From the NCBI GenBank assembly GCA_963701095.1, contig OY969564.1, positions 2,080,001 through 2,144,000 on the forward strand: a stretch of 64,000 nucleotides of DNA. Direction: 5' to 3'. The notes under the pieces are model-generated. The model did not search any database, was not told the origin of the DNA, and saw nothing but the letters and a program-made list of their open reading frames with translations. This DNA comes from an uncultured Methanoregulaceae archaeon. Its GTDB lineage: Archaea > Halobacteriota > Methanomicrobia > Methanomicrobiales > Methanospirillaceae. Made by a program: the position numbers and the translations under genes. This document shows, piece after piece, positions 1 through 64,000 of the stretch. How positions within the stretch are numbered: position 1 is the stretch's first letter; the number at the start of each line of letters is the position of its first letter.

Positions 1-1
1 A

Positions 2-205
2 GACGAACTCAAACGGCACGATCCTGTCATCCAGCGGGGCCGGAGCGGGGAACTGATTTCCGCTTTTAAAATCTTCTGGGACTCGCACCCCACCGAACAG
101 GTATTTTCCCGGCAGACCGACGGCTTGCTTTTCACGAACAGGATGGTTTATTACATGCATCTGCATCCCCTGCCGCTTCAGGAACAACCAAAGAAAGGGA
201 AGTGA
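2..205 (+). CDS. 3' end of a hypothetical viral protein (partial)
   Basis: Open frame from the window edge (DELKRHDPVIQ...KKGK*). Its stop overlaps the next GTG start (GTGA). Confidence 0.55.
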   Translation, partial: DELKRHDPVIQRGRSGELISAFKIFWDSHPTEQVFSRQTDGLLFTNRMVYYMHLHPLPLQEQPKKGK

Positions 206-534
206 GCTGTCTCGTGAGTTTCAATGCCGATGCCCAGACCCTTGCTGATAAATACGGTATGGCGGTTAAAGAGATCCGGCTTATCGGGAAAGACGGGAAA
301 CTATCTGATATCATAAAACCAGGTTATACGCCGAAAGGTTTTCTGACCATGGATTTCACGCGGATGCCGCTGAACAAGGATTTCTCTGATTTCACCGAAC
401 GGTATAGGACCACGCTTCAGGAAGTCCGCATTATCTACCTCAATGGATGCGGCGCTTCCCAGTTCTTTCCGGCAGGCACACCGGACAAGGTTGTATTTAA
501 CGCGAACATTCCTCCGGATGAGTTAAAACCGTAA
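202..534 (+). CDS. Hypothetical viral protein
   Basis: 110-aa ORF coupled to the upstream gene and preceding the terminase. Confidence 0.55.
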   Translation: MSCLVSFNADAQTLADKYGMAVKEIRLIGKDGKLSDIIKPGYTPKGFLTMDFTRMPLNKDFSDFTERYRTTLQEVRIIYLNGCGASQFFPAGTPDKVVFNANIPPDELKP

Positions 535-570
535 CGTAATCCGGCTCATTGTCCCCAGTGATTTTATTGA

Positions 571-2099
571 ATGGCAGCCCGTACGATGTCCGATTCTGAT
601 TATCAAAAATGCGTGACAGCTCAAACGAAGGGTATCCTTGTCAGTTCGTGCCGATGTTTTATCTTCCACATTTTTAATTATGTGATCGAACCACATCACG
701 AGAACATCCTCGCCCACGTTGAGAGCTACCCGTTGACCCTTGACCTTGCTCCGAGAGGGTCAGGGAAAAGCCGGATTGTAACGATAGGCTATGCGGCGTG
801 GCGGGCAATCGTGGACCCGGACATCCGTATCCTCATCCTCAGCGACACAGATGATCACGCAGTCCGGTTCCTCAATACCATAAAGACCGCCCTGCATCAG
901 CATCCTCTTATTAAACAGCATTTCGGCCCGGTCGAGGGCGATAAGTGGACGGATCACCAGATCGTTCTTGCCGGCAGAAAGAAGATCCTTACCGAAGCCA
1001 CGATTACCGCCTTGGGTGCATATTCCGGGGCGGTCACGTCAGGACACTATGACCTTATCATCTGCGATGACCTGGTGAACTTCGAGAACAGCCGGACAGA
1101 AGGTGGCCGGGCCCGGATGCTCGAATGGTTCAAACAGACCCTTCTGCCGACACTGATACCGGGGGAGAGCTGCACGTTGTCGGCACCCGGTACCATTTTC
1201 TCGATCTTTACCAGATCATGATTGACGAGCTCAAATACGATACCAAAATCCAGCGGGCAATCATCCAGACCGAAGACGGCGAACATTCGATCTGGGAAGA
1301 GTATATGCCGCTTCTTGACCGGTGCGATGCGGTGACCGGTAAAAAAACCGAGGGGCTCAAAACCATCCAGGAAAACCTGGGCCCGGTTGTGTTCAATCTC
1401 CAGTACCAGAACGATGCCGAACTCATGAAGAAAGGCAGTATCTTTGAATATGACTGGTTCCGCTGGTACGAGATGGAAACACGGGAAGATGGCAGCCTGT
1501 GGATTCTCCGGTCGGACATGGCGCCGGTCGCGGTCAGCAAACTTACGATCTATGCGGGAGTAGACCCAAGCATCGGAGAAGGTGACCAGAGTGATTTCTT
1601 CTCGGTCTGCGTGATAGGCGTCGACCGTTTCACGAAAGAGATCTTTGTGCTCGATATTTTCAAAGGCCGGCTTTCGTACGATAACCGGGCCCGGATCGTG
1701 GATGCGAAGTACCAGCAATGGCATCCGTCTATTATCGGCATAGAAGATGTGGCCTTCCAGAAGGAATTCGTCCAGAGGGTACGGCAGACATTCCCCTATA
1801 TCAGGGTCAAGGAGATAAAAACAACGAAAGATAAGGTCAGCCGGGCGTATGGCCGGAGTGGCCTCGTCCAGAATGGTAAAGTTTTCGTTAAGAAAGGGAT
1901 GGCTGATTTTGTTGAAGAATTGTGCATTATGCCGGACGGCGCCCACGATGACCAGTTCGACGCATTTGATTTTGCCGTCGCGGTATCCGAGTCTGCGCAG
2001 GGTGGTGCAAAGAGTACACCGCTCCCGGGTTCAGGGAAATGGACGGGCGGCATGAAAACCGGTGAATGTGAACCGATCTGGAAGCAATTGTACAGGTGA
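571..2099 (+). CDS. terL: Terminase large subunit (frameshift at ~1160-1165)
   Basis: Walker A APRGSGKS and Walker B DLIICDD in ORF 571-1221. VGTRYH, nuclease AGVDPS and HDDQFDA in ORF 1125-2099. One extra G in a G5 run joins them (LIPGGELHVVGTRY). Confidence 0.92.
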
Positions 2100-2102
2100 A
2101 CG

Positions 2103-3764
2103 ATGGGTATTCTGAATAAAGTGAAAAAAGCGACTGCGGCTGGTCTCGGCACATTCTCTCGTGTCATGAAGGCACCCAGCTACAGTGAAGAGATAGAAGC
2201 GGATCTTGCGTACCGGCGCCGTGTTGCACTGCGTAAAAGTAGCCGGTACTCTGATTCGCTCAACAAATACGAGGTCACATCCGTAGACCAGGCACGGGCA
2301 TTGAATATACGTGCCAACCAGCTCATGCATGACCCTATGCGACGGGCGATCTATTCGGTCAATTCCTACATGAACATCTTCGGGATTCCCCGCCCGACCT
2401 TCTGGAAAGCCGATAATGACCGCCTTGCCCGGAACGCCATCTATGCCGTATGCGAGAAACGGATTATGGATACGGTTGAGACGGTCGAATGGGATGTCAC
2501 CGATGCCAATAAGGAAAGCGTCCAATCAGCCGTCCAATTCCTTAAAAAACCCAACCCGCAGCAGACATTCCAGATCCTTCTTAAACAGACTATCCCGGAT
2601 CTCCTGCGCTACGATCAGGCGTGTTGGGTCAAGACCCGGTCGATTGCCGGTAAGATTCTCGAACTGAAAGCATACAGTGGTCCGGAATTCTGGATCGAGG
2701 TCGATAACCATTTCAATGAAATCATGGGGCAATACGGCCTTTCCTATTTTGGTCCCTGGTCACACGGGTATGTGAAACGGTACTGGCAGCATTCAAAACC
2801 CGGTATCTACATTCCTTTCGCGCCAAAAGATGTCTGTTTCCTGATGATGTATCCCCGTGCGGATTCTATTTACGGGACGGATTTCATCCAGCAGATCCGG
2901 TGGCAGCTCGAATACCTCATCGATAGCACCAAAGCCGCCGGGATGACCTTTGCGAACGGTGTTGGGCCCTCAATGGTATGGAAACATCCTGACCTTAACA
3001 GCATCGAACAGCTGGAAGAGCGTGGGATGGAAGTCGAGCTCGAAAACAAAGGCCCGGAGAATTTCGGCAATATCCTTCACCTTATCGGGCAGGAAGATAT
3101 CAGCACCATTTTCCCTGAGCTCATGAACATGCAATGGCTCGAAGGCCAGAAGTTGATCTCGTCGATTGTCTGGGCGATGTTCGGGTTTTCTGCGTCTGAA
3201 TTCACCGGGGACGATGTTAATCGTGCGACCGCTTATATCAACCAGAATATCACTAAAAGCAAGATGCTGGCTCCGCTTCTCCGGCATCTCGAAACAGTCA
3301 TCAACGATGAAGTCCTGCCCGAACTCGATGGCTATCAGGAAGGCTGGACGTTTGCGTTCAAACCGGTTATCGAACTCGACGATAAGATCAAGGAAATGCA
3401 ATATCTCCAGACGCAGGCCCAGGTCGTAAAATCATACGTGGATATGAATGTCCCATTGGAAGAGGCTATGCGGCTCGCGGAAGTCGAGGAAGAGCATATC
3501 ACTTCGGTTACAACCGCCATGAATACTGTGAATCAGAAGGATTCGATGGAAGCAGCATACCACCGATTGCTTCAGGCCAACAACCTGCCGCCCAATCCGG
3601 GAATAGCATCCGCACCAGATGAAACATACCAGAAGCCTCTTGCTGATCCCGGCGTAGCGCCACCATCGGGCCCACACCGGGAGGGATATCAGGGAATTGC
3701 CGAGACTGACAGTGGCAGACCGGAGGATGACGGGCAGACCAATAAGAAGCCTATCGGACGTTGA
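2103..3764 (+). CDS. Phage portal protein
   Basis: 553 aa directly after terL, with HK97-portal-like motifs (LKKPNPQQT, IYG, VNRATA, WTFAF). Confidence 0.85.
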   Translation: MGILNKVKKATAAGLGTFSRVMKAPSYSEEIEADLAYRRRVALRKSSRYSDSLNKYEVTSVDQARALNIRANQLMHDPMRRAIYSVNSYMNIFGIPRPTFWKADNDRLARNAIYAVCEKRIMDTVETVEWDVTDANKESVQSAVQFLKKPNPQQTFQILLKQTIPDLLRYDQACWVKTRSIAGKILELKAYSGPEFWIEVDNHFNEIMGQYGLSYFGPWSHGYVKRYWQHSKPGIYIPFAPKDVCFLMMYPRADSIYGTDFIQQIRWQLEYLIDSTKAAGMTFANGVGPSMVWKHPDLNSIEQLEERGMEVELENKGPENFGNILHLIGQEDISTIFPELMNMQWLEGQKLISSIVWAMFGFSASEFTGDDVNRATAYINQNITKSKMLAPLLRHLETVINDEVLPELDGYQEGWTFAFKPVIELDDKIKEMQYLQTQAQVVKSYVDMNVPLEEAMRLAEVEEEHITSVTTAMNTVNQKDSMEAAYHRLLQANNLPPNPGIASAPDETYQKPLADPGVAPPSGPHREGYQGIAETDSGRPEDDGQTNKKPIGR

Positions 3765-3902
3765 ACATATTGGGATTTTATGGGATTATAAATGGGTGCG
3801 AATTCGGCGAAATCTCAAGGTATGGGGGGATTAGGCTCCGTAGTTCGTTTTAATCACTCGTATCAGCTAAACTTATCTGATAGTTCATAATATTACTGTT
3901 CA

Positions 3903-6464
3903 ATGGTAGAGAATAAACCTGAAACTATAATAGAGACTTTTGAATCAAAGGTGAAAAAACTTGACGACACAATTACGGAAGATGTGACCGCATTAAAAGC
4001 AAATAAAAATCAGACTATAACCAAAATAACAAATATTAATGAAAAAATCAACTCCGAACACGTCCAATTTAAACAAGTCCTAATCAAAAACGGCGAAAAT
4101 TTTAAAATAGATCTTGGAAAAAGATATAATCTTTATCTTAAAAAGACCGCCTCTGTTAAAGAAAAACTCACAACGGTATCGACGCGACTCTTTAATTCTC
4201 AATACTTCGCAATTTGTGTTCTGTTACTAAGTATTATATTTTTTTTGACACATTTACCTTCGATTTCTGATGTATTTCAAAATTCAGTTATTAATGGGAT
4301 TATTCCGGTTTTACTTGTTTTCACTATTATCAGTTTTGTAATTTTCACTCGCGAAACGTTTAAAAAAATCAATGAAGTAAATCCTGAACCTATTGAGGAT
4401 TTAACTACGGATTTAAATGGCGTTGAATTTGAAGATGTGAGCGTTTATGATTTTAAGGAAGATATCATTGAACAAAAACGGAGCACAGATCAACTAATTT
4501 CTTCAGCACAATCGGCGTTAGATATCATCCTATATAAAATTCCTATGTACAAAGATTATGTTGAAGATGAACATTTTAGGAGAAAATGGGAACTTGGGTG
4601 TGATGAGTACCAGAATGCTTTGAAGTTTTTTGGCTTAAATTATAAGGTTCAATTTCAAAAACTTAAGGATAAGCCGAATATTGACTCAAAAAGAGTTGAT
4701 GATTCGATATTAGATTCACACATTCTTAGTGATGTTTCAATGACTCTGAACATATCGTCTGCAATTGTTCAGATCTTAGTTCAATATTATCGAGGGAACA
4801 ACGCTCAAATTCTCTGGGAGGAAATTAAAAAGGATACATACAAATTTCAGTTGTTATCTCATACGTTATACAACTCAAATCAGATAGATATCGATAGATT
4901 GAGATTATCTGAAACAGATTTTCAAAATATTATCTTAAAAACAAAAGAGTTCAGTATTAGCCAGATCTCTAAAAATTCATCATTATTTGTTCAAATAAAG
5001 TTAAAACTCGAAAATTATGAAAAAATATTAATTGAAAATGAGATACCGCTAGAAAAGACGACTGATTTTGATGAATTAATCAATTCAATTAATTTCAACC
5101 AGACCTTTGAAAAGAATTTTTTAAATGTACTCTCTCATAAAATCATTCCGATTCTCCCGGTCGAACAAACTCAAGCATACGAAAAAGCGATTATTGCAAT
5201 TTTGCTTAACGATGAAATACTATTCAAAGATATAGTATGTAAAGATGCTAAAGATGATGATACTGTTCTTGTTTTAATGACATATCACGAGATGTTGCGA
5301 GAAAGAAAAGAAAATAAGCAAGTATTCAAATTGAATGATTTATTAGTCAATTTGCATATATTGGAATCAACTAAAGAAAGAATTCAAACCGAAGTTGAAC
5401 TAAAGAATCGTTTTGTTTATTTCAAGAATGATTTGTCTCGTGGTTTTTGGTGGGATGACGGATTATCATTACAACGGAAAATGTTTGATGATCTAAAACA
5501 GGATTTCAGTCAAAAAATCGATAAATTAGATAGGTCTATAATTATTACAAAATTATTTGAAAAAACCTTTACAGAAATTAATATCAATACAGTTGATAAG
5601 GCCATTGATGCGAATTTATTTTCGACTTATCTAATACTCACAAGCGCCAGTAAAGGGCACCTACTTCCTTTTTTGGATCCAATTAGTATAAGAAATCCTG
5701 ATAAGACAAAAAAAGATTTTTCAGAATTAAAGACATACGAGAAAAAATATGGAATAACCTTAATAAAGGACGGTAAGCCGAAATATGATTTCACGAATTA
5801 TTCAACTAGGACAAGAATAGGTGTTCTCCCGCGAAATACAAATTTTTTAGCCTTCGTTCAAGAAATGAAAGATGATGTCAACAAAATTTTGCAAGCCGAA
5901 TCCCAATTTGCTGAAGAAGAAATGGAAGATATTGGATTGGCTATTATTCGCGTAACGCCATCAAAATATAGTTTCGGTTTACTTGATGATGAGATTGAGA
6001 AAAGCAGTAATGTAAGAACAAAAGATTTACATATTGCAAAAATTATCGCAATTTTAGCTAAAGATTATACTTCGAATTCGGAGCAATATCTTATGTCCGC
6101 ATTCGACGGAAAGATAAACCTAACAGAAATTTTTAATCAATTGTCAATCTTTGAATTGATTCCAGCAAAAGAAATGGATCTCTCTCCAGAATATGAAGGA
6201 TTTTTAAAAAGTGATAGCCTAAAAAAGGCTATTTTAGCTTCCCTAAAGAAAGAGGGGATATCCAGTATTAAGGTATTATCAAAAACCGTTAGAAGCAATA
6301 AAGAAAATCATATATTTTTGAAATCTATAATTAGCGAAGCAATTGTTGATGAATATTTTAAAAGAAAAGGTGTAACGATTCAAACGTCCCGATTGAATTT
6401 TTTAATGAGCGAATTAATGAAATCACTTGATTCCATTGCCGAGTTGATGGAAAATTTATCCTGA
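3903..6464 (+). CDS. Large AT-rich hypothetical protein (N-terminal coiled coil, two TM helices)
   Basis: 853-aa ORF with two hydrophobic segments near aa 100-150. No recognisable catalytic motif. Confidence 0.8.
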   Translation: MVENKPETIIETFESKVKKLDDTITEDVTALKANKNQTITKITNINEKINSEHVQFKQVLIKNGENFKIDLGKRYNLYLKKTASVKEKLTTVSTRLFNSQYFAICVLLLSIIFFLTHLPSISDVFQNSVINGIIPVLLVFTIISFVIFTRETFKKINEVNPEPIEDLTTDLNGVEFEDVSVYDFKEDIIEQKRSTDQLISSAQSALDIILYKIPMYKDYVEDEHFRRKWELGCDEYQNALKFFGLNYKVQFQKLKDKPNIDSKRVDDSILDSHILSDVSMTLNISSAIVQILVQYYRGNNAQILWEEIKKDTYKFQLLSHTLYNSNQIDIDRLRLSETDFQNIILKTKEFSISQISKNSSLFVQIKLKLENYEKILIENEIPLEKTTDFDELINSINFNQTFEKNFLNVLSHKIIPILPVEQTQAYEKAIIAILLNDEILFKDIVCKDAKDDDTVLVLMTYHEMLRERKENKQVFKLNDLLVNLHILESTKERIQTEVELKNRFVYFKNDLSRGFWWDDGLSLQRKMFDDLKQDFSQKIDKLDRSIIITKLFEKTFTEININTVDKAIDANLFSTYLILTSASKGHLLPFLDPISIRNPDKTKKDFSELKTYEKKYGITLIKDGKPKYDFTNYSTRTRIGVLPRNTNFLAFVQEMKDDVNKILQAESQFAEEEMEDIGLAIIRVTPSKYSFGLLDDEIEKSSNVRTKDLHIAKIIAILAKDYTSNSEQYLMSAFDGKINLTEIFNQLSIFELIPAKEMDLSPEYEGFLKSDSLKKAILASLKKEGISSIKVLSKTVRSNKENHIFLKSIISEAIVDEYFKRKGVTIQTSRLNFLMSELMKSLDSIAELMENLS

Positions 6465-6643
6465 TAGAATCTCCATATTTTGGGAAGTTTGAGGTTTTAA
6501 TATCAATATTTGGCTACAACCCTGTCGGAATTCAATGAAAAGTGATATCGTCGTAAGACGTCAATGATAACAAATTGAAAGTCCAAAAAGGCAATAGAAC
6601 CTTATTGATTTCCATCCATCTATCAACGTAACAAAAACATAAA

Positions 6644-9600
6644 ATGGAAAAGATAGATTTAACGGCAAACAAACTTCAAAATAACAATAGTCCACAGGGA
6701 GATATATCTTCAATGTCTAATGACCTGACCTTTATCACCAACGAAAATAACAGGACGTTATATGACCGGTTTAATACACTTATCAATAACACTTCTCTTT
6801 TTGATTGTCTTGTTGGGTATTTTTTCACAAGTGGTTTCAATAAAATATATCGTTCATTAGAGAATACAGAGAAGATTCGTATTCTCATTGGCATCAGCAC
6901 GAACCCACAGACGTATAAATTGATTCAAAATGCACAGCAACAGCAAAGACTGGTTTCCGATTATGAAGTAAAGGAAACCTATAGTCAATCTATTGTGCAG
7001 GAATTTGACGAGTCTCCAGATAATTCCGATGTTGAGACTGGCGCGAAAAAATTTGTTGACTGGATCCTTTCAAAAAAACTCGAAGTTCGTGCATATCCCA
7101 CGGAAAAAATTCACGCTAAAGTCTATATCATGACCTTTAAACAGGGTTCGGTTGATGTTGGCCGGGTTATCACAGGTTCAAGTAATTTCACAGAAGCAGG
7201 TTTACAGCACAATCTTGAATTTAATGTGGAACTGAAGGATCGCAGAGACTATGAATACGCCCTTGAAATGTTCAATAAATTGTGGGCCGAATCAGTGGAT
7301 GTCTCGGAGAAATATGTTGAGACGATCAAAACAAAAACTTGGCTGAATGATGAGATTAAACCCTATGAACTCTACCTGAAACTATTGTATGAATATTTCA
7401 AGGACCGTCTTCTCCTCGATAGTTACGAATTGGAACAGGGCATTATTCCTGACAACTTCATGGATCTCAAATATCAGCGAGATGCGGTTCAGGATGCCAA
7501 ACAGATCCTCGAATCATATGGCGGAGTTTTTATTTCTGATGTTGTCGGTCTTGGTAAAACCTACACGACAACGCTTCTTGCCCGAGAACTAGACGGCAGG
7601 TCTCTAGTAGTAGCCCCTCCCGGATTACTTGACCGGAATAACCCGGGTTCCTGGCCAAATGCATTTGGAGAATTCGGTGTCAGGCAGGGAGAATTTGAAT
7701 CAATCGGGAAGCTCGACTCAATAATTGAGAACGGGGTTGATCGTTTCAAGAATGTAATTATTGATGAATCACATGCATTCAGAAATGAAGAAACCCAGAG
7801 ATATGAAAAACTCGCCCAGATATGTAAGGGGAAACGGGTTATTCTCGTATCTGCCACACCGCTGAATAATACCCCCCAGGACATTGTTGCCCAAATCAAG
7901 CTCTTTCAGGATGGACACAAATCCACCCTACCTAATCCGATTGTGAAGGACCTTGATGCGTATTTTGGAAAGCTCCAAAGACGGCTTGACAACGTAAACC
8001 GGAAGGAAAATCCGAAAGAATACATCAAGATAATGCAAGAAAATTCTGCAGAAATCCGAAAAAATGTTCTTGATTATCTGATGGTGAGAAGGACTAGAAC
8101 CGTTATTGAAAAATATTACAAGAGCGATCTTCGGGTTCAGGGTCTGAAATTCCCCAAGGTCGACGATCCCAAACCCGTGTACTACAATTTTGAAAAAGAT
8201 GTTGAACTTGCATTTAATGAATCGTTGAAATTGATTACTAAATCTCTCAAGTACAGTCGATATACTCCCCTTTTATATCTTAAAAAGATTGACCAGCGCG
8301 AACGAATGGGTCAGATAAATATGGGAAGGTTCATGAAGGTCCTTCTTTTGAAAAGACTGGAGAGCAGTCAATATGCATTCAAGATGTCAATCGGCCGATT
8401 TATCCATTCATATGAACGGGTAATCGAAGAATATGAAAAAGGCTTTGTCTATGTCAGCCGAGATTATGCCCAGAAAATTTTTGATCTTCTTGAGAGCGGG
8501 AGTTATGAGATAATCGAGAAGATGATCGATGAAGATCGTGCTACAAAATATGCCATTGACCAGTTTGATGAATCGCTGATAAGTGATTTAAAAAGCGATC
8601 TCGATGTCCTGAAAAAAATTAGGGGATTGTGGGAAACGATCACTATTGATCCTAAACTTGAAGAGTTCAAGAGACTTCTTGCCAAAGATAAAATCCTGAA
8701 GGAAAACAAACTCCTGGTATTCACCGAAGCAATGGAAACGGCAGAGTACCTTGAGAAGAAACTCAAATCCGAAGCATTTTCTGGAGCTGGAGTACGGTAT
8801 TTCTCCGGTACTGAAGGAACGACCAACAGAAATGAAATCATCCGGAATTTTGATGCGACGTCGCGGAATCAAAGAGATGATTTCCGAATCCTGATAACAA
8901 CCGATGTTCTTTCCGAAGGAATGAACCTGAACCGGTCGAATGTAGTGATTAATTATGATATCCCCTGGAATCCGGTCCGGATGATGCAGCGGGTCGGTCG
9001 TATTAACCGCGTGGCTAAGCGATTGCCCTATGACACAATTCATACGTACAACTTTTTCCCGACTGGTAATATTGAAGAAGAGATCGGCCTGGAATCTGCA
9101 GCAGAAGCAAAAATAGAAGCATTTATCGAAATGCTGGGAGACGATGCCCCACTCCTTCTAGATGAGGAGGTAAAATCCCATGAATCACTATTCAAGAAAT
9201 TGAATTCCCGGGAAATCATTGTTGGTGAAGAAGAGGATGACCTGGAGCTTGCGTATCTTCAGGAAATCCGAAAAGTCAGGGATGAAGAAAAGGAATTATT
9301 TGATAAGATCAAGAAACTTCCAAAGAAGGCCCGTTCCTGCAAAAAATCTGATATTGATGGAGTTATCACATTTTTAAGACGCGGGGATATGAGTAAATTT
9401 TATCTTAACGATAAAAACTCAGTTAAAGAAGTTGATTTTGTTATCGCTGCAGGGCAGGCGAAAACCCAGAAAAATACAAAACGTTGTCCGCTTTCCGAAT
9501 CGTTCTACACATTACTCGAAGCAAACAAAAAAGCGTTTGATATTGTTTTTCATTTCGATGAACTGGGACTGGGGCATGCTGCAGCCAGTACTGCAGAGGG

Positions 9601-9889
9601 AAAAGTCGACCGACGACTTAGGGCCATAGACAAGAAGCCCCTGGTTGAAGAGGACGAGGAATATCTCAAACAGGTATTTGGTTTGATTGAACGTGGCGCT
9701 ATACCGAAAAATACGATCAAACGAATCTGGGATAAGATAAAGGATGAGGATAATTCTCTCAAAATCGTGTCAGTATTGAAACTCAATCTACCGGAAGCAT
9801 ATTTCTCGGAGACCTATTCGGTTGATAAAATGTCAAGGATGGGTAAAAAAGAAGTAATTCTTTCAATGGAGCTGGTATCACATGGATGA
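6644..9889 (+). CDS. PLD-nuclease domain fused to an SNF2-like SF2 helicase
   Basis: IHAKVY...GSSNFT (PLD-like), then DVVGLGKT, IIDESH, SATP, SEGMNL and QRVGRINR helicase motifs. Confidence 0.9.
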   Translation: MEKIDLTANKLQNNNSPQGDISSMSNDLTFITNENNRTLYDRFNTLINNTSLFDCLVGYFFTSGFNKIYRSLENTEKIRILIGISTNPQTYKLIQNAQQQQRLVSDYEVKETYSQSIVQEFDESPDNSDVETGAKKFVDWILSKKLEVRAYPTEKIHAKVYIMTFKQGSVDVGRVITGSSNFTEAGLQHNLEFNVELKDRRDYEYALEMFNKLWAESVDVSEKYVETIKTKTWLNDEIKPYELYLKLLYEYFKDRLLLDSYELEQGIIPDNFMDLKYQRDAVQDAKQILESYGGVFISDVVGLGKTYTTTLLARELDGRSLVVAPPGLLDRNNPGSWPNAFGEFGVRQGEFESIGKLDSIIENGVDRFKNVIIDESHAFRNEETQRYEKLAQICKGKRVILVSATPLNNTPQDIVAQIKLFQDGHKSTLPNPIVKDLDAYFGKLQRRLDNVNRKENPKEYIKIMQENSAEIRKNVLDYLMVRRTRTVIEKYYKSDLRVQGLKFPKVDDPKPVYYNFEKDVELAFNESLKLITKSLKYSRYTPLLYLKKIDQRERMGQINMGRFMKVLLLKRLESSQYAFKMSIGRFIHSYERVIEEYEKGFVYVSRDYAQKIFDLLESGSYEIIEKMIDEDRATKYAIDQFDESLISDLKSDLDVLKKIRGLWETITIDPKLEEFKRLLAKDKILKENKLLVFTEAMETAEYLEKKLKSEAFSGAGVRYFSGTEGTTNRNEIIRNFDATSRNQRDDFRILITTDVLSEGMNLNRSNVVINYDIPWNPVRMMQRVGRINRVAKRLPYDTIHTYNFFPTGNIEEEIGLESAAEAKIEAFIEMLGDDAPLLLDEEVKSHESLFKKLNSREIIVGEEEDDLELAYLQEIRKVRDEEKELFDKIKKLPKKARSCKKSDIDGVITFLRRGDMSKFYLNDKNSVKEVDFVIAAGQAKTQKNTKRCPLSESFYTLLEANKKAFDIVFHFDELGLGHAAASTAEGKVDRRLRAIDKKPLVEEDEEYLKQVFGLIERGAIPKNTIKRIWDKIKDEDNSLKIVSVLKLNLPEAYFSETYSVDKMSRMGKKEVILSMELVSHG

Positions 9890-12800
9890 AGTACGGGCAA
9901 AAAATCTTCTTGAAACGGTTTTTAATTCAAAATTTACTCACAAAAATTTTGAGGATTTTATTGTCAATCTGCTAAATAGTGTAAAAATCAACCAAATTAA
10001 TTACAATTCCTTTATTGTTGGAAATACCGATTTTGAAAACTTTATTCAGGTTCTGGATTATTTTGGCACTTATAAAGATCCCTCGGGAAAAACAGCCGAT
10101 ATTCTTGCAGTAAAACTGACCCGGGATAATTCAAAGATTCGTGCCCGGGTAAAGCAAAGGAATATCATCGCAAACTGGCTGAAAAAATCAAATCATAATT
10201 GTGCTCTCGTAGCTTTTTATGACGATACCGAAGACTGGCGTTTTTCCTTTGTTGAACTTGAACTAAAGACCGGACGAGACGAAGAAGGAAATGTAAAAGA
10301 TTTCCAGATTTTAAGTCCTGCCCGGCGATTATCATTCCTTGTTGGGAAGAATGAGCCGAACCACACTTGTAAAAAATACCTACTCCCTCTTCTTGCCAAT
10401 GATACGACACTACCAGATCTGGATACCATCAGATCTGCATTCAGCATTGAGAGTGTCAGCAAAGAATTCTTTGAGAAATATAAGGAACTATACGACGCAC
10501 TTGTGAAATCACTTAAAGAAGTAATTGCTCAGGATCAGGAAATCAAAGAGGAATTCAAAAACAAAAATGTCGATGTAAGCGAATTTGCCAAGAAACTCCT
10601 GGGTCAGATTGTTTTCATTTATTTTCTTCAGAAGAAAGGTTGGCTTGGCGTTCCGCGAAAGGGAAAATGGGGTGAAGGGCGAAAGGACTTTTTACGTGCT
10701 GTCTTCGATGGCGAATTTGGGAAATATGATAATTTTTTCAATGATGTTCTTGAGCCATTATTCTACAATGCTTTTGCCAACAGCGAACGAGATAACGCAT
10801 ATTATGACAAATTTGATTGCAGGATCCCGTTCCTGAATGGTGGCCTGTTTGAACCCGTCGGGGGATATGACTGGGTAAATACCGATATCGATCTTGATAA
10901 TGATATATTCAAAAAAATCTTCGATACCTTTGACGAGTTTAATTTTACCATTAAGGAAGATGAACCCCTTGAAAAAGAGGTGGCTGTCGACCCGGAAATG
11001 CTTGGAAAAATCTTCGAGAACCTACTGGAAGACAATCTGCGGAAGGGGTATGGCGCCTTTTACACCCCACGTGAGATCGTTCATTATATGTGCCAGGAGA
11101 CTCTGGTGAATTATCTTGCTGATAATTCCACCTTGAAACGTGAGGTAATCGATGCACTTATCCGAAAAGGGAACTCGGTTCTTGAAATTAAAGATTATAT
11201 GTTCCCATTAGGGAAACATGCAAAGACACTCGACAAACTCTTGAAAGAAATTCGTATTGTTGACCCGGCCGTAGGAAGCGGAGCGTTCCCTGTCGGATTA
11301 CTATCCGAAATTGTAAATGCACGAATGATTCTTGGTGAATTTGCAAACAACCAGAACCTTTCACCTTACGACCTTAAACGCGAAACAATCGAAAATTGCC
11401 TATATGGCGTGGACATTGATGCCGGAGCTGTTGATATTGCAAAATTGCGATTCTGGCTTGCTCTTGTTATCGATGAAGATAACGAGGACGAAATTGAACC
11501 TCTACCGAATCTCGAACAAAAAATCATGTGTGGTGATTCCCTGCTTGAGAGTTTTAAGGGTATTCATTTGTTCGATGAAGAAATATTCGAAAAATCAAAC
11601 CAGATAAAATTCCAAATTGATGAAATTGATAATCAAATTGCGATTCTCAACGAAGAAATAGATGCAACTGTATTTGGAAAGACCAGCGTTGACATTGTTC
11701 AGAAGATTGAAAAACTGAAAAAAGAAAAAACAAAATTGCTTGAACAAAAATCAAAAGAGGACCAAGTGACTGTCCTTGAAGGTAGTAAATTCGGTGGTTC
11801 TGGGGCACGGTTACGCTTGAAGGAACTAAGAAAGTCTCCAGAGTGAATTCTTTGATGAGACTATTAAATCCAAAAAAGAAAAACTTCGTAAAGAAATTGA
11901 TCACCTCGAATGGAAATTTATTGAAGATGCTTTGAAAGCAGACGGGCAGAATGACACCGCCGCTGAGACTGTTAAAGAACTCAAGAAAAAAAGAAGTAAG
12001 CCATTCTTTTTATGGAAGTTATACTTCAGTGAAGTATTTGCGGAGAAAGGCAGTTTTGATATTGTAATTGGTAATCCACCTTACGTCCAGATTCAAGGTA
12101 TGCAGGAGGAGTATAAACTTGCTCTTGAAAATGAGAATTATACAACTTTTGCCAGAACTGGCGATCTGTATTGTCTCTTTTACGAACGAGGGTATAAGCT
12201 TTCAAAAGGAGGGGGGCAGACTGCACTCATCACTTCGAATAGTTGGATGAGAGCTGCATATGGAGAAAAATTACGTAAATTTTTAAAAATTAATACAAAA
12301 CCAGAAATTTTGATTGATTTTTCCGATAATCAAATGTTCGAATCTGCGATAGTAAATACAAATGTATTAGTTTTCAGTAAATCTCCACAAAACTGCGATT
12401 ATTCCTTTTATTATACAATTGCTGAAGGGGATTTAAGAGGAAAAGATCTATCCGGATATATAAGCCACCATCGCAAAGAAATTGAGCTTAGTGAGTTAGA
12501 AGAATCGGGATGGACACTTGCGAGTAATAAAGTGCTTGATTTTAAGCGAAAGATTGAGAGCATAGGGACTCCATTAAAAGAATGGGATATCTGTGTCAAT
12601 AGAGGAGTTACAACTGGATTAGTTGATGCATTTATTATTGATGAGGATACTAAAAAAGAGTTGATAAGAAAGGATCCAAAAAGTTCTGATATTATTAAAC
12701 CTCTCATCCGTGGGAGAGATGTTCAGAAATATCGTAATAATTGGGAAAATTTATATTTAATCTGTACTTTTCCTTCATTAAAAATTGATATCGACACTTA

Positions 12801-13365
12801 TCCAGCAATAAAAGATTATTTGAAATCGTTTGGTAAAAAAATCGAACAAACCGGTGAAGAATTTTTGGATAATGAGGGAAAAAAGAGAAAAAGTCGAAAA
12901 AAAACATCTCACAAATGGTTTGAGGTTCAAGACAGTACATCCTATTGGAAAGAGTTTCAGAAAGAGAAATTATTCTGGATTGATTTGGTCGATAACGGTC
13001 GTTTTTCATACGATTCAGATGAGATGTTCGCTGAAAATACTGCATATATAATGACTGGAGAATCGATAAAATATCTTGTCGCGATACTAAATTCAAAATT
13101 GATAAATTACTACTTCAGCTTAATTTGTGCCACATCGGGTATGGGAACAAATAGATGGATAAAAATTTATGTCATGGAATTACCTATTCCCAAAATCACC
13201 GATATGGCACAACAACCGTTCGTAAAATTGGTTGATATCATTTTACGGAAGAAAGGGGGTGGCGAAAACACTAAAATGGATGAGGATGAACTCGACAGGC
13301 TTGTCTATAAATTATATGGTTTGAATAATGATGAAATTGCAATTGTAGAGGAATATAACAATTAA
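9882..13365 (+). CDS. Type IIG / Eco57I-like N6-adenine methyltransferase with TaqI-C-like target recognition domain (frameshift at ~11830)
   Basis: GAFYTPREIV and DPAVGSGAF in ORF 9882-11846. IGNPPY and a TRD-like tail in ORF 11932-13365. The second frame is already open from ~11830 (LQSEFFDE...). Confidence 0.9.
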
Positions 13366-13420
13366 TTCAAATTTTTTGCGGTATCGTTCATCATCTCCCT
13401 GAATCCATTATCTCTTCAGA

Positions 13421-13463
13421 ATGCCCCTATATAATCACCCAATCCTGAATACCTGATATCATG
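13421..13463 (+). promoter_or_regulatory. Putative viral promoter, copy 1 (ATGCCCCTATATAAT)
   Basis: TATA-like box begins at 13428, 33 nt before ATG 13461. Shares its core with the copies at 14608 and 23728. Confidence 0.55.
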
Positions 13464-13841
13464 TCAGGAAGCGCTATCATCGAGGATCAATTAGGAAATC
13501 CATTAGGGAACATTGGCGAGATAAGCGTCATCAATGGATCGCTGTCTGGTTCAACGGTGCCATTGCTCGTTGCAGGAGATTATGGTTCATCTGTACAACC
13601 ATTCCTTCGGAAGTATCCCCAGCTGGCATTCCAGTTTTCATCGTCCGTTTCCGGAGGCCAGTTATCCGTCGTTTTTACCAACGGTGCAACGCAAAGAATC
13701 TTCCTGCTGGGTGCGACCTATGCAACCGCAGGCGTCCTTCAATCAGGAACCGTTATTGTGCCTGTAGGATTTACAGTTAACTTCTACTATTCAGGTATTA
13801 CCGGCAACTATGATCTAACGGTTCGTGAGATCGGGCCGTGA
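13461..13841 (+). CDS. Hypothetical viral protein (beta-rich, possibly virion-associated)
   Basis: 126 aa, Gly/Ser/Thr-rich, behind the viral promoter motif. Confidence 0.65.
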   Translation: MSGSAIIEDQLGNPLGNIGEISVINGSLSGSTVPLLVAGDYGSSVQPFLRKYPQLAFQFSSSVSGGQLSVVFTNGATQRIFLLGATYATAGVLQSGTVIVPVGFTVNFYYSGITGNYDLTVREIGP

Positions 13842-13926
13842 TAACTCCCACGACCAAAGCCATGAGTTTTTGCTGATTTAATTATAAAAGAAACTGATAA
13901 ATTCTCATTTTCAAAAGGTATTTGTT

Positions 13927-14454
13927 ATGAGACAACTCGGCTCACTTGAATCCGCATCTAATGATGTTCTGAAGGATGCGCGAAATCTTTTGACGAGTCT
14001 GCGCAATCATACGATGCACGAACCTGCTACAGTAGCCGAAGCCATAAAAAATCTTAAGCATATTCGGCAAGACACTGCAGAACTCTTAAACCAAATACAA
14101 CATGAGTATTCAATTATTCAAGCCGCAAAATGGCTTCAAGTCAATAATCCTGCGCTAATAGATGCGTCATGGAAATGGAATCCTAGACAGACGGGCGGTT
14201 CCAATGAGCCTGATCTTGCAGTTTATCGTCAAAACAATATTATTATCTCGGCAGAAATTACAACATCGGCAATTCCGCAGGGTGAAATCGATAAACGGAT
14301 GCGGGACACTTTGGAGAAACTTAGCAGAATGCAAGGAGAAAAATTTTATTTTGTGCTCACAGAAAAAATGAGACAACGAGCTCAAACAAAAATTACAAAA
14401 AATGGATGGAATATTCATATTGTTTTAATAAAGGGCGAGAATCAATCTTTATAA
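13927..14454 (+). CDS. Hypothetical protein, possible PD-(D/E)xK nuclease fold
   Basis: AT-rich 175-aa ORF with an EPDL...AEITTS motif. Confidence 0.55.
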   Translation: MRQLGSLESASNDVLKDARNLLTSLRNHTMHEPATVAEAIKNLKHIRQDTAELLNQIQHEYSIIQAAKWLQVNNPALIDASWKWNPRQTGGSNEPDLAVYRQNNIIISAEITTSAIPQGEIDKRMRDTLEKLSRMQGEKFYFVLTEKMRQRAQTKITKNGWNIHIVLIKGENQSL

Positions 14455-14607
14455 ATCCAAAGGATCTGAAAAAGATCATTTCGATGAGTATCAAATTCTA
14501 TTATGTCAATTTCCGATCAAAATGATCGGAATTTTAGCCAGTTATGCCGGAATCATCCCATCGATTCCCTGACGCGACGCAATTCAACTTTTTTCAGAGG
14601 CATCGAG

Positions 14608-14650
14608 ATGCCCCTATATTATGAATTGCCTCCAGACTCGGTAATCAATG
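14608..14650 (+). promoter_or_regulatory. Putative viral promoter, copy 2 (GCCCCTATATTATGAATT...AGACTCGGTAA)
   Basis: TATA-like box begins at 14615, 33 nt before the capsid-locus ATG. Near-duplicate of 23728-23770. Confidence 0.65.
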
Positions 14651-17149
14651 CCTCGCACTGCAGGACCAGGTCACCAGATACGTAAGGGCGGAAAACAGCT
14701 TTTTGCTTTTGACCTCAAGGTTCTCGACGATTCCACGCGGAAAGTGTGTGGCATCGCTACCGGGCCGGATCTAGATCGGGAAAACGAGATGATCCTGAAA
14801 AAGGCCATCGAAAAGGCATTGCCGGATTTCATGATGCTCCCGATCATGCATCTTGACCACACGGAACGTCCGGTCGGATGGTTCACCAAGGCAGAATTTC
14901 ATGGCAACGATCTCTATGTCGAAGCCTGTGTCAAACCGACAGCAGACTGTGATGAGTTCTGGCAGGATGTCAGGAAAGCATCTGCCGACGGCAAACCGTT
15001 CCAGTTCTCCATTTTTGGTGATCGGGTAGCATGCACACCGTCATGTGCACTCCACCCGGATGATCCGAAACGGCATGCTGAACCCTGCATCACCAAAGCA
15101 CTGAAACTTTATTCTATCTCGATCTGCCAACCTGGCACCGCAATCAATCCCAACACGTTTGCGGAGGTCATGAAGGCCATGAACTCAGGTTCAGCAATGA
15201 TCCATCCGACAACGGACGGCACATATCCCAAAAAGGACGGTATTATGGAAAAAACCGACGATGAAAACGAGAAATCACCCGGTGAGCATCAGACCCCGAT
15301 AAAGGATGCAAGCGACGGTCCTGACCGTGACAATCAGGGATCAGAAGAACAACCCAGCGAGAATGGCGCTATGCAGCCGGTGATCGATCTGCTCACCCAA
15401 GTCGTAGAGAGAATACAATCCCTGGAAAGTTCGCTCGGCCTGTATAAATCGGAAACGAAACCCGGAAACGAAGATGAAGAAAAACCCGGTGAGACCCCTG
15501 ACGATAAGGATAATGACACCGATGATAAGGAGCAGGTCAGGAAATGCCCCTTACCACCGGCACAGAAGGCAGCGACCGTGACAGACACCACCATCACCAA
15601 AGCCGTTCTCGGCAGGATTGAAAAAGCTGAAGGCAGGATGACCGAGATCGAGATGAGACTCGACCGGATTGAAAAGAGTACCGCAAAGGGACCCGATGTG
15701 ATCCTCGTCGATCCGGTCATGAATAAGGCAATGGAACAGACCGCCGATAAAGACGGGATGAATCCGATTGTGAAATCAGCCGGGGCCGAACAGACTCAGC
15801 AATTTCGAGAAACTTTTCCACGGACGGTAATGCAAATGTCAGCAATAGTGAAATCTACAGGGTTCGGCTCCCTTCCGGGGTTGAACATCGGTGTGCGTGA
15901 AGCACGCTCCCGGGCACGCCAGTATTGGGGGCCCGGCGTTGAGGAAGGCGATGTGATCTATGATGTGCAGGCAATCCAGAAGGCCGCCCAAGCGGGCATG
16001 ATCGAAGCAATCGAGCAGGACCCGCGTGCAGCCATCATGATCCCGCTGGTCGAGCTGGTCTCCCCGTCCCAGGTACGGAAAGCCGTATTCGATAACACCT
16101 ACGGTATGGAGGGGTTCAAGAAAGATCTCAAGAAAGCCCAGCAGGACTTCATCAGTGAGATCGATGCCCAGCTCAGGACATCCACGATGAAGAAAGCAAC
16201 CAGCACCGCCAGCGTCCCGAACCTGATGCACAACTACTCCGATGAGGAAGTTGTCATGCTGTTCAAGAAGATCTACCCGGCGCAGGCTTTGATCCCGGTC
16301 GAGGCAAATCACGGTAAAGTAGCCCAGTGGGATGCTATCACGGAAACCGGTGCCGGTACCGCATTCTTCGGCGGCGAAGATCCCAATACGCCGGAATCCG
16401 ATATGACGGACGCGATCCGCACGGCGACCACGAAGATCATGTATACCTTCTTCCGTATCACGAAGATGGCAAAAGTCGCAGGCCAGACCCAGTACCCGGC
16501 CCGTGACCTCGTATCAATCCGCACACTTGCGGCAAACGAGATGATCCGGAACCTGCGTGAACGGTCGATCATCGGCGTAACCCGTGACGTGACCAATACC
16601 GATCCACAGTATGCCAGTGCCCAGGCACTTGAATACGACGGTCTCCAGGCACTTATCACCAACAACACCACCGCACCGCTCTACCAGACCTATGCCGGCG
16701 GCACAGCAACCCTCGACAAGATCAAACCGTTCCTGGACGAGACGATCCGGCTCATGGTCCGGCACGGCAGATATCCCAACCTCGCACTCTGTGACTGGAA
16801 GACCTTTGGTATCATCGGGCGCGGTCTCAATGAATTCTGGAGAACGGAACAGGTCAAGGCGACCGAGTTCGGTTTCGGTAAGGTGGATATTATCACGCCG
16901 ATAGGTCAGATCCCACTCGTCCCGATCACCTTTATGCCGACGAGTACCGGCAACAACGGCAGTATCATGGTTCTTGATACATCGGTTCTCGCCCGGCGTG
17001 TGCTCTGGGGTGACACCTATGAGGAACTTGCCAACCTGAACACTTCGCAGAGAGGCGTCATCTCGGCCGCTGAAGTGCTCATCGACAAATCGGACAGCAA
17101 TGGGACCAACAGCCTCCAGGGAGGCGTATGGGGAATCACCATACCGTGA
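14648..17149 (+). CDS. Prohead protease - scaffold - major capsid protein (single ORF)
   Basis: N-terminal HK97-type protease motifs (DRENE, LDHTERPVG, FSIFG), an acidic/coiled-coil middle, and a C-terminal capsid-like region (EYDGLQALI, YEELAN). Confidence 0.8.
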   Translation: MPRTAGPGHQIRKGGKQLFAFDLKVLDDSTRKVCGIATGPDLDRENEMILKKAIEKALPDFMMLPIMHLDHTERPVGWFTKAEFHGNDLYVEACVKPTADCDEFWQDVRKASADGKPFQFSIFGDRVACTPSCALHPDDPKRHAEPCITKALKLYSISICQPGTAINPNTFAEVMKAMNSGSAMIHPTTDGTYPKKDGIMEKTDDENEKSPGEHQTPIKDASDGPDRDNQGSEEQPSENGAMQPVIDLLTQVVERIQSLESSLGLYKSETKPGNEDEEKPGETPDDKDNDTDDKEQVRKCPLPPAQKAATVTDTTITKAVLGRIEKAEGRMTEIEMRLDRIEKSTAKGPDVILVDPVMNKAMEQTADKDGMNPIVKSAGAEQTQQFRETFPRTVMQMSAIVKSTGFGSLPGLNIGVREARSRARQYWGPGVEEGDVIYDVQAIQKAAQAGMIEAIEQDPRAAIMIPLVELVSPSQVRKAVFDNTYGMEGFKKDLKKAQQDFISEIDAQLRTSTMKKATSTASVPNLMHNYSDEEVVMLFKKIYPAQALIPVEANHGKVAQWDAITETGAGTAFFGGEDPNTPESDMTDAIRTATTKIMYTFFRITKMAKVAGQTQYPARDLVSIRTLAANEMIRNLRERSIIGVTRDVTNTDPQYASAQALEYDGLQALITNNTTAPLYQTYAGGTATLDKIKPFLDETIRLMVRHGRYPNLALCDWKTFGIIGRGLNEFWRTEQVKATEFGFGKVDIITPIGQIPLVPITFMPTSTGNNGSIMVLDTSVLARRVLWGDTYEELANLNTSQRGVISAAEVLIDKSDSNGTNSLQGGVWGITIP

Positions 17150-17158
17150 GGTGGAATT

Positions 17159-17698
17159 ATGTCAGCAAGTCAGATCTCTAAGCTTTTTAACCTGCAGTAC
17201 GTGATGCCGATTGCAATCAAGGTCATGAAGGCCGCACAGAACGATTGGGTCAATATCGGGAAACCGGGTATGATCGTAAAGGGTATTCTCAGCGCAGACC
17301 TTGATACCTTCAGCCTGGGAACCAGCGTTCAGGAACCCAATACCTACGGCCCCGGACTCATCAATAACGCCGGTAACCCGTATGGCGCGACCGATACCGT
17401 GATCGCCGTCAATGGTATGCTCGCTGATGGTGTGTATCCCCGCATCACCCCGTATCTCATCGCGACCAGCAGCGGCGAGATCCTTGAAGTGACGCAGGAT
17501 TCGGCACCACTGGCTGTAGCGGCAAACCTGACCGTCAAACGCGGCCGGTATGGAACGACGGCTACCGGTACCGGTCTCGCAAACGGGAACCGCATTTCGA
17601 TCCTGAACCAGATTGTCCTTTCATCTACCTCAGTCGGGATGGTCACCGGGATTGTGCAGCCCATTGGTGATGACAGCGGTATCAATGCATTTGTGTGA
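17159..17698 (+). CDS. Putative virion structural / decoration protein
   Basis: 179 aa immediately after the MCP, with a GAGGTG ribosome-binding site. Confidence 0.6.
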   Translation: MSASQISKLFNLQYVMPIAIKVMKAAQNDWVNIGKPGMIVKGILSADLDTFSLGTSVQEPNTYGPGLINNAGNPYGATDTVIAVNGMLADGVYPRITPYLIATSSGEILEVTQDSAPLAVAANLTVKRGRYGTTATGTGLANGNRISILNQIVLSSTSVGMVTGIVQPIGDDSGINAFV

Positions 17699-17711
17699 GG
17701 TGGCCTGAACC

Positions 17712-18472
17712 ATGACCACCATTTCACCGTTGCACAACTGCCAGGGCGTCAAGGCAATGGCGAGCGGGTCCCAGATTGGCGGCACGACCATTACCACCGG
17801 CTCCGGTTCCCGGCCGGAGTTGTGGTAGCGGTCACTATCGGCGACCTGTATATCGACCAGGCCAACGGCATCCTCTATCAGGCTACCGCTACTGGAACAG
17901 CCAACTGGATTGCCCTGTCTTCACTGTCATCTATTCCCTCCGGGACCACGATTGGCGGCACCGGGTTCAATACCGGAAGCGGTACGCCAAAAGGCGTTGT
18001 CACGCCTGCCCGTATCGACGACCTGTATTTTGATTACACCAATGGCGTACTCTGGATGGCGAGCGGTACGACCAATATGAGCTGGTCAGTCGTTGCAACG
18101 AGTACACCTGACCTCCAGACATATGCAGGAAACATTACCCTTGCACAGATCCAGGCCGGTGTCGTCCTGGTTCCTAATATGGCCGGGTATACCATCACAC
18201 CTATCCGGTACAAGATCATCGTCAAGGGAACTGCTGGAGGTTCTGGGAACCTTGTCCTTCAGGACACAAACGCCACCCCGGTTGTGATTACAACTATCGC
18301 CGAGGCTTCACTTGCCGGGATCCTCACTTCGGAAGTAGCGGCCACGGGTAAAACAGATGGTGCCGGTATGTGTGCTCCATTGACTACCGGAAAGGGCATC
18401 CAGATCCCGGCCACTGCCACGCTTACGACCCTTACCGGTATCTTCGTAGTGATCGATTACCAGCTCAATTAA
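17712..18472 (+). CDS. Putative virion (head fibre / decoration) protein with an internal tandem repeat (frameshift at ~17810)
   Basis: GAGGTG RBS and ATG at 17712. Adding one C joins it to ORF 17822-18472 and restores two IGGT..TGSG.P.GVV....DLY.D..NG.L repeats. Confidence 0.65.
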
Positions 18473-18483
18473 ACGAGGTTCCC

Positions 18484-19203
18484 GTGACCTACCTTACCCA
18501 GAGTGATGTAGAATCCACCGGCGGAGGATACTGCTATTCAGATTTCAGGCAGTCCGGCAGCGTTATGACTGCCGCCCAGTGGCAGCTCTATTGCGGGGAA
18601 CTTATCGCTGCGATAGACTCTGCCATTAACCACTACTGCCGTGTTCCTTCGTTCGAGATCAACACCTACACCGAGCTGTATGATGGGCGGGGGCCTACGG
18701 GAGATCGGGGAGAATACCTGCCGAGAGACAGGTTGTTCCTCCTTCGGCAACAGCCGGTAGTCTCATTAGTCAGTGTTTCAGAAAACATCAACGATCCCTC
18801 CGATCCGATTGCATGGACTCCTCGGGTACTCCGTACTACGACTTCTCCGACCGGGGGAGCAGATTTTGAACTCCTGGTACGGGGAACGTCCCTGTCGTAT
18901 ATCTTTTTCTGGAACAATATCCCGGCAAAAGGCCGGAATAATGTGCAAATAGTCTATACGGCCGGGTATGCTGTGGGTTCCGAACTTTTGAACGATATCC
19001 AGTTTATCGCCATGCAGATCGCGGATAACCTGCTCGGACGGAAGAAGAGATACCAGGAAGCAAATGCTGCCCGCCAGTCATCAACCAAAGATTCCACCGA
19101 TATGTTCAGGATGGACGCGAACGGCGCGATCTTTACTGAAGATATCCGGTTGCAGCTCGACAAGTACCGGCGGCAGCGTACCGGAGGTTCAGCATGGCGG
19201 TAG
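18484..19203 (+). CDS. Head-tail adaptor (connector) protein
   Basis: GAGGT RBS and GTG start. YLTQSDV start, IDSAINHYC, ELYDG, NVQIVYTAGY and LQLDKYRR are typical of adaptors. Confidence 0.75.
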   Translation: MTYLTQSDVESTGGGYCYSDFRQSGSVMTAAQWQLYCGELIAAIDSAINHYCRVPSFEINTYTELYDGRGPTGDRGEYLPRDRLFLLRQQPVVSLVSVSENINDPSDPIAWTPRVLRTTTSPTGGADFELLVRGTSLSYIFFWNNIPAKGRNNVQIVYTAGYAVGSELLNDIQFIAMQIADNLLGRKKRYQEANAARQSSTKDSTDMFRMDANGAIFTEDIRLQLDKYRRQRTGGSAWR

Positions 19204-19469
19204 AGGGCGAAATCCTGACGTTTACCCGTATCGATCTCGAAAATCTCCGGGAAATGATGACGACGGTAAAAACGCTCTATGAAAAGCTCGATACGCTGGG
19301 AAAAGGCATTGCTGCATGTCAGGCAAACTGTAAAGAACATCGTGACAAGGTTGATGGCCGGGTCAAAACGCTGGAAACCCAACAGAATCGCTGGATAGGA
19401 CGCGATGGTGTCATTCTCATCATCGTGCCTTTGATAATCTCGCTCATAGGTTGGTGGGTGTTCCGCTGA
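19194..19469 (+). CDS. Small coiled-coil protein with a C-terminal TM helix (holin/XhlA-like candidate)
   Basis: 91 aa ending in GVILIIVPLIISLIGWWVFR. Confidence 0.55.
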   Translation: MAVEGEILTFTRIDLENLREMMTTVKTLYEKLDTLGKGIAACQANCKEHRDKVDGRVKTLETQQNRWIGRDGVILIIVPLIISLIGWWVFR

Positions 19470-19915
19470 TGGATGACCGGCGTATCATCAGGGATATCGT
19501 GACCGGAGAGGTCGATATTGACGTTCTCCAGGACAGGATCCTCAAAGTATTTACTGACGAGATCAACGCCGCGATGGTGAAAGATACTCCGGGTGATATG
19601 AAATGGAGCGAACGACTCATCGGCAGGCACCAGGTCGAATTCTCAAATAACGCCAGGTATCTCCCCTTCCTTATCTCCGGTACTGGCCTCTACGGTCCCA
19701 GGCACCAGATGATCTGCGCCAAAGGCATGAGCGGACGAAACCCCGGGCACGTCCATGTCATGGCATGGAAACCACGTGGCGGCGGCGATATGATATTCAG
19801 GAGATGCTCTCGCGGGATTCGCCCACGTCCTTTCACCTGTATCGAGACCGGGGTCGCGGATGCAATCTCGGCATTAACCTCATTGTTCGCGGAGGCTGAT
19901 CGTGTCATCAGCTGA
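19469..19915 (+). CDS. Putative neck / tail-completion protein (HK97 gp10-like)
   Basis: Position in the module, plus YLPFLISGTGLYGP and GIRPRPF motifs. Confidence 0.65.
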   Translation: MDDRRIIRDIVTGEVDIDVLQDRILKVFTDEINAAMVKDTPGDMKWSERLIGRHQVEFSNNARYLPFLISGTGLYGPRHQMICAKGMSGRNPGHVHVMAWKPRGGGDMIFRRCSRGIRPRPFTCIETGVADAISALTSLFAEADRVIS

Positions 19916-20351
19916 CGCCATTAACGGTATTGTCGATGCGATTATCTCCCGCATCACGTCGAATTTTACCTCGTTGGGGATCACGACGATAACCGAGACC
20001 GATCAGGAGCCGCAGTATATCAATCCCGGAACGGCCTACATCATTCCTTTCGTTGAGGGAAAGGACATGATCAAGATTTTCAACGGTGGCGAACAGCACA
20101 ATTACCCGATCAATCTCATCGGATTCTACAAGTATGCTGATATCCCAACGGGTCTGCGTCCGGTTCGTTCGTACGGGCTGACCGCACTCGACCTGTTCAC
20201 CCGGAAAAATGCGACCCTCACCCACACCGTAAACAGCACAACCTATGGCTCGGAAGTCGTCGGGGCGACGCTCGAAGTCGGATACTGGCGGGTTGGAGAT
20301 TACATCATGCATATGTGGACCTTGCAGCTGCAAATGCAACAGATTATGTGA
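19902..20351 (+). CDS. Putative tail terminator protein
   Basis: 149 aa directly before the tail tube gene. Called on synteny and size. Confidence 0.55.
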   Translation: MSSADAINGIVDAIISRITSNFTSLGITTITETDQEPQYINPGTAYIIPFVEGKDMIKIFNGGEQHNYPINLIGFYKYADIPTGLRPVRSYGLTALDLFTRKNATLTHTVNSTTYGSEVVGATLEVGYWRVGDYIMHMWTLQLQMQQIM

Positions 20352-20368
20352 AAAATTGAGGTAAAACA

Positions 20369-20824
20369 ATGACTTCACCACTTATGGATACCTTTTTCGG
20401 GAATCGCGGAATGATCAGTATCGGATCGGCTTCTCCCTGTGCCGTCTTCAAGGGCATTGAGATTACGCCCAAGAGCGACGTCGTGAAGCTGTATGGCGGC
20501 GGATCAATTCTCTGGGCAGATGTTGCCCGGCATAGTTTCTCGGTCACTGTCAAAATCAAGACCGCGAAGTTCGATGTTGGTCTCAGCACATCATTCATGT
20601 ACCAGATTATCAATCCGGGCACTGGCGGCGGGACGGTTGGTGATACCAATGCTGTTCAATTCTTCACCGTTGTAGCCGTGGCTACCGGTTCTAATGGTAC
20701 TATTGTCCGGCAGACCGTTACCAACGTGTATTTCGAAAGCATACCTGGTGGTCTCCCGGAAAACGATTGGTGGACTCCTGAATTCTCCGGTGAGGGACAG
20801 ACCATCGTCTATGCAAATTCGTGA
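20369..20824 (+). CDS. Putative tail tube (major tail) protein
   Basis: GAGGT RBS, 151 aa and beta-rich. No sheath gene nearby. Confidence 0.65.
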   Translation: MTSPLMDTFFGNRGMISIGSASPCAVFKGIEITPKSDVVKLYGGGSILWADVARHSFSVTVKIKTAKFDVGLSTSFMYQIINPGTGGGTVGDTNAVQFFTVVAVATGSNGTIVRQTVTNVYFESIPGGLPENDWWTPEFSGEGQTIVYANS

Positions 20825-20833
20825 GGTAATTCG

Positions 20834-21289
20834 ATGGATGTAACCGCTGAACTGGCCAAGAAGGATGAGCTCGACCGACAAACAGAACTCAAAAACAGTG
20901 CAATGGAAGACCTGATCCGTTCTTCCGGTGAAAAATGTATCACCATTGAGCATAACGGCAAGGAGATTAAAATCCGGCCTGCATTCCCGCGCAAAGTCCG
21001 GAAACTGGTAACCGGTTTGGCGTCGAAGTACAAAGATATTGATCTCGATGCAATCAAAGCCGGATCCCCGGCAAAATCTGATATTGAACAGATGCCGGGG
21101 TTTTCTGACGACAGTGACGAAACCCTGTACGAAATCTTGGCTGTGGTGTGTCTGGCGCCTTACAACGAAGCTGCTGCGTGGCGATATTTTGATGAGAACA
21201 CCGGGGAAGCCGAGATTGTGTTCAAGAAAGCCCAAGCGGCAATTCAGGAGGCCCAGGCCGCTGCCGTTGCCTTTCGCAAAGAGTCCTAG
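20834..21289 (+). CDS. Tail assembly chaperone (G-like); candidate +1-frameshift extension to 21431
   Basis: Lies between the tube and tape measure genes. Ends GCC TTT CGC AAA GAG TCC TAG, with the +1 frame open to 21431. Confidence 0.7.
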   Translation: MDVTAELAKKDELDRQTELKNSAMEDLIRSSGEKCITIEHNGKEIKIRPAFPRKVRKLVTGLASKYKDIDLDAIKAGSPAKSDIEQMPGFSDDSDETLYEILAVVCLAPYNEAAAWRYFDENTGEAEIVFKKAQAAIQEAQAAAVAFRKES

Positions 21290-21553
21290 AGGGCAAGCAC
21301 TCGCTGAACTCTGTGTCATCACCGGAAAAATGCCTAACGAGTTAGGTCATATCGATCCTTTTGACGAAGGATTCATGATCGCTGCATTAACGGAAAGGCA
21401 CAACAAACAAGTGAAAAATGCCGGATTATGACCCTGTTAACTTGTTATGTAACGATCAATTTTCCAACCACTGAAAAAAATTCTCGATCCCTCACCAAGT
21501 TAACTGATCCAATCTTCATAATTGTTTTATAAGTTTGATATCTATTCTTCCAT

Positions 21554-22321
21554 ATGACGTTAGAAATTGATAACGGAGTTGTTATTTATTTAGATGCTCT
21601 CGGTATTTCGAAATACACAGATACTGCCCAATTTTTGGATTTTATTTGTGAAATCAAAAAAATGAAAATTAGAGCCCAATATGTTTGGAACAAATGGAAG
21701 GATAAATTCGAAAAAGAAGAAGTCATGTTGCCTGATCCCAAAATCGCTATTTTCCAAGATTCCATTATAATTTGTTTCCCAGATAAAGTGAAAAAAGACA
21801 ATACTTTGCATAATTTTTTTGCCGCTCAAAATTGGTTAATGGCTGCTTATTTCGTAGCAATAGAAAAGGGATTATTTTTTCGTGGTGCAATCTCTTGTGG
21901 TGAATATATTTATGATGAAACCGAGGGAGGAATAGCGGTTTTGGGAGCACCAGTTGTCGAAGCGATCAATTATGAGAAAAAAGGTGATTGGATCGGTGTA
22001 ATTCAAACAGATTATTTTCAGGAACAATATATGAAGGCTCTAGTCCAGTATGCTTCTGCTCATAAACTGGATTTAGAAGATGTCGTTCAAGGATACAATC
22101 GATTTTATGTCAAATATGAGGTTCCAATAAAAGATAATAGAAAATCAGAACATTATGTTGTAAATTGGCCGACAATTTGGAAAAGTGTCGGAACCGATAT
22201 ATTAAAAACATTCCTCACAAAAGCTCGTGACGAAACTGAAAATGGCGAAGACAAGAAAAAATATGATAATACCATTGATTTCGTAAAATATTGTGAAAAG
22301 CATCGCTTCTTTTTGCAATAG
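21554..22321 (+). CDS. Class III nucleotidyl-cyclase-like protein (cargo)
   Basis: IYLDALG, FQDSII, FRGAISCGE and LGAPVVEA..YE appear in cyclase order. AT-rich. Confidence 0.65.
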   Translation: MTLEIDNGVVIYLDALGISKYTDTAQFLDFICEIKKMKIRAQYVWNKWKDKFEKEEVMLPDPKIAIFQDSIIICFPDKVKKDNTLHNFFAAQNWLMAAYFVAIEKGLFFRGAISCGEYIYDETEGGIAVLGAPVVEAINYEKKGDWIGVIQTDYFQEQYMKALVQYASAHKLDLEDVVQGYNRFYVKYEVPIKDNRKSEHYVVNWPTIWKSVGTDILKTFLTKARDETENGEDKKKYDNTIDFVKYCEKHRFFLQ

Positions 22322-22352
22322 TTGGCGCTGGACGAGCACTTTTATACATTTT

Positions 22353-23606
22353 CTACATTCGTGATGCGACTATATCCGCATAGGGCTGAGCATCGCTTAT
22401 AGACAATGTATTGTAAAGGCTGCCAATTCCACCTTCTCCATATTGAATGGTTACAATAACATTAGCCTTTCTAAATATCACATAAGCCGAATCTTCTGAA
22501 ACATATCCGAAACCCTCATCCCCTTCATTTACAGATTCGACCTTATAATCCGTAACCTTCGCCTTTGTTTGATCATATGACGTCACGGCATCAGCAATTG
22601 AAGAATTTTCTTGAATGGTTTGGTACACCGTATATGCCGATGAAATTCCTTGAACTTGAACAAACTCACTATTGTAGGAATTTCCCGTGGTTTTGGGTTC
22701 TGATAAGACTTTCCATCCAGTCGGAAGATCATTAATTGTCAATGCCATCGAAGCGGGACTATTTGTTATTACCGTTTCTGAAGAACTACCACTCGATGAA
22801 GAACCATTTACTGCTCCCGGATGTGAGGCAAAATAACCAAAAATGATCAGAATTAATAGAAAAAATGCCACACCTATGATTGCTATTCCGAGTTTTGAGC
22901 CGGATTTTCTGCCAACATTATTCTGAATGTGGGGTTGATTGTGGTAATTATCATCTCCCTCCACATCGCCACTGTTGATTCTAACAGCCGCATGATATGC
23001 GTCATACATGCTATATATCCATATTATGAACAATGGAATGATCCCGATGGCAATTATACATAAAATTGCTGAAAAAAATGCGAGCACAAATAAAACAATT
23101 CCCTTTTTCCATTGGTCTGTGTAGCACTGTCCTGCACCGGGAATGAAAAATGAAACCAATACCGCCAAAAAGGGACTTTTTTCTTTCAGTATAATGCGAT
23201 TCTGTTTTCTCTCTGACTTTTCAATCTTATTGGGAACAGACACTCTCGGAGTAGGAGATCCCTTGAGATACGCGCCACAGGAATTACAGTAATACCTCCC
23301 TGCTTCGACAATTGCTCCGCATTCAGGACAGGCATTCCCGTTAATTGTAGATTGGCGCTTTACATTCTGTTCCGACACTGGTTGTTTCGCTACGGGGGGT
23401 GAATTTACAGGTTGATATATCGGCAACGGTGAACCACAGACGTTACAAAATAAAGATTCCCCTCGTAAAATTTTTGCACCACATTTCGGACAAAAGGTAT
23501 TATCTTGTCTCGGAATGCTTTCTGTTAATTTCGTCCCACATTTATTGCAAAACATCGATTGGTCATCAATCGGCTGTGTTCCACATTTGGGGCAGATTTT
23601 TACCAT
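22353..23606 (-). CDS. Triple zinc-ribbon + TM2-like membrane protein with an extracellular domain
   Basis: Three CxxC..CxxC ribbons, a KSPFLAVLVSFFIPGAGQCY TM2-like segment, a further TM helix and a Ser-rich linker. Confidence 0.8.
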   Translation of the reverse strand: MVKICPKCGTQPIDDQSMFCNKCGTKLTESIPRQDNTFCPKCGAKILRGESLFCNVCGSPLPIYQPVNSPPVAKQPVSEQNVKRQSTINGNACPECGAIVEAGRYYCNSCGAYLKGSPTPRVSVPNKIEKSERKQNRIILKEKSPFLAVLVSFFIPGAGQCYTDQWKKGIVLFVLAFFSAILCIIAIGIIPLFIIWIYSMYDAYHAAVRINSGDVEGDDNYHNQPHIQNNVGRKSGSKLGIAIIGVAFFLLILIIFGYFASHPGAVNGSSSSGSSSETVITNSPASMALTINDLPTGWKVLSEPKTTGNSYNSEFVQVQGISSAYTVYQTIQENSSIADAVTSYDQTKAKVTDYKVESVNEGDEGFGYVSEDSAYVIFRKANVIVTIQYGEGGIGSLYNTLSISDAQPYADIVASRM

Positions 23607-23727
23607 TAAATCACATGGGAACTTCAGTTGTCTATATGATTAATATTTTGTTTTTTAATTGATTCTCTTTATAGAATACATAGAACCCGATATACGAAGT
23701 CGTTTAATTTCTTTAAAGATCCCCACA

Positions 23728-23770
23728 TTGCCCTATATTATGAATTATCTTTAGATTCGGTAACAGGATG
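23728..23770 (+). promoter_or_regulatory. Putative viral promoter, copy 3 (GCCCTATATTATGAATT...AGATTCGGTAA)
   Basis: TATA-like box begins at 23734, 34 nt before the tape measure ATG. Confidence 0.65.
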
Positions 23771-24823
23771 CCGGATTATAACGTGAAAGTTGTCGTGGAC
23801 GTGCAGGGCAAGAAAGTCATGGATGAGCTAGCGAAAAGCGCTGGCGACAAATCCAAATCCCTCAGCGGTGCCATCGGTTCTGCGACTGCTGATGTTTCGA
23901 AAGGCAAAGATATCGGATCGGTTTTTGCGACATTGATTAAGGCGATCATGCCTCTCACAGCGGTTTTAGGGGTGGGGGTCGGTTTACTGACTTTAGCAGT
24001 TGGCAATTCCAAAATCCTTAATTCAATCTTTGGAACTATCGGGAAACTGCTCGGCTTCCTCGTCGATATTATCCTGTTACCCTTAATGCCGTTCTTTATC
24101 CAGCTCGTGAATTTCATGTACCAGATGATCCTCGCGTTCCGGGCATTTACCAAGAACCTGAGCGGGCAGGGTGCGATTGCATTCCTTGTCAGTATGGCCC
24201 TTCTTGGACCAGCCGGATGGCTTGAGTCTCTCATTATCGCATGGCTCGCCAGTTCTAACAGCCCCCTCAAAGGTGCGCTTAATTTCACTCTCGGAATCCT
24301 GCAAGGTGTCGGCGGCTGGCTCTGGTCGGTCGGTCAATGGATCTGGGGTGCTGGGGGCAAAGTAGTGAACAGCGCGATATCGGTTTTAATCAATATCGGT
24401 TCCGCGATCACCGGGTTTTTGAGCGGCATTACGTCGCTGGGGTCAACCATCCTGCAATGGATCTTTGGCCTTGTCACCCCGCAAAACACCTCGCTCACCT
24501 TAAACTTCATCGCAAACCTCGTAGGCGATGCATGGACTACGCTTTCCAATCTTGCACATGCCGGGGTCTCGTTCATTTCAAACGGGCTCAGCCAACTCGG
24601 CCTGAACCTCCCGTCGCTTGATTCCGGGGGTGCCGTCATGCAGACCGGTGTTGCCGTAGTGCACAAGGGAGAGACGTACAGCGGCGTGAATGGGAACGTG
24701 AACACCGGCGGTGGAGGAAACACGTATAATTTCTATTACCAGGGGACGTTCAAATCGGACAGCGACCTTTTCAACTGGTTCATGCAGCAGATGCGCCAAC
24801 AGGGCCGGGGGCTTAAACTGTGA
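23768..24823 (+). CDS. Tape measure protein (short)
   Basis: Ala/Gly/Leu-rich amphipathic helices with a C-terminal LPSLDSGGAV..TG.AVVHKGE motif typical of TMP ends. Confidence 0.75.
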   Translation: MPDYNVKVVVDVQGKKVMDELAKSAGDKSKSLSGAIGSATADVSKGKDIGSVFATLIKAIMPLTAVLGVGVGLLTLAVGNSKILNSIFGTIGKLLGFLVDIILLPLMPFFIQLVNFMYQMILAFRAFTKNLSGQGAIAFLVSMALLGPAGWLESLIIAWLASSNSPLKGALNFTLGILQGVGGWLWSVGQWIWGAGGKVVNSAISVLINIGSAITGFLSGITSLGSTILQWIFGLVTPQNTSLTLNFIANLVGDAWTTLSNLAHAGVSFISNGLSQLGLNLPSLDSGGAVMQTGVAVVHKGETYSGVNGNVNTGGGGNTYNFYYQGTFKSDSDLFNWFMQQMRQQGRGLKL

Positions 24824-25248
24824 CGTATGTCTGCACGCTCCGGAATTCTACCGGTTCCGTTGTGGTGAATTTCAATAATACCTATTATGAGGGCGACGGC
24901 CCGCAGCTGTCGCTGGTCAATGATGTCGCAGTCCTGGACGCCCCGTATGATGCCAACGGGAATACCCAAAGCCTCCTGACCGATCTCAAATACTGCACCG
25001 ATCAGTGGACGCTCCGGGGACAATTCAAAGACGGCCTGGGAAACCTTGACTGGAACACACCGGGCTCGACCAATGCGGAAAAACTGCTTGCATTATTCAA
25101 GCTCGAGATTGTTCCCTTAACGCTCACGTGGCCGGTAGCGACAAAAACCCAGACCTGCACAATATTCCGGCTCACTATCGGGGAACAAGGCGCCTATGGG
25201 AATACGGTGACCTTTGATATCGGGTTACAGATGGTGGCAGGGACGTAA
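24820..25248 (+). CDS. Putative distal tail protein
   Basis: 142 aa, overlapping the TMP stop. Called on synteny. Confidence 0.55.
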   Translation: MTYVCTLRNSTGSVVVNFNNTYYEGDGPQLSLVNDVAVLDAPYDANGNTQSLLTDLKYCTDQWTLRGQFKDGLGNLDWNTPGSTNAEKLLALFKLEIVPLTLTWPVATKTQTCTIFRLTIGEQGAYGNTVTFDIGLQMVAGT

Positions 25249-25263
25249 ATTGAGGGAATTTCT

Positions 25264-27839
25264 ATGACGATCACGGTTAATTTTGACAGTTTACCTAGGA
25301 CGATCTATGCTGAACCGGGAAGTACAGTAAGTGTCCGGTGTGTGGACCAGAGCGCGACAACCAACGGCGTTATCAATCAATGGCGGTGGTGGCTGAATAA
25401 TCCGCAGATATTCACGACAGATAGTTCAGGTACGAATCTCCGGATAACCGGTGGAAGCACCTATTTTGCGGTCGGGGACACGGTTATTCTCAGCACGACC
25501 AACGCACTCCCGAGCGGGTTAAATTTCCTCAGTACAGCCTACTATGTCAAAACGGCGAGCTATTACGGGATCACCCTTTCCCTTACTCCGGGGGGTTCAA
25601 CGGTAACGTACACTCCAGGTACAGGATCGGGTACCTTTCTCGTCCAGATGGGGAGCAATTTACAGAATCCCACTTTTCCGTTTAGGAATATTGTGCCGGG
25701 AACCGTCGGGGTCTCACTGAGCGTGAATGATTCCGGGGGTACCGGATGGACTACGCTCACGCAATCAGCGCAGATCGTTATCCAGACCGGAGACTATGCA
25801 CCACCTTCACACCTTTCCGCATGCGGGAATATCTCCATTTTTGTGTACGAGCGGTCATCACAACCCTCTCCGAAATCGACCTGCATCTGCCGGGGCCCGA
25901 CCACGGCAAGCAACCTCTTTTTCCAAAACCTCTGGATGGAGGGTGCGATCACCAAAGCCGGAAGGGCTACCTTCGATATCGTGAACGGCGGGAACGCGAC
26001 AGCCAATGAGATCGACCTTTTTGAGTCCACTACGGTAGGCACCTACAAGAATATCGCCGTGGTGGCAGGATTTGATGTCATCTGGTCCGGGAAGATCACG
26101 GTTGCGACAAAAGAGCTTAAGAGCCAACCGGGATCTGCCAAACAACGGGCGGTGTATCACTGCCAGGCCGATTCTGATATTTACAAACTCCAGGACTGGA
26201 ATATCGCTACCCCGGCAACCGTGACCGGCCAGACTCCAGGGCAGATTGTCGCGGATATCCTTGCCCTTAATCCCGGAGAACCGGATTTCATCGGGGGATA
26301 CCGGGGCGGTTTTATCGATAAATCCGGTCTGAAAATGCAGATGGCACTGACGAGTGCCGATAAATATACCGCATTCTCCCAGCTTATGGCTGCCGTCGAT
26401 TTTGATTGGCGGACCCGCATGGAAACGATGCTGTTCCAGTACGCAACCTTCGATGGAACGGGTACGGTAACGATCGCTTCCGCCGGCCTTACTGCGGGAG
26501 CACTGGTCGGGCAATGGCTTTTATTCCCGACCAATTATTGTCGCAGCGCAGGAGCATTTTCAAACCAGAATATGATTGGAATTCTGTCGTGGGGTATTAT
26601 CACCGCAAATACGGCAACGACTATTACCGCGACACTCACTAATCCTGCTGCCATCCCGCTTGGCAACGATAATTGCCTTGTTGTGAACGTCCCGCGTCTG
26701 GACTTTTCCAGCGACCTTACTGAACCTACTGCCGTCAGGACATTCACCAATAATGTGGATGCGGTGCAGTTCGCCGACTCTTCTAACAAAACCAATTTGT
26801 TCACGAAAGTTACCGTGCAGGGTCAGGATGCAATTACCGGGCTGATGACCTCGGCAAGTATTGCCGCCGTTACACCATTTAATAATGCAAAATCCTCGTT
26901 CACCAACGCCTCTTTTATCACCTATAAGACGATGGGGTATGTCTACAGTCAGGACGGTACCTATCTCTATTTAGAGGGTTGGGATTGGGCGTTGCCTATC
27001 ACCGGGGATACCTATATCACCGTTCTCTTTCCGAGTACAAGTGGCGCAGGTGGGGGTTCAGCTAAAATATCTGCAACATCGCAGATTGTGATGGGGAACC
27101 AGAAAGTGACCAAAGTTTCCTTTACTGCCAACTGGGGCTTCCAGGTATCTCCAGGTACCATTGCGTTTTTATCAGGATATTTCCCCAACTATGCCACAGG
27201 ATCGTTTGGACTTTGTATTTTCGTGAAAAGTTACGCGGATCTCGGGTTTACTATCAACGGACCTAACCCTACCGTGAAAATCGGTGACGATATATTGACC
27301 TCAGTTACCGGACCGGGTGCGGTACAAACGCACTGTATGGCGATTATATCGTTCTGACTGAGCCCGTTGCAACAGCATTACCGATTGCGCATTATCCCGG
27401 GTGTATTGTCTGGAATGCATCGGCATATAATGAGACAAGCGCTGCAGCAGGTTCCCCGGTGCAAGTTCACGGGATTATAAATAACAATCTTGCGGGAGCC
27501 GCAGGGACATCCAAGTCAAATTTTGAAGTATTGGCCTGTAGTACGCTTATCCAGGGATGCGAGTATTACCAGCAATCTACAATGGTCGTCGGTTTTTTCA
27601 ATTATACTCTGTTCCGTGTTCGGGATGGCGCCCAGATTATGACCTATGCATTTATCCGGGAGGGCCAACGAATCACTATTATTCCCTACACCGGTGCAAC
27701 CCCGGTAGATCGCCAGGTTATTATCTGGGATTTCGACGCGAATATGATGCAGGTCTCTCTCACTCTCGGCGATTACCCCCATTCTGTGTACAACACGATT
27801 GCCAAGACCCTTTCAGCGACCCAGAACCCGGTAAATTGA
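25264..27839 (+). CDS. Tail-tip / hub / adhesin protein with a PKD-like N-terminus (frameshift at ~27320)
   Basis: Thr/Gly-rich 697-aa ORF. An alternative frame open from ~27320 (GTNALYGDYIVL...) runs into ORF 27459-27839. Confidence 0.65.
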
Positions 27840-27881
27840 CCGGAAAAATCTATTTATCATCGTTTTTTAAATACTGAAGTA

Positions 27882-28226
27882 ATGGTCAGAAGGTCAAAAA
27901 AATTTAGATATTCGTTAAATAATAGTCAGTTATGTCCTATGGGAATTGTAGATTCCTGGGATTTCCTTCTTATTCACCCTCTTGTAAAAAAATATCTTCT
28001 GGAACAAAAAAGCCAAGACCCTCAAAGGAGAATGCCGTATAGTGTATCGACGACAAAGGTTCTGGATTATATTGATGAAAATCCCACCATGAAAAGCCAC
28101 CGGATTGTCAGGATGGAATGGTGCATAAACCATTCCCTGCGGGAATTCGGTTATCGTAAGGACTCTGTGGCGGGTCGGTCGTACTCGCTGACGAATATCG
28201 GCGTGATTGTACCGGTAACCGCATAA
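27882..28226 (+). CDS. Hypothetical protein
   Basis: 114-aa basic ORF after the tail module. Confidence 0.5.
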   Translation: MVRRSKKFRYSLNNSQLCPMGIVDSWDFLLIHPLVKKYLLEQKSQDPQRRMPYSVSTTKVLDYIDENPTMKSHRIVRMEWCINHSLREFGYRKDSVAGRSYSLTNIGVIVPVTA

Positions 28227-28277
28227 AAGAATGCTGATCCTATCTTCACAAAATCTCGTGAAATACTTATCAACAAA

Positions 28278-28787
28278 TTACTTTTTTCTTTTCTGAAAAA
28301 CCTTTGAAATATTTCGATTCAATGCTTCAACTGCATCTTCGGAAAGAGGCAAATTTATTTCTGTTACAATTTCATCTTCGGTTTCCGAATCAATCAAACG
28401 TCGTGATGTAATTTTAAATTTTGCAGTTCCATGAAATTCTCTTTTTTGTCTGGATTTTAGTATAGTTATCATAAGTTCGACAACGGATTTCACTAAGACA
28501 ATTGATGCTGTACCTAACCCGAGGTAAATAATAATTTCTGGACCACTTTCATGACATTCCAAAACAAATTTTTCATTATTCTGTTCGATTAAGACTGCAC
28601 CTTCATTTTTAATCGGCCCAGCTGGAAAGATGAACTCATTTATTTCGCCCCATGTTCCCGGCCAATGATCAAAGCAACAACAACCACCGTTCGAGGGAGA
28701 AATTTTTATGGAAATGTAATCTGTGTAATTTTCAGGTGTATTCAACAATTGGATCGCGATATCCAAATTTCTTTTTAGGCTAGCCAT
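28278..28787 (-). CDS. Hypothetical AT-rich cargo protein
   Basis: 169 aa with GGCCCFDH and LECHESGPE motifs and one hydrophobic helix. Confidence 0.65.
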   Translation of the reverse strand: MASLKRNLDIAIQLLNTPENYTDYISIKISPSNGGCCCFDHWPGTWGEINEFIFPAGPIKNEGAVLIEQNNEKFVLECHESGPEIIIYLGLGTASIVLVKSVVELMITILKSRQKREFHGTAKFKITSRRLIDSETEDEIVTEINLPLSEDAVEALNRNISKVFQKRKK

Positions 28788-28857
28788 TATGTTACCTTCG
28801 ATTGTTAAATTAATCGCAAACTCATGAGCAGATTAATTTTTCCCTCCGATCAGAGTC

Positions 28858-29530
28858 TTAGAATAGCCCCTTTAATCTCTCAATCAAATGCTCATCATCG
28901 GCTTCCGGCTTGTTCACCCGTTCCGACACCGGGTACGCTTCCATTCTCTCGGCCGGATACTGCGCAAGGATCCGGTTGATATCTTCAGAAGGAATCGGAT
29001 CGCGGGATGACCATTGTATCTCGTCATCCTGCCGGAGAATTACTGGCATCCGGTCATGGAGAGGGGCAACCAATTCGTTGGCAGCGGTCGTGATGATCGT
29101 ATACGTCTGGAGGATTGTTCCCGCAGGATTGCTCCAGATATCGTAAAGCCCGGCAAAGCTGAAAAACCGGGTCGTCTTTTACGTGGATATAGAAAGGAAC
29201 TTTGTGACCGGCCTCTTTTTTCCATTCAAAGAACCCGCTCGCTGGCACGAGACAGCGTCGTGATTTCAGGAGATCCCGGAACATCGGTTTCTCTGTGAGA
29301 TTTTCTGACCTGGCATTGATGGGCCGGTGCGTCTCCGTAATGTCTTTTGCCCAGTGCGGAACAAGCCCCCACTGCATCATTACTACTTCTGCCCGCTCGT
29401 GAGCAACGATAACCGGATTCGTGCTGCCGGGGGCAATATTGAAATGAGACCGGAAACCGAGGGTAGGATCTAGGAGTCGGAATCTCCCGCAGAGATCATC
29501 AATACACCAAAGCGAGTACCGGCCACACAT
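28858..29530 (-). CDS. SRAP / HMCES-family abasic-site processing protein (frameshift at ~29160)
   Basis: Starts MCGRY. Contains WGLVPHW, INARSE and GFFEW, with HDRMPVIL in the second frame. Confidence 0.92.
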
Positions 29531-29575
29531 GATAACCGTTCATTCTCTTACGGGATTAAAAACAATTGGACTTTG

Positions 29576-29890
29576 CTAAGCTTGTTTAAGAAGGAAGAAC
29601 TCCCGCCTTTTCTTCCAATCACGTGCAAGATTTTTGAACTTTTTTTTGCGCTCAGGGTCTTTAATCTGTTTGATAAAATCCGGACAGGTTACACGGTCCA
29701 TAGAATCGCATACCCGTTGATAATCTCGTTTTACCTCCTCCCATTTACGAAGCAGGGCATCCTGTTTACGTTGGAGCTCATCCAATTCTTCTCGGCGTTG
29801 CTTCTGTTCTGATTGGAGGTAAAGAAGTTGGAAGTCATGTAAAGCCAATTCTCTTCGAATCTCCGGAAAGTTATAATCGACCAATATCAC
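29576..29890 (-). CDS. Small coiled-coil hypothetical protein
   Basis: 104-aa ORF co-oriented with and upstream of SRAP. Confidence 0.55.
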   Translation of the reverse strand: MILVDYNFPEIRRELALHDFQLLYLQSEQKQRREELDELQRKQDALLRKWEEVKRDYQRVCDSMDRVTCPDFIKQIKDPERKKKFKNLARDWKKRREFFLLKQA

Positions 29891-30044
29891 TCACCCGAAA
29901 CAATCTTTTCTTTTATTGTAAATACAACAAACACTTTCACACCGCTCAGGGCCGGATCTTTATTCCCTTCAGTGCAGCAGGGATCCGGTGCTATGCAAAT
30001 CAAGATCCTCGACCACCCGTACCATGACACACAGGAGAAGGATC

Positions 30045-31989
30045 GTGTGGATCCTTGACTCCGCGTACCGGGACCGTGGTATTGATCTGTGGACAAATGA
30101 CGGTACCGTAACAAAAACCCATTACGATTACCAGCCGCCTTTTTACGTCCACTTCCACGACCCTCACGCTCACCATGAGATGATCGAAGCACTGGAAGAG
30201 CGGTACGGTGCGGAGGAGTGCACCATCAAAACCATCTTTGGCGAACTCCCCGGGTTTGCGGTCACTGCAGGCCGGGATGTGGCCGAAGCGATAGAACGTC
30301 AGGCACAGTTCGACATCGATATCTTCAACGTGGACGTGCGCCGGGACCAGCGGTTCATGGCCGAACGTGGAATCTTCCCGTGTGAGGGTGATGGTGATGA
30401 CCGGTTTTCCCCGGAGATTACACATAATCTTACCGTAATGGAGATTAGCATCCAGGGCAACCCGGCACTCTCCTCGCAGTTCACGGAAATTGAAGTAAAG
30501 GGGATCCACACAGAACGGCTCACCGGTGAAAACCAGGAAGTCCTAGCGGCACTCTTCGGGCTCGTCAGTTCTCTTGACCCTGAGGTAATCCTCATGCCGG
30601 ATGCCGATACCTGGATGCCGAAGATCCGGAAACTGGCAAAACAATATGATCTGGTCATGCCTTTCTCGCGGAACGGCAAGTACCGGCAGATGGATGCCCG
30701 CTCGTACTGGAGTTACGGCAGAATGGAACACAAGGAATCCGCACTCATTCCGGACGGGCGTATCCTGATCGATACCGAACAATCGTTCGTGTACCGTGAA
30801 GGCGGTTTGGAAGCAGGACCTCATGGCCGCCCGGCTTGCAGGGCTCTCGCCGAACTTAGCGTCCCGGTTCACGCCCGGAACGCTCATCAGCAGCTACGAA
30901 GTCTACGAAGCAGTAAAACAAGGGATTGCAGTGCCGTTCCGCAAAAGGGATCCGGAGCAGAGCCGTAAGCTTTCAGTTCTACAGGCCGCCGACCGGGGCG
31001 GTATGATGTATCAGCCGAAGCCAGGGACGTTTGAGAATGTTGAGGAGATCGATTACACCTCCATGTATCCCTCCATCATCGTAAAAGCGAACCTCTCTCC
31101 GGAAACGGTCGGGCATCAGGAGCGTGTGGGATTCCTTCCCGCTGTGCTCAAGCCGCTGCTCGATCTCCGTATCAAGACCAAGCGACTCAAGAAGACCGAT
31201 CCACGGTTTGCCGGTACGGATGCAATTCTCAAGTGGATGCTCGTCACCTGCTTTGGGTACACAGGCTACAAGAATGCAAAGTTCGGTAGAATCGAAGTGC
31301 ATGAAGGGATCACAGGCCGTTCCAGGGAAATCTTGATACAGACCAAGGATATTGCCGAGAAGATGGATTTCCGGGTACTGCACGGGATTGTTGACTGCCT
31401 CTGGGTACAGGGATCACCGATCAAAGCACTCAAGGAACGGGTCGAGCGTGAAACCGATCTGCTCCTTGAGGTTGACCACTTCGATTGGATCGTCTTCCTC
31501 CCTCTCGCGGATGGTTTTGGAGCCTATAACCGGTATTACGGCAGGCAACCAGATGGCAGTATCAAGGTTCGGGGGATTGCCGCCAGAAGGCATGATACGG
31601 CGGAATACGTGCGCGAGATGCAGCGCCGGATGCTGGATGTCATGGCCCGGGCAAAAACAATCACAGAACTCAAAGCGACACAGGATGAAGTAACAGCGAT
31701 TTACCGGGAAACGATAAACAACCTACCGGCAGCGGACCCAAAGGAAATGATGATCAACCGCCGGATTAGCCGGCTCACATATGCGCACCGGTGCATTGAA
31801 GGTGCAGCAGTTCAGGCGCATCGGGATCATGGGATGGAGATTGCTCCCGGCATGAAGATCCAGTACGTGGTGACCGATGCTCAGCGATACAAGGTGGAAC
31901 CTTCTTGGCGCGCGTCATCGTTTGATCTTGGGTATTACAGGGAATTGATCGATAAGGCATATGCTGAGATCAAGTTTGCATTTTCCTAA
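30045..31989 (+). CDS. polB2: Archaeal family B DNA polymerase, PolB2 type (frameshift at ~30815)
   Basis: [10 protein letters not shown] and [10 protein letters not shown] motifs. Motif C reads HGIVDCL instead of YGDTDS, and the exonuclease region is degenerate. Confidence 0.85.
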
Positions 31990-32155
31990 ATGGCTCCGTA
32001 AAGTCTGTGGGTGGCGACATATTTCCCTCGACGAAGGTTTAATCCAACCACCCGAAGACTTGACAGATCCCGCAATATTCATTATCACTCTGAACCAGTA
32101 TTCAACATGTCATTTTGGAATTACCTGAACAATTCGTTAAAAGTAGGGAGAAAGA

Positions 32156-32491
32156 ATGTCCTCATCATCTAAAAGCATGGACATTCCCGAGTATCTCCCT
32201 GATATTCTGCTCACGGCAGTTATGGTCATCTCGACCATTTTTCTCATACTGAGATTTTGGCAGGATATTACGATAGCCATTGCCGCCGCTCTTATGATGC
32301 TTGCATTAGGCGGTCTTTTCCTATCGCTCCAAATCAAGGTACGTAACCTCGAAAAGAATGTAATCACCCGAGAGCGGATGCTGCGTTCAAACCTTGAAGA
32401 GATTTCCGGCCGTATGAACCAGAAGTACGACCAGACCGCTGCTCATCTGGATGAACTTGTAAGTGAAATCTCGAAACGTGCATACAAATAA
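32156..32491 (+). CDS. Small two-TM membrane protein
   Basis: 111 aa with two hydrophobic helices and a coiled coil, upstream of fen. Confidence 0.7.
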   Translation: MSSSSKSMDIPEYLPDILLTAVMVISTIFLILRFWQDITIAIAAALMMLALGGLFLSLQIKVRNLEKNVITRERMLRSNLEEISGRMNQKYDQTAAHLDELVSEISKRAYK

Positions 32492-32530
32492 GATCCCGGT
32501 ACAAACTGGTTTTATGGGGGAGAACAGGCT

Positions 32531-33579
32531 ATGGGTGTCGCACTTCGGGATATCATCACTGAATACAAGACTCCGGTAACATGGGACAGCCTTTCCGGAG
32601 TTGCTGCAATAGATGCCAACAATGCGCTCTACCAGTTTTTGACCATCATACGGCAGCCTGACGGGACGCCGTTGATGGATCATAAGGGCAGAGTAACATC
32701 TCACCTTTCGGGGATCCTGTTCCGGATGGTTAATTTCCTTGAGAAAGGAATAAAGCCGGTCTTTGTTTTTGATGGAAAATCCTCTGATCTCAAGAATGGG
32801 ACGATTGCTGTACGCCGCAAGATCCGCGACGACGCCGGCGAGAAATGGAAAGAGGCGCTTGAAAAAGGCGATGAAGAGGAAGCGTACCGGCAGGCCAGGT
32901 CATCGACCGGGTGGACGACACTATCATTAAGACGTCAAAAGAACTGCTCGATCTCATGGGGATCCCCCATGTTCAGGCTAGGGGAGAAGGCGAATCGCAG
33001 GCTGCCTTCATGGTTCAGCGGGGTGATGCACGATACGCTGTTTCACAGGATTACGACACGCTCCTTTTCGGAGCGCCATTGCTGGTGAGGAATCTTACGG
33101 TTAGCGGGAAACGCAAAATCCGGGGCCGAATCATTTCTGTCAATCCCGAACGGATCGTGCTTGACGAGGTACTTTCAGGAATGAAACTGACCCGTGAGGA
33201 ATTGATTCAGGTAGGAATTCTTGTCGGCACTGACTTTAATGCGGGTATCGAGGGTGTTGGCGCTAAAACCGGTCTGAAGATAGTGAAGAAGGGAGAATTT
33301 GCACAAAAAATTGCAGAGAAATGCCCGGACTTTGATCCGGAACCTATATTAGAGCTTTTTCTACACCCTCCAATTGCAACAGATTACGCGCTCGCGTGGG
33401 GACACCCGGACGCTGAAAGGATAAAAAAGATGCTTTGCGAAGAATACGATTTTGCCGAAGAGAGGGTTGAATCTGCTCTCGAACGATATACTGTAAAATC
33501 AGGCCAGAAAACCCTTGAAAGCTTTTCTGAGGATTCCCGTTCTTCTGAAGACATTTTAGAACCCCGGCTCCCTTCGTAA
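32531..33579 (+). CDS. fen: Flap endonuclease 1 (frameshift at ~32908)
   Basis: MGV start, [34 protein letters not shown] and the PIP box QKTLESF. Confidence 0.95.
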
Positions 33580-33604
33580 AATATGTTTTGTTGATGAATC
33601 TTGG

Positions 33605-34069
33605 TTAGACCGGGGTCGCTTCAATAATTAAACTGAATGTTTCGGAAGTCGGTGACTGACCTTCCCATGGGCGTATATACACTGCATTGAATGTGTAGGT
33701 TCCGGCTGATTCCGGCACAAGAGTCCATTCATGATAACCCCCCGCCCCGATAATTGTGGAGTTAGGGGGGTAGAAGGAGTCGGACACGATAGAAAGACCT
33801 TTTGAAACGGTTGCATTCCAGGAGAACCCGGTAGTCGGATTTTCATTTAATCTGACGATGACCCTGCCGCTGGGCGGGACGGTTAATGTCGTCCCGTTCG
33901 ATGTACTGTTCGCAAAGAGAGTCTGTACCCTAGTAACCGTAGATGCAGGTATTGTTGGTTCGGCCTTTGAAGATGATGTATTTTCGGTACATCCAGCCAG
34001 AACTATTGCCGCAAGAATAAGCACACAGCAAATCGTTCCCGTAAAAAGGGTTTTTTTCATCGTTGTCAC
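33605..34069 (-). CDS. Chagasin / I42 protease inhibitor family lipoprotein
   Basis: LAGC lipobox, ENPTTGFSW, GAGG and YIRPWE. Confidence 0.88.
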   Translation of the reverse strand: MTTMKKTLFTGTICCVLILAAIVLAGCTENTSSSKAEPTIPASTVTRVQTLFANSTSNGTTLTVPPSGRVIVRLNENPTTGFSWNATVSKGLSIVSDSFYPPNSTIIGAGGYHEWTLVPESAGTYTFNAVYIRPWEGQSPTSETFSLIIEATPV

Positions 34070-34203
34070 CTTTTAATAAGGACATTTTAACAGGTTTTTT
34101 AATAAATCTGACGATAACTGTGAATTTTTTTGTAGTTAACCGGACGATAAGCTTCTGACCGATCTGCCTTTTAGCCTTTAGGAATTAATATATCCGGTAT
34201 CAT

Positions 34204-35142
34204 ATGGAATCTTTCGTTGGGAAAAGCGGAGGGAATACAGGAGCGGCTGTATCAAAAGAGAAAACGGTTATCCTTAGCCTCTTTTGTGATATCGCTCTTT
34301 GGTTGCCGGAGATAATTGCTGTATACCTCTCAGGATCTGTCACTCTTTTCGCCGATGTTATGAAATGCGGCAACGAAATCCTCGCCACCATTTTTGCGCT
34401 TATTATCCTTTTGAGGATGAAAAAAGGTGCTTTGTTTACTTATGATTACGGCATGGGAAAATTCGAGACGTTCACCCGGAGTGCCACCGGAGTTGTCATG
34501 TTGGTCTCAATCATCATTATTTTTTTTACTGCGTTTAATCGTATCTTCGTTCCTGAAAAACTCCAGTTTGCTGGTGCGGCTATTGCCGTCCCACTCATGA
34601 TCATTTCTGCTGTCATTGATACGTACCTCTGGAAAAAAAACTACCGGATCTCTCTGGTTGACCCATCACCTATCATGGAAGCCCAGTGGCGGCTGCGACG
34701 TGCAAAGTCCTTTGCCGACATTGCGGTTCTCCTGTCTCTTGTTCTCTCTTTTGCCTTTATTGCTTATACATGGGCAGTCTACATCGACCCGGTTGTGTCC
34801 TTTATTATTATCGGTTTCCTCCTCATAGCAGGTTTCCGCGAGATCTCATCCTCACTTCCGGATCTGTTTGACAAAACCCTTGAAGAAGAATTGCAGATCG
34901 TAATCCTGAAAGAACTATCGGCGTTTTTTAAAGAATATACTGGGTTCTATGGTGTCCGGTCACGACGTTCTGGAAGTAAAATTTATATTGATATTTTTCT
35001 TGGCTTTGATCCCGGTCTAAAGATGGGTGAGGTTATGGATACGAGTGAGCGCCTCAAAACCTCCCTGGAAGAAAAGATTCCCGGCAGCAAAGTTTCTGTT
35101 GTTCCCACGAGCGAACGATCTGCTCAAGCGGGTAAACAATGA
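34204..35142 (+). CDS. Cation diffusion facilitator (CDF) transporter
   Basis: Six TM helices, SVTLFAD, YGMGKFE, IDP and RSRRSG. Confidence 0.85.
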   Translation: MESFVGKSGGNTGAAVSKEKTVILSLFCDIALWLPEIIAVYLSGSVTLFADVMKCGNEILATIFALIILLRMKKGALFTYDYGMGKFETFTRSATGVVMLVSIIIIFFTAFNRIFVPEKLQFAGAAIAVPLMIISAVIDTYLWKKNYRISLVDPSPIMEAQWRLRRAKSFADIAVLLSLVLSFAFIAYTWAVYIDPVVSFIIIGFLLIAGFREISSSLPDLFDKTLEEELQIVILKELSAFFKEYTGFYGVRSRRSGSKIYIDIFLGFDPGLKMGEVMDTSERLKTSLEEKIPGSKVSVVPTSERSAQAGKQ

Positions 35143-35239
35143 TCTTCGACTTTTTTTATGGAGTAATATGTGATTTTCCCGAAGAGAAATTGTTTAATAA
35201 AGTATACGACAACCCGATTATAACCGGTAGGTTTTTCCT

Positions 35240-37630
35240 TTGATCAATGTTCTGGTTATTGATGATGAACCCGACCTGCTTGAAATCACTCGGTTGTTTC
35301 TGGAACAAACCGGGGAATTCACCGTCAGATTGGCACATTCCGCAAACGAGGCTCTGGGCCTTCTTCAGGCTCACGCCTTTGATGCTATCGTCTCTGATTA
35401 TGCGATGCCTGGTATGGACGGGATCACTTTTTTACAGACTGTAAGGAAGAAGGGAAATACTGTACCGTTCATCATCTTCACCGGAAAAGGTCGTGAAGAA
35501 GTCGTTATTGAAGCAATTAACCATGGTGCTGACTCCTATCTCCAGAAAGGTGGTAGTACCCGTGCACAGTTTGCAGAACTCGCCGAGAAAATCCGCCAGA
35601 TTGTCCGGCGGTCCCGGGCCGAACACGCACACCAGGAATCCGAAAAACGATACCGTGCGATCTTCCAGAATGCATCAGATATTATCCGTATCCTTGATTC
35701 CTTCGGCAGAATTGCTTTTGACTCTCCCTCATCGTCTAAAATTCTGGGGTATCCTTTGGGATCACTAAATGGAAAGGATCCACTGAACTATATTCACCCC
35801 GATGACAGGGAGCGTATCAGGTCAGATCTGAACGCAGTTTATAAGGGAACAAACACGGGGGCTCCCTCTGAATTTCGTATACTCAAGGCAGATGGGACGT
35901 ACCTGTGGGTTGAATCCGTTGCAAACAATCTTACCGGAGTCGAGGGCGTTAATGGAGTGGTTACCACCACCCGTCCTATCACAGAACGCAAGGAAGCTGA
36001 GGAGCGGTTAAAAAAGAAACATGACGAACTTTCTGCCGCGTTCGAAGAACTGACTGCAACTGAGGAAGAGCTGCGCCAGAACTACAACGAGCTCGCCATC
36101 AGTGAACAGCGACGGGCAGAAACCGAACGCATGGTCCGGGATTCAGAAGAGTTCCTGAAGAGAGTGATCACTGATGTCCGTGAAGGTATCATTGCATTTG
36201 ATAGCGATCTGAAGATCACCCTTTGGAATCCTTTCATGGTGGAAATAACCGGGTCTGCCCCCGTGGACGTTCTCGGAAAAAAACTGGGCGAGTGTATCCC
36301 CCTTTCGAAGGACACTGAGATTCCTCACATGCTCGAACGTGCACTTTCAGGAGAGACTGTGGAGACCGCCGATATCCCGGTTAACCTTGGGACAAAAAAG
36401 AAGAGTTCAATTTGGGTGCGGTGCATTGCATCCCCCCTTACGAATCATGAAGGAAATATCATCGGGGTAATAACGGTTTTCCAGGATATATCCGGGCGGA
36501 AAAACGCGGAGCTTGAGCTGATTGCGACGACCCGGGAACTCCATGAAAGTGAAGAAAAGTACCGGAGTGTCTTTGAAGCAAAAAACGATCCCCTTATCCT
36601 TGCCGATGTAGAAACACGAGCCATTCTCGATTTAAACCAGGCAGCTTCTGATCTCTATGGGTATTCCCGAGAGGAGATGCTACAGATGGCACTTTTGGAT
36701 CTATCTGCCGAACCAGAAAAAACAAAGGAGGTACTAGACCAAAAAGCCGCCCGGGTTGCACTTCGATACCACCGGAAAAAAGATGGAATGGTCTTTCCAG
36801 CAGATATTGCGCTTGCCTATTTCAACCTGAAGGGTCGTTCGGTTCTCATTCTGTCCATTCGGGATCTTACCGGTGTCCAGCAGATTGGCGATGCTCTAAG
36901 GATTGCAAATGTTAAACTCAACTTATTGATCGGCGTAACCCGTCATGATGTTCTCAATTCTCTGGCAGTTATTCTGGGGTATCACGAAATCATCAAGGAT
37001 CGGGAAGTTGATGCTGCAACCCGTGATCTTATGGAAAAGCAGGAAAAAGCCCTGGTCGCAATTCGGAACCAGATCGAATTTACCCGGGCTTATGATGATC
37101 TTGGAATCAAGTCTCCGCTCTGGCAACATATCGGTACTACTTCATCACGAGCCTATGCCCAATTCATCAATACCATATCCTTTGTATGCGAGACCGGCGA
37201 TCTTGAGATCTATGCAGATCCCATGCTTGAGAAAGTATTCTATAACCTTTTTGATAACGCGTTCCGTTACGGAGAAGGCGTCACGAAGATTCGGCTTTAT
37301 GGGGCGATGGAAGGAACGGAGCTGTTGCTCTATTTTGAGGACAACGGAATTGGTATAATGGACAAAGATAAATCCCGTATATTCTCCCGGGGTATTGGCA
37401 AAAACACCGGTCTTGGTCTATTCCTGACCCGTGAGATCCTCGCAATCACCAGGTTAGGGATAACGGAAAATGGTGAGTACCCGAAAAGGGGCCCGGTTTG
37501 TTATCCGGGTGCCCCGGGGAGCGTACCGGCTGATGAAATGATCCTTGCGAAAAGGAGGTTAGGATTCTTCCGGAATCTAAAAAAAGATCCCGCCTACAAT
37601 CTGCCAGAACCAATTCGGGGTAGACCGTAA
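35240..37630 (+). CDS. Hybrid sensor histidine kinase (REC-PAS-PAS-PAS-HK)
   Basis: VIDDEP, SDYAMP, PAS repeats, RHDVLN, NLFDNA, EDNGIG and TGLGL. The extreme C-terminus is probably off-frame. Confidence 0.9.
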   Translation: MINVLVIDDEPDLLEITRLFLEQTGEFTVRLAHSANEALGLLQAHAFDAIVSDYAMPGMDGITFLQTVRKKGNTVPFIIFTGKGREEVVIEAINHGADSYLQKGGSTRAQFAELAEKIRQIVRRSRAEHAHQESEKRYRAIFQNASDIIRILDSFGRIAFDSPSSSKILGYPLGSLNGKDPLNYIHPDDRERIRSDLNAVYKGTNTGAPSEFRILKADGTYLWVESVANNLTGVEGVNGVVTTTRPITERKEAEERLKKKHDELSAAFEELTATEEELRQNYNELAISEQRRAETERMVRDSEEFLKRVITDVREGIIAFDSDLKITLWNPFMVEITGSAPVDVLGKKLGECIPLSKDTEIPHMLERALSGETVETADIPVNLGTKKKSSIWVRCIASPLTNHEGNIIGVITVFQDISGRKNAELELIATTRELHESEEKYRSVFEAKNDPLILADVETRAILDLNQAASDLYGYSREEMLQMALLDLSAEPEKTKEVLDQKAARVALRYHRKKDGMVFPADIALAYFNLKGRSVLILSIRDLTGVQQIGDALRIANVKLNLLIGVTRHDVLNSLAVILGYHEIIKDREVDAATRDLMEKQEKALVAIRNQIEFTRAYDDLGIKSPLWQHIGTTSSRAYAQFINTISFVCETGDLEIYADPMLEKVFYNLFDNAFRYGEGVTKIRLYGAMEGTELLLYFEDNGIGIMDKDKSRIFSRGIGKNTGLGLFLTREILAITRLGITENGEYPKRGPVCYPGAPGSVPADEMILAKRRLGFFRNLKKDPAYNLPEPIRGRP

Positions 37631-37715
37631 CGACATAGCCACCCTGACAATTTTACCGGCGTCCCCTTCCATGATGCCACTCATATGTACTTTCCCTATA
37701 TCGGGTAGAAATTTC

Positions 37716-38624
37716 TCAAAGCACGAGCATGCGTTCAATGGAACTCCGGGCACGGGCTGCAATCTCTTCTGGAACGGTGATCACCGGATGAAACGTTACC
37801 AATGCGTCCCGGACATGCACAAGAGTTGTTTTTTTCATATTCACACAGACAGCTTTTTCCGAAAGCGGGAAATATCGTTTGCCCGGGCACTCCTTTGCTA
37901 AACGGTGCATGATGCCGATTTCCGTACCTATGATAAACTCGTTTCCCGGTCCAGATTTAACATACCGGACAATTCCTGAGGTACTTGCGACATGATCCGC
38001 GAGATCGATGACATCAGGCCGGCACTCCGGATGAACAAGTACGGCTGCGTCTGGATGAGCCTGTTTTGCGATTGCGACATCAGAAACACTAAAACGGTCG
38101 TGGACAAGACAGAACCCTTCCCAGGGAAGAATGGTCTTTTTGGTAAACCGTGTCGCATACTGCCCGAGGTTTCTATCCGGGACAAAGATCACCGCATTCT
38201 CTCTGACCGCGTTTATGACGCTGACTGCATTTGCCGAAGTACAACAAATATCGCTTTCTGCTTTGACGTCAGCGGTTGTATTAACGTAACACACTACCGC
38301 TGCATCAGGATGCCGGGTACGGGCGAACCTGAGTTCTGCGGCAGAAATCATACCGGCCATGGGACAGCAGGCGTCCTGAGCAGGTAACAGGACTGTTTTT
38401 TCCGGGGAAAGAATGGCTGCAGTTTCTGCCATGAAATCAACCCCGCAGAAAACAATAACCTCCCCGTCCATAGCCGCCGCTGCGCGCGCGAGTTCCAGGG
38501 AATCTCCCGTGATGTCAGCTATGTCCTGGATTTCAGGGCGCTGGTAGTTGTGCGCAAGAATAATCGCGTTTTTTCTGTCCTTAAGCCGCAGGATCTCATC
38601 CTGCAGCATGGCTGTATCCTGCAT
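37716..38624 (-). CDS. nadA: Quinolinate synthase
   Basis: ILAHNYQ, FCGVDFMAE, YVNT, HPEC and CVNMKK. Confidence 0.95.
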   Translation of the reverse strand: MQDTAMLQDEILRLKDRKNAIILAHNYQRPEIQDIADITGDSLELARAAAAMDGEVIVFCGVDFMAETAAILSPEKTVLLPAQDACCPMAGMISAAELRFARTRHPDAAVVCYVNTTADVKAESDICCTSANAVSVINAVRENAVIFVPDRNLGQYATRFTKKTILPWEGFCLVHDRFSVSDVAIAKQAHPDAAVLVHPECRPDVIDLADHVASTSGIVRYVKSGPGNEFIIGTEIGIMHRLAKECPGKRYFPLSEKAVCVNMKKTTLVHVRDALVTFHPVITVPEEIAARARSSIERMLVL

Positions 38625-38745
38625 CTTACAAACTCACGTATGGTTGTATCGTAGTAGTGTGTCGTGGTGAATAAAAAGTCACGTGGATAAAAGGGTAGAA
38701 CAGGGATGTTTATGCACCGGGGATTCCAATCTTCTTTCGACGAAT

Positions 38746-38940
38746 ATGAAGGTTATTCTGCCGGATCAGGCCCCAAAGGATATCATATTTGGCCCCGGCA
38801 CGGTAGGTTTATTCCTGAACGAGCTCGGTGTAAATCCCCTGGAAGTGATAGTTTCCCGGAACGGGACACTGGTTCCAGAGCAGGCTGTAATCGGCGGAGA
38901 AGACGAAATTCGGGTAATCCGTATAGCACATGGAGGTTAA
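38746..38940 (+). CDS. Ubiquitin-like sulfur carrier (ThiS/SAMP)
   Basis: ~64 aa ending in IAHGG, overlapping the tRNA thiolase gene. Confidence 0.8.
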   Translation: MKVILPDQAPKDIIFGPGTVGLFLNELGVNPLEVIVSRNGTLVPEQAVIGGEDEIRVIRIAHGG

Positions 38941-39880
38941 ACTGGTGAAACCACCTGCCGTGTCCAAGGGTGTCCCTGTTTGCTCCTGCTGCGGTGAGCC
39001 GGCGGTAATCTATCAACCGGCCAGCAAACGTCACCTCTGCGGACGACATCTTATGAGCGATGTGGAATTGCGGGTAGCATCGACAATAAAAAATGAATCT
39101 CAAATACACGCGGGTGATCGTGTAGCGGTGGCCCTAAGCGGCGGAAAGGACGGTCCTGCGCTCCTTGTTATCTTTTCCCGGCTTTTACCTTCGTTTCAGG
39201 GTTCAGAACTTGTCGCTATCACCGTAGATGAAGGTATCGCCGGGTACCGCGCAGACACGCTGCGGGCAGCAGAGGCCCTTACTAAAAAGCTTGGGGTAAA
39301 TCATCACATCGTTTCATTCCGTGACCTGATCAGTAACGATCTCGATGCCCTTCTAAAAGGACGTGAGAAAGAAGCGTGCACGGTTTGTGGTATACTGCGT
39401 AAAAAAGCACTCGCCGATGCCGCACGGGATGCCGGAGTTACCGTAATTGCAACCGGCCACAACCTCGATGATGAAGCGCAGTCTGTGCTGATGAATACCC
39501 TGCGGGGGGATCTCCCACGACTGATCCGGGATACAGGACCCGGCTCATCGTCCCTATTTCTTCCAAGAATCAAACCCCTTGCGGCCATCACAGAAAAAGA
39601 GATCGCGGCTTATTTGTTTGTGCAGGGTCTCTTCTCCGTATTGCCTGAATGCCCCTATACAAAGTACGCGTTGCGGGCTGAAGTGCGAACGATGCTTTCC
39701 CGGCTTGAACGGCTGCATCCTGGAACGATGCTCCATCTCGTGTACAGTAAAAAGCAGATCGAAAAGTATTGCGAGGGAATGGTGGTCATGGAACCCCTGC
39801 GCCGGTGCCTGGAGTGCGGAGATCCCTGTTCAGGCGAAATCTGCCAGGTGTGCAGGCTCAAACACTCACTGGGGAAGTGA
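38930..39880 (+). CDS. tRNA 2-thiolation protein (NcsA/TtuA family)
   Basis: SGGKD PP-loop, CTVCG, TGHNLDD and terminal zinc fingers. Confidence 0.88.
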   Translation: MEVKLVKPPAVSKGVPVCSCCGEPAVIYQPASKRHLCGRHLMSDVELRVASTIKNESQIHAGDRVAVALSGGKDGPALLVIFSRLLPSFQGSELVAITVDEGIAGYRADTLRAAEALTKKLGVNHHIVSFRDLISNDLDALLKGREKEACTVCGILRKKALADAARDAGVTVIATGHNLDDEAQSVLMNTLRGDLPRLIRDTGPGSSSLFLPRIKPLAAITEKEIAAYLFVQGLFSVLPECPYTKYALRAEVRTMLSRLERLHPGTMLHLVYSKKQIEKYCEGMVVMEPLRRCLECGDPCSGEICQVCRLKHSLGK

Positions 39881-40645
39881 AGGGGCTCCCTGGATCCGTT
39901 CTGGGTGGGAGTAGATATTCATTTTTGTGCTGCGGATAAATCCGACAATACATACGCCCGTCTGGGCAGCTATGGTAACAGCAAGCGTGGTCGTTGCCCC
40001 ACGTGATACTATCACCGGGATATCTGCGACAAGGCATTTGCGCACCATCTCAGACGATACCCGGCCGGAACAGATAACAAACGTTTTTGAAAGATCGATT
40101 TTGTTTCGGAGACCGTGGCCAATCACTCGATCGAGCGCGTTGTGCCTCCCGATATCCTCGGATCGGGTTATAATCCCGTTTTTTGATGCGAGTCCGACCA
40201 CATGAATGCCCCCGGTGATCATATGAAGTTCGGATTCGAGCACTTCCTTTGTTATAGCCCTAATAAGATCCGGTGCAAAAGATAGATCCGAAGTTATTCT
40301 GGGCAGCTTTTCAGTGTCGATAAAAGATGCAGCACCTCCGCAACCAGAAAGAATCGTCTTTTTTGGACCGAGCACTTTGAAAAGGTTTTTTGTAATGACG
40401 CTGATCCTGTTTGTTTCTATCCTGATAGACTCTATCTCATCTGCTCCTTTAATGATCTGCTCGGTAAACAGGTAACCGGTAACAAAATCCTCAAGACCCG
40501 CTGGGCTCATCATCGCGGTCATAGCATGCCTGCCGTTTACGAACAAGGCCTCGGGAACCTCATCTATGACTTCGTGGGTCCCGGCTTCTGCGATATTCCC
40601 CTCCATTTTTATGCAGGGCATAAGCCTAAACATCGGAACAGTCAT
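39866..40645 (-). CDS. fdhD: Formate dehydrogenase accessory sulfurtransferase
   Basis: SGCG, TGGIH, EDIGRHNALD and SGRVSSEM. Confidence 0.93.
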   Translation of the reverse strand: MTVPMFRLMPCIKMEGNIAEAGTHEVIDEVPEALFVNGRHAMTAMMSPAGLEDFVTGYLFTEQIIKGADEIESIRIETNRISVITKNLFKVLGPKKTILSGCGGAASFIDTEKLPRITSDLSFAPDLIRAITKEVLESELHMITGGIHVVGLASKNGIITRSEDIGRHNALDRVIGHGLRNKIDLSKTFVICSGRVSSEMVRKCLVADIPVIVSRGATTTLAVTIAAQTGVCIVGFIRSTKMNIYSHPERIQGAPSLPQ

Positions 40646-40660
40646 TTTTTCACCAGATTT

Positions 40661-41482
40661 CTAGTATTCAGATTTTTTTAAGACAGGGAGCACTTCGTCC
40701 ATGCTACCGCTCCGGTACCCCTCCAAATCGAGGGCAATATAGGAAAACCCGAACGAACGCAATGCATCTACGACCGCGGTATGCATATTCATTAATGCGT
40801 GCATCTCCTCTTTAGGAACTTCGATACGGGCTACTTTTCCGTGTAAACGTACCCTTACCTGCCGGAATCCTTTCCTGTGCAGGCAGGCCTCTGCCGCTTC
40901 AACCATTTGTAGTTTTTCACCGGTAATCGTGTCACCGTAAGGAATACGGGAAGAAAGGCACGCTGCTGAAGGTTTATTCCAGAATGTTAATCCTTCTGCC
41001 TTTGCAATTTCCCGTATATCATTTTTGGTGAATCCTTCATCGATGAAAGGATGGACAATCCCCGCTTCAGTACTTGCCGTGAGGCCGGGCCTGTGCTCTC
41101 CTGTATCCGAGATATTGATACCATCGGCTACGCAGGCAAACCCCAGATCATACGCCCGTTGTATGAGAACCTTTGCCGAATTTTTTTTGCACCAGAAACA
41201 ACGATCACTGGGATTTTTGGTGAACTGGTCATCATCCATCATATTAACCGGCAGGATCTCAAGGTCAAGATTATATCTCTCTGCTATTAGTCGCGCCTGA
41301 TCGACGGCTTCACGCGGGACTACCGGACTGTCGAGAAGAACACACCGGGACTTCTTACCGAGCGCTTTTTGCGCAAGAACAGCGAGAAGGCTACTATCTA
41401 CTCCCCCCGAGAAAGAAACGAGCATCGACCCTCTCTGCTCTATATTTTGTAGAAGTCGTTTGCAGCGAACCTGAATATCCAT
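40661..41482 (-). CDS. larE: LarE-family ATP-dependent sulfur transferase
   Basis: FSGGVDS, RCFWCK, RPG and ACLSSRIPYG. Confidence 0.9.
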   Translation of the reverse strand: MDIQVRCKRLLQNIEQRGSMLVSFSGGVDSSLLAVLAQKALGKKSRCVLLDSPVVPREAVDQARLIAERYNLDLEILPVNMMDDDQFTKNPSDRCFWCKKNSAKVLIQRAYDLGFACVADGINISDTGEHRPGLTASTEAGIVHPFIDEGFTKNDIREIAKAEGLTFWNKPSAACLSSRIPYGDTITGEKLQMVEAAEACLHRKGFRQVRVRLHGKVARIEVPKEEMHALMNMHTAVVDALRSFGFSYIALDLEGYRSGSMDEVLPVLKKSEY

Positions 41483-41521
41483 ACTTGAAAATCCTTTAAT
41501 ACGGTGAGAAAAAACCCAATA

Positions 41522-41863
41522 TCAGCTACTTCCCCGGTGGGTTTCAGAACTTGTCCCGCACTGGTATTCATCTCCTTCCCGGAGCTGGCGGCAGATATCA
41601 CAGGTGCGTTGCACAAGATTTACCTCCCTGCCATCCATTAAATCCCGTGCAAGTTGTTCTATTGATTGTTTTACATCATTCTCAAATTCAATACGGTAAC
41701 CTCGTTTCCCGGAGAGGTACTGGGATACCGCGGAAGGTGCGATCGCAAGCATCCGTGCTGCTTCGACCTGAGAGACCCCGCATTTTACAAGCTCAACCGC
41801 GATGGCAGCACGAATCGCCGGCAACACATCCCATACGATCTTCTGGCAGGGGGCTTCCATCAT
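41522..41863 (-). CDS. HTH transcriptional regulator with Cys motifs
   Basis: PCQ..., SQVEAARMLAIAPSAVSQYLSGKRG and CDIC. Confidence 0.85.
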   Translation of the reverse strand: MMEAPCQKIVWDVLPAIRAAIAVELVKCGVSQVEAARMLAIAPSAVSQYLSGKRGYRIEFENDVKQSIEQLARDLMDGREVNLVQRTCDICRQLREGDEYQCGTSSETHRGSS

Positions 41864-41906
41864 ATCACAACCTTTAAGTTATCATAATTGTTACATAAGT
41901 GATTGT

Positions 41907-41922
41907 ATTCACAATTGTGAAT
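41907..41922. promoter_or_regulatory. Perfect 16-bp palindrome ATTCACAATTGTGAAT (candidate operator)
   Basis: Lies between the divergent regulator and iscS. A degenerate copy, TCATAATTGTTA, is at 41882-41893. Confidence 0.6.
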
Positions 41923-42089
41923 TTGTTGTATGGCCATAAAAAACTTTGTTGAATTTGCGCCATTCACGCGGGATTCTGAAGGGAAATGGTAAGTGCAGGA
42001 AGGATTAAACGAAACTGCCCGCGTGGTTAGGAACCAAAGAATAATCAGACGATTAGTGCAAATATTCACTCATATTAAGGAAAGAGAGC

Positions 42090-43286
42090 ATGGGAAAACA
42101 GCGTATCATCTATATGGACCATTCCGCAACGACGTACACAAAAAAAGACGTTGTTGATGTAATGCTTCCCTACTTTACTAACCACTTTGGTAATCCCTCA
42201 TCAATTTACAGTATAGCACGCGAATCAAAACAGGCAATTGATTCAGCGAGATCCAAGGTTGCAAAAGCACTTGGTGCACAACCCGATGAGATATATTTCA
42301 CTTCTGGGGGAAGCGAATCTGACAATTGGGCGATAAAAGGGGTAGCGTACGCCAATCGCAAGCGGGGCAACCATATCATTACGACAAAAATTGAACATCA
42401 TGCTGTCATTCACACCTGCCAGTTCCTCGAAAAAGAGGGATTTGCAGTAACTTATCTTCCGGTTGATCGGTACGGCCTTGTCGATCCGTCTGACCTTGAA
42501 AAAGCAATTACTGAAAAGACCATTCTCATTTCAATAATGTACGCCAACAACGAGATCGGCACTATTGAACCGATCCAAGAACTTGCGGCGATCGCCCAGA
42601 AGCACAAGGTCTATTTCCATACGGATGCTGTTCAGGCTATCGGAAACGTTTCCATCGATGTAAAATCACAGAATATTGACCTGCTTTCCCTTTCCGCCCA
42701 TAAATTTTATGGCCCAAAAGGTGTCGGTGCACTATACATCAGGAATGGTATCCGGATAGAAAATCTCATTCATGGTGGCGGCCAGGAACGAAAGAAACGG
42801 GCAGGTACTGAGAATATCGCCGGCATTGTAGGATGCGGGAAGGCTATAGAACTAGCAACTGCTGATATATCAGGTCATAATGCCCGGATACAGGTAATGC
42901 GCGACCGGCTTCTCCGGGGCATCCTCGAAAAAATTCCTCATGCACGCCTTAACGGGCACCCGACAAAAAGATTGCCGGGGAACCTTAACGTAAGCTTTGA
43001 ATTCATTGAAGGTGAGTCCATGCTTCTGTGGCTCGATGATGAAGGAATTTGCGCCTCAACGGGAAGTGCCTGTACGTCCGGTTCGCTCGAACCCTCGCAT
43101 GTACTGCTCGCAACCGGCCTGCCGGTAGAGATATCTCATGGATCGCTGCGACTGACGCTTGGGGATGTTAATACTGAAGCTGATATCGATGTAGTTCTTG
43201 AAGTACTACCAAAAGTGGTATCAAAACTGAGGGATATGTCCCCTTTATACCAGAAAGAGGCAAAAGATCGAGGTTGCAATGTATAG
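42090..43286 (+). CDS. iscS: Cysteine desulfurase
   Basis: DHSATT, HTDAVQ, SAHKFYGPKG and GSACTS. Confidence 0.95.
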   Translation: MGKQRIIYMDHSATTYTKKDVVDVMLPYFTNHFGNPSSIYSIARESKQAIDSARSKVAKALGAQPDEIYFTSGGSESDNWAIKGVAYANRKRGNHIITTKIEHHAVIHTCQFLEKEGFAVTYLPVDRYGLVDPSDLEKAITEKTILISIMYANNEIGTIEPIQELAAIAQKHKVYFHTDAVQAIGNVSIDVKSQNIDLLSLSAHKFYGPKGVGALYIRNGIRIENLIHGGGQERKKRAGTENIAGIVGCGKAIELATADISGHNARIQVMRDRLLRGILEKIPHARLNGHPTKRLPGNLNVSFEFIEGESMLLWLDDEGICASTGSACTSGSLEPSHVLLATGLPVEISHGSLRLTLGDVNTEADIDVVLEVLPKVVSKLRDMSPLYQKEAKDRGCNV

Positions 43287-43713
43287 CGAAACAGTAATGG
43301 ATCATTTTAAAAACCCGCGTAACGTCGGGGAGATCGAGAACCCGGATGGTGTCGGCGAGGTCGGGAACCCGGTCTGCGGCGATATCATGAAAATATTTCT
43401 GAAAATAGAGAATAATATTGTCGTGGATGCGAAGTTCAAAACCTTTGGCTGCGGTGCAGCAATCGCATCGAGCAGTATGGCTACCGAACTTGTCCGGGGA
43501 AAGACTCTCGAAGATGCCTGGCAGCTCTCCAACAAGGCGGTTGCCGAGGCACTTAACGGCCTGCCCCCCATCAAGATGCATTGTTCGGTGCTTGCCGAAG
43601 AGGGCATCCATAAGGCGATCAATGATTACCGTGTAAAACACGGTTTTGAACCATGGAAAGAAACCTCGCCACATTCCCACGAACACGATGAAGAAGTCGA
43701 ATGCCAACATTAA
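43279..43713 (+). CDS. iscU: Fe-S scaffold protein
   Basis: NPRNVG, CGD, FGCG and KMHCS. Confidence 0.95.
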   Translation: MYSETVMDHFKNPRNVGEIENPDGVGEVGNPVCGDIMKIFLKIENNIVVDAKFKTFGCGAAIASSSMATELVRGKTLEDAWQLSNKAVAEALNGLPPIKMHCSVLAEEGIHKAINDYRVKHGFEPWKETSPHSHEHDEEVECQH

Positions 43714-43754
43714 CATGATCAGTTGTGCCGGATCCAGCTTACCAAGGGAAACAG

Positions 43755-44539
43755 ATGCTCTCTGAACGTGAACGTGAACGGTACAAACGCCAGATAATGC
43801 TTTTTGGCGAAGCCGGGCAGGAAAACCTTAAAAAAGTCATATTTTCATCGCTGGTGCCGGGGGACTTGGCTCACCTGTTTCGATCTATCTTGCTGTCGCC
43901 GGGGTAGGTAATCTTACTGTAGTTGACAAGGATATCGTAGATCAATCCAATCTTAACCGGCAGATACTGCACTATGACCGAGATATCGGCAGAAAGAAGG
44001 TTGTCTCGGCTGAAGAGAAACTGCAGGCTTACAACCCTGATATTAACATCAGGATAATTGATGCCACTCTGGATGAATCGAATGCTGACCGACTTATAGG
44101 AAATGCAGATGGCATCGTTGATGCAATGGATAATTACCCTACCCGGTATCTCCTCAACATTATCGCACAAAAAAAGAAGATACCTCTTTTTCACGGTGCC
44201 ATTCGGGGGTTCTATGGCCAAGCAACAACTATTATTCCGGGTAAAACTGCCTGCCTGCAGTGTCTATTTCCCTCTGCACCGCCCCAGGAGGTTTTTCCTG
44301 TTGTTGGTGCGACGCCCGGTGTCATCGGGACGATCCAGACTACAGAGGTACTCAAGTATCTCCTTGGCACCGGAGACCTCCTTACAAATCGCCTGTTGAT
44401 TTGGGACGGCATGGCTATGCACATGGATGAAATTTCCTTTGAGAGAAACCCGGCCTGTCTTTCATGTGGGACAGGATGCGGGGCATCCACTTCACTCATG
44501 GAAGCATCAGAGAAAAAAATCAGGAGAAAGAAAAAATGA
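43755..44539 (+). CDS. ThiF/MoeB/UbaA-family E1-like adenylyltransferase (frameshift at ~43835)
   Basis: RYKRQI, then AGAGGLGS and SNLNRQ in the shifted frame, followed by CLQC and CLSC. Confidence 0.88.
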
Positions 44540-44814
44540 CGGTCAAGATAAGGTTTTTTGCCCGGTTCCGGGAATTGCTCGGAACTGATATTATCGTTAG
44601 CGTTAGGGAAGGAATAGTACTATCTGACCTGGTAAAGGAGGTCGCAGGCAGGAACAGGGAAGGATATCAGGCAATATTCGACGAACAGGATGCATTTAAG
44701 GAATTTGTTATTCTCATGCAGAATGGGAAACGAGTGGAAACTTCTGCTGCAGGTACAATCCTTGTCAAGGATGGCGACGATATTGCCGTATTTCCCCCGG
44801 TTGCAGGTGGATAA
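44536..44814 (+). CDS. moaD: MoaD/SAMP1-like sulfur carrier
   Basis: VKIRFFARFRE start and FPPVAGG end. Confidence 0.88.
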   Translation: MTVKIRFFARFRELLGTDIIVSVREGIVLSDLVKEVAGRNREGYQAIFDEQDAFKEFVILMQNGKRVETSAAGTILVKDGDDIAVFPPVAGG

Positions 44815-44825
44815 AGGAAACTGCC

Positions 44826-45359
44826 ATGATTGCAATCCAGACTGAAGATGTCGATATCGGGAACCTCGTAACCACCGCAAAACGGCACGGAACCGGGGCA
44901 ATCGTTGTTTTTGACGGAATCGTACGGGACGATAATATCTGCGAAATGGAACTGGAGGCGTACGGGGAGGTGGCGGTACCTGAGCTTGAAAAGATTGCGT
45001 CGGAGGCAAAATCGATCTTCAATCTCTTATCCGTAGATATTATTCACCGGATCGGCCGCCTTACAATTGGGGAAAATATTCTTGTAATTGTTGTGGGTGC
45101 AGTGCACCGTAAGGAGGCGTACCAGGGCTCGCGTTTTATTATCGAAGCGATCAAGGCCGGAGTCCCGATCTGGAAAAAGAGCTTTGCAAAGATGGCGATC
45201 GCTGGGTACCCGGAGAACACCCGCATGGATGCGGACCCCGGAAATAACCTGCTGCCAAGTTCCATTCATCGGTGTTCAGGCTCCTTTCTTTTCTGTGAGT
45301 TTTCGATACATCTCTTCACCTACACATTCCCGGGCATGTTTGCACCATTGTACACATGA
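44826..45359 (+). CDS. moaE: Molybdopterin synthase catalytic subunit (C-terminus probably off-frame after PIWKK, ~45180)
   Basis: GAIVVFDGIVR, HRIGRL, HRKEAY and VPIWKK. Confidence 0.88.
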   Translation: MIAIQTEDVDIGNLVTTAKRHGTGAIVVFDGIVRDDNICEMELEAYGEVAVPELEKIASEAKSIFNLLSVDIIHRIGRLTIGENILVIVVGAVHRKEAYQGSRFIIEAIKAGVPIWKKSFAKMAIAGYPENTRMDADPGNNLLPSSIHRCSGSFLFCEFSIHLFTYTFPGMFAPLYT

Positions 45360-45512
45360 TGCGATGTCGTTGTAGATTACAAACCCGCACTTATTGCACT
45401 TCCCGGAAATATCATTTGAAAATAGTTCCACTTCTTCTCCACATTGCGGGCATTTTTTGATCGTGAGCGTTGGCGTCCGTATATTTGCTGCACCGGGACA
45501 GTGATCGAACAC
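45276..45512 (-). CDS. Small Cys-rich metal-binding protein
   Basis: HCPG, CPQCG, CNKCG and SCVQWC..AREC. Confidence 0.75.
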   Translation of the reverse strand: MFDHCPGAANIRTPTLTIKKCPQCGEEVELFSNDISGKCNKCGFVIYNDIASCVQWCKHARECVGEEMYRKLTEKKGA

Positions 45513-45696
45513 GGCAAACCACCTTTGACTTATGTTATCTTCCGGGCACATGAACCGAACGGATCACATCAGGACCCTTCATTTTGGATGATTAAATCTA
45601 TATTTGAAATCTCGAGTCTCTATTGCAATTCGGCGAACCAAAGCATAAATAGCATCCAAAGATGTATGAGCGCCCACGTCAAAGATCCGGCAGATC

Positions 45697-47205
45697 ATGG
45701 CCGCTGACCGGTTTCTCTCAACGTTAAAATACGTGGCTGGTACAAAACCAACCTTTAATCTATCTGAGATTGCGGCTTATCTGGACGAACCGCGGACGGT
45801 TGGGCAGATGTATGAGGCTCTCCAGCCACATCTTCACGGACTCGGGCTTACCGCTAATAAGACCGGAGAGGATTATACGATCTCGCGGCTGATGCCGTCA
45901 CCCGCTTATATCCTGAGCACCTCCGAAGAAAAACGCCTTAACGCGTACCTTTCTCTCGATACCATGCCTTCTTTTCTTGAAGCGGCCATTGAGCAGTATA
46001 TTTCCAGAAAAACGGGAAAAGAATGGTCTGATTCCATTATCCTGGAACGGCTCCGCCGTGCGATTGTCGCCCAGAAAGATGATTACTGGAAACCGACGGG
46101 CAAACGATCGCTCCAATATACGAAAGGGTATTCAGTGCTTGGTTACCTGGCGTACCACTTCCCGGTCTATTTTATGCAGGCCCGGCACCTCTTTGCGCAG
46201 CTTGCCCGGGACGGACTGCTGAAACAGCAGATGACCATTCTCGATCTCGGCACTGGGCCAGGAGTCATGCCTCTTGCTATCGAGGATTTCTGGATGTGCC
46301 TTGATTCTGCCCGTTCAACAGTCTTGTCTGTCGAACGCTCAAAAGAGCATATCGAGGCATTTGAGGCTTTGACCCGGAGTGTTGCTATACAGGATCCCCA
46401 GGTTAAGATAGAGTCCCCCAAAGAAGCTGATATTACTTTACCCCGGGACATACCGCTTCCCGAAAATGTTGATCTGATGATTTTTTCAAATGTGCTTAAT
46501 GAATTGGCCGGCCTGCCAGTTGCAGAGCGTGCGGATATTGTAATGAGCTATGGAGAAAAGCTTGCACCTGACGGCATGCTCCTTATAATCGAACCTGCGG
46601 AAGAAGCGACATCTACTGGCCTTCGTGTGCTTGCCCTTGCGTTGAAGAAGCGGGGACTCTCGATCTACGCACCTTGCACGTTTATCTGGGGCACGAACTG
46701 TACACCGGACCGGTGCTGGAGCTTCCAGACTGCCTCTTCAATTCGACCCACTCGGATCATGAATTCGCTTGCTGGGTGTAATGAACAATTCCGGTACGTA
46801 AATTCTGACATTAAATACAGTTATGTAATACTGCGGAAGGATGGTAAGGTTCGCACATCCTGTCAAATCCCAAAGAATACGAAAGCGCTGCGGTTGTCTA
46901 AGATACACATGAACGTGGGAAAACGGATCACAGTAGTGGCAGCGAAGATGTCGGAGGATATCGGAGATGCGGACACTCACTTGTACAGGCTCTGCGATGG
47001 TTCGGCTGAAAAACCTGTATATGCGGTGCTGCCCGCATTTCATATTGTCCCATCAAACCGGGAGTCGGGTCTGTGCCGTACGGAACAGGTACTCGAACTC
47101 CGAAATGTACTGGTGAGGTATAACCCCGTCCACGATGCGTATAATTTATTGGTGAGCAGGAATACGGCGATTCGGATGCTGGGACAAGGAGATCCCGGAC
47201 AGTGA
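45697..47205 (+). CDS. SAM-dependent methyltransferase (Rsm22-like)
   Basis: LDLGTGPG, SNVLNEL, IIEPA, IYAPC and IKYSY. Confidence 0.75.
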   Translation: MAADRFLSTLKYVAGTKPTFNLSEIAAYLDEPRTVGQMYEALQPHLHGLGLTANKTGEDYTISRLMPSPAYILSTSEEKRLNAYLSLDTMPSFLEAAIEQYISRKTGKEWSDSIILERLRRAIVAQKDDYWKPTGKRSLQYTKGYSVLGYLAYHFPVYFMQARHLFAQLARDGLLKQQMTILDLGTGPGVMPLAIEDFWMCLDSARSTVLSVERSKEHIEAFEALTRSVAIQDPQVKIESPKEADITLPRDIPLPENVDLMIFSNVLNELAGLPVAERADIVMSYGEKLAPDGMLLIIEPAEEATSTGLRVLALALKKRGLSIYAPCTFIWGTNCTPDRCWSFQTASSIRPTRIMNSLAGCNEQFRYVNSDIKYSYVILRKDGKVRTSCQIPKNTKALRLSKIHMNVGKRITVVAAKMSEDIGDADTHLYRLCDGSAEKPVYAVLPAFHIVPSNRESGLCRTEQVLELRNVLVRYNPVHDAYNLLVSRNTAIRMLGQGDPGQ

Positions 47206-47317
47206 ACTTTGAAGGAATCCACAATATTCGTGGATTAAAATTACGTCGCTGACCGCGTGCATGGCATATGTTACATCATTTACACATGCAAAAATCATCT
47301 GCTCATCGTTAATGGGG

Positions 47318-50300
47318 TTAAGTAACTTTTGCCGTTGCTGCACTGGTGACAGTACCGGTATAGCCACCTGAACCTGTGGCAGCAACCTTGATGTAATCAC
47401 CATCATATGTTAAAGATATGGTATAGGTGGAAGAAGTCGCTCCTGAGATACCTGTATATGTCCCTCCTGAAGTGGTAGAGTACTCCCATTGATAGGTTGC
47501 AGTTGCACCAGATGGGGTCAACGCACCTGCTGTGAGTGTATCGCCCACCGCGGCCGTGCCGGTTATCGCCCCTATTGCTGTAAGAGGTTCCGCCGAAACC
47601 GGTCCTACCGCCGCACTGGTTACGGTTCCAGAGTAACTACCCGAGCCGGTAGCAGCAACCTCGATATAATCGTTGACGTATGCTGAAGCCACGGTGTAAG
47701 TGGAAGAAGTCGCTCCTGAGATAGCAGTATACGTCCCCCCTGAAGTGGTAGAGTACTCCCATTGATATGTGACGGTTGCACCGGAGGGAGTTATTGAACC
47801 TGCTGTAAGTTTACTGCCGACCTGAACTGTGCCGGTTATTGCCCCTATTGCTGTTAATGGTGTCGTTACCGGTCCTACTGCCGCACTGGTGACGGTACCG
47901 GTATAGCCGCTCGAGCCTGTAGCCACAACTTCAAGGTAATCTTTGGCATAAGAGGAAGCCACGGTATAAGTGGAAGAAGTCGCTCCTGAAATAGATTTAT
48001 ATGTCCCAATCGAAGTGGTAGAGTACTCCCATTGATAGGTTGCAGTTGCACCAGATGGCGTTAATGCACCTGCAGTCAGTGTGCTTCCGACCTGAGCAGT
48101 GCCGGTTATCGCCCCTATTGCTGTAATAGGTTCCGCCGAAACCGGACCTACCGCCGTACTGGTGACAGTGCCGGTATAACCTCCCGAGCCAGTAGCAGCA
48201 ACTTTGATGTAATCATTGACGTATGCTGAAGCCATTGTGTAAGTGGAGGAAGTTGCTCCTGGGATAACTGTATAGGTTCCTCCGGATGTAGTTGAGTACT
48301 CCCACTGATAGGTGACGGTCGCACCGGAGGGTGATATTGAACCTGCAGTCAGCGTACTTCCGACCTGAGTCGTGCCGGCGATTGCTCCTATACCGGTGAG
48401 TGATTGGGTCGATACCGGACCTACCGGTGCACTGGTGACGGTGCCAGAGTAAGTGCCCGAGCCGGTAGCAGCAACCTCGATGTAATCGCCGGCATAAGAA
48501 CCTATGAGGTATGTGGAAGAAGTTGCTCCTGGGATGGCGGTATACGTTCCTCCCGAAGTGGTAGAGTACTCCCACTGATAGATTGCGGTAGCCCCGGATG
48601 GCGTTAATGCACCAGCTGTCAGTGTACTACCTACCTGAGCAGTGCCGGTTATCGCCCCTATTGCTGTAAGAGGCTCCGCCGAAACCGGGCCTACCGCTGT
48701 ACTTGTTACAGTCCCGGAATAACCTCCTAAGCCAGTAGCAGCAACCTCGATGTAATCGTTGACGTATGCTGAAGCCACGGTGTAAGTGGAGGAGGTTGCT
48801 CCTGGGATGGCGGTATACGTTCCTCCCGAAGTGGAAGAGTACTCCCACTGATAGATTGCGGTAGCCCCGGATGGCGTTAATGCACCAGCTGTCAGTGTAC
48901 TACCTACCTGAGCAGTGCCGGAGATTGGCCCTATTGCCGTTAATGGTTCCGCTGTAACCGGACCTACCGCTGTACTAGTGACGGTGCCAGAATAACTGCC
49001 CGAGCCAGTAGCAGCAACTTTGATGTAATCATTGACGTATGCTGAAGCCATTGTGTAAGTGGAGGAAGTTGCTCCTGGGATAACTGTATAGGTTCCTCCG
49101 GATGTAGTTGAGTACTCCCACTGATAGGTGACGGTCGCACCGGAGGGTGATATTGACCCTGCAGTCAGTATGCTTCCGACCTGAGCAGTCCCGGTTATTG
49201 CTCCTATTGCTGTAAGAGGTTCCGCCGAAACCGGTCCCACTGGTGCACTGGTGACGGTGCCGGAATAACCTCCGGAGCCAGCAGCAGCGACCTCGATGTA
49301 ATCACTGACATAACCTGAGGTCACAGAGAATGTGGAAGCGGTTGCCCCCGAGATGTTGGTATAGGTTCCTCCGGATGTAGTTGAGTACTCCCACTGATAG
49401 GTGACGGTCGCACCGGAGGGTGATATTGAACCTGCAGTCAGTATGCTTCCGACCTGAGCAGTCCCGGTTATTGCTCCTATTGCTGTAAGAGGTTCCGCCG
49501 AAACCGGTCCCACTGGTGCACTGGTGACGGTGCCGGAATAACCTCCGGAGCCAGCAGCAGCGACCTCGATGTAATCACTGACATAACCTGAGGTCACAGA
49601 GAATGTGGAAGCGGTTGCCCCCGAGATGTTGGTATAGGGCCCTCCCGAAGTGGAAGAGTACTCCCACTGATAGGTTGCTATTGCTCCGGCAGGAGTCAAG
49701 GCACCTACATTCAGAGTACTTGCGACCTGAGCCGTACCAGTAATCGTTACTGCTGTGATCGGGGTTGTATAGATATATCGATCAACTGATGATGTTGCTG
49801 ATGTACCTGACGGCGTAGTAACGGTGATGTCAATGGTTCCGGTGCCTGACGGTGAGTTCACGGTAATCTGTGTTCCAAGGGTATTTACGGTGAACGTGGT
49901 GACTGCTGTAGTGCCAAATGTTACTGCAGTTGCTCCTATAAAGTTTGTTCCATTAATCGTTACACTTGTGCCACCGGCTGGCAGACCGGCTGCCGGCGAG
50001 ACGCCGGTAACGGTCGGAGCTGATTCATAGGTATATGCGTTAATCAGGAATTGAGATCCGTAAGGAGTAATGACCCACACAGATACAAGCCCGGCTGTCC
50101 CAGGAGGCGTCGTCGCAATAATTGAAGTACTATTGATAACCGTGAAACCGGGTGCCAGATTGCCGCCAAAGTATACTGATATCGTTCCATTGAAGTTCGC
50201 CCCAGTAATAGTTACAGATTGACTTCCAGTAAGTGGGCCGGCTATTGGTGAGATGCTGGCAACCGTCGGGACTAATCCATAGGTATAGGCCTTCGCTTCA

Positions 50301-51675
50301 GTTCCGGTGCCGTTGGGTGTAACGACAGAAACATTTACGGCCCCGGTTGAACCGGGTGGGGTAGTGGCGTTAATTAAAGTATTAGTGACGCTGTTGATGG
50401 TTGCCGCTGTACCACCAAAGGTTACACTAGTTGCTCCGGCGAGGTTTGTCCCGGTGATATTTACCAACGTGCCACCTGTAGTTGGGCCAGATGCCGGCGA
50501 GATGCCGGTTATGGTCGGCACTATGTACGTGTATGAAATTGTGGCCGAACCCCCCGGAGTGGTAACTGTAATATTAACAGTTCCCGCAGAACCGGCCGGA
50601 GAAGTCGCGTTGAGAGAGGTGGCGTTGTTCACCGTGAACGTAGTTGCTTGTGAACTGCCAAACATTACCGCAGTTGCACCGGTAAATGATGTCCCGGTGA
50701 TCACTACCGATGTACCTCCCGCAATCGGACCGCTTGTTGGTGAGATGCTGGATATTGTCGGGGCCGCCGCATAGGTGAATTGATCGGCGGATGAAGTAGC
50801 AGAAGTACCCCCGGAGTGGTAACTGTAATATTAACAGTTCCCGCTGAACCGGCCGGAGAAGTCGCGTTGAGAGAGGTGGCGTTGTTCACCGTGAACGTAG
50901 TTGCTTGTGAACTGCCAAACATTACCGCAGTTGCACTGGTAAATGATGTCCCGGTGATCGCTACCGATGTACCTCCCGCAATCGGACCGCTTGTTGGTGA
51001 GATGCTGGATATTGTCGGGGCTGCTACAAAGGTTGCGGAAATAGTATGGGAGACTTGGACATTCGAGAAGGTGTATGATGAAACCGCGCCAACAGATGTC
51101 GTCCCATCGACAACAACATTACCGATGCTATATCCGGTATTATTTGTAATGACAAAGGTCTGGTTTGCACCAAATGAGACCGGCACGGATCCGGAGGGGG
51201 TGATAGTTCCTCCAGTGCCGGCTGATGCAGTTATCATAAAGATACTCCCCCCGGCGGGAATGATGCCGAAATAGGATACGGCAATGACATCCGGCGATCC
51301 CGCACCCGTATAAACGACCTGCACAATTACTGGAGGAGTGATGCCGGGTTTAGTATATGTGAGCGTGTTACCGATCGACCATAATGCAGGGATCGCAATC
51401 CCGGATGTTACATCAGATCCATCCACGAGAATTTTATAGGTTCCATTTTGGAGCGCATCTCCACCGACATGTTTGATGTATACGGTTTGACTTTGGTTTG
51501 AGATGAGAGCACTCAAAGATGGTATCTTTTGTGCCTGGGGCTGGGAAAAAATAGCTACGGTAATAATCGTGCTTGCAAGTACCACAAGCGAGATAAGCAG
51601 GACTGTTCCGATGACTTCAGAGACTGCAATATCCTGATTTCTTTCCGGTTCCTTCATGCCATCCTCATTGCACAA
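47318..51675 (-). CDS. Giant type IV pilin-like adhesin: pilin N-terminus, IPT/TIG domains and nine Ig-like repeats (frameshift at ~50810)
   Basis: Class III signal DIA/VSEVIG. ORFs 50704-51675 and 47318-50704 join if a C5 run is really C6, as in the twin repeat at ~50550. Confidence 0.85.
47325..49765 (-). repeat. Nine tandem intragenic repeats of ~273 bp (~91 aa)
   Basis: PLTAIGAITGTAQVG...YQWEYS...GATSSTY...GPVSAE occurs nine times. Period is 273 bp (49201 vs 49474). Confidence 0.92.
50550..51020 (-). repeat. Near-identical direct repeat (~215 bp x 2) encoding IPT/TIG domains
   Basis: 50550-50765 matches 50808-51020. Confidence 0.85.
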
Positions 51676-51712
51676 TATTTCCTAGGTTTTTCACGACATT
51701 TTTTTTGTGCCG

Positions 51713-52120
51713 CTATACCCCAAAGTACGCCTGAGTCAATACCACTGCCCCAGAGCCACCGTTATACACAACCTCGACGCTTAACGGGGGGGTGGACCCG
51801 GGTTTGGTGTAGGTAATTTCATCGCCTATCTCCCAGACTGTGGGAGACCCTGTTTTTGTGATATTGCCGGTCACATTCACTCCGTCCACGAGAATTTCAT
51901 AGGTTCCCGTTGTCAGCGGATCCCCCCCGTTATGTGTGATATATACGGTCTGGCTTTGGTTTGATATGAGGGTGCTCAGCGCAGGGAGACTCTGAGGTTG
52001 GGGTCGTGAGAGAATAACTGAAGCGACAATGGAAGCAGCAACGACTACTATTGATATCAATAATATTGTTCCAATGATTTCGGATACAGCAATATCCCGT
52101 TTTCTGCAGGGACTTTTCAT
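51713..52120 (-). CDS. Archaeal type IV pilin
   Basis: DIA/VSEIIGTILLI and ITHNGGD. Confidence 0.88.
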   Translation of the reverse strand: MKSPCRKRDIAVSEIIGTILLISIVVVAASIVASVILSRPQPQSLPALSTLISNQSQTVYITHNGGDPLTTGTYEILVDGVNVTGNITKTGSPTVWEIGDEITYTKPGSTPPLSVEVVYNGGSGAVVLTQAYFGV

Positions 52121-53538
52121 ACACTCCCCAGACTTTGAACACTGACCGAAAGATTGGCTGTTTTACCAGAGAGAGTGATGTGCGGGTTACCATCGGTTCC
52201 CCCAAGGAACGAAATATAACTGCCAGTGGTGGTGTTTCCTACAGTATAGTATGCGGTAGGGATCCCTCCAGTCAGGTTTGCTGCAGTGTTAAGGTAGGCT
52301 GCCCACATAAAGGCGGCATTCGGGTCCGGGGTCGTGAGATTGATAGTTGCATTCCATGTATTGGGACTCACCGGTGCATACGGAAGGCTGCCGGCATCGG
52401 GTTTTAACACAGTTAATACCTGCGCGGGGCTGTTACCACCGATCAACCCCGAATCAATGGGGTCGTACGAAATCGCAACGATGTTTGCAGTGATATTCCC
52501 GTTCCCGTTATACGCAAAGGTAATCTCTGGGGGGAGTTTATATGTGCTTCCATCAATCTGGGAGAGAAACACCCCGCCCATCTGGTAATAATAGGACTGG
52601 GAAATCCAGTAATTGTTGTTTGTACTGTATTCGAGAGATCCGAGCGGCACTGAATATATGTAAGTCTGAGGCTGGTAGGCATACTCTGCAGTAATGGTTG
52701 TTGTAATTAGTTGGTTGCTTGGGTCATATTTTGAAAAAGTTAAGGTTGTCGGATAGGAGATAACCGATTGCAATCCATATGCCGCGTTCATCAGATTGAC
52801 TGAATATGGTGTTGGTGTATTGGGATTAATATTGGAATATACTACTGCCCGGTTCAAGGAGGTAACTCCATTTTTTATGATAGTGATCGTAATATCGGAT
52901 CCATAACAACTAGACATATAGGTCACATTATTTCCTGTTCCTGATGTCAGGCAATCGGAAATATCAGGAGTTATATTAATTGTTGCAATCCAAGTGTTGC
53001 CGCTGATCAGGACACTTCCAGGGGCGGTGTTGTTCCAAAATGCATTTGTTGTTGAGAGGTTTATCAGTAGGCTCGAAGGAGCATTTGAATAGGTTTGCGT
53101 CGTGGGAATTTGGATTGGGCCAACTGCAGTTATGCCAGTCGTGTTGCTGATATAAGAGTTGGATAATACGGTAAAAATCTCCGGTGTAGTTGTACGTTGG
53201 TTAATTGAAAGTGTTCCGCTTGATCCTACAGGCTGAAGAATTGGTATTATACTGGTACTACCTTGCGCAGTCTGGCCTGCGGTGCCCAGCGGAAATGTTG
53301 TGCTCATGGCAATATTTTCCTGCTGGTTTGTCCAGAGCGAATCAATACCGATCTTGTAGCTGACAAACTGATCGTTTATAGTACTCATGTGATTGATTTC
53401 GTTTTCCCGGCCCTGTACCGGGACGCCATAGACCAGGTACATTGAGAATGCTACCATAATGATCCCAATGATGAGAACAAATCCAATCACTTCAGAAAGA
53501 GCCGGTTCATTGCTGAATCGAGGAGTACCGCGTCTCAT
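52117..53538 (-). CDS. Large pilin-like protein with a class III signal peptide
   Basis: EPA/LSEVIGFVLIIGII and YYYQMGGVF. Confidence 0.8.
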   Translation of the reverse strand: MRRGTPRFSNEPALSEVIGFVLIIGIIMVAFSMYLVYGVPVQGRENEINHMSTINDQFVSYKIGIDSLWTNQQENIAMSTTFPLGTAGQTAQGSTSIIPILQPVGSSGTLSINQRTTTPEIFTVLSNSYISNTTGITAVGPIQIPTTQTYSNAPSSLLINLSTTNAFWNNTAPGSVLISGNTWIATINITPDISDCLTSGTGNNVTYMSSCYGSDITITIIKNGVTSLNRAVVYSNINPNTPTPYSVNLMNAAYGLQSVISYPTTLTFSKYDPSNQLITTTITAEYAYQPQTYIYSVPLGSLEYSTNNNYWISQSYYYQMGGVFLSQIDGSTYKLPPEITFAYNGNGNITANIVAISYDPIDSGLIGGNSPAQVLTVLKPDAGSLPYAPVSPNTWNATINLTTPDPNAAFMWAAYLNTAANLTGGIPTAYYTVGNTTTGSYISFLGGTDGNPHITLSGKTANLSVSVQSLGSV

Positions 53539-53785
53539 AACCAGAATATTCCTTTATGTTTGATTTATATAGTTGTTAGCTCTCTTTTTCGCCCCAGATA
53601 TGTCGCTCTCTGTCTCGATCCAATTATTTTCTCCCCTTTAATATAACTCCAGCAAATTAGGTGAATTATAAGGTAAGGTGTTAATACCGGAGATAGCAGA
53701 TTTAACAGGAGGTTATTAATCTGCCAAAAGTGAAAAGAAGGAATCCGGCACGTCACAGCACACCTCGGGAAACGATGTTTTCAAA

Positions 53786-54381
53786 ATGGTTTTTGACCGG
53801 ATCCAGACCGGCATTTTGATTATCGACCCGGAAACCCATACAATCATCGATGCCAACAATCACGCCGAGTCCCTGTTGAATACCAAAAAGAAAAACCTTA
53901 TTGGAAAAGTTTGCCACGATTTTGTCTGCCCGGCTCACTGCGGCAAATGCCCGATTACCGATTTGAATACTCCGCTCCATAATATTGAACGTACGCTCAT
54001 CGCGGCCAATGGTGAGAGGATTCCCATTCTTAAAACCGTCGCACAGGCCCCCATGGGCAAAAAGACATACTGATTGAGAGTTTTGTTGATATACGTGACC
54101 GGAAAAAAGCAGAGGAACGCAGAACTGCGTTGCTTGCGTATCTCAACGAATCTGTCCTCCGGATCAATAAACCCCTCGAATTGATCGGGAAAAACCTGTG
54201 CCATATCGAACAGCAGGTAGGTTCCGGGGATTTTACTACTGAAGAAATCCAGATGCAAATCCGGCTTCAGTGTAACAATATTAAAACTATAATAGCAACA
54301 CTTCAGGATCTTATCTCTAAAGCAGCAGCTGAACGGGATGATATACCAGAAAACTTCCGGGAATTTTTTATCGGGAAGTGA
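53786..54381 (+). CDS. PAS-domain protein (frameshift at ~54060)
   Basis: GILIID..THTIIDAN and IGKVCHDFVC. Continues in the frame of ORF 54130-54381. Confidence 0.75.
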
Positions 54382-54971
54382 GTTCGTTGTCGGATATTTT
54401 GTCCCTGAATCTTTCTACAGATACTCATCTCTATCTCCTCTTATCACCACCTCAGGACATCAATGCCATGAACCTGATGGTGATAAAAAAAATTCTGGCT
54501 GCAGAATGTACACCTATCGTGATTTCTCTCAACCAGCCAAGCCAGGTACTGGTAAAATCCTACGCAAAAGAAGGAATAACTCTAGATCGATTTTACGTGA
54601 TTGATGCAGTCACGCATTATTCCGGGGGCACCTGTCTGCCAAACGCGCATATCCGGTATGTCAATCATCCTTCTGATTTAACCGGGCTTGGCATCGCAAT
54701 TGCAGAATTTCTCCGCCAGATACCCTCTCCCCGGAAATGTATCGTGTTTGATTCGGTAAGTATGCTGTTGATCCATATTCCCTCAGCTACAGCTTCAAAG
54801 TTTCTTCATTTCGTTGTTAACAAGCTGAAGATATCCGAAGTGTCAGGTGTATTTTTGTGCGTGGAAAACGGTTTAGATCCTGTAATCCTTTTCCAGATGT
54901 CGGCATTTGTGGATAAAATTGTGAACTATGAGGAGCAAAAGAACCCTTCAATCCCCAAGCAGGGTTTTTGA
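54378..54971 (+). CDS. KaiC/RecA-like, probably inactive ATPase-domain protein
   Basis: YVIDAVT, PSDLTGLGI and IVFDSVS. No Walker A. Confidence 0.7.
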   Translation: MSSLSDILSLNLSTDTHLYLLLSPPQDINAMNLMVIKKILAAECTPIVISLNQPSQVLVKSYAKEGITLDRFYVIDAVTHYSGGTCLPNAHIRYVNHPSDLTGLGIAIAEFLRQIPSPRKCIVFDSVSMLLIHIPSATASKFLHFVVNKLKISEVSGVFLCVENGLDPVILFQMSAFVDKIVNYEEQKNPSIPKQGF

Positions 54972-55865
54972 AATAATATATTCCCCTTTTGCCTCACGGG
55001 TCGTACCAACGATAAGCCACTTTTCTGCACCGTGCTGCTCTATGACTCCACAAGCTTCTATTTTCTCACCTGCGAGAGCCTGTCCGCTGTACGTGTGAGT
55101 AAATGACAGGACCCGGCTAACCGATTCATGATCGATAGTGTACACAGCCGGATTGTCAAAAGAGAGGGATGAATCCGTTACTTTTGCTTCGATCGTATCC
55201 TTACCAAGAGTCTCCCCTTTGCCGGACGGTGCTCCCTTCAGGTTGTCATAGGATCGGGTATAGAGTATATCAAAATAGGTCCCATCGATCTGGCCTCGGT
55301 TCCATTTTCTCTGCTCGTGAAGCACAAAGACTTCAAAGGGAATATCTGGTTTGCGTTTCTCGTAGACTTTACGCCACATTTCCGGGGACATTCCTTCGAT
55401 AGTACCTTCAAAAATACCCTGTTTTACCAAGGATTGCGCGGTAAACCAGTGGCTACCGTAAACCACGAGATCAATATCCGAATTTGCATTTTCAAGGCCG
55501 CACAAAAGCGATCCCGTACAGCCAATCGCTCCCCGGGGTAAACTGAACATATCGATTAAACGTCTGACCCGATCATGCGAGCCTGCAATTCGGTCTATCT
55601 CCAGATCTGGCTTCAAAACCCGGCGTAGATCCCTGGTGGGTATGCGCTGGACAAGACCTGCATATTCCGGTTTATCGCGCGCGATCCTCGCGTAAGCGTC
55701 CTCAAAATCATATTTACGGTATTGCCGCCCGGATCGGGATATTCGTTCCCCTCCGGTTTCTGGGACATAGCGGAGTACGCATCCCACTTTTTGTTCGTTG
55801 TCATAAGTAGAAACAGCGTAGATCCAGCCGTCGGGATCTTCTACAAAATCGCGCAGGCGGATAGG
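54948..55865 (-). CDS. Archaeal Pol-beta-type nucleotidyltransferase
   Basis: IRLRDF and GCTGSLLCG..SDIDLVVYG. The start position is approximate. Confidence 0.8.
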   Translation of the reverse strand, partial: PIRLRDFVEDPDGWIYAVSTYDNEQKVGCVLRYVPETGGERISRSGRQYRKYDFEDAYARIARDKPEYAGLVQRIPTRDLRRVLKPDLEIDRIAGSHDRVRRLIDMFSLPRGAIGCTGSLLCGLENANSDIDLVVYGSHWFTAQSLVKQGIFEGTIEGMSPEMWRKVYEKRKPDIPFEVFVLHEQRKWNRGQIDGTYFDILYTRSYDNLKGAPSGKGETLGKDTIEAKVTDSSLSFDNPAVYTIDHESVSRVLSFTHTYSGQALAGEKIEACGVIEQHGAEKWLIVGTTREAKGEYIISKTLLGD

Positions 55866-55881
55866 TAACATAAAAACGGTT

Positions 55882-56454
55882 TCAGCGGGATTTGAGGAAT
55901 TCTTCGATCGCATCCGCATCGGTACCCCGGCGGATAATCGATTTTCTGACGAGATCTACGACTGTGCTTGGAGTCCCGGAAAGTCTTCCACCATCGATAA
56001 AAAGATCACGCGGCACAGTGCACTCTTCCGGCGTCTGTGGGTCTTTTCCTCCCGACAGATTCGCACTGGTTGCTGTAATCGGGGCATCAAATCGCTCTAT
56101 GATCTGGAGAGCTACTCCATGTGCCGGAATGCGAATACCAATCATCCCGGCTCCTCCCGTCAGGATATCAGGAATTGTTTTTCTTGCCGGTATTATTACA
56201 GTTACCGGCCCGGGAAGGAATTTTTCAATAAATTCTTCCATGGATCTGTCAACATGAGATACTGCAGCAAGCATCTCGAAATCGGAGACTGCGATGGAAA
56301 TCGGTTTTGCAAGATCCCGTTTTTTTGCTTCGTACACTTTTTCTATCGCTTCATCAGAAAAGGCATCGGCCCCGAGACCATAAAGTGTGTCAGTTGGATA
56401 GATGATGAGACCGTCATGCATCAGCACCGATACTGCACGGTCGATTATATCCAT
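55882..56454 (-). CDS. sua5: L-threonylcarbamoyladenylate synthase (TsaC/Sua5)
   Basis: YPTDTLYGL, KKR, PGPVT, TSANLSG and PSTVVD. Confidence 0.92.
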   Translation of the reverse strand: MDIIDRAVSVLMHDGLIIYPTDTLYGLGADAFSDEAIEKVYEAKKRDLAKPISIAVSDFEMLAAVSHVDRSMEEFIEKFLPGPVTVIIPARKTIPDILTGGAGMIGIRIPAHGVALQIIERFDAPITATSANLSGGKDPQTPEECTVPRDLFIDGGRLSGTPSTVVDLVRKSIIRRGTDADAIEEFLKSR

Positions 56455-57131
56455 TAAAATTCCCTGCCGCGGACGCGTTGGATGTCGAATACTGCCTTGC
56501 TGCTCACATGCATTACGGCGAATACACCTGCCTGGATCGGGTCGGTGACCACCAAGTCCGCATGATCAGGTACTGTCCCTGCCATCTTGAGTGCGATTAC
56601 CGGGATACCGGCTTCCCGGACGCGATCCACCGCTTTTGAAATATCCCCTCCCATGATCGATCCAGCAAGCACAAGAATGGACGCACGTGGCAGCCGCGAC
56701 ACTGCATCTACGGCGAGGGCCAGGGTTCGTTCACCGACGAGGGGGATAGTATCAACAGATATTCTTTCGCCCCGGATATTATGTCGGTCAGCTTCGTTAA
56801 CAGCACCGAGCGCTACTTGTGCAACCTGCGCGCCACCACCAATAATAATAACCCGGGAGCCAAAAATATCTCCAAACGGCTGGAAACTCTTAACACTCTT
56901 GACTGATTTAATACCTTCAAGATCGCGCACCAAATGCTCCGGATTAGGCCCCGGTTCATATTCCAGGTAAAGTTCTCCCATTCCTGAGTAAGGTCCGGAA
57001 TCAAAAATTTCCTGGTTAATCATGAGGATGTTTGCCCCATGTTCGGCAATCACCGTCGCAATATCCCGCAGAACACCTCTGGTATTCTCGGCTATGATTC
57101 GCATTGCACAGCGTTCAGATTCCGTATCCAT
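56454..57131 (-). CDS. Conserved methanogen ACT-domain protein
   Basis: N-terminal ACT-like region, GGGAQVAQVA and EADRHNIRGERISVDTIP. Confidence 0.8.
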   Translation of the reverse strand: MDTESERCAMRIIAENTRGVLRDIATVIAEHGANILMINQEIFDSGPYSGMGELYLEYEPGPNPEHLVRDLEGIKSVKSVKSFQPFGDIFGSRVIIIGGGAQVAQVALGAVNEADRHNIRGERISVDTIPLVGERTLALAVDAVSRLPRASILVLAGSIMGGDISKAVDRVREAGIPVIALKMAGTVPDHADLVVTDPIQAGVFAVMHVSSKAVFDIQRVRGREF

Positions 57132-57140
57132 AGCAACTGA

Positions 57141-57209
57141 TGCGATAGCCGGGGATCGAACCGGGTTAGAAGCTGGGAAGCTCCTGTCCTGCCGCTAGAC
57201 TACTATCGC
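57141..57209 (-). tRNA. tRNA-Gly (probably CCC)
   Basis: Reverse complement GCGATAG...TTCCCA...GGTTCGATCCCCGG CTATCGC A with a paired acceptor stem. The anticodon loop and T-stem each appear 1 nt short. Confidence 0.85.
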
Positions 57210-57414
57210 TTTTGAATACTGCGCTATGATATTGCCTTATTTCGAAGATAAATATAGTGTTGCCTCGCGGAAAAGGTATCTGTCTTGTCGAAATTTTTAT
57301 GAAAGACGACGGAGCATAATAAATATACCGGATGCATGTTTATGTGCCTTGGTTATGCGCAGGCGGACACACTTGCTATCCAGATCTGTGTTATAATACC
57401 GGAGACCTCTACCA

Positions 57415-58334
57415 TGAAACCTCAACAGATTTTCTTAACACTAATGCTGGCAGCAGCAGTTATCCTGATTGTATGCCCTGTCCAGGCGGATTCAGGGACA
57501 CAAAGTATACTCTACCAGACTAATTTTGCGACTAATCCTTACTGGACCACCAATAATCCATCGACGGATTACTGGAATTCTTTGGGTGAATCGTATAATT
57601 TCGGTATTCAGCCAAGTACCGGAAATTATGCCTATTCTCCGCCAATTAACTACGAGGGCGGATCATTCACGTTAGATTACGATGTCACCATTGAAAACAT
57701 GGATCCGGGGGCAACGTTCCGTCTTGGTTTCACTGGTGCAGATATGGATTTCAATAAAGGCCCCAATGTAATTACTGCATTTACCAACACAAAAGACGGC
57801 CTGATCATGGTGCTTCATACCGTTAGTGAGAGTGCGATTCAGAGTGAAGTTTCAAGCGCCTATGCTTCATATGGAGGACCGACGGTCAACTACCAGCTCA
57901 ATACCACCTATCACGTCGATGTTAATTATAATAATGATACGAATGTTGTTACTGAAACGGTTACAAACAAGCAAACCGGTCAACAGCTCTGGAGTTACTT
58001 CACTTCCACCCAATCTCGCCTTAGGGACATGAACCGGATCTATCTGGGCAATGTAGGTGATTATGGCGCAATGGACATCTATGCTGTCGGTTATATTGAT
58101 AGTGTTCGTCTAACCGCAACTGCTCCGGCTACCCCGGCAACTCCGACACCGGTTCCGGTATCGACCAAACCCACCTTTGCAATCAATCAGACGATTCTTC
58201 CGACTATTACCGCCACCTTTACCCCTATTAAGACCGTAACAAACAAGTCTCCTTTGTCAGGAATGATCGCAATTGCTGCTCTTGGTGCGATCGGGGCCAT
58301 CACGATCGGAAGAACCGCGAAAAAGAAAAGGTAA
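57415..58334 (+). CDS. Secreted surface protein with a C-terminal sorting signal
   Basis: Signal peptide, Pro/Thr linker, and a KSPLSG + TM + KKR tail (archaeosortase-type). Confidence 0.75.
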
Positions 58335-58564
58335 ATTTCCTAAATTCCACTGGTAAAACCAGTGTTCACAACCTCTTTTTAAGGATGTTCGGCCTGTTCA
58401 AACGACGGTAGCAGATCTAAAGGAAGCAGCGGCATAGATATGGATTGAGAAGCGAGTGCCTGGTCTATTCGGCACCTGCAATCTGTTCTTTTTACGCAAA
58501 GGATAAAAAAGAAGTATGGGGTGGCTTTTCTGTAAAGCCTGGAGGATGTGTGTAAGGTTTCTGC

Positions 58565-58855
58565 TCAGTTGCCTTTCCAATTGCTCGTTCCAAGTGCAAA
58601 AAGGATGTTCAATCGTTCGTACTGGTGCTTGTCAGATCCGATGATTTCAGACCCAGTAGGGGACGGTACAGAGCTACAATCAGTGGCCTGCCCTGAACCA
58701 CCGATGTAATCTGACTGCCCGGTAAGGAAATTATCACCGGATTTTACAGCGCCCACAGGATGAACCAGAAGTCCAATCATGAGTAAAAGCATTGCTGTCC
58801 CCATAAGGATTTTACCGGTATCCACGTGAGTGCCTCCGTTCTTTTTTGCGTTCAT
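58565..58855 (-). CDS. Small hypothetical secreted protein
   Basis: Signal-peptide-like N-terminus. May be truncated by an indel. Confidence 0.4.
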   Translation of the reverse strand: MNAKKNGGTHVDTGKILMGTAMLLLMIGLLVHPVGAVKSGDNFLTGQSDYIGGSGQATDCSSVPSPTGSEIIGSDKHQYERLNILFALGTSNWKGN

Positions 58856-58947
58856 GGGTCGGTGACACGCCGAAATGCTTCCCGGGTATCACCTGATCAC
58901 GTAGTTGCATACAACTGCTGATATATTACCCCCATGATACCGGTTAG

Positions 58948-58986
58948 ACCATTGAACCTGCAGGTTACATGGTATTTATCAATGGT
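58948..58986. promoter_or_regulatory. Palindromic candidate operator upstream of the HTH-FHA gene
   Basis: ACCAT-TG-AACCTGCAGGTT-AC-ATGGT, plus an inverted pair ACCATTGA / TCAATGGT. Confidence 0.45.
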
Positions 58987-59062
58987 TCCATCCATAAAAA
59001 TGGTACAACTCGTAGAAGTACGTGCATAGGGTTATAGGAAGACAAAGCGACGTACTTCTTAG

Positions 59063-59855
59063 GATGAATATGAACCCGGCAGACAAGTCTCCCACAATCG
59101 TCGTTGAGGATACGGAGGATTCTCTAGATGAGTTATCAGAGTATCTGGATGTGCTTTCGAGCAGCGCCCGGCTCAGGATTGTGAAGTTTCTTGAAAAGAA
59201 ACCCCGAGATGCCCGGGCAATCTCCCGTGAGATCGAGACCAGTTACGAAAACACAAAAAAGCATCTTGATAAGCTCATGGGTATCGGTGTAATAAAAAAG
59301 GAGGCCGGCCTTGGATCTCCTACATCCAAAGGTATTCACCCGGTCTGGCAGTATTCTCTTGTCCCAGGAGGCCTTGAATCCATTATCCGCAACCTCGGTT
59401 TGTTCTCTAATACCCGGGTTCAGATTATTGGCGGGGAAATATCAAGAAGACTGGAATCGGTTAAAAGCACCCTCTCAAAGGAAGTACTGGGGAATGTCCC
59501 GGCCGTTATTGTTCTCGGAGGGCATGACGATGGTAAAACATTCCTTTTGAGGAATGATGGTGTGCGGGTCGGCAGAAGTGATCCGGAACGCCCTGCGGGG
59601 GCGACAGGTGACGGTGATGTCGAAATCTCCGGTACTTACACGGCGGTCACTAGGATATCAAAACCTCACGGTAAATTTCTCCAAAAAAAAGATGGATGGT
59701 ATTTTGAAGATTGTGGAAGTACCGGGGGATCGATGCTGAATAACGCACGACTGGAACGCAACGTACCCACACATGTCCACGACGGAGACCTTCTTGAACT
59801 TGCAAAAGGGGCCGGTGGGGCAAGGCTGTTGTTAATTATACCAAAAAATCCATAA
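59063..59855 (+). CDS. ArsR-type HTH + FHA domain regulator
   Basis: LSSSARLRIVKFL..KKHLDKL HTH, and FHA motifs VGR, ISKPHG and DCGSTGGS. Confidence 0.85.
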
Positions 59856-59917
59856 CGTCTGTATATTTCTTTGAACACATTTGCACTGGGTTATACCGCA
59901 ATCCCAAACTTCGATTA

Positions 59918-62033
59918 ATGAATAGGAATATGATCCAAAACAATACCCGCATCAAGATAAGCATTCAATACGTGGCTCTTTTCTGCTTTGCAGCTGTGCT
60001 CATAAGTGCAGTCTGTATTCAGGTGGTATCAGGAGCACAATATATAGTTGCACCTTCTGGTGGAGGATTTACAAGCATTCAGACTGCAGTTACGTGGGCC
60101 TCCCCTCTTGATACGGTTATCGTCCGGAGTGGGACATATCCGGGCACGGTCAAAATTGATAAAAAACTCAATCTTATAGGAGTAGATACAGGTGGGGGGC
60201 GCCGGTCATCGACCCGGGAAAAAAGGATCAGCTCTTGAAATTGACGCAGATGGTTGTTCTGTCGAGGGGTTCACCATTCAAAACAGTGCAACGGCAAGCG
60301 GCATTCTTGTTATCTCAAACGGTAACACCATCGAAAATAACACTATCTCCGGGAACACCGCCGGAATTCAACTCTCTTCATCAAATGGAAATTCTATCGT
60401 TGGTAACACGGTTACTGATAACAATCGTGCAGGCATCGTACTCAGAGGTGCTGACAATAATCTGATACAAGGAAATACAATAACAAAAAACACTATCGGA
60501 ATAACGCTCGATGAACAGTCGAATGGCAATACTATCACTTACAACACATTCTCAAATACCGAAAACGTCCTTTCACGGGGCACTGATCAGCTCTGGGAAT
60601 CGCCTTTCCCTCTCTCCTATGTTTATCTGGGGAGATCATTTACCGGAAAACTGGGCAATTACTGGAGTGATTACCGGGGTAGTGACCAGAATTCCGATGG
60701 CATCGGAGATTCGCCATATATTGTGCGGTCGGCAGCAAATTTAAATTCAGGAACAACCCTCATCCAGAATGAAGTCGATCCCGCTCCTCTCATGGACCCG
60801 ATTGGGTATTATCTGCAGATCCAGCCTGCATCTGCTTCGGGAATGACAACAGTACAGCCGATAAGTGTACTGGTAACCCCAACTGCGGGAACGTCACCCG
60901 GCAATGCCGGATCACCGACTACTACACCGGGCCGCGGGGATCGCCTGCTCGTAACACTTATTGCACTGGTTATTTTGATTTGTATTGTCGGTGCTGGATG
61001 TGTGCTCTTCATCCGGTCCCGAACTAAACGGAAACGCCAAATTCCCACCATTTCTGATGGCTTGGGAGACACACATCCTCGTCCGGCACTGGGAGTACTT
61101 GAAAAAGAACCGACTATTAATGTCGAACACCCTGAAGATATCGGTGCAAAAGTAACAACCCCGACACCCGAGACCGAAGTGGCGCCTGCACATCAGGAAA
61201 CTCCACAGGCTGCAGGGCCGAAATTTTATTTTCCCCCGGAACTCGAGAGCCGTTACGGGGATATCCGGCATATCGGCCGCGGGGGTGTTGCCCACGTTTT
61301 TGCGGCACACCGAAAATCAGACAACCTTCTTATCGCTGTAAAGATCCCCATCAGTTTTGATGAAGTGACGGGCAAATGCTTTTTGAATGAGATTGCTGCA
61401 TGGCAGACGCTGAGGCACAAAAACATTGTTGAAGTACTAGAAGTGAACATCCTTCCTGTTCCCTATGTCGAGATGGAATATGTACCAGGATCACTTGAGT
61501 CTGTACCGAAACCCATGCCCGTCTGGAAAGCTGTTCATATGGTTCATGGAATTGCTGACGGTCTTGCATATGCCCATGCACATGGCATCATACACCGCGA
61601 CATCAAGCCACACAATATTCTCGTAACCGGCGATTTTGTGCCTAAAATAACTGACTGGGGCATGAGTAAGGTTATTGCGACTACGATGGAGAAATCAAGT
61701 GTAGCCGGGTTCTCCTTATCGTACGCAGCGCCGGAGCAAGTGTCTCCTGCCGAATTCGGGAGGACTGATGTTCGTACCGATATCTACCAACTGGGCGCCC
61801 TCTTTTACGAACTGGTTACTGGATCAATACCTTTTGGGGGGGAGAGTATTGTCGAAGTTGGTAACGCCATTGTCAGGGACGACCCAATACCCCCGACGGA
61901 ATATAATCCTGATGCGGAAGCCGTGGAAAAGATAATCCTAAAATGCCTCGCGAAAAATCCATCGGATCGTTACCAGTCTGCGAGTGAGGTGCTGGATGCA
62001 TTATCCCGGTATCTTGATGAAGATGATGAATAA
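59918..62033 (+). CDS. Membrane Ser/Thr kinase with an extracellular NosD/pectin-lyase beta-helix (frameshift at ~60200)
   Basis: Signal peptide, FTSIQTAV, beta-helix repeats, GNYWSDY, TM helix, then GRGGVA, AVK, HRDIKPHN, DWG and YAAPE. Confidence 0.9.
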
Positions 62034-62052
62034 AGAACCATGACTGATCGCG

Positions 62053-62244
62053 ATGGCAGATAAACCTGGGACATATGAATCCGCAATTTGCGGTCATTGT
62101 AGTGGTTTAGGATGCATATACTGCAATAAAACGGGAACCGTCCTTGTGCAGGCGCCTAAGAAGATCTGCCCTGAATGTGATGGGGTTGGTTGTATCTACT
62201 GCGGGTTTACGGGATGGGCGCACCCGAAAGGAAAATACGACTAA
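62053..62244 (+). CDS. Small DnaJ-type zinc-finger protein
   Basis: CGHCSGLGCIYC and CPECDGVGCIYCG. Confidence 0.75.
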   Translation: MADKPGTYESAICGHCSGLGCIYCNKTGTVLVQAPKKICPECDGVGCIYCGFTGWAHPKGKYD

Positions 62245-62250
62245 TAGTGT

Positions 62251-63444
62251 TTACCGGAACGTGCCCTCTACACGATGAGGAAGAACACACTCCACAAAAC
62301 GTTTTAAAAAATACCGGTCTGTCATACCGGCAATAAAATCCCGGACAATCCCTGCGGGAGGTGTCTTTTGGAGGTAATCCCCGTTGACCCAGGGGGCGTT
62401 TATAAAATCTGTAAAAATCCTTGAACTATGCCGATCTCCCTCAATATCCTTAAGATAGGTCGAAAACAGGACGTGGTACATACCGCGTATTTTCTCCCAT
62501 TCGGCAGTTAGTTTCGGACTATTGTAAATATGGTCCCGCGAGAAAATACGAAAATCTGTGAGCGTCCGTTCTATTTCCCGGCTATAGGAAATAACTCCCT
62601 TGTCCACAGAGTCGCTGTTGTCAACCAGATCATGGATAAGGGTGTCAACAATAGAGCGATTGTCCTCTCCGAATATCTCCTTGAATTCCCGGGGGACTTC
62701 TTCCGGGCCTTTTATTATACCGATTTCCTGAGCGTCCTGAAGATCACGACCAATATAGGCAATAGTATCTGCAAATTTTACTACACATCCCTCAAGAGTC
62801 ATGGGAGCAATGGCCCTGTTTCCTGCTTCGCAGGCCTCGAATTTACGGTCAAATTCCAGCCAGTTATGGCAAGGTTTGGGAGAGATTGAGAGATCATCGG
62901 CTTCTCCATTATGGCAAAGTATCCCGTCCAGTACCTGAAGCGTTAAATCCTGATCTTCAATCCGGTCCAGTGATCTGACACTTTGAACGTTATGGGAAAA
63001 TTTTCCTATTCCGTGATCCTCACAGAGGTCAGAGAGGCAGGATTCGCCAAAGTGCCCATACGGAATGTGTCCGATATCGTGCCCCAGAGCGATAGCTTCG
63101 ATCAGGTCTTCGTTCAGGCGCAGGCACCTTCCGATGGTTCGTGCGATCTTTGAAACAAGCTGGACATGGATTACCCGGTGAGTAATGTGATCGTTTTCGA
63201 CGAGGTAAAAAACCTGTGTTTTATCGATATATCGTGTATAGGCCCTTGTATGGATAATCCGGTCCGCGTCTCTCGAATAGGGTGTACGGATATCTTCCGG
63301 TTTTCGGTTCTTCCTTCGAAGCGCCTGATAACTGCGGGATGCGTACGGAGAGAGCAGGGCTTCGCGCTCGTCAGTATACCGGTAAATGGACAACTCAAGG
63401 GTCGGTTTGCTCAGATCTCCCCGTTTTTCCATATGTATTGTCAA
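62251..63444 (-). CDS. dGTPase-like HD phosphohydrolase
   Basis: RDADRIIH, KTQV, GHDIGHIPYGH, ADTIAY and DFIAGMTD. Confidence 0.88.
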   Translation of the reverse strand: MTIHMEKRGDLSKPTLELSIYRYTDEREALLSPYASRSYQALRRKNRKPEDIRTPYSRDADRIIHTRAYTRYIDKTQVFYLVENDHITHRVIHVQLVSKIARTIGRCLRLNEDLIEAIALGHDIGHIPYGHFGESCLSDLCEDHGIGKFSHNVQSVRSLDRIEDQDLTLQVLDGILCHNGEADDLSISPKPCHNWLEFDRKFEACEAGNRAIAPMTLEGCVVKFADTIAYIGRDLQDAQEIGIIKGPEEVPREFKEIFGEDNRSIVDTLIHDLVDNSDSVDKGVISYSREIERTLTDFRIFSRDHIYNSPKLTAEWEKIRGMYHVLFSTYLKDIEGDRHSSRIFTDFINAPWVNGDYLQKTPPAGIVRDFIAGMTDRYFLKRFVECVLPHRVEGTFR

Positions 63445-63487
63445 TCCGGTGAGCAGATAACCATAACGCTGACGCTATTGGGGAGAT

Positions 63488-63970
63488 TTATCTCCCATAA
63501 GTTACTGTAGTTTCGCCGTATTGGACTACATGTCCGGTCATTGCCTGTACAAGTTGTTCATTTGTCGCACCGGGTGCGAGATCAAGCTCGGTGTCTAGTC
63601 CATAGATCTTAAAGAAGTACCGGTGTTTCTGACCATGAGGAGGACAGGGGCCGTAATAGCCGATTTTGCCAAAACTATTCGTTCCTTGGACAATCTTTAT
63701 CGGGAAGGTGACGACCGGGTCCTTTGGTATCTTTTCCGGAATGAAACGTGCGAGTTCTATATTCCATGCGATCCAGTGAATAAAACCTCCGCCGCCTGGC
63801 GCATCGGGGTCATTGCAGATAACAGCAAGACATTTGGACCTTTCGACATTTACTGCACCTACTTCGATCTCAGGAGATTTGTCTTCCCCATCGCAGGTAT
63901 ACGCACTTGTCAGGTTCACCACAGAAATTCGAACACGTAATGGCTCCATGAGGTACTCACGTCCGTTCAA
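63488..63970 (-). CDS. YbhB/YbcL PEBP-family protein
   Basis: DPDAP, FIHW, YYGPCPP and HRYFF. Confidence 0.9.
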   Translation of the reverse strand: MNGREYLMEPLRVRISVVNLTSAYTCDGEDKSPEIEVGAVNVERSKCLAVICNDPDAPGGGGFIHWIAWNIELARFIPEKIPKDPVVTFPIKIVQGTNSFGKIGYYGPCPPHGQKHRYFFKIYGLDTELDLAPGATNEQLVQAMTGHVVQYGETTVTYGR

Positions 63971-64000
63971 GAAGCAAAATGACCGGCTCTCTTGATAAAA

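Follow-up and report, generated by a model that had tools for sequence, protein, structure and literature searches.

We identified a tailed virus of 43 kb, precisely bounded and integrated in a Methanoregula chromosome, the right three-quarters of which lies in the window analysed here (a stretch of 64,000 nucleotides from an uncultured Methanoregulaceae archaeon). The provirus measures 42,977 bp, from a left end 10.8 kb upstream of the window to window position 32,173, and its in-window part (1-32,173, + strand) was delimited by synteny, an attachment-site repeat and upstream gene content. The initial annotation had placed a tailed provirus of a Methanomicrobiales methanogen at 1-32,000; the provirus and its host group were borne out, since mcrA is present in the genome and relatives of the same genus and family are recorded as Methanoregula and Methanoregulaceae, but its coordinates have to be replaced. 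Overall, we favor, with a probability of roughly 0.85, a temperate siphovirus-like provirus of Methanoregula that carries defense cargo and a host-like right arm, and that may be inducible.

The boundaries were obtained by comparison with the corresponding locus in another species of the same genus (G004). In a tblastx comparison, collinearity with G004 extended to about 9196-9209 of the upstream sequence L002 and resumed at about 32,148-32,161 of the window, and a three-way alignment showed an uninterrupted site in G004 and a core common to all three sequences. This core, CTCATCATCTAAA, is a 13-bp direct repeat that bounds the provirus, with attL at L002:9184-9196 (the left provirus end, upstream of the window) and an identical attR at 32,161-32,173 (+), one at each junction. 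The exact 13-mer occurred once in L002 and once in the window; such a core is short, and one 13-nt match is close to the chance expectation for two regions compared, so that the evidence lies in its falling exactly on both synteny breaks. The insertion target was the spacer that separates a signal-peptide-peptidase gene from a small ORF lying upstream of FEN1, and host genes begin at 32,156, with FEN1 at 32,531-33,579. The integrase and attL that the initial annotation had suggested seeking upstream were both present: at the left end, L002:9254-10459 encodes a tyrosine integrase (PF00589; phrog_1, E 4e-24), the single integrase in the whole 43 kb, which would have inserted the circular genome by site-specific recombination at the 13-bp core. 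In addition, the upstream part contains, within L002:9254-19952, an ABC-GNAT gene, ParB-like genes, a tRNA-Thr, a Dam-like gene and a DUF1064 resolvase gene, together with the small terminase gene TerS at L002:19434-19952.

The right end had originally been expected at 28-32 kb, where a chimeric assembly join had been named as an outcome that would refute the provirus; G004 synteny and the direct repeat moved this end to 32,161-32,173, and a chimeric join was excluded because the related species has an uninterrupted site and the 13-bp repeat bounds the element. The genome was assembled as one contig, with numerous 1-nt indel errors and an estimated completeness of 86%, which might suggest more broadly that viral sequence was misassembled, or joined as a contaminating contig, to a methanogen chromosome. 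We consider this highly improbable, because both flanks were syntenic with one continuous G004 locus, with a break that was base-exact at the repeat; short-read contigs bridged both junctions of the largest cargo island; related proviruses occurred in other Methanoregulaceae genomes; and the early genes showed 77-83% DNA identity to two other loci of the same chromosome.

The backbone of the provirus is a tailed-virus morphogenesis module on the + strand, which encodes a standard head-and-tail assembly line in the order TerS, TerL, portal, protease-scaffold, SU10-type capsid, connectors, tube, chaperone pair, tape measure and tail tip. A 110-aa ORF between TerS and TerL (202-534) matched no family and had a counterpart of 41% identity in the G254 provirus. 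It is followed by the large terminase TerL (571-2099; phrog_38, E 1e-32 and 2e-39; Terminase_6C), which is a single 508-aa ORF in G254, and by the 553-aa portal (2103-3764; PF04860, 66.9 bits against a cut-off of 39.1). The prohead protease-scaffold gene (14,648-15,830) was assigned through its G079 homologue, which matched Peptidase_S78 and phrog_80. In the assembled sequence, it runs on into the capsid gene as an apparent fusion; in the other frame, the protease-scaffold ends in SNFEKLFHGR, followed by a TAATG stop-start overlap and then a capsid beginning MSAIVK, as in L026. The 439-aa major capsid protein (15,830-17,149) is of the SU10/DUF5309 type, and a 100% identical protein is a separate gene call on another contig in the protein collection. 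The SU10_MCP profile (PF17236) matched ORF 14,648-17,149 with 39.1 bits against a cut-off of 24.1, covering only the C-terminal part of the domain (profile positions 48-272 of 292), and many relatives carried the same precomputed domain. This capsid family belongs to the HK97-fold lineage. SU10 itself is a bacterial podovirus, whereas the tail genes of the provirus look siphovirus-like.

Downstream of the capsid, head-completion or connector genes collinear with those of relatives were found at 17,159-17,698, 18,370-19,203 (a head-tail adaptor, phrog_442), 19,194-19,469, 19,451-19,915 and 19,902-20,351. A putative tail tube protein (20,369-20,824) was named by position and is conserved in relatives; its structural model was mostly beta strand, at a confidence too low to be usable (pLDDT 49). 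Two overlapping ORFs (20,834-21,289 and 21,039-21,431) occupy the tail-assembly-chaperone position with a +1 offset that recurred in L024 and L025. The tail module at 23,768-27,357 comprises a 351-aa tape-measure-like protein, a 142-aa protein and a 697-aa tail-tip or fibre protein, and two conserved small genes (126 aa and 114 aa; 27,459-28,226) close the virion block. The siphovirus-like morphotype is suggested by the gene order, weak tape-measure matches (phrog_15478, E 0.0016 here and 3e-5 for the L025 homologue) and the lack of a sheath match. Of the complete siphovirus-style module described initially, a morphogenesis module is present, but its completeness is not supported: cargo islands break it up, and the MuF gene found in its relatives is missing.

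Two apparent gene disruptions were assembly errors. We compared short-read contigs of run X1 with positions 1-15,500; this run probably derives from the source sample, and thus represents a second technology and not an independent sample. In the assembly, TerL is split at a G5 run near 1160 into two overlapping ORFs (ATPase, 571-1221; nuclease, 1125-2099), and the Type IIG restriction-modification gene into ORFs 9882-11,846 and 11,932-13,365. The X1 contigs carried one extra G after 1160, so TerL is intact, and one base fewer at 11,835, so the Type IIG enzyme is encoded by a single gene; both of the frameshifts in the first 15.5 kb were therefore contradicted by these contigs. The SRAP, PolB2 and Dam-like genes are also split in the assembly.

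The initial view of the virus as uncharacterized and poorly sampled was correct with regard to described viruses, none of which clustered with it when capsid, portal and TerL were compared with 50,697 GenBank phage records. In particular, the capsid had no tblastn match at E<=1e-3, the portal matched only two Arthrobacter phages at ~23% identity, and the nuclease half of TerL reached at most ~29% identity; all portal and TerL matches came from bacterial phages. It was less apt for environmental sequences, in which 25 IMG/VR contigs and 103 metagenomic proteins contained related capsids that were up to 86% identical (up to 76-86% on collinear IMG/VR and MAG contigs), and the novelty thus lies in the lack of a cultured or classified representative, not in a virus never seen before. 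Of 300 other genomes in the order, three contained the capsid protein, and its relatives were recorded as Methanoregula or Methanoregulaceae, apart from two probably misbinned bacterial MAG contigs. Synteny from TerL to the last virion gene, at 46-78% amino-acid identity, was observed for L020/L024, L025, L026 and G254. These contigs, together with L019, share the gene order from TerS or TerL through the two small genes and have a variable block between portal and MuF; unlike our provirus, they keep MuF, lack islands 1 and 3, and have no SRAP-PolB2 arm within the stretch examined. None is named or classified. Under ICTV practice, the genus line lies at 70% nucleotide similarity, and the similarity of the provirus to its relatives (identity times aligned fraction of each contig) was 0.13-0.29, far below this line. 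According to the available text of one report, Methanoculleus virus Blf4 is the only isolated virus of Methanomicrobiales (PMC9796341); it is likewise a siphovirus from the same host order, but is lytic, and our capsid had no match in the GenBank phage collection, which may not include Blf4.

Three foreign islands of low GC content (36.0%, 36.9% and 36.9%, vs. 50-53% in the backbone and 48.1% in the genome) break up the backbone and account for ~15.5 of the 43 kb. About 13 kb of this cargo lies in the window, at 3790-14,608 and 21,441-23,760 (each 36.9% GC). One island is a PDC-M19-like pair, PDC-M19 being a candidate defense system. Judging from family names, the islands probably act as lysogenic-conversion or defense cargo that would shield the lysogen from other viruses.

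Island 1 (3790-14,608, +; 10.8 kb) occupies the hypervariable interval between portal and MuF, a position at which relatives have MuF and 4-10 kb of unrelated genes. Its first gene encodes an 853-aa orphan with a long N-terminal helix (3903-6464, +), for which no Pfam, PHROG or PADLOC match and only six homologues, all without names, were found. It is followed by a 1081-aa PLD(HKD)-SNF2 helicase (6644-9889, +; PLDc_2, SNF2-rel_dom and Helicase_C; phrog_26785, E 6e-226; PADLOC 'HKD+Snf2', E 2e-46, and DrmD, E 7e-37) and by the Type IIG restriction-modification enzyme of ~1,130 aa (9882-13,365, +; Eco57I and TaqI_C), which matched PADLOC REase_MTase_IIG PDLC03596 with 505 bits (best stretch, profile positions 1-397 of 1148) and 395 bits (698-1144). 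The three genes do not form a conserved cassette, since the 853-aa gene occurred elsewhere without the helicase. Two small ORFs (126 aa and 175 aa; 13,461-14,454, +) lie at the right edge, the first also present at genome position 683,440 as a copy of 83% DNA identity. Island 3 (21,441-23,760, both strands), which was absent at the matching position in L020/L024 and L025, contains a 255-aa ORF (21,554-22,321, +; phrog_23933) and a 417-aa multi-Zn-ribbon membrane protein (22,353-23,606, -).

Island 1 resembles the DISARM system (DrmA, DrmB, DrmC, DrmD, DrmMI) in its DrmD-like SNF2 helicase with a PLD domain and in an Eco57I-type N6-adenine methylase. Neither DrmA nor DrmB was found, the 853-aa neighbor being without a PADLOC match, and the methylase scored as DrmMI only with E 2.5e-14, far below its Type IIG scores; we therefore rejected this assignment, because the methylase fits a complete Type IIG enzyme far better, and island 1 should not be filed as DISARM. 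In bacterial temperate phages, defense genes are carried at prophage hotspots such as those of P2/P4. The interval between portal and MuF is similar in that a fixed backbone position holds unrelated, compositionally foreign defense genes across relatives; it differs in its archaeal host, in its location within the head-gene operon, and in contents that, across relatives, are not restricted to defense systems and include a portal-fused ADP-ribosyltransferase domain, a reverse transcriptase and HNH, ParB-like and fibre-like proteins.

The filling of this interval has displaced the MuF-like head-morphogenesis gene, which lies directly upstream of the protease gene in seven of the nine relatives examined (G254, L019, L020/L024, L025, L026, G079 and L027), including all five close ones. 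We detected no MuF in the provirus (tblastn, E<=1e-3) or in the whole genome (PF04233). With this gene displaced, head building may fail, and the virus might survive mainly as a defense carrier. In its strongest form, this argument describes a defective, domesticated provirus, in which island 1 replaced the portal-MuF interval, disabled head morphogenesis and left a chromosomal defense island without infectious particles. The large share of low-GC cargo and the several accessory genes split in the assembly would fit this view, as would the portal, which at 553 aa is the shortest of a lineage with portals of 633-1071 aa and variable C-terminal extensions. However, both breaks that could be tested were assembly errors; full-length copies of TerS, TerL, portal, protease, capsid, connectors and tail genes are present in the same order as in relatives; and the integrase and both att cores are intact. 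Furthermore, MuF-type proteins are dispensable in some phages, and MuF was not detected in the more distant relatives L022 and L035, so MuF-less members of the wider group may exist. Thus, we regard domestication as a serious possibility that falls somewhat short of even odds.

To the right of the virion block lie a 169-aa ORF without a match (28,278-28,787, -), an HMCES/YedK-type SRAP gene (28,858-29,530, -; PF02586, E 3.5e-39; phrog_1599, positions 1-129 and 160-223), which reads in two frames in this assembly (29,054-29,530 and 28,858-29,073), and a PolB2-like family B polymerase homologue (29,988-31,989, +). The initial annotation had taken the polymerase for one of the housekeeping genes beside the viral module; with the right end at 32,161-32,173, it lies inside the inserted DNA and is cargo of the element. 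In the assembly, the gene shows two ORFs with a 1-nt insertion near 30,815, which may be real because a paralogue at genome position 154 kb shares it. Its motif C reads IVD instead of DTD and the Exo I DIE residues align with non-acidic residues; the gene is degenerate and probably inactive.

The SRAP-PolB2 arm (28.2-32.2 kb) could also be an integrative module of its own, merged by recombination with a provirus that ran from the integrase to 27,882-28,226. In L027, an integrase directly follows the homologue of the second small gene (27,882-28,226), SRAP and PolB2 both being absent from the junction; the 52 kb surrounding the G079 provirus yielded no PolB2; the G004 PolB2, which is of the same type, lies between host genes in a block of ~12 kb that also encodes an integrase of its own, SRAP and a restriction-modification system of the MvaI/BcnI type; and the arm shares ~89% DNA identity with the copies at 154 kb and 846 kb, in regions where the structural genes are unrelated to those of our provirus. 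On the other hand, the 43 kb contain only one integrase, and no third att core was found inside the element at <=1 mismatch, the sole other match lying in host DNA (35,728). Element B, another delimited provirus in this genome, lies between copies of a 24-nt repeat at tRNA-Thr(GGT); its final genes are SRAP, in one frame, and then PolB2, 284 nt from the att repeat. Since element B also places the arm between virion genes and attR, the arm now behaves as part of a provirus, and we consider a composite of two elements less likely than not; we prefer a single temperate provirus whose right arm, beside attR, carries SRAP and a host-like PolB2 with degenerate catalytic motifs.

PolB2-like genes occurred in 113 of 120 other Methanoregulaceae genomes searched, mostly in single copy. 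As far as the available text of PMC4104785 goes, archaeal PolB2 is a group of 'inactivated' family B polymerases that is mainly vertically inherited and linked to arCOG07300 and an inactive RadA (PMC4104785). Our gene is similar in being a ~670-aa family B homologue whose Exo I and motif C are degenerate, from a group that is almost universal and mostly single-copy in the host family. It differs in that this genome contains four copies: the one at 602 kb is syntenic with G100, the three extra copies are 87-92% identical to each other, and two of these three adjoin the attR of delimited proviruses, each paired with SRAP.

Comparison of 50 kb around the provirus with the locus holding both flanking genes in G004, a genome of the same genus, showed collinearity up to approximately position 9209 of L002, the 20 kb directly upstream of the window, and again from approximately position 32148 of the window. 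In a three-way alignment, the site in G004 was uninterrupted; the left junction of the source genome (G000) follows it as far as CTCATCATCTAAA, and at the right junction agreement begins with these same 13 bases. The exact 13-bp core has a single occurrence each in L002 (9184-9196) and in the window (32161-32173), its sole one-mismatch match being in host DNA at 35,728, and the two boundary regions had no common word of 14 nt or longer, the 13-mer alone being found. From the synteny breaks and the core positions, we therefore delimited a provirus of 42,977 bp, counted between the first bases of the attL and attR cores. The insertion duplicated the 13-bp core, and its target is an intergenic spacer, not a tRNA gene. 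The last host gene before the provirus encodes a signal-peptide peptidase (L002:8239-9141, minus strand), and the left end of the provirus carries the gene for a tyrosine integrase with a C-terminal Zn ribbon (L002:9254-10459). The marks of an integrated temperate provirus were all present: an integrase gene, direct repeats at both ends and an unoccupied site in a relative. The initial annotation had proposed a tailed provirus of a Methanomicrobiales-like methanogen at 1-32,000, and had suggested looking upstream for an integrase and attL, both of which were found in L002. Its reading was right in kind, the element being real and beyond chance, but not in extent, as the provirus starts upstream; a chimeric join, which would have undone it, is excluded by the uninterrupted G004 site and the duplicated core. 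The host was also named correctly: the source genome (one contig of 2,625,686 bp, completeness estimated at 86%) encodes mcrA, and relatives of the capsid occur in Methanoregula sp. and other Methanoregulaceae.

Downstream of the integrase, the part of the provirus in L002 contains a DUF1064 resolvase-like gene, a split Dam-like methylase gene, a PDC-M19-like gene pair, a tRNA-Thr(TGT) (17533-17608; Rfam, 48.7 bits), a ParB-like gene, an ABC-ATPase/GNAT fusion (phrog_11143) and the small terminase gene (TerS, 19434-19952). The provirus tRNA resembles its host counterpart, the tRNA-Thr(TGT) at 2,424,817 of the genome, only loosely (46 matching columns).

Pfam and PHROG scans of 38 ORFs of window positions 1-32,000 identified the virion genes. 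The large terminase (TerL) appeared as two overlapping plus-strand ORFs (571-1221 and 1125-2099; phrog_38, E 1.2e-32 and 2.4e-39) with a Terminase_6C score of 42.6 bits against a cut-off of 22.6, and was followed by the portal gene (2103-3764, plus strand; PF04860, 66.9 bits against 39.1; phrog_2662, E 1.5e-23); the terminase, with its ATPase and RNaseH-like nuclease domains, and the portal are hallmarks of Caudoviricetes, the tailed dsDNA viruses. The C-terminal half of an 833-aa ORF (14648-17149) matched the SU10-type capsid family (SU10_MCP, PF17236, 39.1 bits against 24.1), and at the level of sequence family it would be a major capsid protein of the HK97 fold. A head-tail adaptor gene (18370-19203, plus strand) was also detected by these scans, and a run of small plus-strand ORFs continues to approximately 28.2 kb. 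The putative prohead protease ORF had no direct match in Pfam or PHROG; its homologue in G079, another genome with a capsid relative, is 31% identical and matched phrog_80 (E 1.6e-10) as well as Peptidase_S78, the latter with 21.2 bits where the cut-off is 21. The ORF pair at the chaperone position shows an equal +1 offset in the HSP coordinates of two related viral contigs, L024 and L025. Tape-measure matches were weak (E 0.0016 in the provirus and 3e-5 for the L025 homologue), the model of the putative tail tube was unusable (pLDDT 49.3), and no sheath family was matched by the provirus ORFs scanned. We infer that the virion is siphovirus-like.

Several genes appeared frameshifted, namely those for TerL, the Type IIG enzyme, SRAP, PolB2, the Dam-like protein and host FEN1. 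We compared window positions 1-15,500 with Logan contigs of sequencing run X1, which contain 96% of the query words; their ends carry what we take to be Nextera adapter sequence, which marks X1 as a short-read library, probably drawn from the source sample. The X1 contigs had an extra G after 1160 (a G5 run becoming G6), which restored TerL, and one base fewer at 11,835, which fused the Type IIG halves. Thus, both frameshifts within the tested 1-15,500 are assembly errors, and a programmed frameshift in TerL, which we had considered, was dropped in favor of an assembly indel; in the related G254 provirus, TerL is one ORF of 508 aa. The apparent fusion of protease-scaffold and capsid within the 833-aa ORF was likewise rejected as a genuine gene. 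The two are separate genes in seven relatives (L019, L020, L025, L026, L027, G079 and G295); in G000, an alternative frame of the protease-scaffold ends in SNFEKLFHGR and a stop, matching the SNFEKIYGNR and stop of L026, and has a TAATG overlap with a capsid start reading MQMSAIVK; and a protein collection contains a 100%-identical capsid of 439 aa, called as a gene by itself on a different contig. The fusion is almost certainly a third assembly error. After removal of these errors, the core packaging and head genes are intact. Outside the provirus, the host FEN1 gene (XPG_N and XPG_I; window 32531-33579) has a 1-nt shift near 32,908 that leaves it as two overlapping ORFs, and its G004 orthologue is in a single frame, so that this break is probably another assembly indel like that of TerL. 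A tRNA reported by ARAGORN at window 57141-57209 (minus strand) as of undetermined type, with the two-base anticodon "cc", may be a normal tRNA minus one anticodon-loop base through the same homopolymer errors. The apparent pseudogenes of this genome are probably for the most part such errors, and calls of gene decay are unreliable without polishing.

Foreign cargo is present at three positions of the provirus. Against a backbone of 50-53% GC, two islands of the window (island 1, 3,790-14,608; island 3, 21,441-23,760) have 36.9% GC each, and the PDC-M19-like pair (L002:13915-15827, minus strand) has 36.0%. Island 1 encodes an 853-aa orphan (six homologues, no domain), a PLD-SNF2 helicase (phrog_26785, E 6e-226; PADLOC "HKD+Snf2" and DrmD), a Type IIG restriction-modification enzyme and two small ORFs. 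The Type IIG gene matched PADLOC PDLC03596 (505 and 395 bits, the best stretches covering profile positions 1-397 and 698-1144 of 1148) and has Eco57I and TaqI_C domains; its single ORF is supported by the short-read contig, and it is predicted to combine endonuclease, N6-adenine methylase and target recognition in one polypeptide. We considered DISARM as an identity for the island, but DrmA or DrmB was the best match for none of the 13 proteins scanned with PADLOC, DrmA appearing only as a weaker match of the HKD-SNF2 helicase; lacking both components, the island is not a DISARM system. The PDC-M19-like genes (PDC-M19A, L002:14784-15827, E 2.6e-25; PDC-M19B, L002:13915-14724, E 1.5e-66) are adjacent and would form a candidate PADLOC system. 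For the orphan, the AlphaFold model had a pLDDT of 54.7 and a pTM of 0.32, neither a usable ESM Atlas match nor a match in the IMG/VR scan was obtained, and a metagenome scan gave two loci in low-GC surroundings, neither with an adjacent helicase; a conserved three-gene system was consequently dropped.

Island 1 is not a misjoin, because X1 contigs span both of its junctions (left, record 3, 3647-6239; right, record 7, 13397-14653). Its flanks had only short repeat matches of chance quality, and Pfam, PHROG and PADLOC detected no transposase or integrase within it. A 287-bp segment at its right edge (13558-13844, within a 126-aa ORF) has an 83%-identical copy at 683,440-683,725 of the source contig, and short pieces of it occur in three unrelated metagenome runs. 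The island occupies exactly the interval between portal and MuF, which is hypervariable in the relatives: in G254 and L019 it encodes fibre-like proteins, in L024 an HNH protein, in G079 a ParB-like and a DUF6011 protein, and in L026 a reverse transcriptase, the portal of L026 itself having a C-terminal ADP-ribosyltransferase domain. In this last contig, a close relative from IMG/VR, the region 1957-7544 encodes the portal (800 aa including the ADP-ribosyltransferase) and, just upstream of MuF, the reverse transcriptase (471 aa), which may be part of a diversity-generating or a defence retroelement. Island 3, containing a phrog_23933 ORF and a multi-Zn-ribbon membrane protein, separates the chaperone pair from the tape-measure-like gene; in L020/L024 and in L025, the pair and this gene are direct neighbours.

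A MuF-like gene lies directly upstream of the protease gene in seven of nine relatives examined, including all five close ones, and was found neither in the provirus nor elsewhere in the G000 genome; the morphogenesis module, initially described as complete, is therefore missing a gene of its relatives. Homology with wetland relatives restarts at 14,608, 40 nt before the protease start. In wetland sequencing runs X2 and X3, the TerL-portal region and the protease start were covered at 90-95% identity and island 1 was uncovered; as no contig of these runs joins across the island, its absence from those relatives is not implied. Whether the provirus is a functional, inducible virus is, on gene content, an even call: TerS, TerL, portal, protease, capsid and tail genes are intact, but MuF has been lost and the portal is minimal.

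The relationships of the provirus were addressed by tblastn against 50,697 GenBank phage records. Among these, the capsid ORF had no match at E<=1e-3, the portal matched four records of two Arthrobacter phages at 23% identity, and the nuclease half of TerL matched 33 records, all below 60% identity and approximately 22-29% among the matches listed. No hallmark protein was similar enough to a deposited virus genome to place the provirus in a described genus or family. A capsid relative was detected in three of 300 other genomes of the order. A single-protein scan of IMG/VR with the 833-aa ORF gave no relative, and a capsid-alignment scan gave 25 loci there (three at 68-76% identity, the others at 37-47%) and five in species-representative genomes. 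A large protein collection contained 103 capsid relatives at E<=1e-10, up to 86% identical, metagenomic almost throughout and none with a virus name. The backbone is collinear in L024, L025, L026, L019 and G254 at 46-78% amino-acid identity; L024 and L020 gave identical matches and are probably the same virus. At the DNA level, identity multiplied by aligned fraction reached just 0.13-0.29 for the closest relatives compared. The provirus would on these comparisons be a new species- or genus-level member, with complete ends, of an uncultured and unclassified lineage; the suggested novelty holds in that the GenBank phages contain no capsid match, but not in the sense of an unsampled group, as IMG/VR and metagenomes have sampled it repeatedly. 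L020 and L022 are filed under bacterial MAGs (Syntrophaceae and Gammaproteobacteria) and are probably misbinned viral contigs. We found no description of a Methanoregula provirus with capsid and integrase in the open-access literature. The proposed CRISPR check gave no spacer match: the genome has one array (147,510-151,417) of 60 repeats, whose 59 spacers were compared with the provirus, with all other parts of the genome and with the relatives, a match being defined as at least the spacer length minus six bases aligned.

The right arm of the provirus (28.2-32.2 kb) carries SRAP and PolB-like genes next to attR. The PolB-like gene had been counted among adjacent host housekeeping genes; it is not the host replicase, as the canonical PolB sits at 958 kb, and it belongs to a divergent PolB2-like type with four copies in the source genome. 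Of 120 other Methanoregulaceae genomes searched, 113 carry this type, mostly as a single copy. In the source genome, it is the 602-kb copy that shows synteny with another species, and the remaining three are 87-92% identical among themselves. We aligned an intact PolB2 paralogue to a Pyrococcus-type PolB (chain 2jgu_A): motif C changed from DTD to IVD and motif B from NS to TC, the DIE residues of Exo I lay opposite non-acidic residues, and the aspartate of motif A was retained. With these catalytic residues replaced, this PolB type fits the "inactivated" PolB2 group of family B, for which the part of the source used here describes mainly vertical inheritance without mention of provirus-borne PolB2, and an operon with arCOG07300 and an inactive RadA (PMC4104785). 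In the provirus, the small ORFs beside PolB2 (29576-30192) are on the opposite strand and have no family match. The PolB2 frameshift may be genuine, because the paralogue at 154 kb has the same insertion.

The same gene pair was observed in other elements. Element B (786,613-848,790 of the source contig) is a second provirus of approximately 62 kb, inserted at tRNA-Thr(GGT) and flanked by a direct repeat of 24 nt. It encodes a separate TerS and TerL, contains several low-GC islands and has structural genes unrelated to those of the window provirus, and its PolB2 gene lies 284 nt from attR with SRAP just upstream, the SRAP-PolB2 order of the window. In G004, a block of approximately 12 kb between host response-regulator and RuBisCO-like genes (L054:4378-16678) contains, besides integrase and SRAP genes, a PolB2-like gene and an MvaI/BcnI endonuclease accompanied by two methylases, and looks like a small integrative element with the same pair. 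In the related contig L027, the integrase directly follows the last virion gene. Because L027 does without the arm and the G004 block has PolB2 and SRAP, the right arm resembles an exchangeable module. In addition, the early genes of the provirus share 77-83% DNA identity with two other loci of the chromosome, which is evidence of recombination among co-resident elements. Element A (98,000-156,100 of the source contig) has early genes in common with the window provirus (amino-acid identity 50-88%), and its PolB2 copy contains the 1-nt insertion seen there; as it showed no convincing att repeat and a CRISPR array lies within its span, we do not claim it as a single provirus.

Two features stand out, the hypervariable slot in the head operon, filled here with putative defence genes, and the provirus-borne PolB2 with SRAP. 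Mechanistically, the integrase would recombine attP with the 13-bp core, attP would lie between PolB2 and the integrase in the circular form, and the Type IIG enzyme, the helicase and the PDC-M19-like pair would be expressed from the lysogen and exclude other viruses. We tentatively propose, with a probability of roughly 30%, that tailed proviruses of Methanoregula mobilise a host-derived degenerate PolB2 together with SRAP beside attP, that this pair is exchanged among proviruses and small integrative elements, and that the portal-to-MuF interval is an archaeal counterpart of bacterial prophage defence hotspots. If so, the patchy, multi-copy distribution of the archaeal "inactivated" PolB2 would be partly virus-driven, and PolB2-SRAP might target the replication and repair of the host or of rivals, for instance in tolerance of abasic-site damage or as a decoy. 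Archaeal tailed viruses may hold restriction-modification and other defence cargo in a fixed hypervariable slot of the head operon, and provirus copies of PolB2 with SRAP could offer a handle on the role of PolB2. Methanoregula are major methane producers of peat and wetland soils. For the whole order Methanomicrobiales, only one virus is described as isolated in the part of the source used here (PMC9796341). The present locus provides a provirus at full length and to the exact base, together with its att site and the empty site, and is therefore usable as a reference for a lineage known only from metagenome fragments.

In the host DNA of the window, a cluster at 47318-53538 (minus strand) encodes a 1128-aa protein in which IPT/TIG domains are repeated, two proteins whose N-termini are those of archaeal type IV pilins (one also containing a TIG domain) and a 473-aa protein of unknown function, and is probably a surface or adhesion filament locus.

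Follow-up and report, generated by a model that had tools for sequence, protein, structure and literature searches.

A compact C-rich TATA element as a probable late promoter in a tailed-virus group of Methanoregula and related genera

The DNA analysed here, a window of 64,000 nucleotides, contains three promoter-like sites that lie inside the provirus of a tailed virus whose host belongs to the genus Methanoregula. It seems fairly probable that the conserved element, AT(G/T)CCC(C/G)-TATAWWAY, serves a group of tailed viruses in Methanoregula and related genera as their late (virion-gene) promoter. Comparison of the available sequences showed the element to be conserved, restricted to viruses, co-oriented, and placed 32–34 nt before the ATGs of unrelated genes of the virion module that lack a Shine-Dalgarno (SD) sequence. 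In the mechanism that we propose, TBP would bind TATAWWAY and AT(G/T)CCC(C/G) would occupy the BRE position; since the latter matches the A-rich BRE of the host poorly, the promoter would be weak or silent in the lysogen. There is about an even chance that the promoter is switched on by a viral factor that recognises its sequence and works at the TFB site or immediately next to it, the best candidate being a 95-aa putative winged-helix protein. As the promoter is compact and complete in itself, cargo (restriction, toxin-antitoxin, Fic and membrane genes) would be able to collect upstream of it without cutting off the virion genes.

The host genome is represented by one contig of 2.63 Mb, 86% complete by markers. 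Within the provirus, the genes for the terminase large subunit (terL, frameshifted in this assembly) and the portal occupy 571..3764 (+). Copy 1 of the element, AATGCCCC-TATATAAT (13420..13435, +), has orthologues in L021 and G050 and reaches 22.9 bits when the site itself is left out of the training of the matrix. It leads a viral gene of 126 aa that belongs to the close clade (13461..13841, +), with seven homologues and a depth in wetland runs at the core level; a homologue of this gene is carried by a 104-kb contig. Copy 2 (14607..14622, +) is the ancestral promoter of the protease/capsid operon and is kept at the protease loci of relatives. It precedes a prohead protease/scaffold-like gene fused to the major capsid protein (14648..17149, +; Pfam SU10_MCP), which are two separate genes in relatives; the protease label is inferred from position and sequence and not from a family hit, and a 1-nt difference falls at 15794, inside the fused gene. 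Like the single-base indels in terL and in the restriction gene, it may reflect either decay or an assembly error. Copy 3 (23726..23741, +) leads a tape-measure-like gene (23768..24823, +), so labelled from position and composition, whose orthologues show 46–52% identity. MuF and part of the portal are missing from this provirus, which may be defective, and no convincing repeat that could represent att sites was found between its ends. A comparison of the capsid protein with cultured phages gave no match, and the tape-measure query gave nothing confirmed among viral contigs.

The sequence GCCC(C)TATAT was present at 13423, 14610 and 23730 as first annotated. Its TATA begins at 13428, 14615 and 23734, and the ATGs at 13461, 14648 and 23768 follow at distances of 33, 33 and 34 nt. 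The view of GCCC as the conserved motif did not hold, given that the G is found in just 4 of 16 sites from relatives, and this consensus was dropped for the one given above; positions −4 to −1 relative to TATA are C or G in all 16, bar one T. The claim that a purine-rich BRE is replaced was sustained, for these four positions do not resemble an A-rich BRE when the Pyrococcus consensus VRAAA is used as the yardstick. Likewise, the alignment of copies 2 and 3 was reproduced (71% identity over 56 nt), and CCCTATATTATGAATT, common to both, occurs twice in the 2.63-Mb genome, both times here. The leaders of the three motif-led genes have no SD of at least 4 nt, as the initial annotation had noticed, versus an SD at five of the six internal genes tested; for this reason (nearly) leaderless late transcripts are likely at the motif-led genes. 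According to the available text of PMC2699501, the 3' edge of an archaeal TATA box lies about 23 ± 2 nt before the start site, and with this spacing transcription from TATAWWAY would begin about 0–7 nt before the ATG. The short leaders that had been suggested are thus supported by the lack of SD together with the fixed distance from TATA to ATG.

The element lies 33 nt before the protease ATG at all 12 protease loci compared and 32 nt before it in G249 and G222, and the 33-nt spacing is kept while the spacer sequence diverges. It is also found in proviruses of two other genera, so that CCC(C/G) is kept across three. G222 has seven copies, each 29–32 nt before an ATG, in cassette-like arrays on three small contigs. 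Among five more distant protease loci the element is present in just two; G246 has another repeated motif, G251 has none, and G043 could not be judged. When protease loci were compared in 66 pairs, the upstream 300 nt were alike in just 5 pairs, the downstream DNA in all 66. Homology starts at 14608, 14587, 13415/13408 and 23731; among relatives with 92–96% identity it starts 7 nt before TATA, and beyond about −8 to −28 the upstream DNA of relatives is unrelated. Variable genes upstream of the motif, expected from the initial annotation, are a feature of related proviruses as well. From these alignments, conservation upstream of TATA was shown to be limited to approx. 7 nt. No conserved activator site upstream of the BRE was found, because this DNA is hypervariable and homology begins at the motif; hence, any factor must read the BRE position or downstream DNA, given that nothing upstream of about −8 is conserved.

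A chance resemblance of AT-rich intergenic DNA was also considered. The 9-mer alone is indeed at the level of the shuffled expectation (11 matches with at most one mismatch in the window versus 11.1 expected; 18 exact GCCC(C)TATAT in the whole genome), and the short motif alone was dropped as proof. However, the conservation of sequence and spacing in relatives contradicts this explanation, which is hardly credible. When spacing is included, CC[CG]TATA[TA] was found 36–37 nt before the start of 3 of 19 provirus leading genes versus 1 of 1529 host leading genes (Fisher p 6e-6, for a pattern picked after the sites had been seen and leading genes defined by the calls of a simple hexamer caller). 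With a matrix whose training set included orthologues of copy 2, four provirus sites reached at least 16 bits (about 0.3 expected) versus 19 sites in 5.2 M host strand positions. A strict pattern gave seven matches in 4 of 228 family genomes and none for the reversed control; all four genomes are carriers of the provirus or of a remnant, G222 and G249 having related proviruses and G050 a remnant. A looser pattern gave 23 matches across the order versus 7 for its control, and 16 of its 17 non-viral matches head no plausible gene. The pattern of the copy-2/3 variant retrieved six stretches from viral contigs, none of them related to the core genes of this virus. CCC or CCG preceded none of 109 host TATA boxes, a count from which depletion does not follow, as only about one was expected; host tRNA promoters, judged by eye, show an A-rich stretch before the box. 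Host promoters are essentially free of the element, and the proposal of a virus-specific promoter-like element is supported by a scan above chance with spacing and by its rarity in family genomes.

An ordinary TBP/TFB promoter could suffice without a viral factor, the C-rich flank being a lineage trait maintained through duplication and conversion of a single ancestral promoter, with timing set by replication, chromatin or control of read-through. This explanation is unlikely. In its favour, in the available part of PMC8707807, HF2's intergenic repeats of classes I and II show activity in Haloferax when viral genes are absent, the BREs of archaea differ widely (PMC2699501, in the text available), and the host encodes three TBPs that could differ in preference. 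Against it, CCC(C/G) is kept across three genera though the spacer is scrambled, host promoters lack the element, and a single one of the 17 non-viral matches of the looser pattern heads a plausible gene.

The activator that would operate the proposed late promoter was at first envisaged as possibly a viral TFB, which was not found: PF00382 matches one host gene and none in the provirus, in a single-contig genome that is 86% complete. No names of the activator type were returned by Pfam or PHROGs among the unknown genes of the left arm and late region. The best and only candidate, from a structural model, is the 95-aa gene located after the last tail gene (27939..28226, +), present in all five lineages that cover this spot and in 6 of 228 genomes; its homologues in G115, G211 and G172 lie either where a contig ends or on a small contig, and are outside the motif comparison. 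The model (pLDDT 80) has an order of elements that fits a winged helix, and its top matches are winged helices with weak scores (Z about 6, at most 6.4; Foldseek E of at least 0.08); no usable match was obtained from the ESM Atlas. Ogr of phage P2 is a zinc finger late activator. The genes of activators of this type are likewise small, conserved and placed directly behind the last tail gene, whereas the present candidate is a predicted winged helix.

In relatives, the 95-aa gene has a host-like A-rich promoter, and could therefore be expressed in the lysogen. This would also suit a viral repressor covering the BRE position, with the conserved block as its operator and the virion genes kept silent during lysogeny; the TFB footprint and the site overlap, and a repressor over the BRE is described for the virus SSV1 (F55) in the accessible text of PMC5569661. 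Nevertheless, derepression would leave a promoter that has no consensus BRE and yet must drive the capsid gene, and the site is not palindromic; repression of this kind thus appears quite improbable. In the text available of PMC5937170, the weak-BRE promoters activated by TFB-RF1 likewise combine a non-consensus BRE with a good TATA box, and such promoters are plausible precedents for dependence on an activator. The palindrome bound by TFB-RF1 lies upstream of the BRE, whereas in the present element conservation ends at about −8.

Each of the three copies is preceded by an AT-rich insert, as the initial annotation stated (36–38% GC versus 51–53% in viral core blocks). Cargo 1 (3765..13408, +; 36% GC) encodes an 853-aa unknown protein, a PLD-Snf2 helicase and a type IIG restriction-modification gene, and stands in place of the C-terminal extension of the portal and the MuF block; this slot holds other cargo in L046, L021 and G050. 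Cargo 2 (13842..14586, +; 38% GC) is one 175-aa gene, in a slot that is empty in L021 and contains different genes in L022 and L023. Cargo 3 (21489..23725; 37% GC) has two convergent genes, of 255 aa (+) and 417 aa (−), the latter for a zinc-ribbon membrane protein. Two other cargo-like blocks, a ParB-DUF488 cassette in the left arm and the gene at 28278-28787, are not followed by a copy. The idea that cargo sits at boundaries of transcription units stands for copy 2, which marks an old boundary, and not for copy 3, whose boundary is new. The region upstream of cargo 3, presumed from position and orthology and not from a family hit to be that of the tail assembly chaperone (20834..21431, +), directly adjoins the tape-measure-like gene in distant relatives, and in four of four of them (L007, L009, G041, G249) this junction has neither motif nor cargo. 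Copy 3 is identical to protease promoters of the close clade at 25–29 of 37 nt (29 for copy 2), versus 18–20 for copy 1 or distant orthologues (18 for copy 1). From these comparisons, it appears to have arisen by duplication of the protease promoter and to have been placed at a point where an old operon was divided by a foreign insert.

Recombination over short homology at the ATGCCCCTATA core would spread such copies; it would also shift cargo between slots and would have made the new unit start at copy 3 inside a once-continuous tail operon. A Fic cassette shared by L022 and G050 (88% over 607 nt) has its end within ATGCCCCTATA and is followed by a copy-2-type promoter in the former and a copy-1-type promoter in the latter, which locates one cargo crossover within the motif. 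Wetland contigs of close relatives start at 23731, within copy 3, and an odd joint of 13450 to 20825 was seen in a single low-depth contig. The recombination claim depends mainly on one clear crossover, and breakpoints at the motif could result from selection alone. A fourth copy, missed by the initial annotation, lies inside the terminase gene (1789..1804, +; codons T-F-P-Y-I; 19.0 bits), with TATA at 1797, 306 nt before the portal ATG. Its C/G variant is that of the virus's own promoter in six of six lineages, a pattern shown by 1 of 91 conserved fourfold sites, and in G041 the terL site shares an 18-nt identity with the protease promoter; it is possibly an internal promoter or a conversion tract. 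This identity, the crossover in the core, the contig ends at the motif and the cassette-like arrays of G222 would also fit an element whose main role is in a cassette system, as the site of recombination or insertion, its nearness to start codons being secondary. We consider this very improbable, since the fixed 32–34 nt to the ATG and the loss of SD require an explanation based on transcription start, the palindrome or dyad typical of recombinase sites is absent, and the copies differ outside the 15-nt core. A more specific version of the late-promoter reading is that the putative winged-helix protein reads AT(G/T)CCC(C/G) at the BRE position beside TBP, replacing or joining the DNA contact of TFB, with the 15-nt core as recombination anchor and element and factor drifting together within each lineage, terL copy included; this is a tentative proposal that we hold as rather doubtful.

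Phage morons are likewise AT-rich foreign genes among virion genes. In their classical form they are transcribed by read-through or end in a terminator of their own; here, a probable late promoter restarts the core genes behind the inserts. The closest known systems are the class II late promoters of HF2 and the PeSL cassettes of T4-type phages. According to the available text of PMC8707807, the HF2 repeats are, like the present element, repeated, virus-specific, confined to the morphogenesis module and conserved in relatives; the element studied here is repeated before morphogenesis genes, conserved in relatives and rare in the host. The HF2 repeats as read from AF222060 also have C runs beside AT boxes, and beyond this the 29-bp consensus has no sequence match to the 16-nt element. 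Class II is a near-identical 29-bp repeat with three AT motifs in a haloarchaeal myovirus, versus 16 nt here, and no link to cargo slots is reported in the accessible part of that paper (PMC8707807), unlike the present case. The late repeats of HF2 are active without viral proteins, and control by viral factors was proposed (PMC8707807, same text). As far as the available text of PMC2839356 and PMC3950731 describes them, T4-type PeSL cassettes and the TATA-plus-inverted-repeat motif of HGTV-1 are likewise repeated, border variable genes and serve as points of recombination or shuffling. PeSLs, early promoters of approx. 100 bp joined to a terminator stem-loop, drive the cargo (PMC2839356, in the part available), whereas the 16-nt element, probably a late one, has the cargo on its upstream side, would drive core virion genes and lacks a conserved stem-loop; in a sequence comparison of the upstream DNA no conserved arm pair was found. 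The main text of the Blf4 paper contains neither "promoter" nor "TATA", that of PMC9796341 neither "promoter" nor "motif", and in the literature outside subscription papers no paper on the present element was found.

The finding touches the question of how late genes are timed in archaeal tailed viruses that lack their own RNA polymerase. With the compact 16-nt target, the natural series of variants and a single candidate protein, this question can be put to a direct test in a methanogen. In genomes of Methanomicrobiales the pattern marks this virus group very specifically and, if dependent on a factor, the element could serve as an orthogonal promoter for methanogen genetics. If the winged-helix reading is true, it would be an archaeal counterpart of the late sigma swap of phages, and promoter copies would multiply, divide operons and move defence genes from slot to slot. 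The case also illustrates how a provirus may accommodate defence cargo between its virion genes, by means of a portable promoter placed behind the insert.

The three promoter-like sites described in the initial annotation were recovered with the same geometry: TATA boxes at 13428, 14615 and 23734 lie 33, 33 and 34 nt before the ATGs at 13461 (copy 1, a 126-aa gene, 13461..13841), 14648 (copy 2, the protease-capsid gene) and 23768 (copy 3, a tape-measure-like gene), and copies 2 and 3 align with each other. The 9-mer alone occurs at chance level (11 versus 11.1 expected). A check on host promoters set the two genomes apart, as motif plus spacing precedes 3/19 leading genes of the provirus versus 1/1529 of the host (p 6e-6, for a pattern picked post hoc). 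A scoring matrix trained on 16 sites, all from relatives, detected four provirus sites at 17.7–22.9 bits, every one on the + strand, and 19 host sites with at least 16 bits in 5.2 million strand positions; the training set included orthologues of copy 2, and the score of this copy is not independent. The fourth provirus site is inside terL, at 1797. The consensus is AT(G/T)CCC(C/G)-TATAWWAY; the G with which the motif was first said to begin is not conserved across relatives.

A constant spacing to the ATGs of unrelated genes would be expected if transcription began at the ATG or close to it, and with the box-to-start spacing of 23±2 nt reported for Methanocaldococcus jannaschii (PMC2699501) the leader would be of approx. 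0–7 nt. The absence of a Shine-Dalgarno sequence was borne out at all three motif-led genes, while 5 of the 6 internal late genes tested have one; from these sequences we infer a leaderless or near-leaderless promoter. Host TATA boxes also peak 26–36 nt before starts, so the geometry of the element is within the host range, and the difference is in the flank, with a mild A-richness upstream of host boxes and no CCC or CCG in front of any of 109, where approx. 1 is expected and depletion is therefore not proven.

Loci from viral contigs, metagenomes and genomes were compared. The element is located exactly 33 nt before the ATG in 12/12 distinct protease loci, with a spacer that has diverged between clades (16–23/37 identical). 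Among five more distant protease loci, those of G249 and G222 (other genera) carry it at 32 nt, G251 lacks it, in G043 it could not be judged, and G246 has a different repeated motif instead. This motif, of 14 nt, occurs twice before ATGs upstream of the protease gene (L045) and is perhaps the late promoter of that virus. In G249 three copies head virion modules, one before the terminase block, a block with no copy in front in the provirus studied here (the window is G000:C1:2080001-2144000). In G222 seven copies lie each 29–32 nt before an ATG; its loci L062, L059 and L063 show a module array with a copy leading each module, and several modules encode proteins with a common lysine/glycine-rich N-terminus, which are possibly head-packaged. 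The strict pattern with ATG spacing was found in 4/228 family genomes (7 sites; G000, G222, G249 and G050) and never in a reversed control. The G050 site belongs to an island that also has an integrase and a 79% identical version of the 126-aa gene; this island (L061, G050:C12 ~46000-56000) contains numerous Fic and toxin-antitoxin-like genes, carries the element twice, and has two cargo blocks in common with locus L022. A looser pattern gave 23 matches versus 7 in controls among 401 genomes of the order; six are in the three provirus genomes, and of the other 17 one heads a plausible host gene. We consider it very probable that the element is a promoter. As a separate observation, the provirus of G041, a Methanoregula sp., has a tandem array of 18-nt repeats (L040 ~8815-9150).

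The AT-rich inserts upstream of copies 1, 2 and 3 (3765..13408, 13842..14586 and 21489..23725) have 36–38% GC versus 51–53% in the core blocks. The expectation of variable genes upstream of the motif in related proviruses held: the 300 nt before the protease promoter align in 5/66 locus pairs, and the downstream region in 66/66. Next to this promoter stand, among others, small minus-strand genes or an HNH-like, a Fic-like or a response-regulator-like gene (labels assigned by eye), or no gene. In relatives 92–96% identical in protein, homology starts at 14608, 7 nt before the TATA; L021 lacks cargo 2 and has a different cargo before copy 1, and L046 has toxin-antitoxin-like cargo after the portal, followed by an element copy before another virion gene. 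In four wetland DNA runs, contigs are deep over the 126-aa gene and the core and shallow over the cargo, and they start at 13408, 14587 and 23731. On these sequence comparisons, the cargo slots are real and hypervariable. No conserved activator site was found upstream of the element across relatives, so whatever reads it must act within approx. -8 to +33. The C-terminal extension of the portal in L046, a close relative (6470-7102), presumably resembles an ADP-ribosyltransferase domain, as judged by eye.

At the copy 3 junction, cargo and motif are absent from all four distant relatives (L007, L009, G041 and G249), in which nothing separates the chaperone region from the tape-measure-like gene; in G249 the latter gene has a clear Shine-Dalgarno. 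Close-clade protease promoters agree with copy 3 at 25–29/37 nt, versus 18–20/37 for copy 1 and the distant ones, and the TATATTAT variant of copy 3 is common only to copy 2 of the same genome. The genes of cargo 3 are convergent, and this insert would be polar without a restart of transcription. The simplest reading of the sequences is that the insert brought a promoter copy along or was licensed by one. A Fic cassette (607 nt, 88% identity) stops in L022 and G050 at ATGCCCCTATA, beyond which there is a protease promoter in L022 and a copy-1-type promoter in G050; the sequences here show a crossover inside the element core. Two facts count against a strict rule joining cargo to copy: two other cargo-like blocks have no element copy behind them, and in L022 an insert follows the 19902-20351 gene, with its far end beyond the contig. 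Breakpoints at the motif could also be pinned by selection alone; shuffling mediated by the core is, by a little, the better bet. In one DNA run (X2), a single low-depth contig joins 13450, at a copy-1-type promoter, to 20825, at the chaperone gene start, which is either an additional promoter copy or a 7.4-kb deletion.

The copy inside terL (1789-1804) lies over codons for T-F-P-Y-I, and no ATG follows it at 33 nt. The last base of the proline codon, C or G, matches the promoter of the same virus in 6/6 lineages, which are few and related; this pattern needs two changes on the tree, and of the 91 fourfold sites conserved in TerL or the portal only this codon shows it. In G041 the terL site agrees with the promoter at all of 18 nt, and TerL has three amino-acid changes; in G249 the terL site has lost its TATA. 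These sequences suggest an internal promoter for the portal, or conversion between copies.

The provirus extends from an integrase approx. 10.7 kb before the window to approx. 28250, and includes terminase and portal, a capsid protein (Pfam SU10_MCP) for which 50,697 records of cultured phages gave no match, a head-tail adaptor, and genes assigned to the tail from their position. The left arm has a further AT-rich cargo of three genes and a tRNA-Thr (L002 13915-16087 and 17533-17608). The portal is shortened to 553 aa versus 633–1071 in relatives, cut where cargo 1 starts (3757-3764), and a search of the genome for a MuF-like head gene found none; the provirus may be defective. The 833-aa protease-capsid fusion depends on a single extra base at 15794; relatives lack this base and have two separate genes. 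Frameshifts are also present in terL, a restriction gene, dam, a tail gene and nearby host genes, so the extra base is likely an assembly error.

The host genome encodes a single TFB and three TBPs, and the viral TFB suggested as a possible reader was not found in the provirus. Outside the virion genes, conservation between lineages is highest for a 95-aa gene (27939-28226), which directly follows the last tail gene in 5/5 lineages covering the spot. Homologues occur in 6/228 genomes, one of them weak, and in three relatives the gene has a host-like A-rich TATA promoter. Its protein is modelled as a winged helix (pLDDT 80; middling matches, Z up to 6.4), which makes it, by position and fold only, a candidate activator or repressor. 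Whether the element depends on a viral factor is, in our estimate, an even question.

Repeated late promoters are described in halovirus HF2, where C runs flank AT boxes as well; those promoters are, in contrast, reported as active without viral protein (PMC8707807). In T4-type phages, promoter cassettes are reported to shuffle variable genes (PMC2839356), and the same is proposed for HGTV-1 (PMC3950731). TFB-RF1 is reported to activate a weak BRE, but through an upstream site (PMC5937170), and a review on the transcription factors of archaeal viruses records canonical TATA/BRE use and, in SIRV, a downstream GTC motif (PMC5569661). Our literature searches returned no description of such an element for methanogen viruses.
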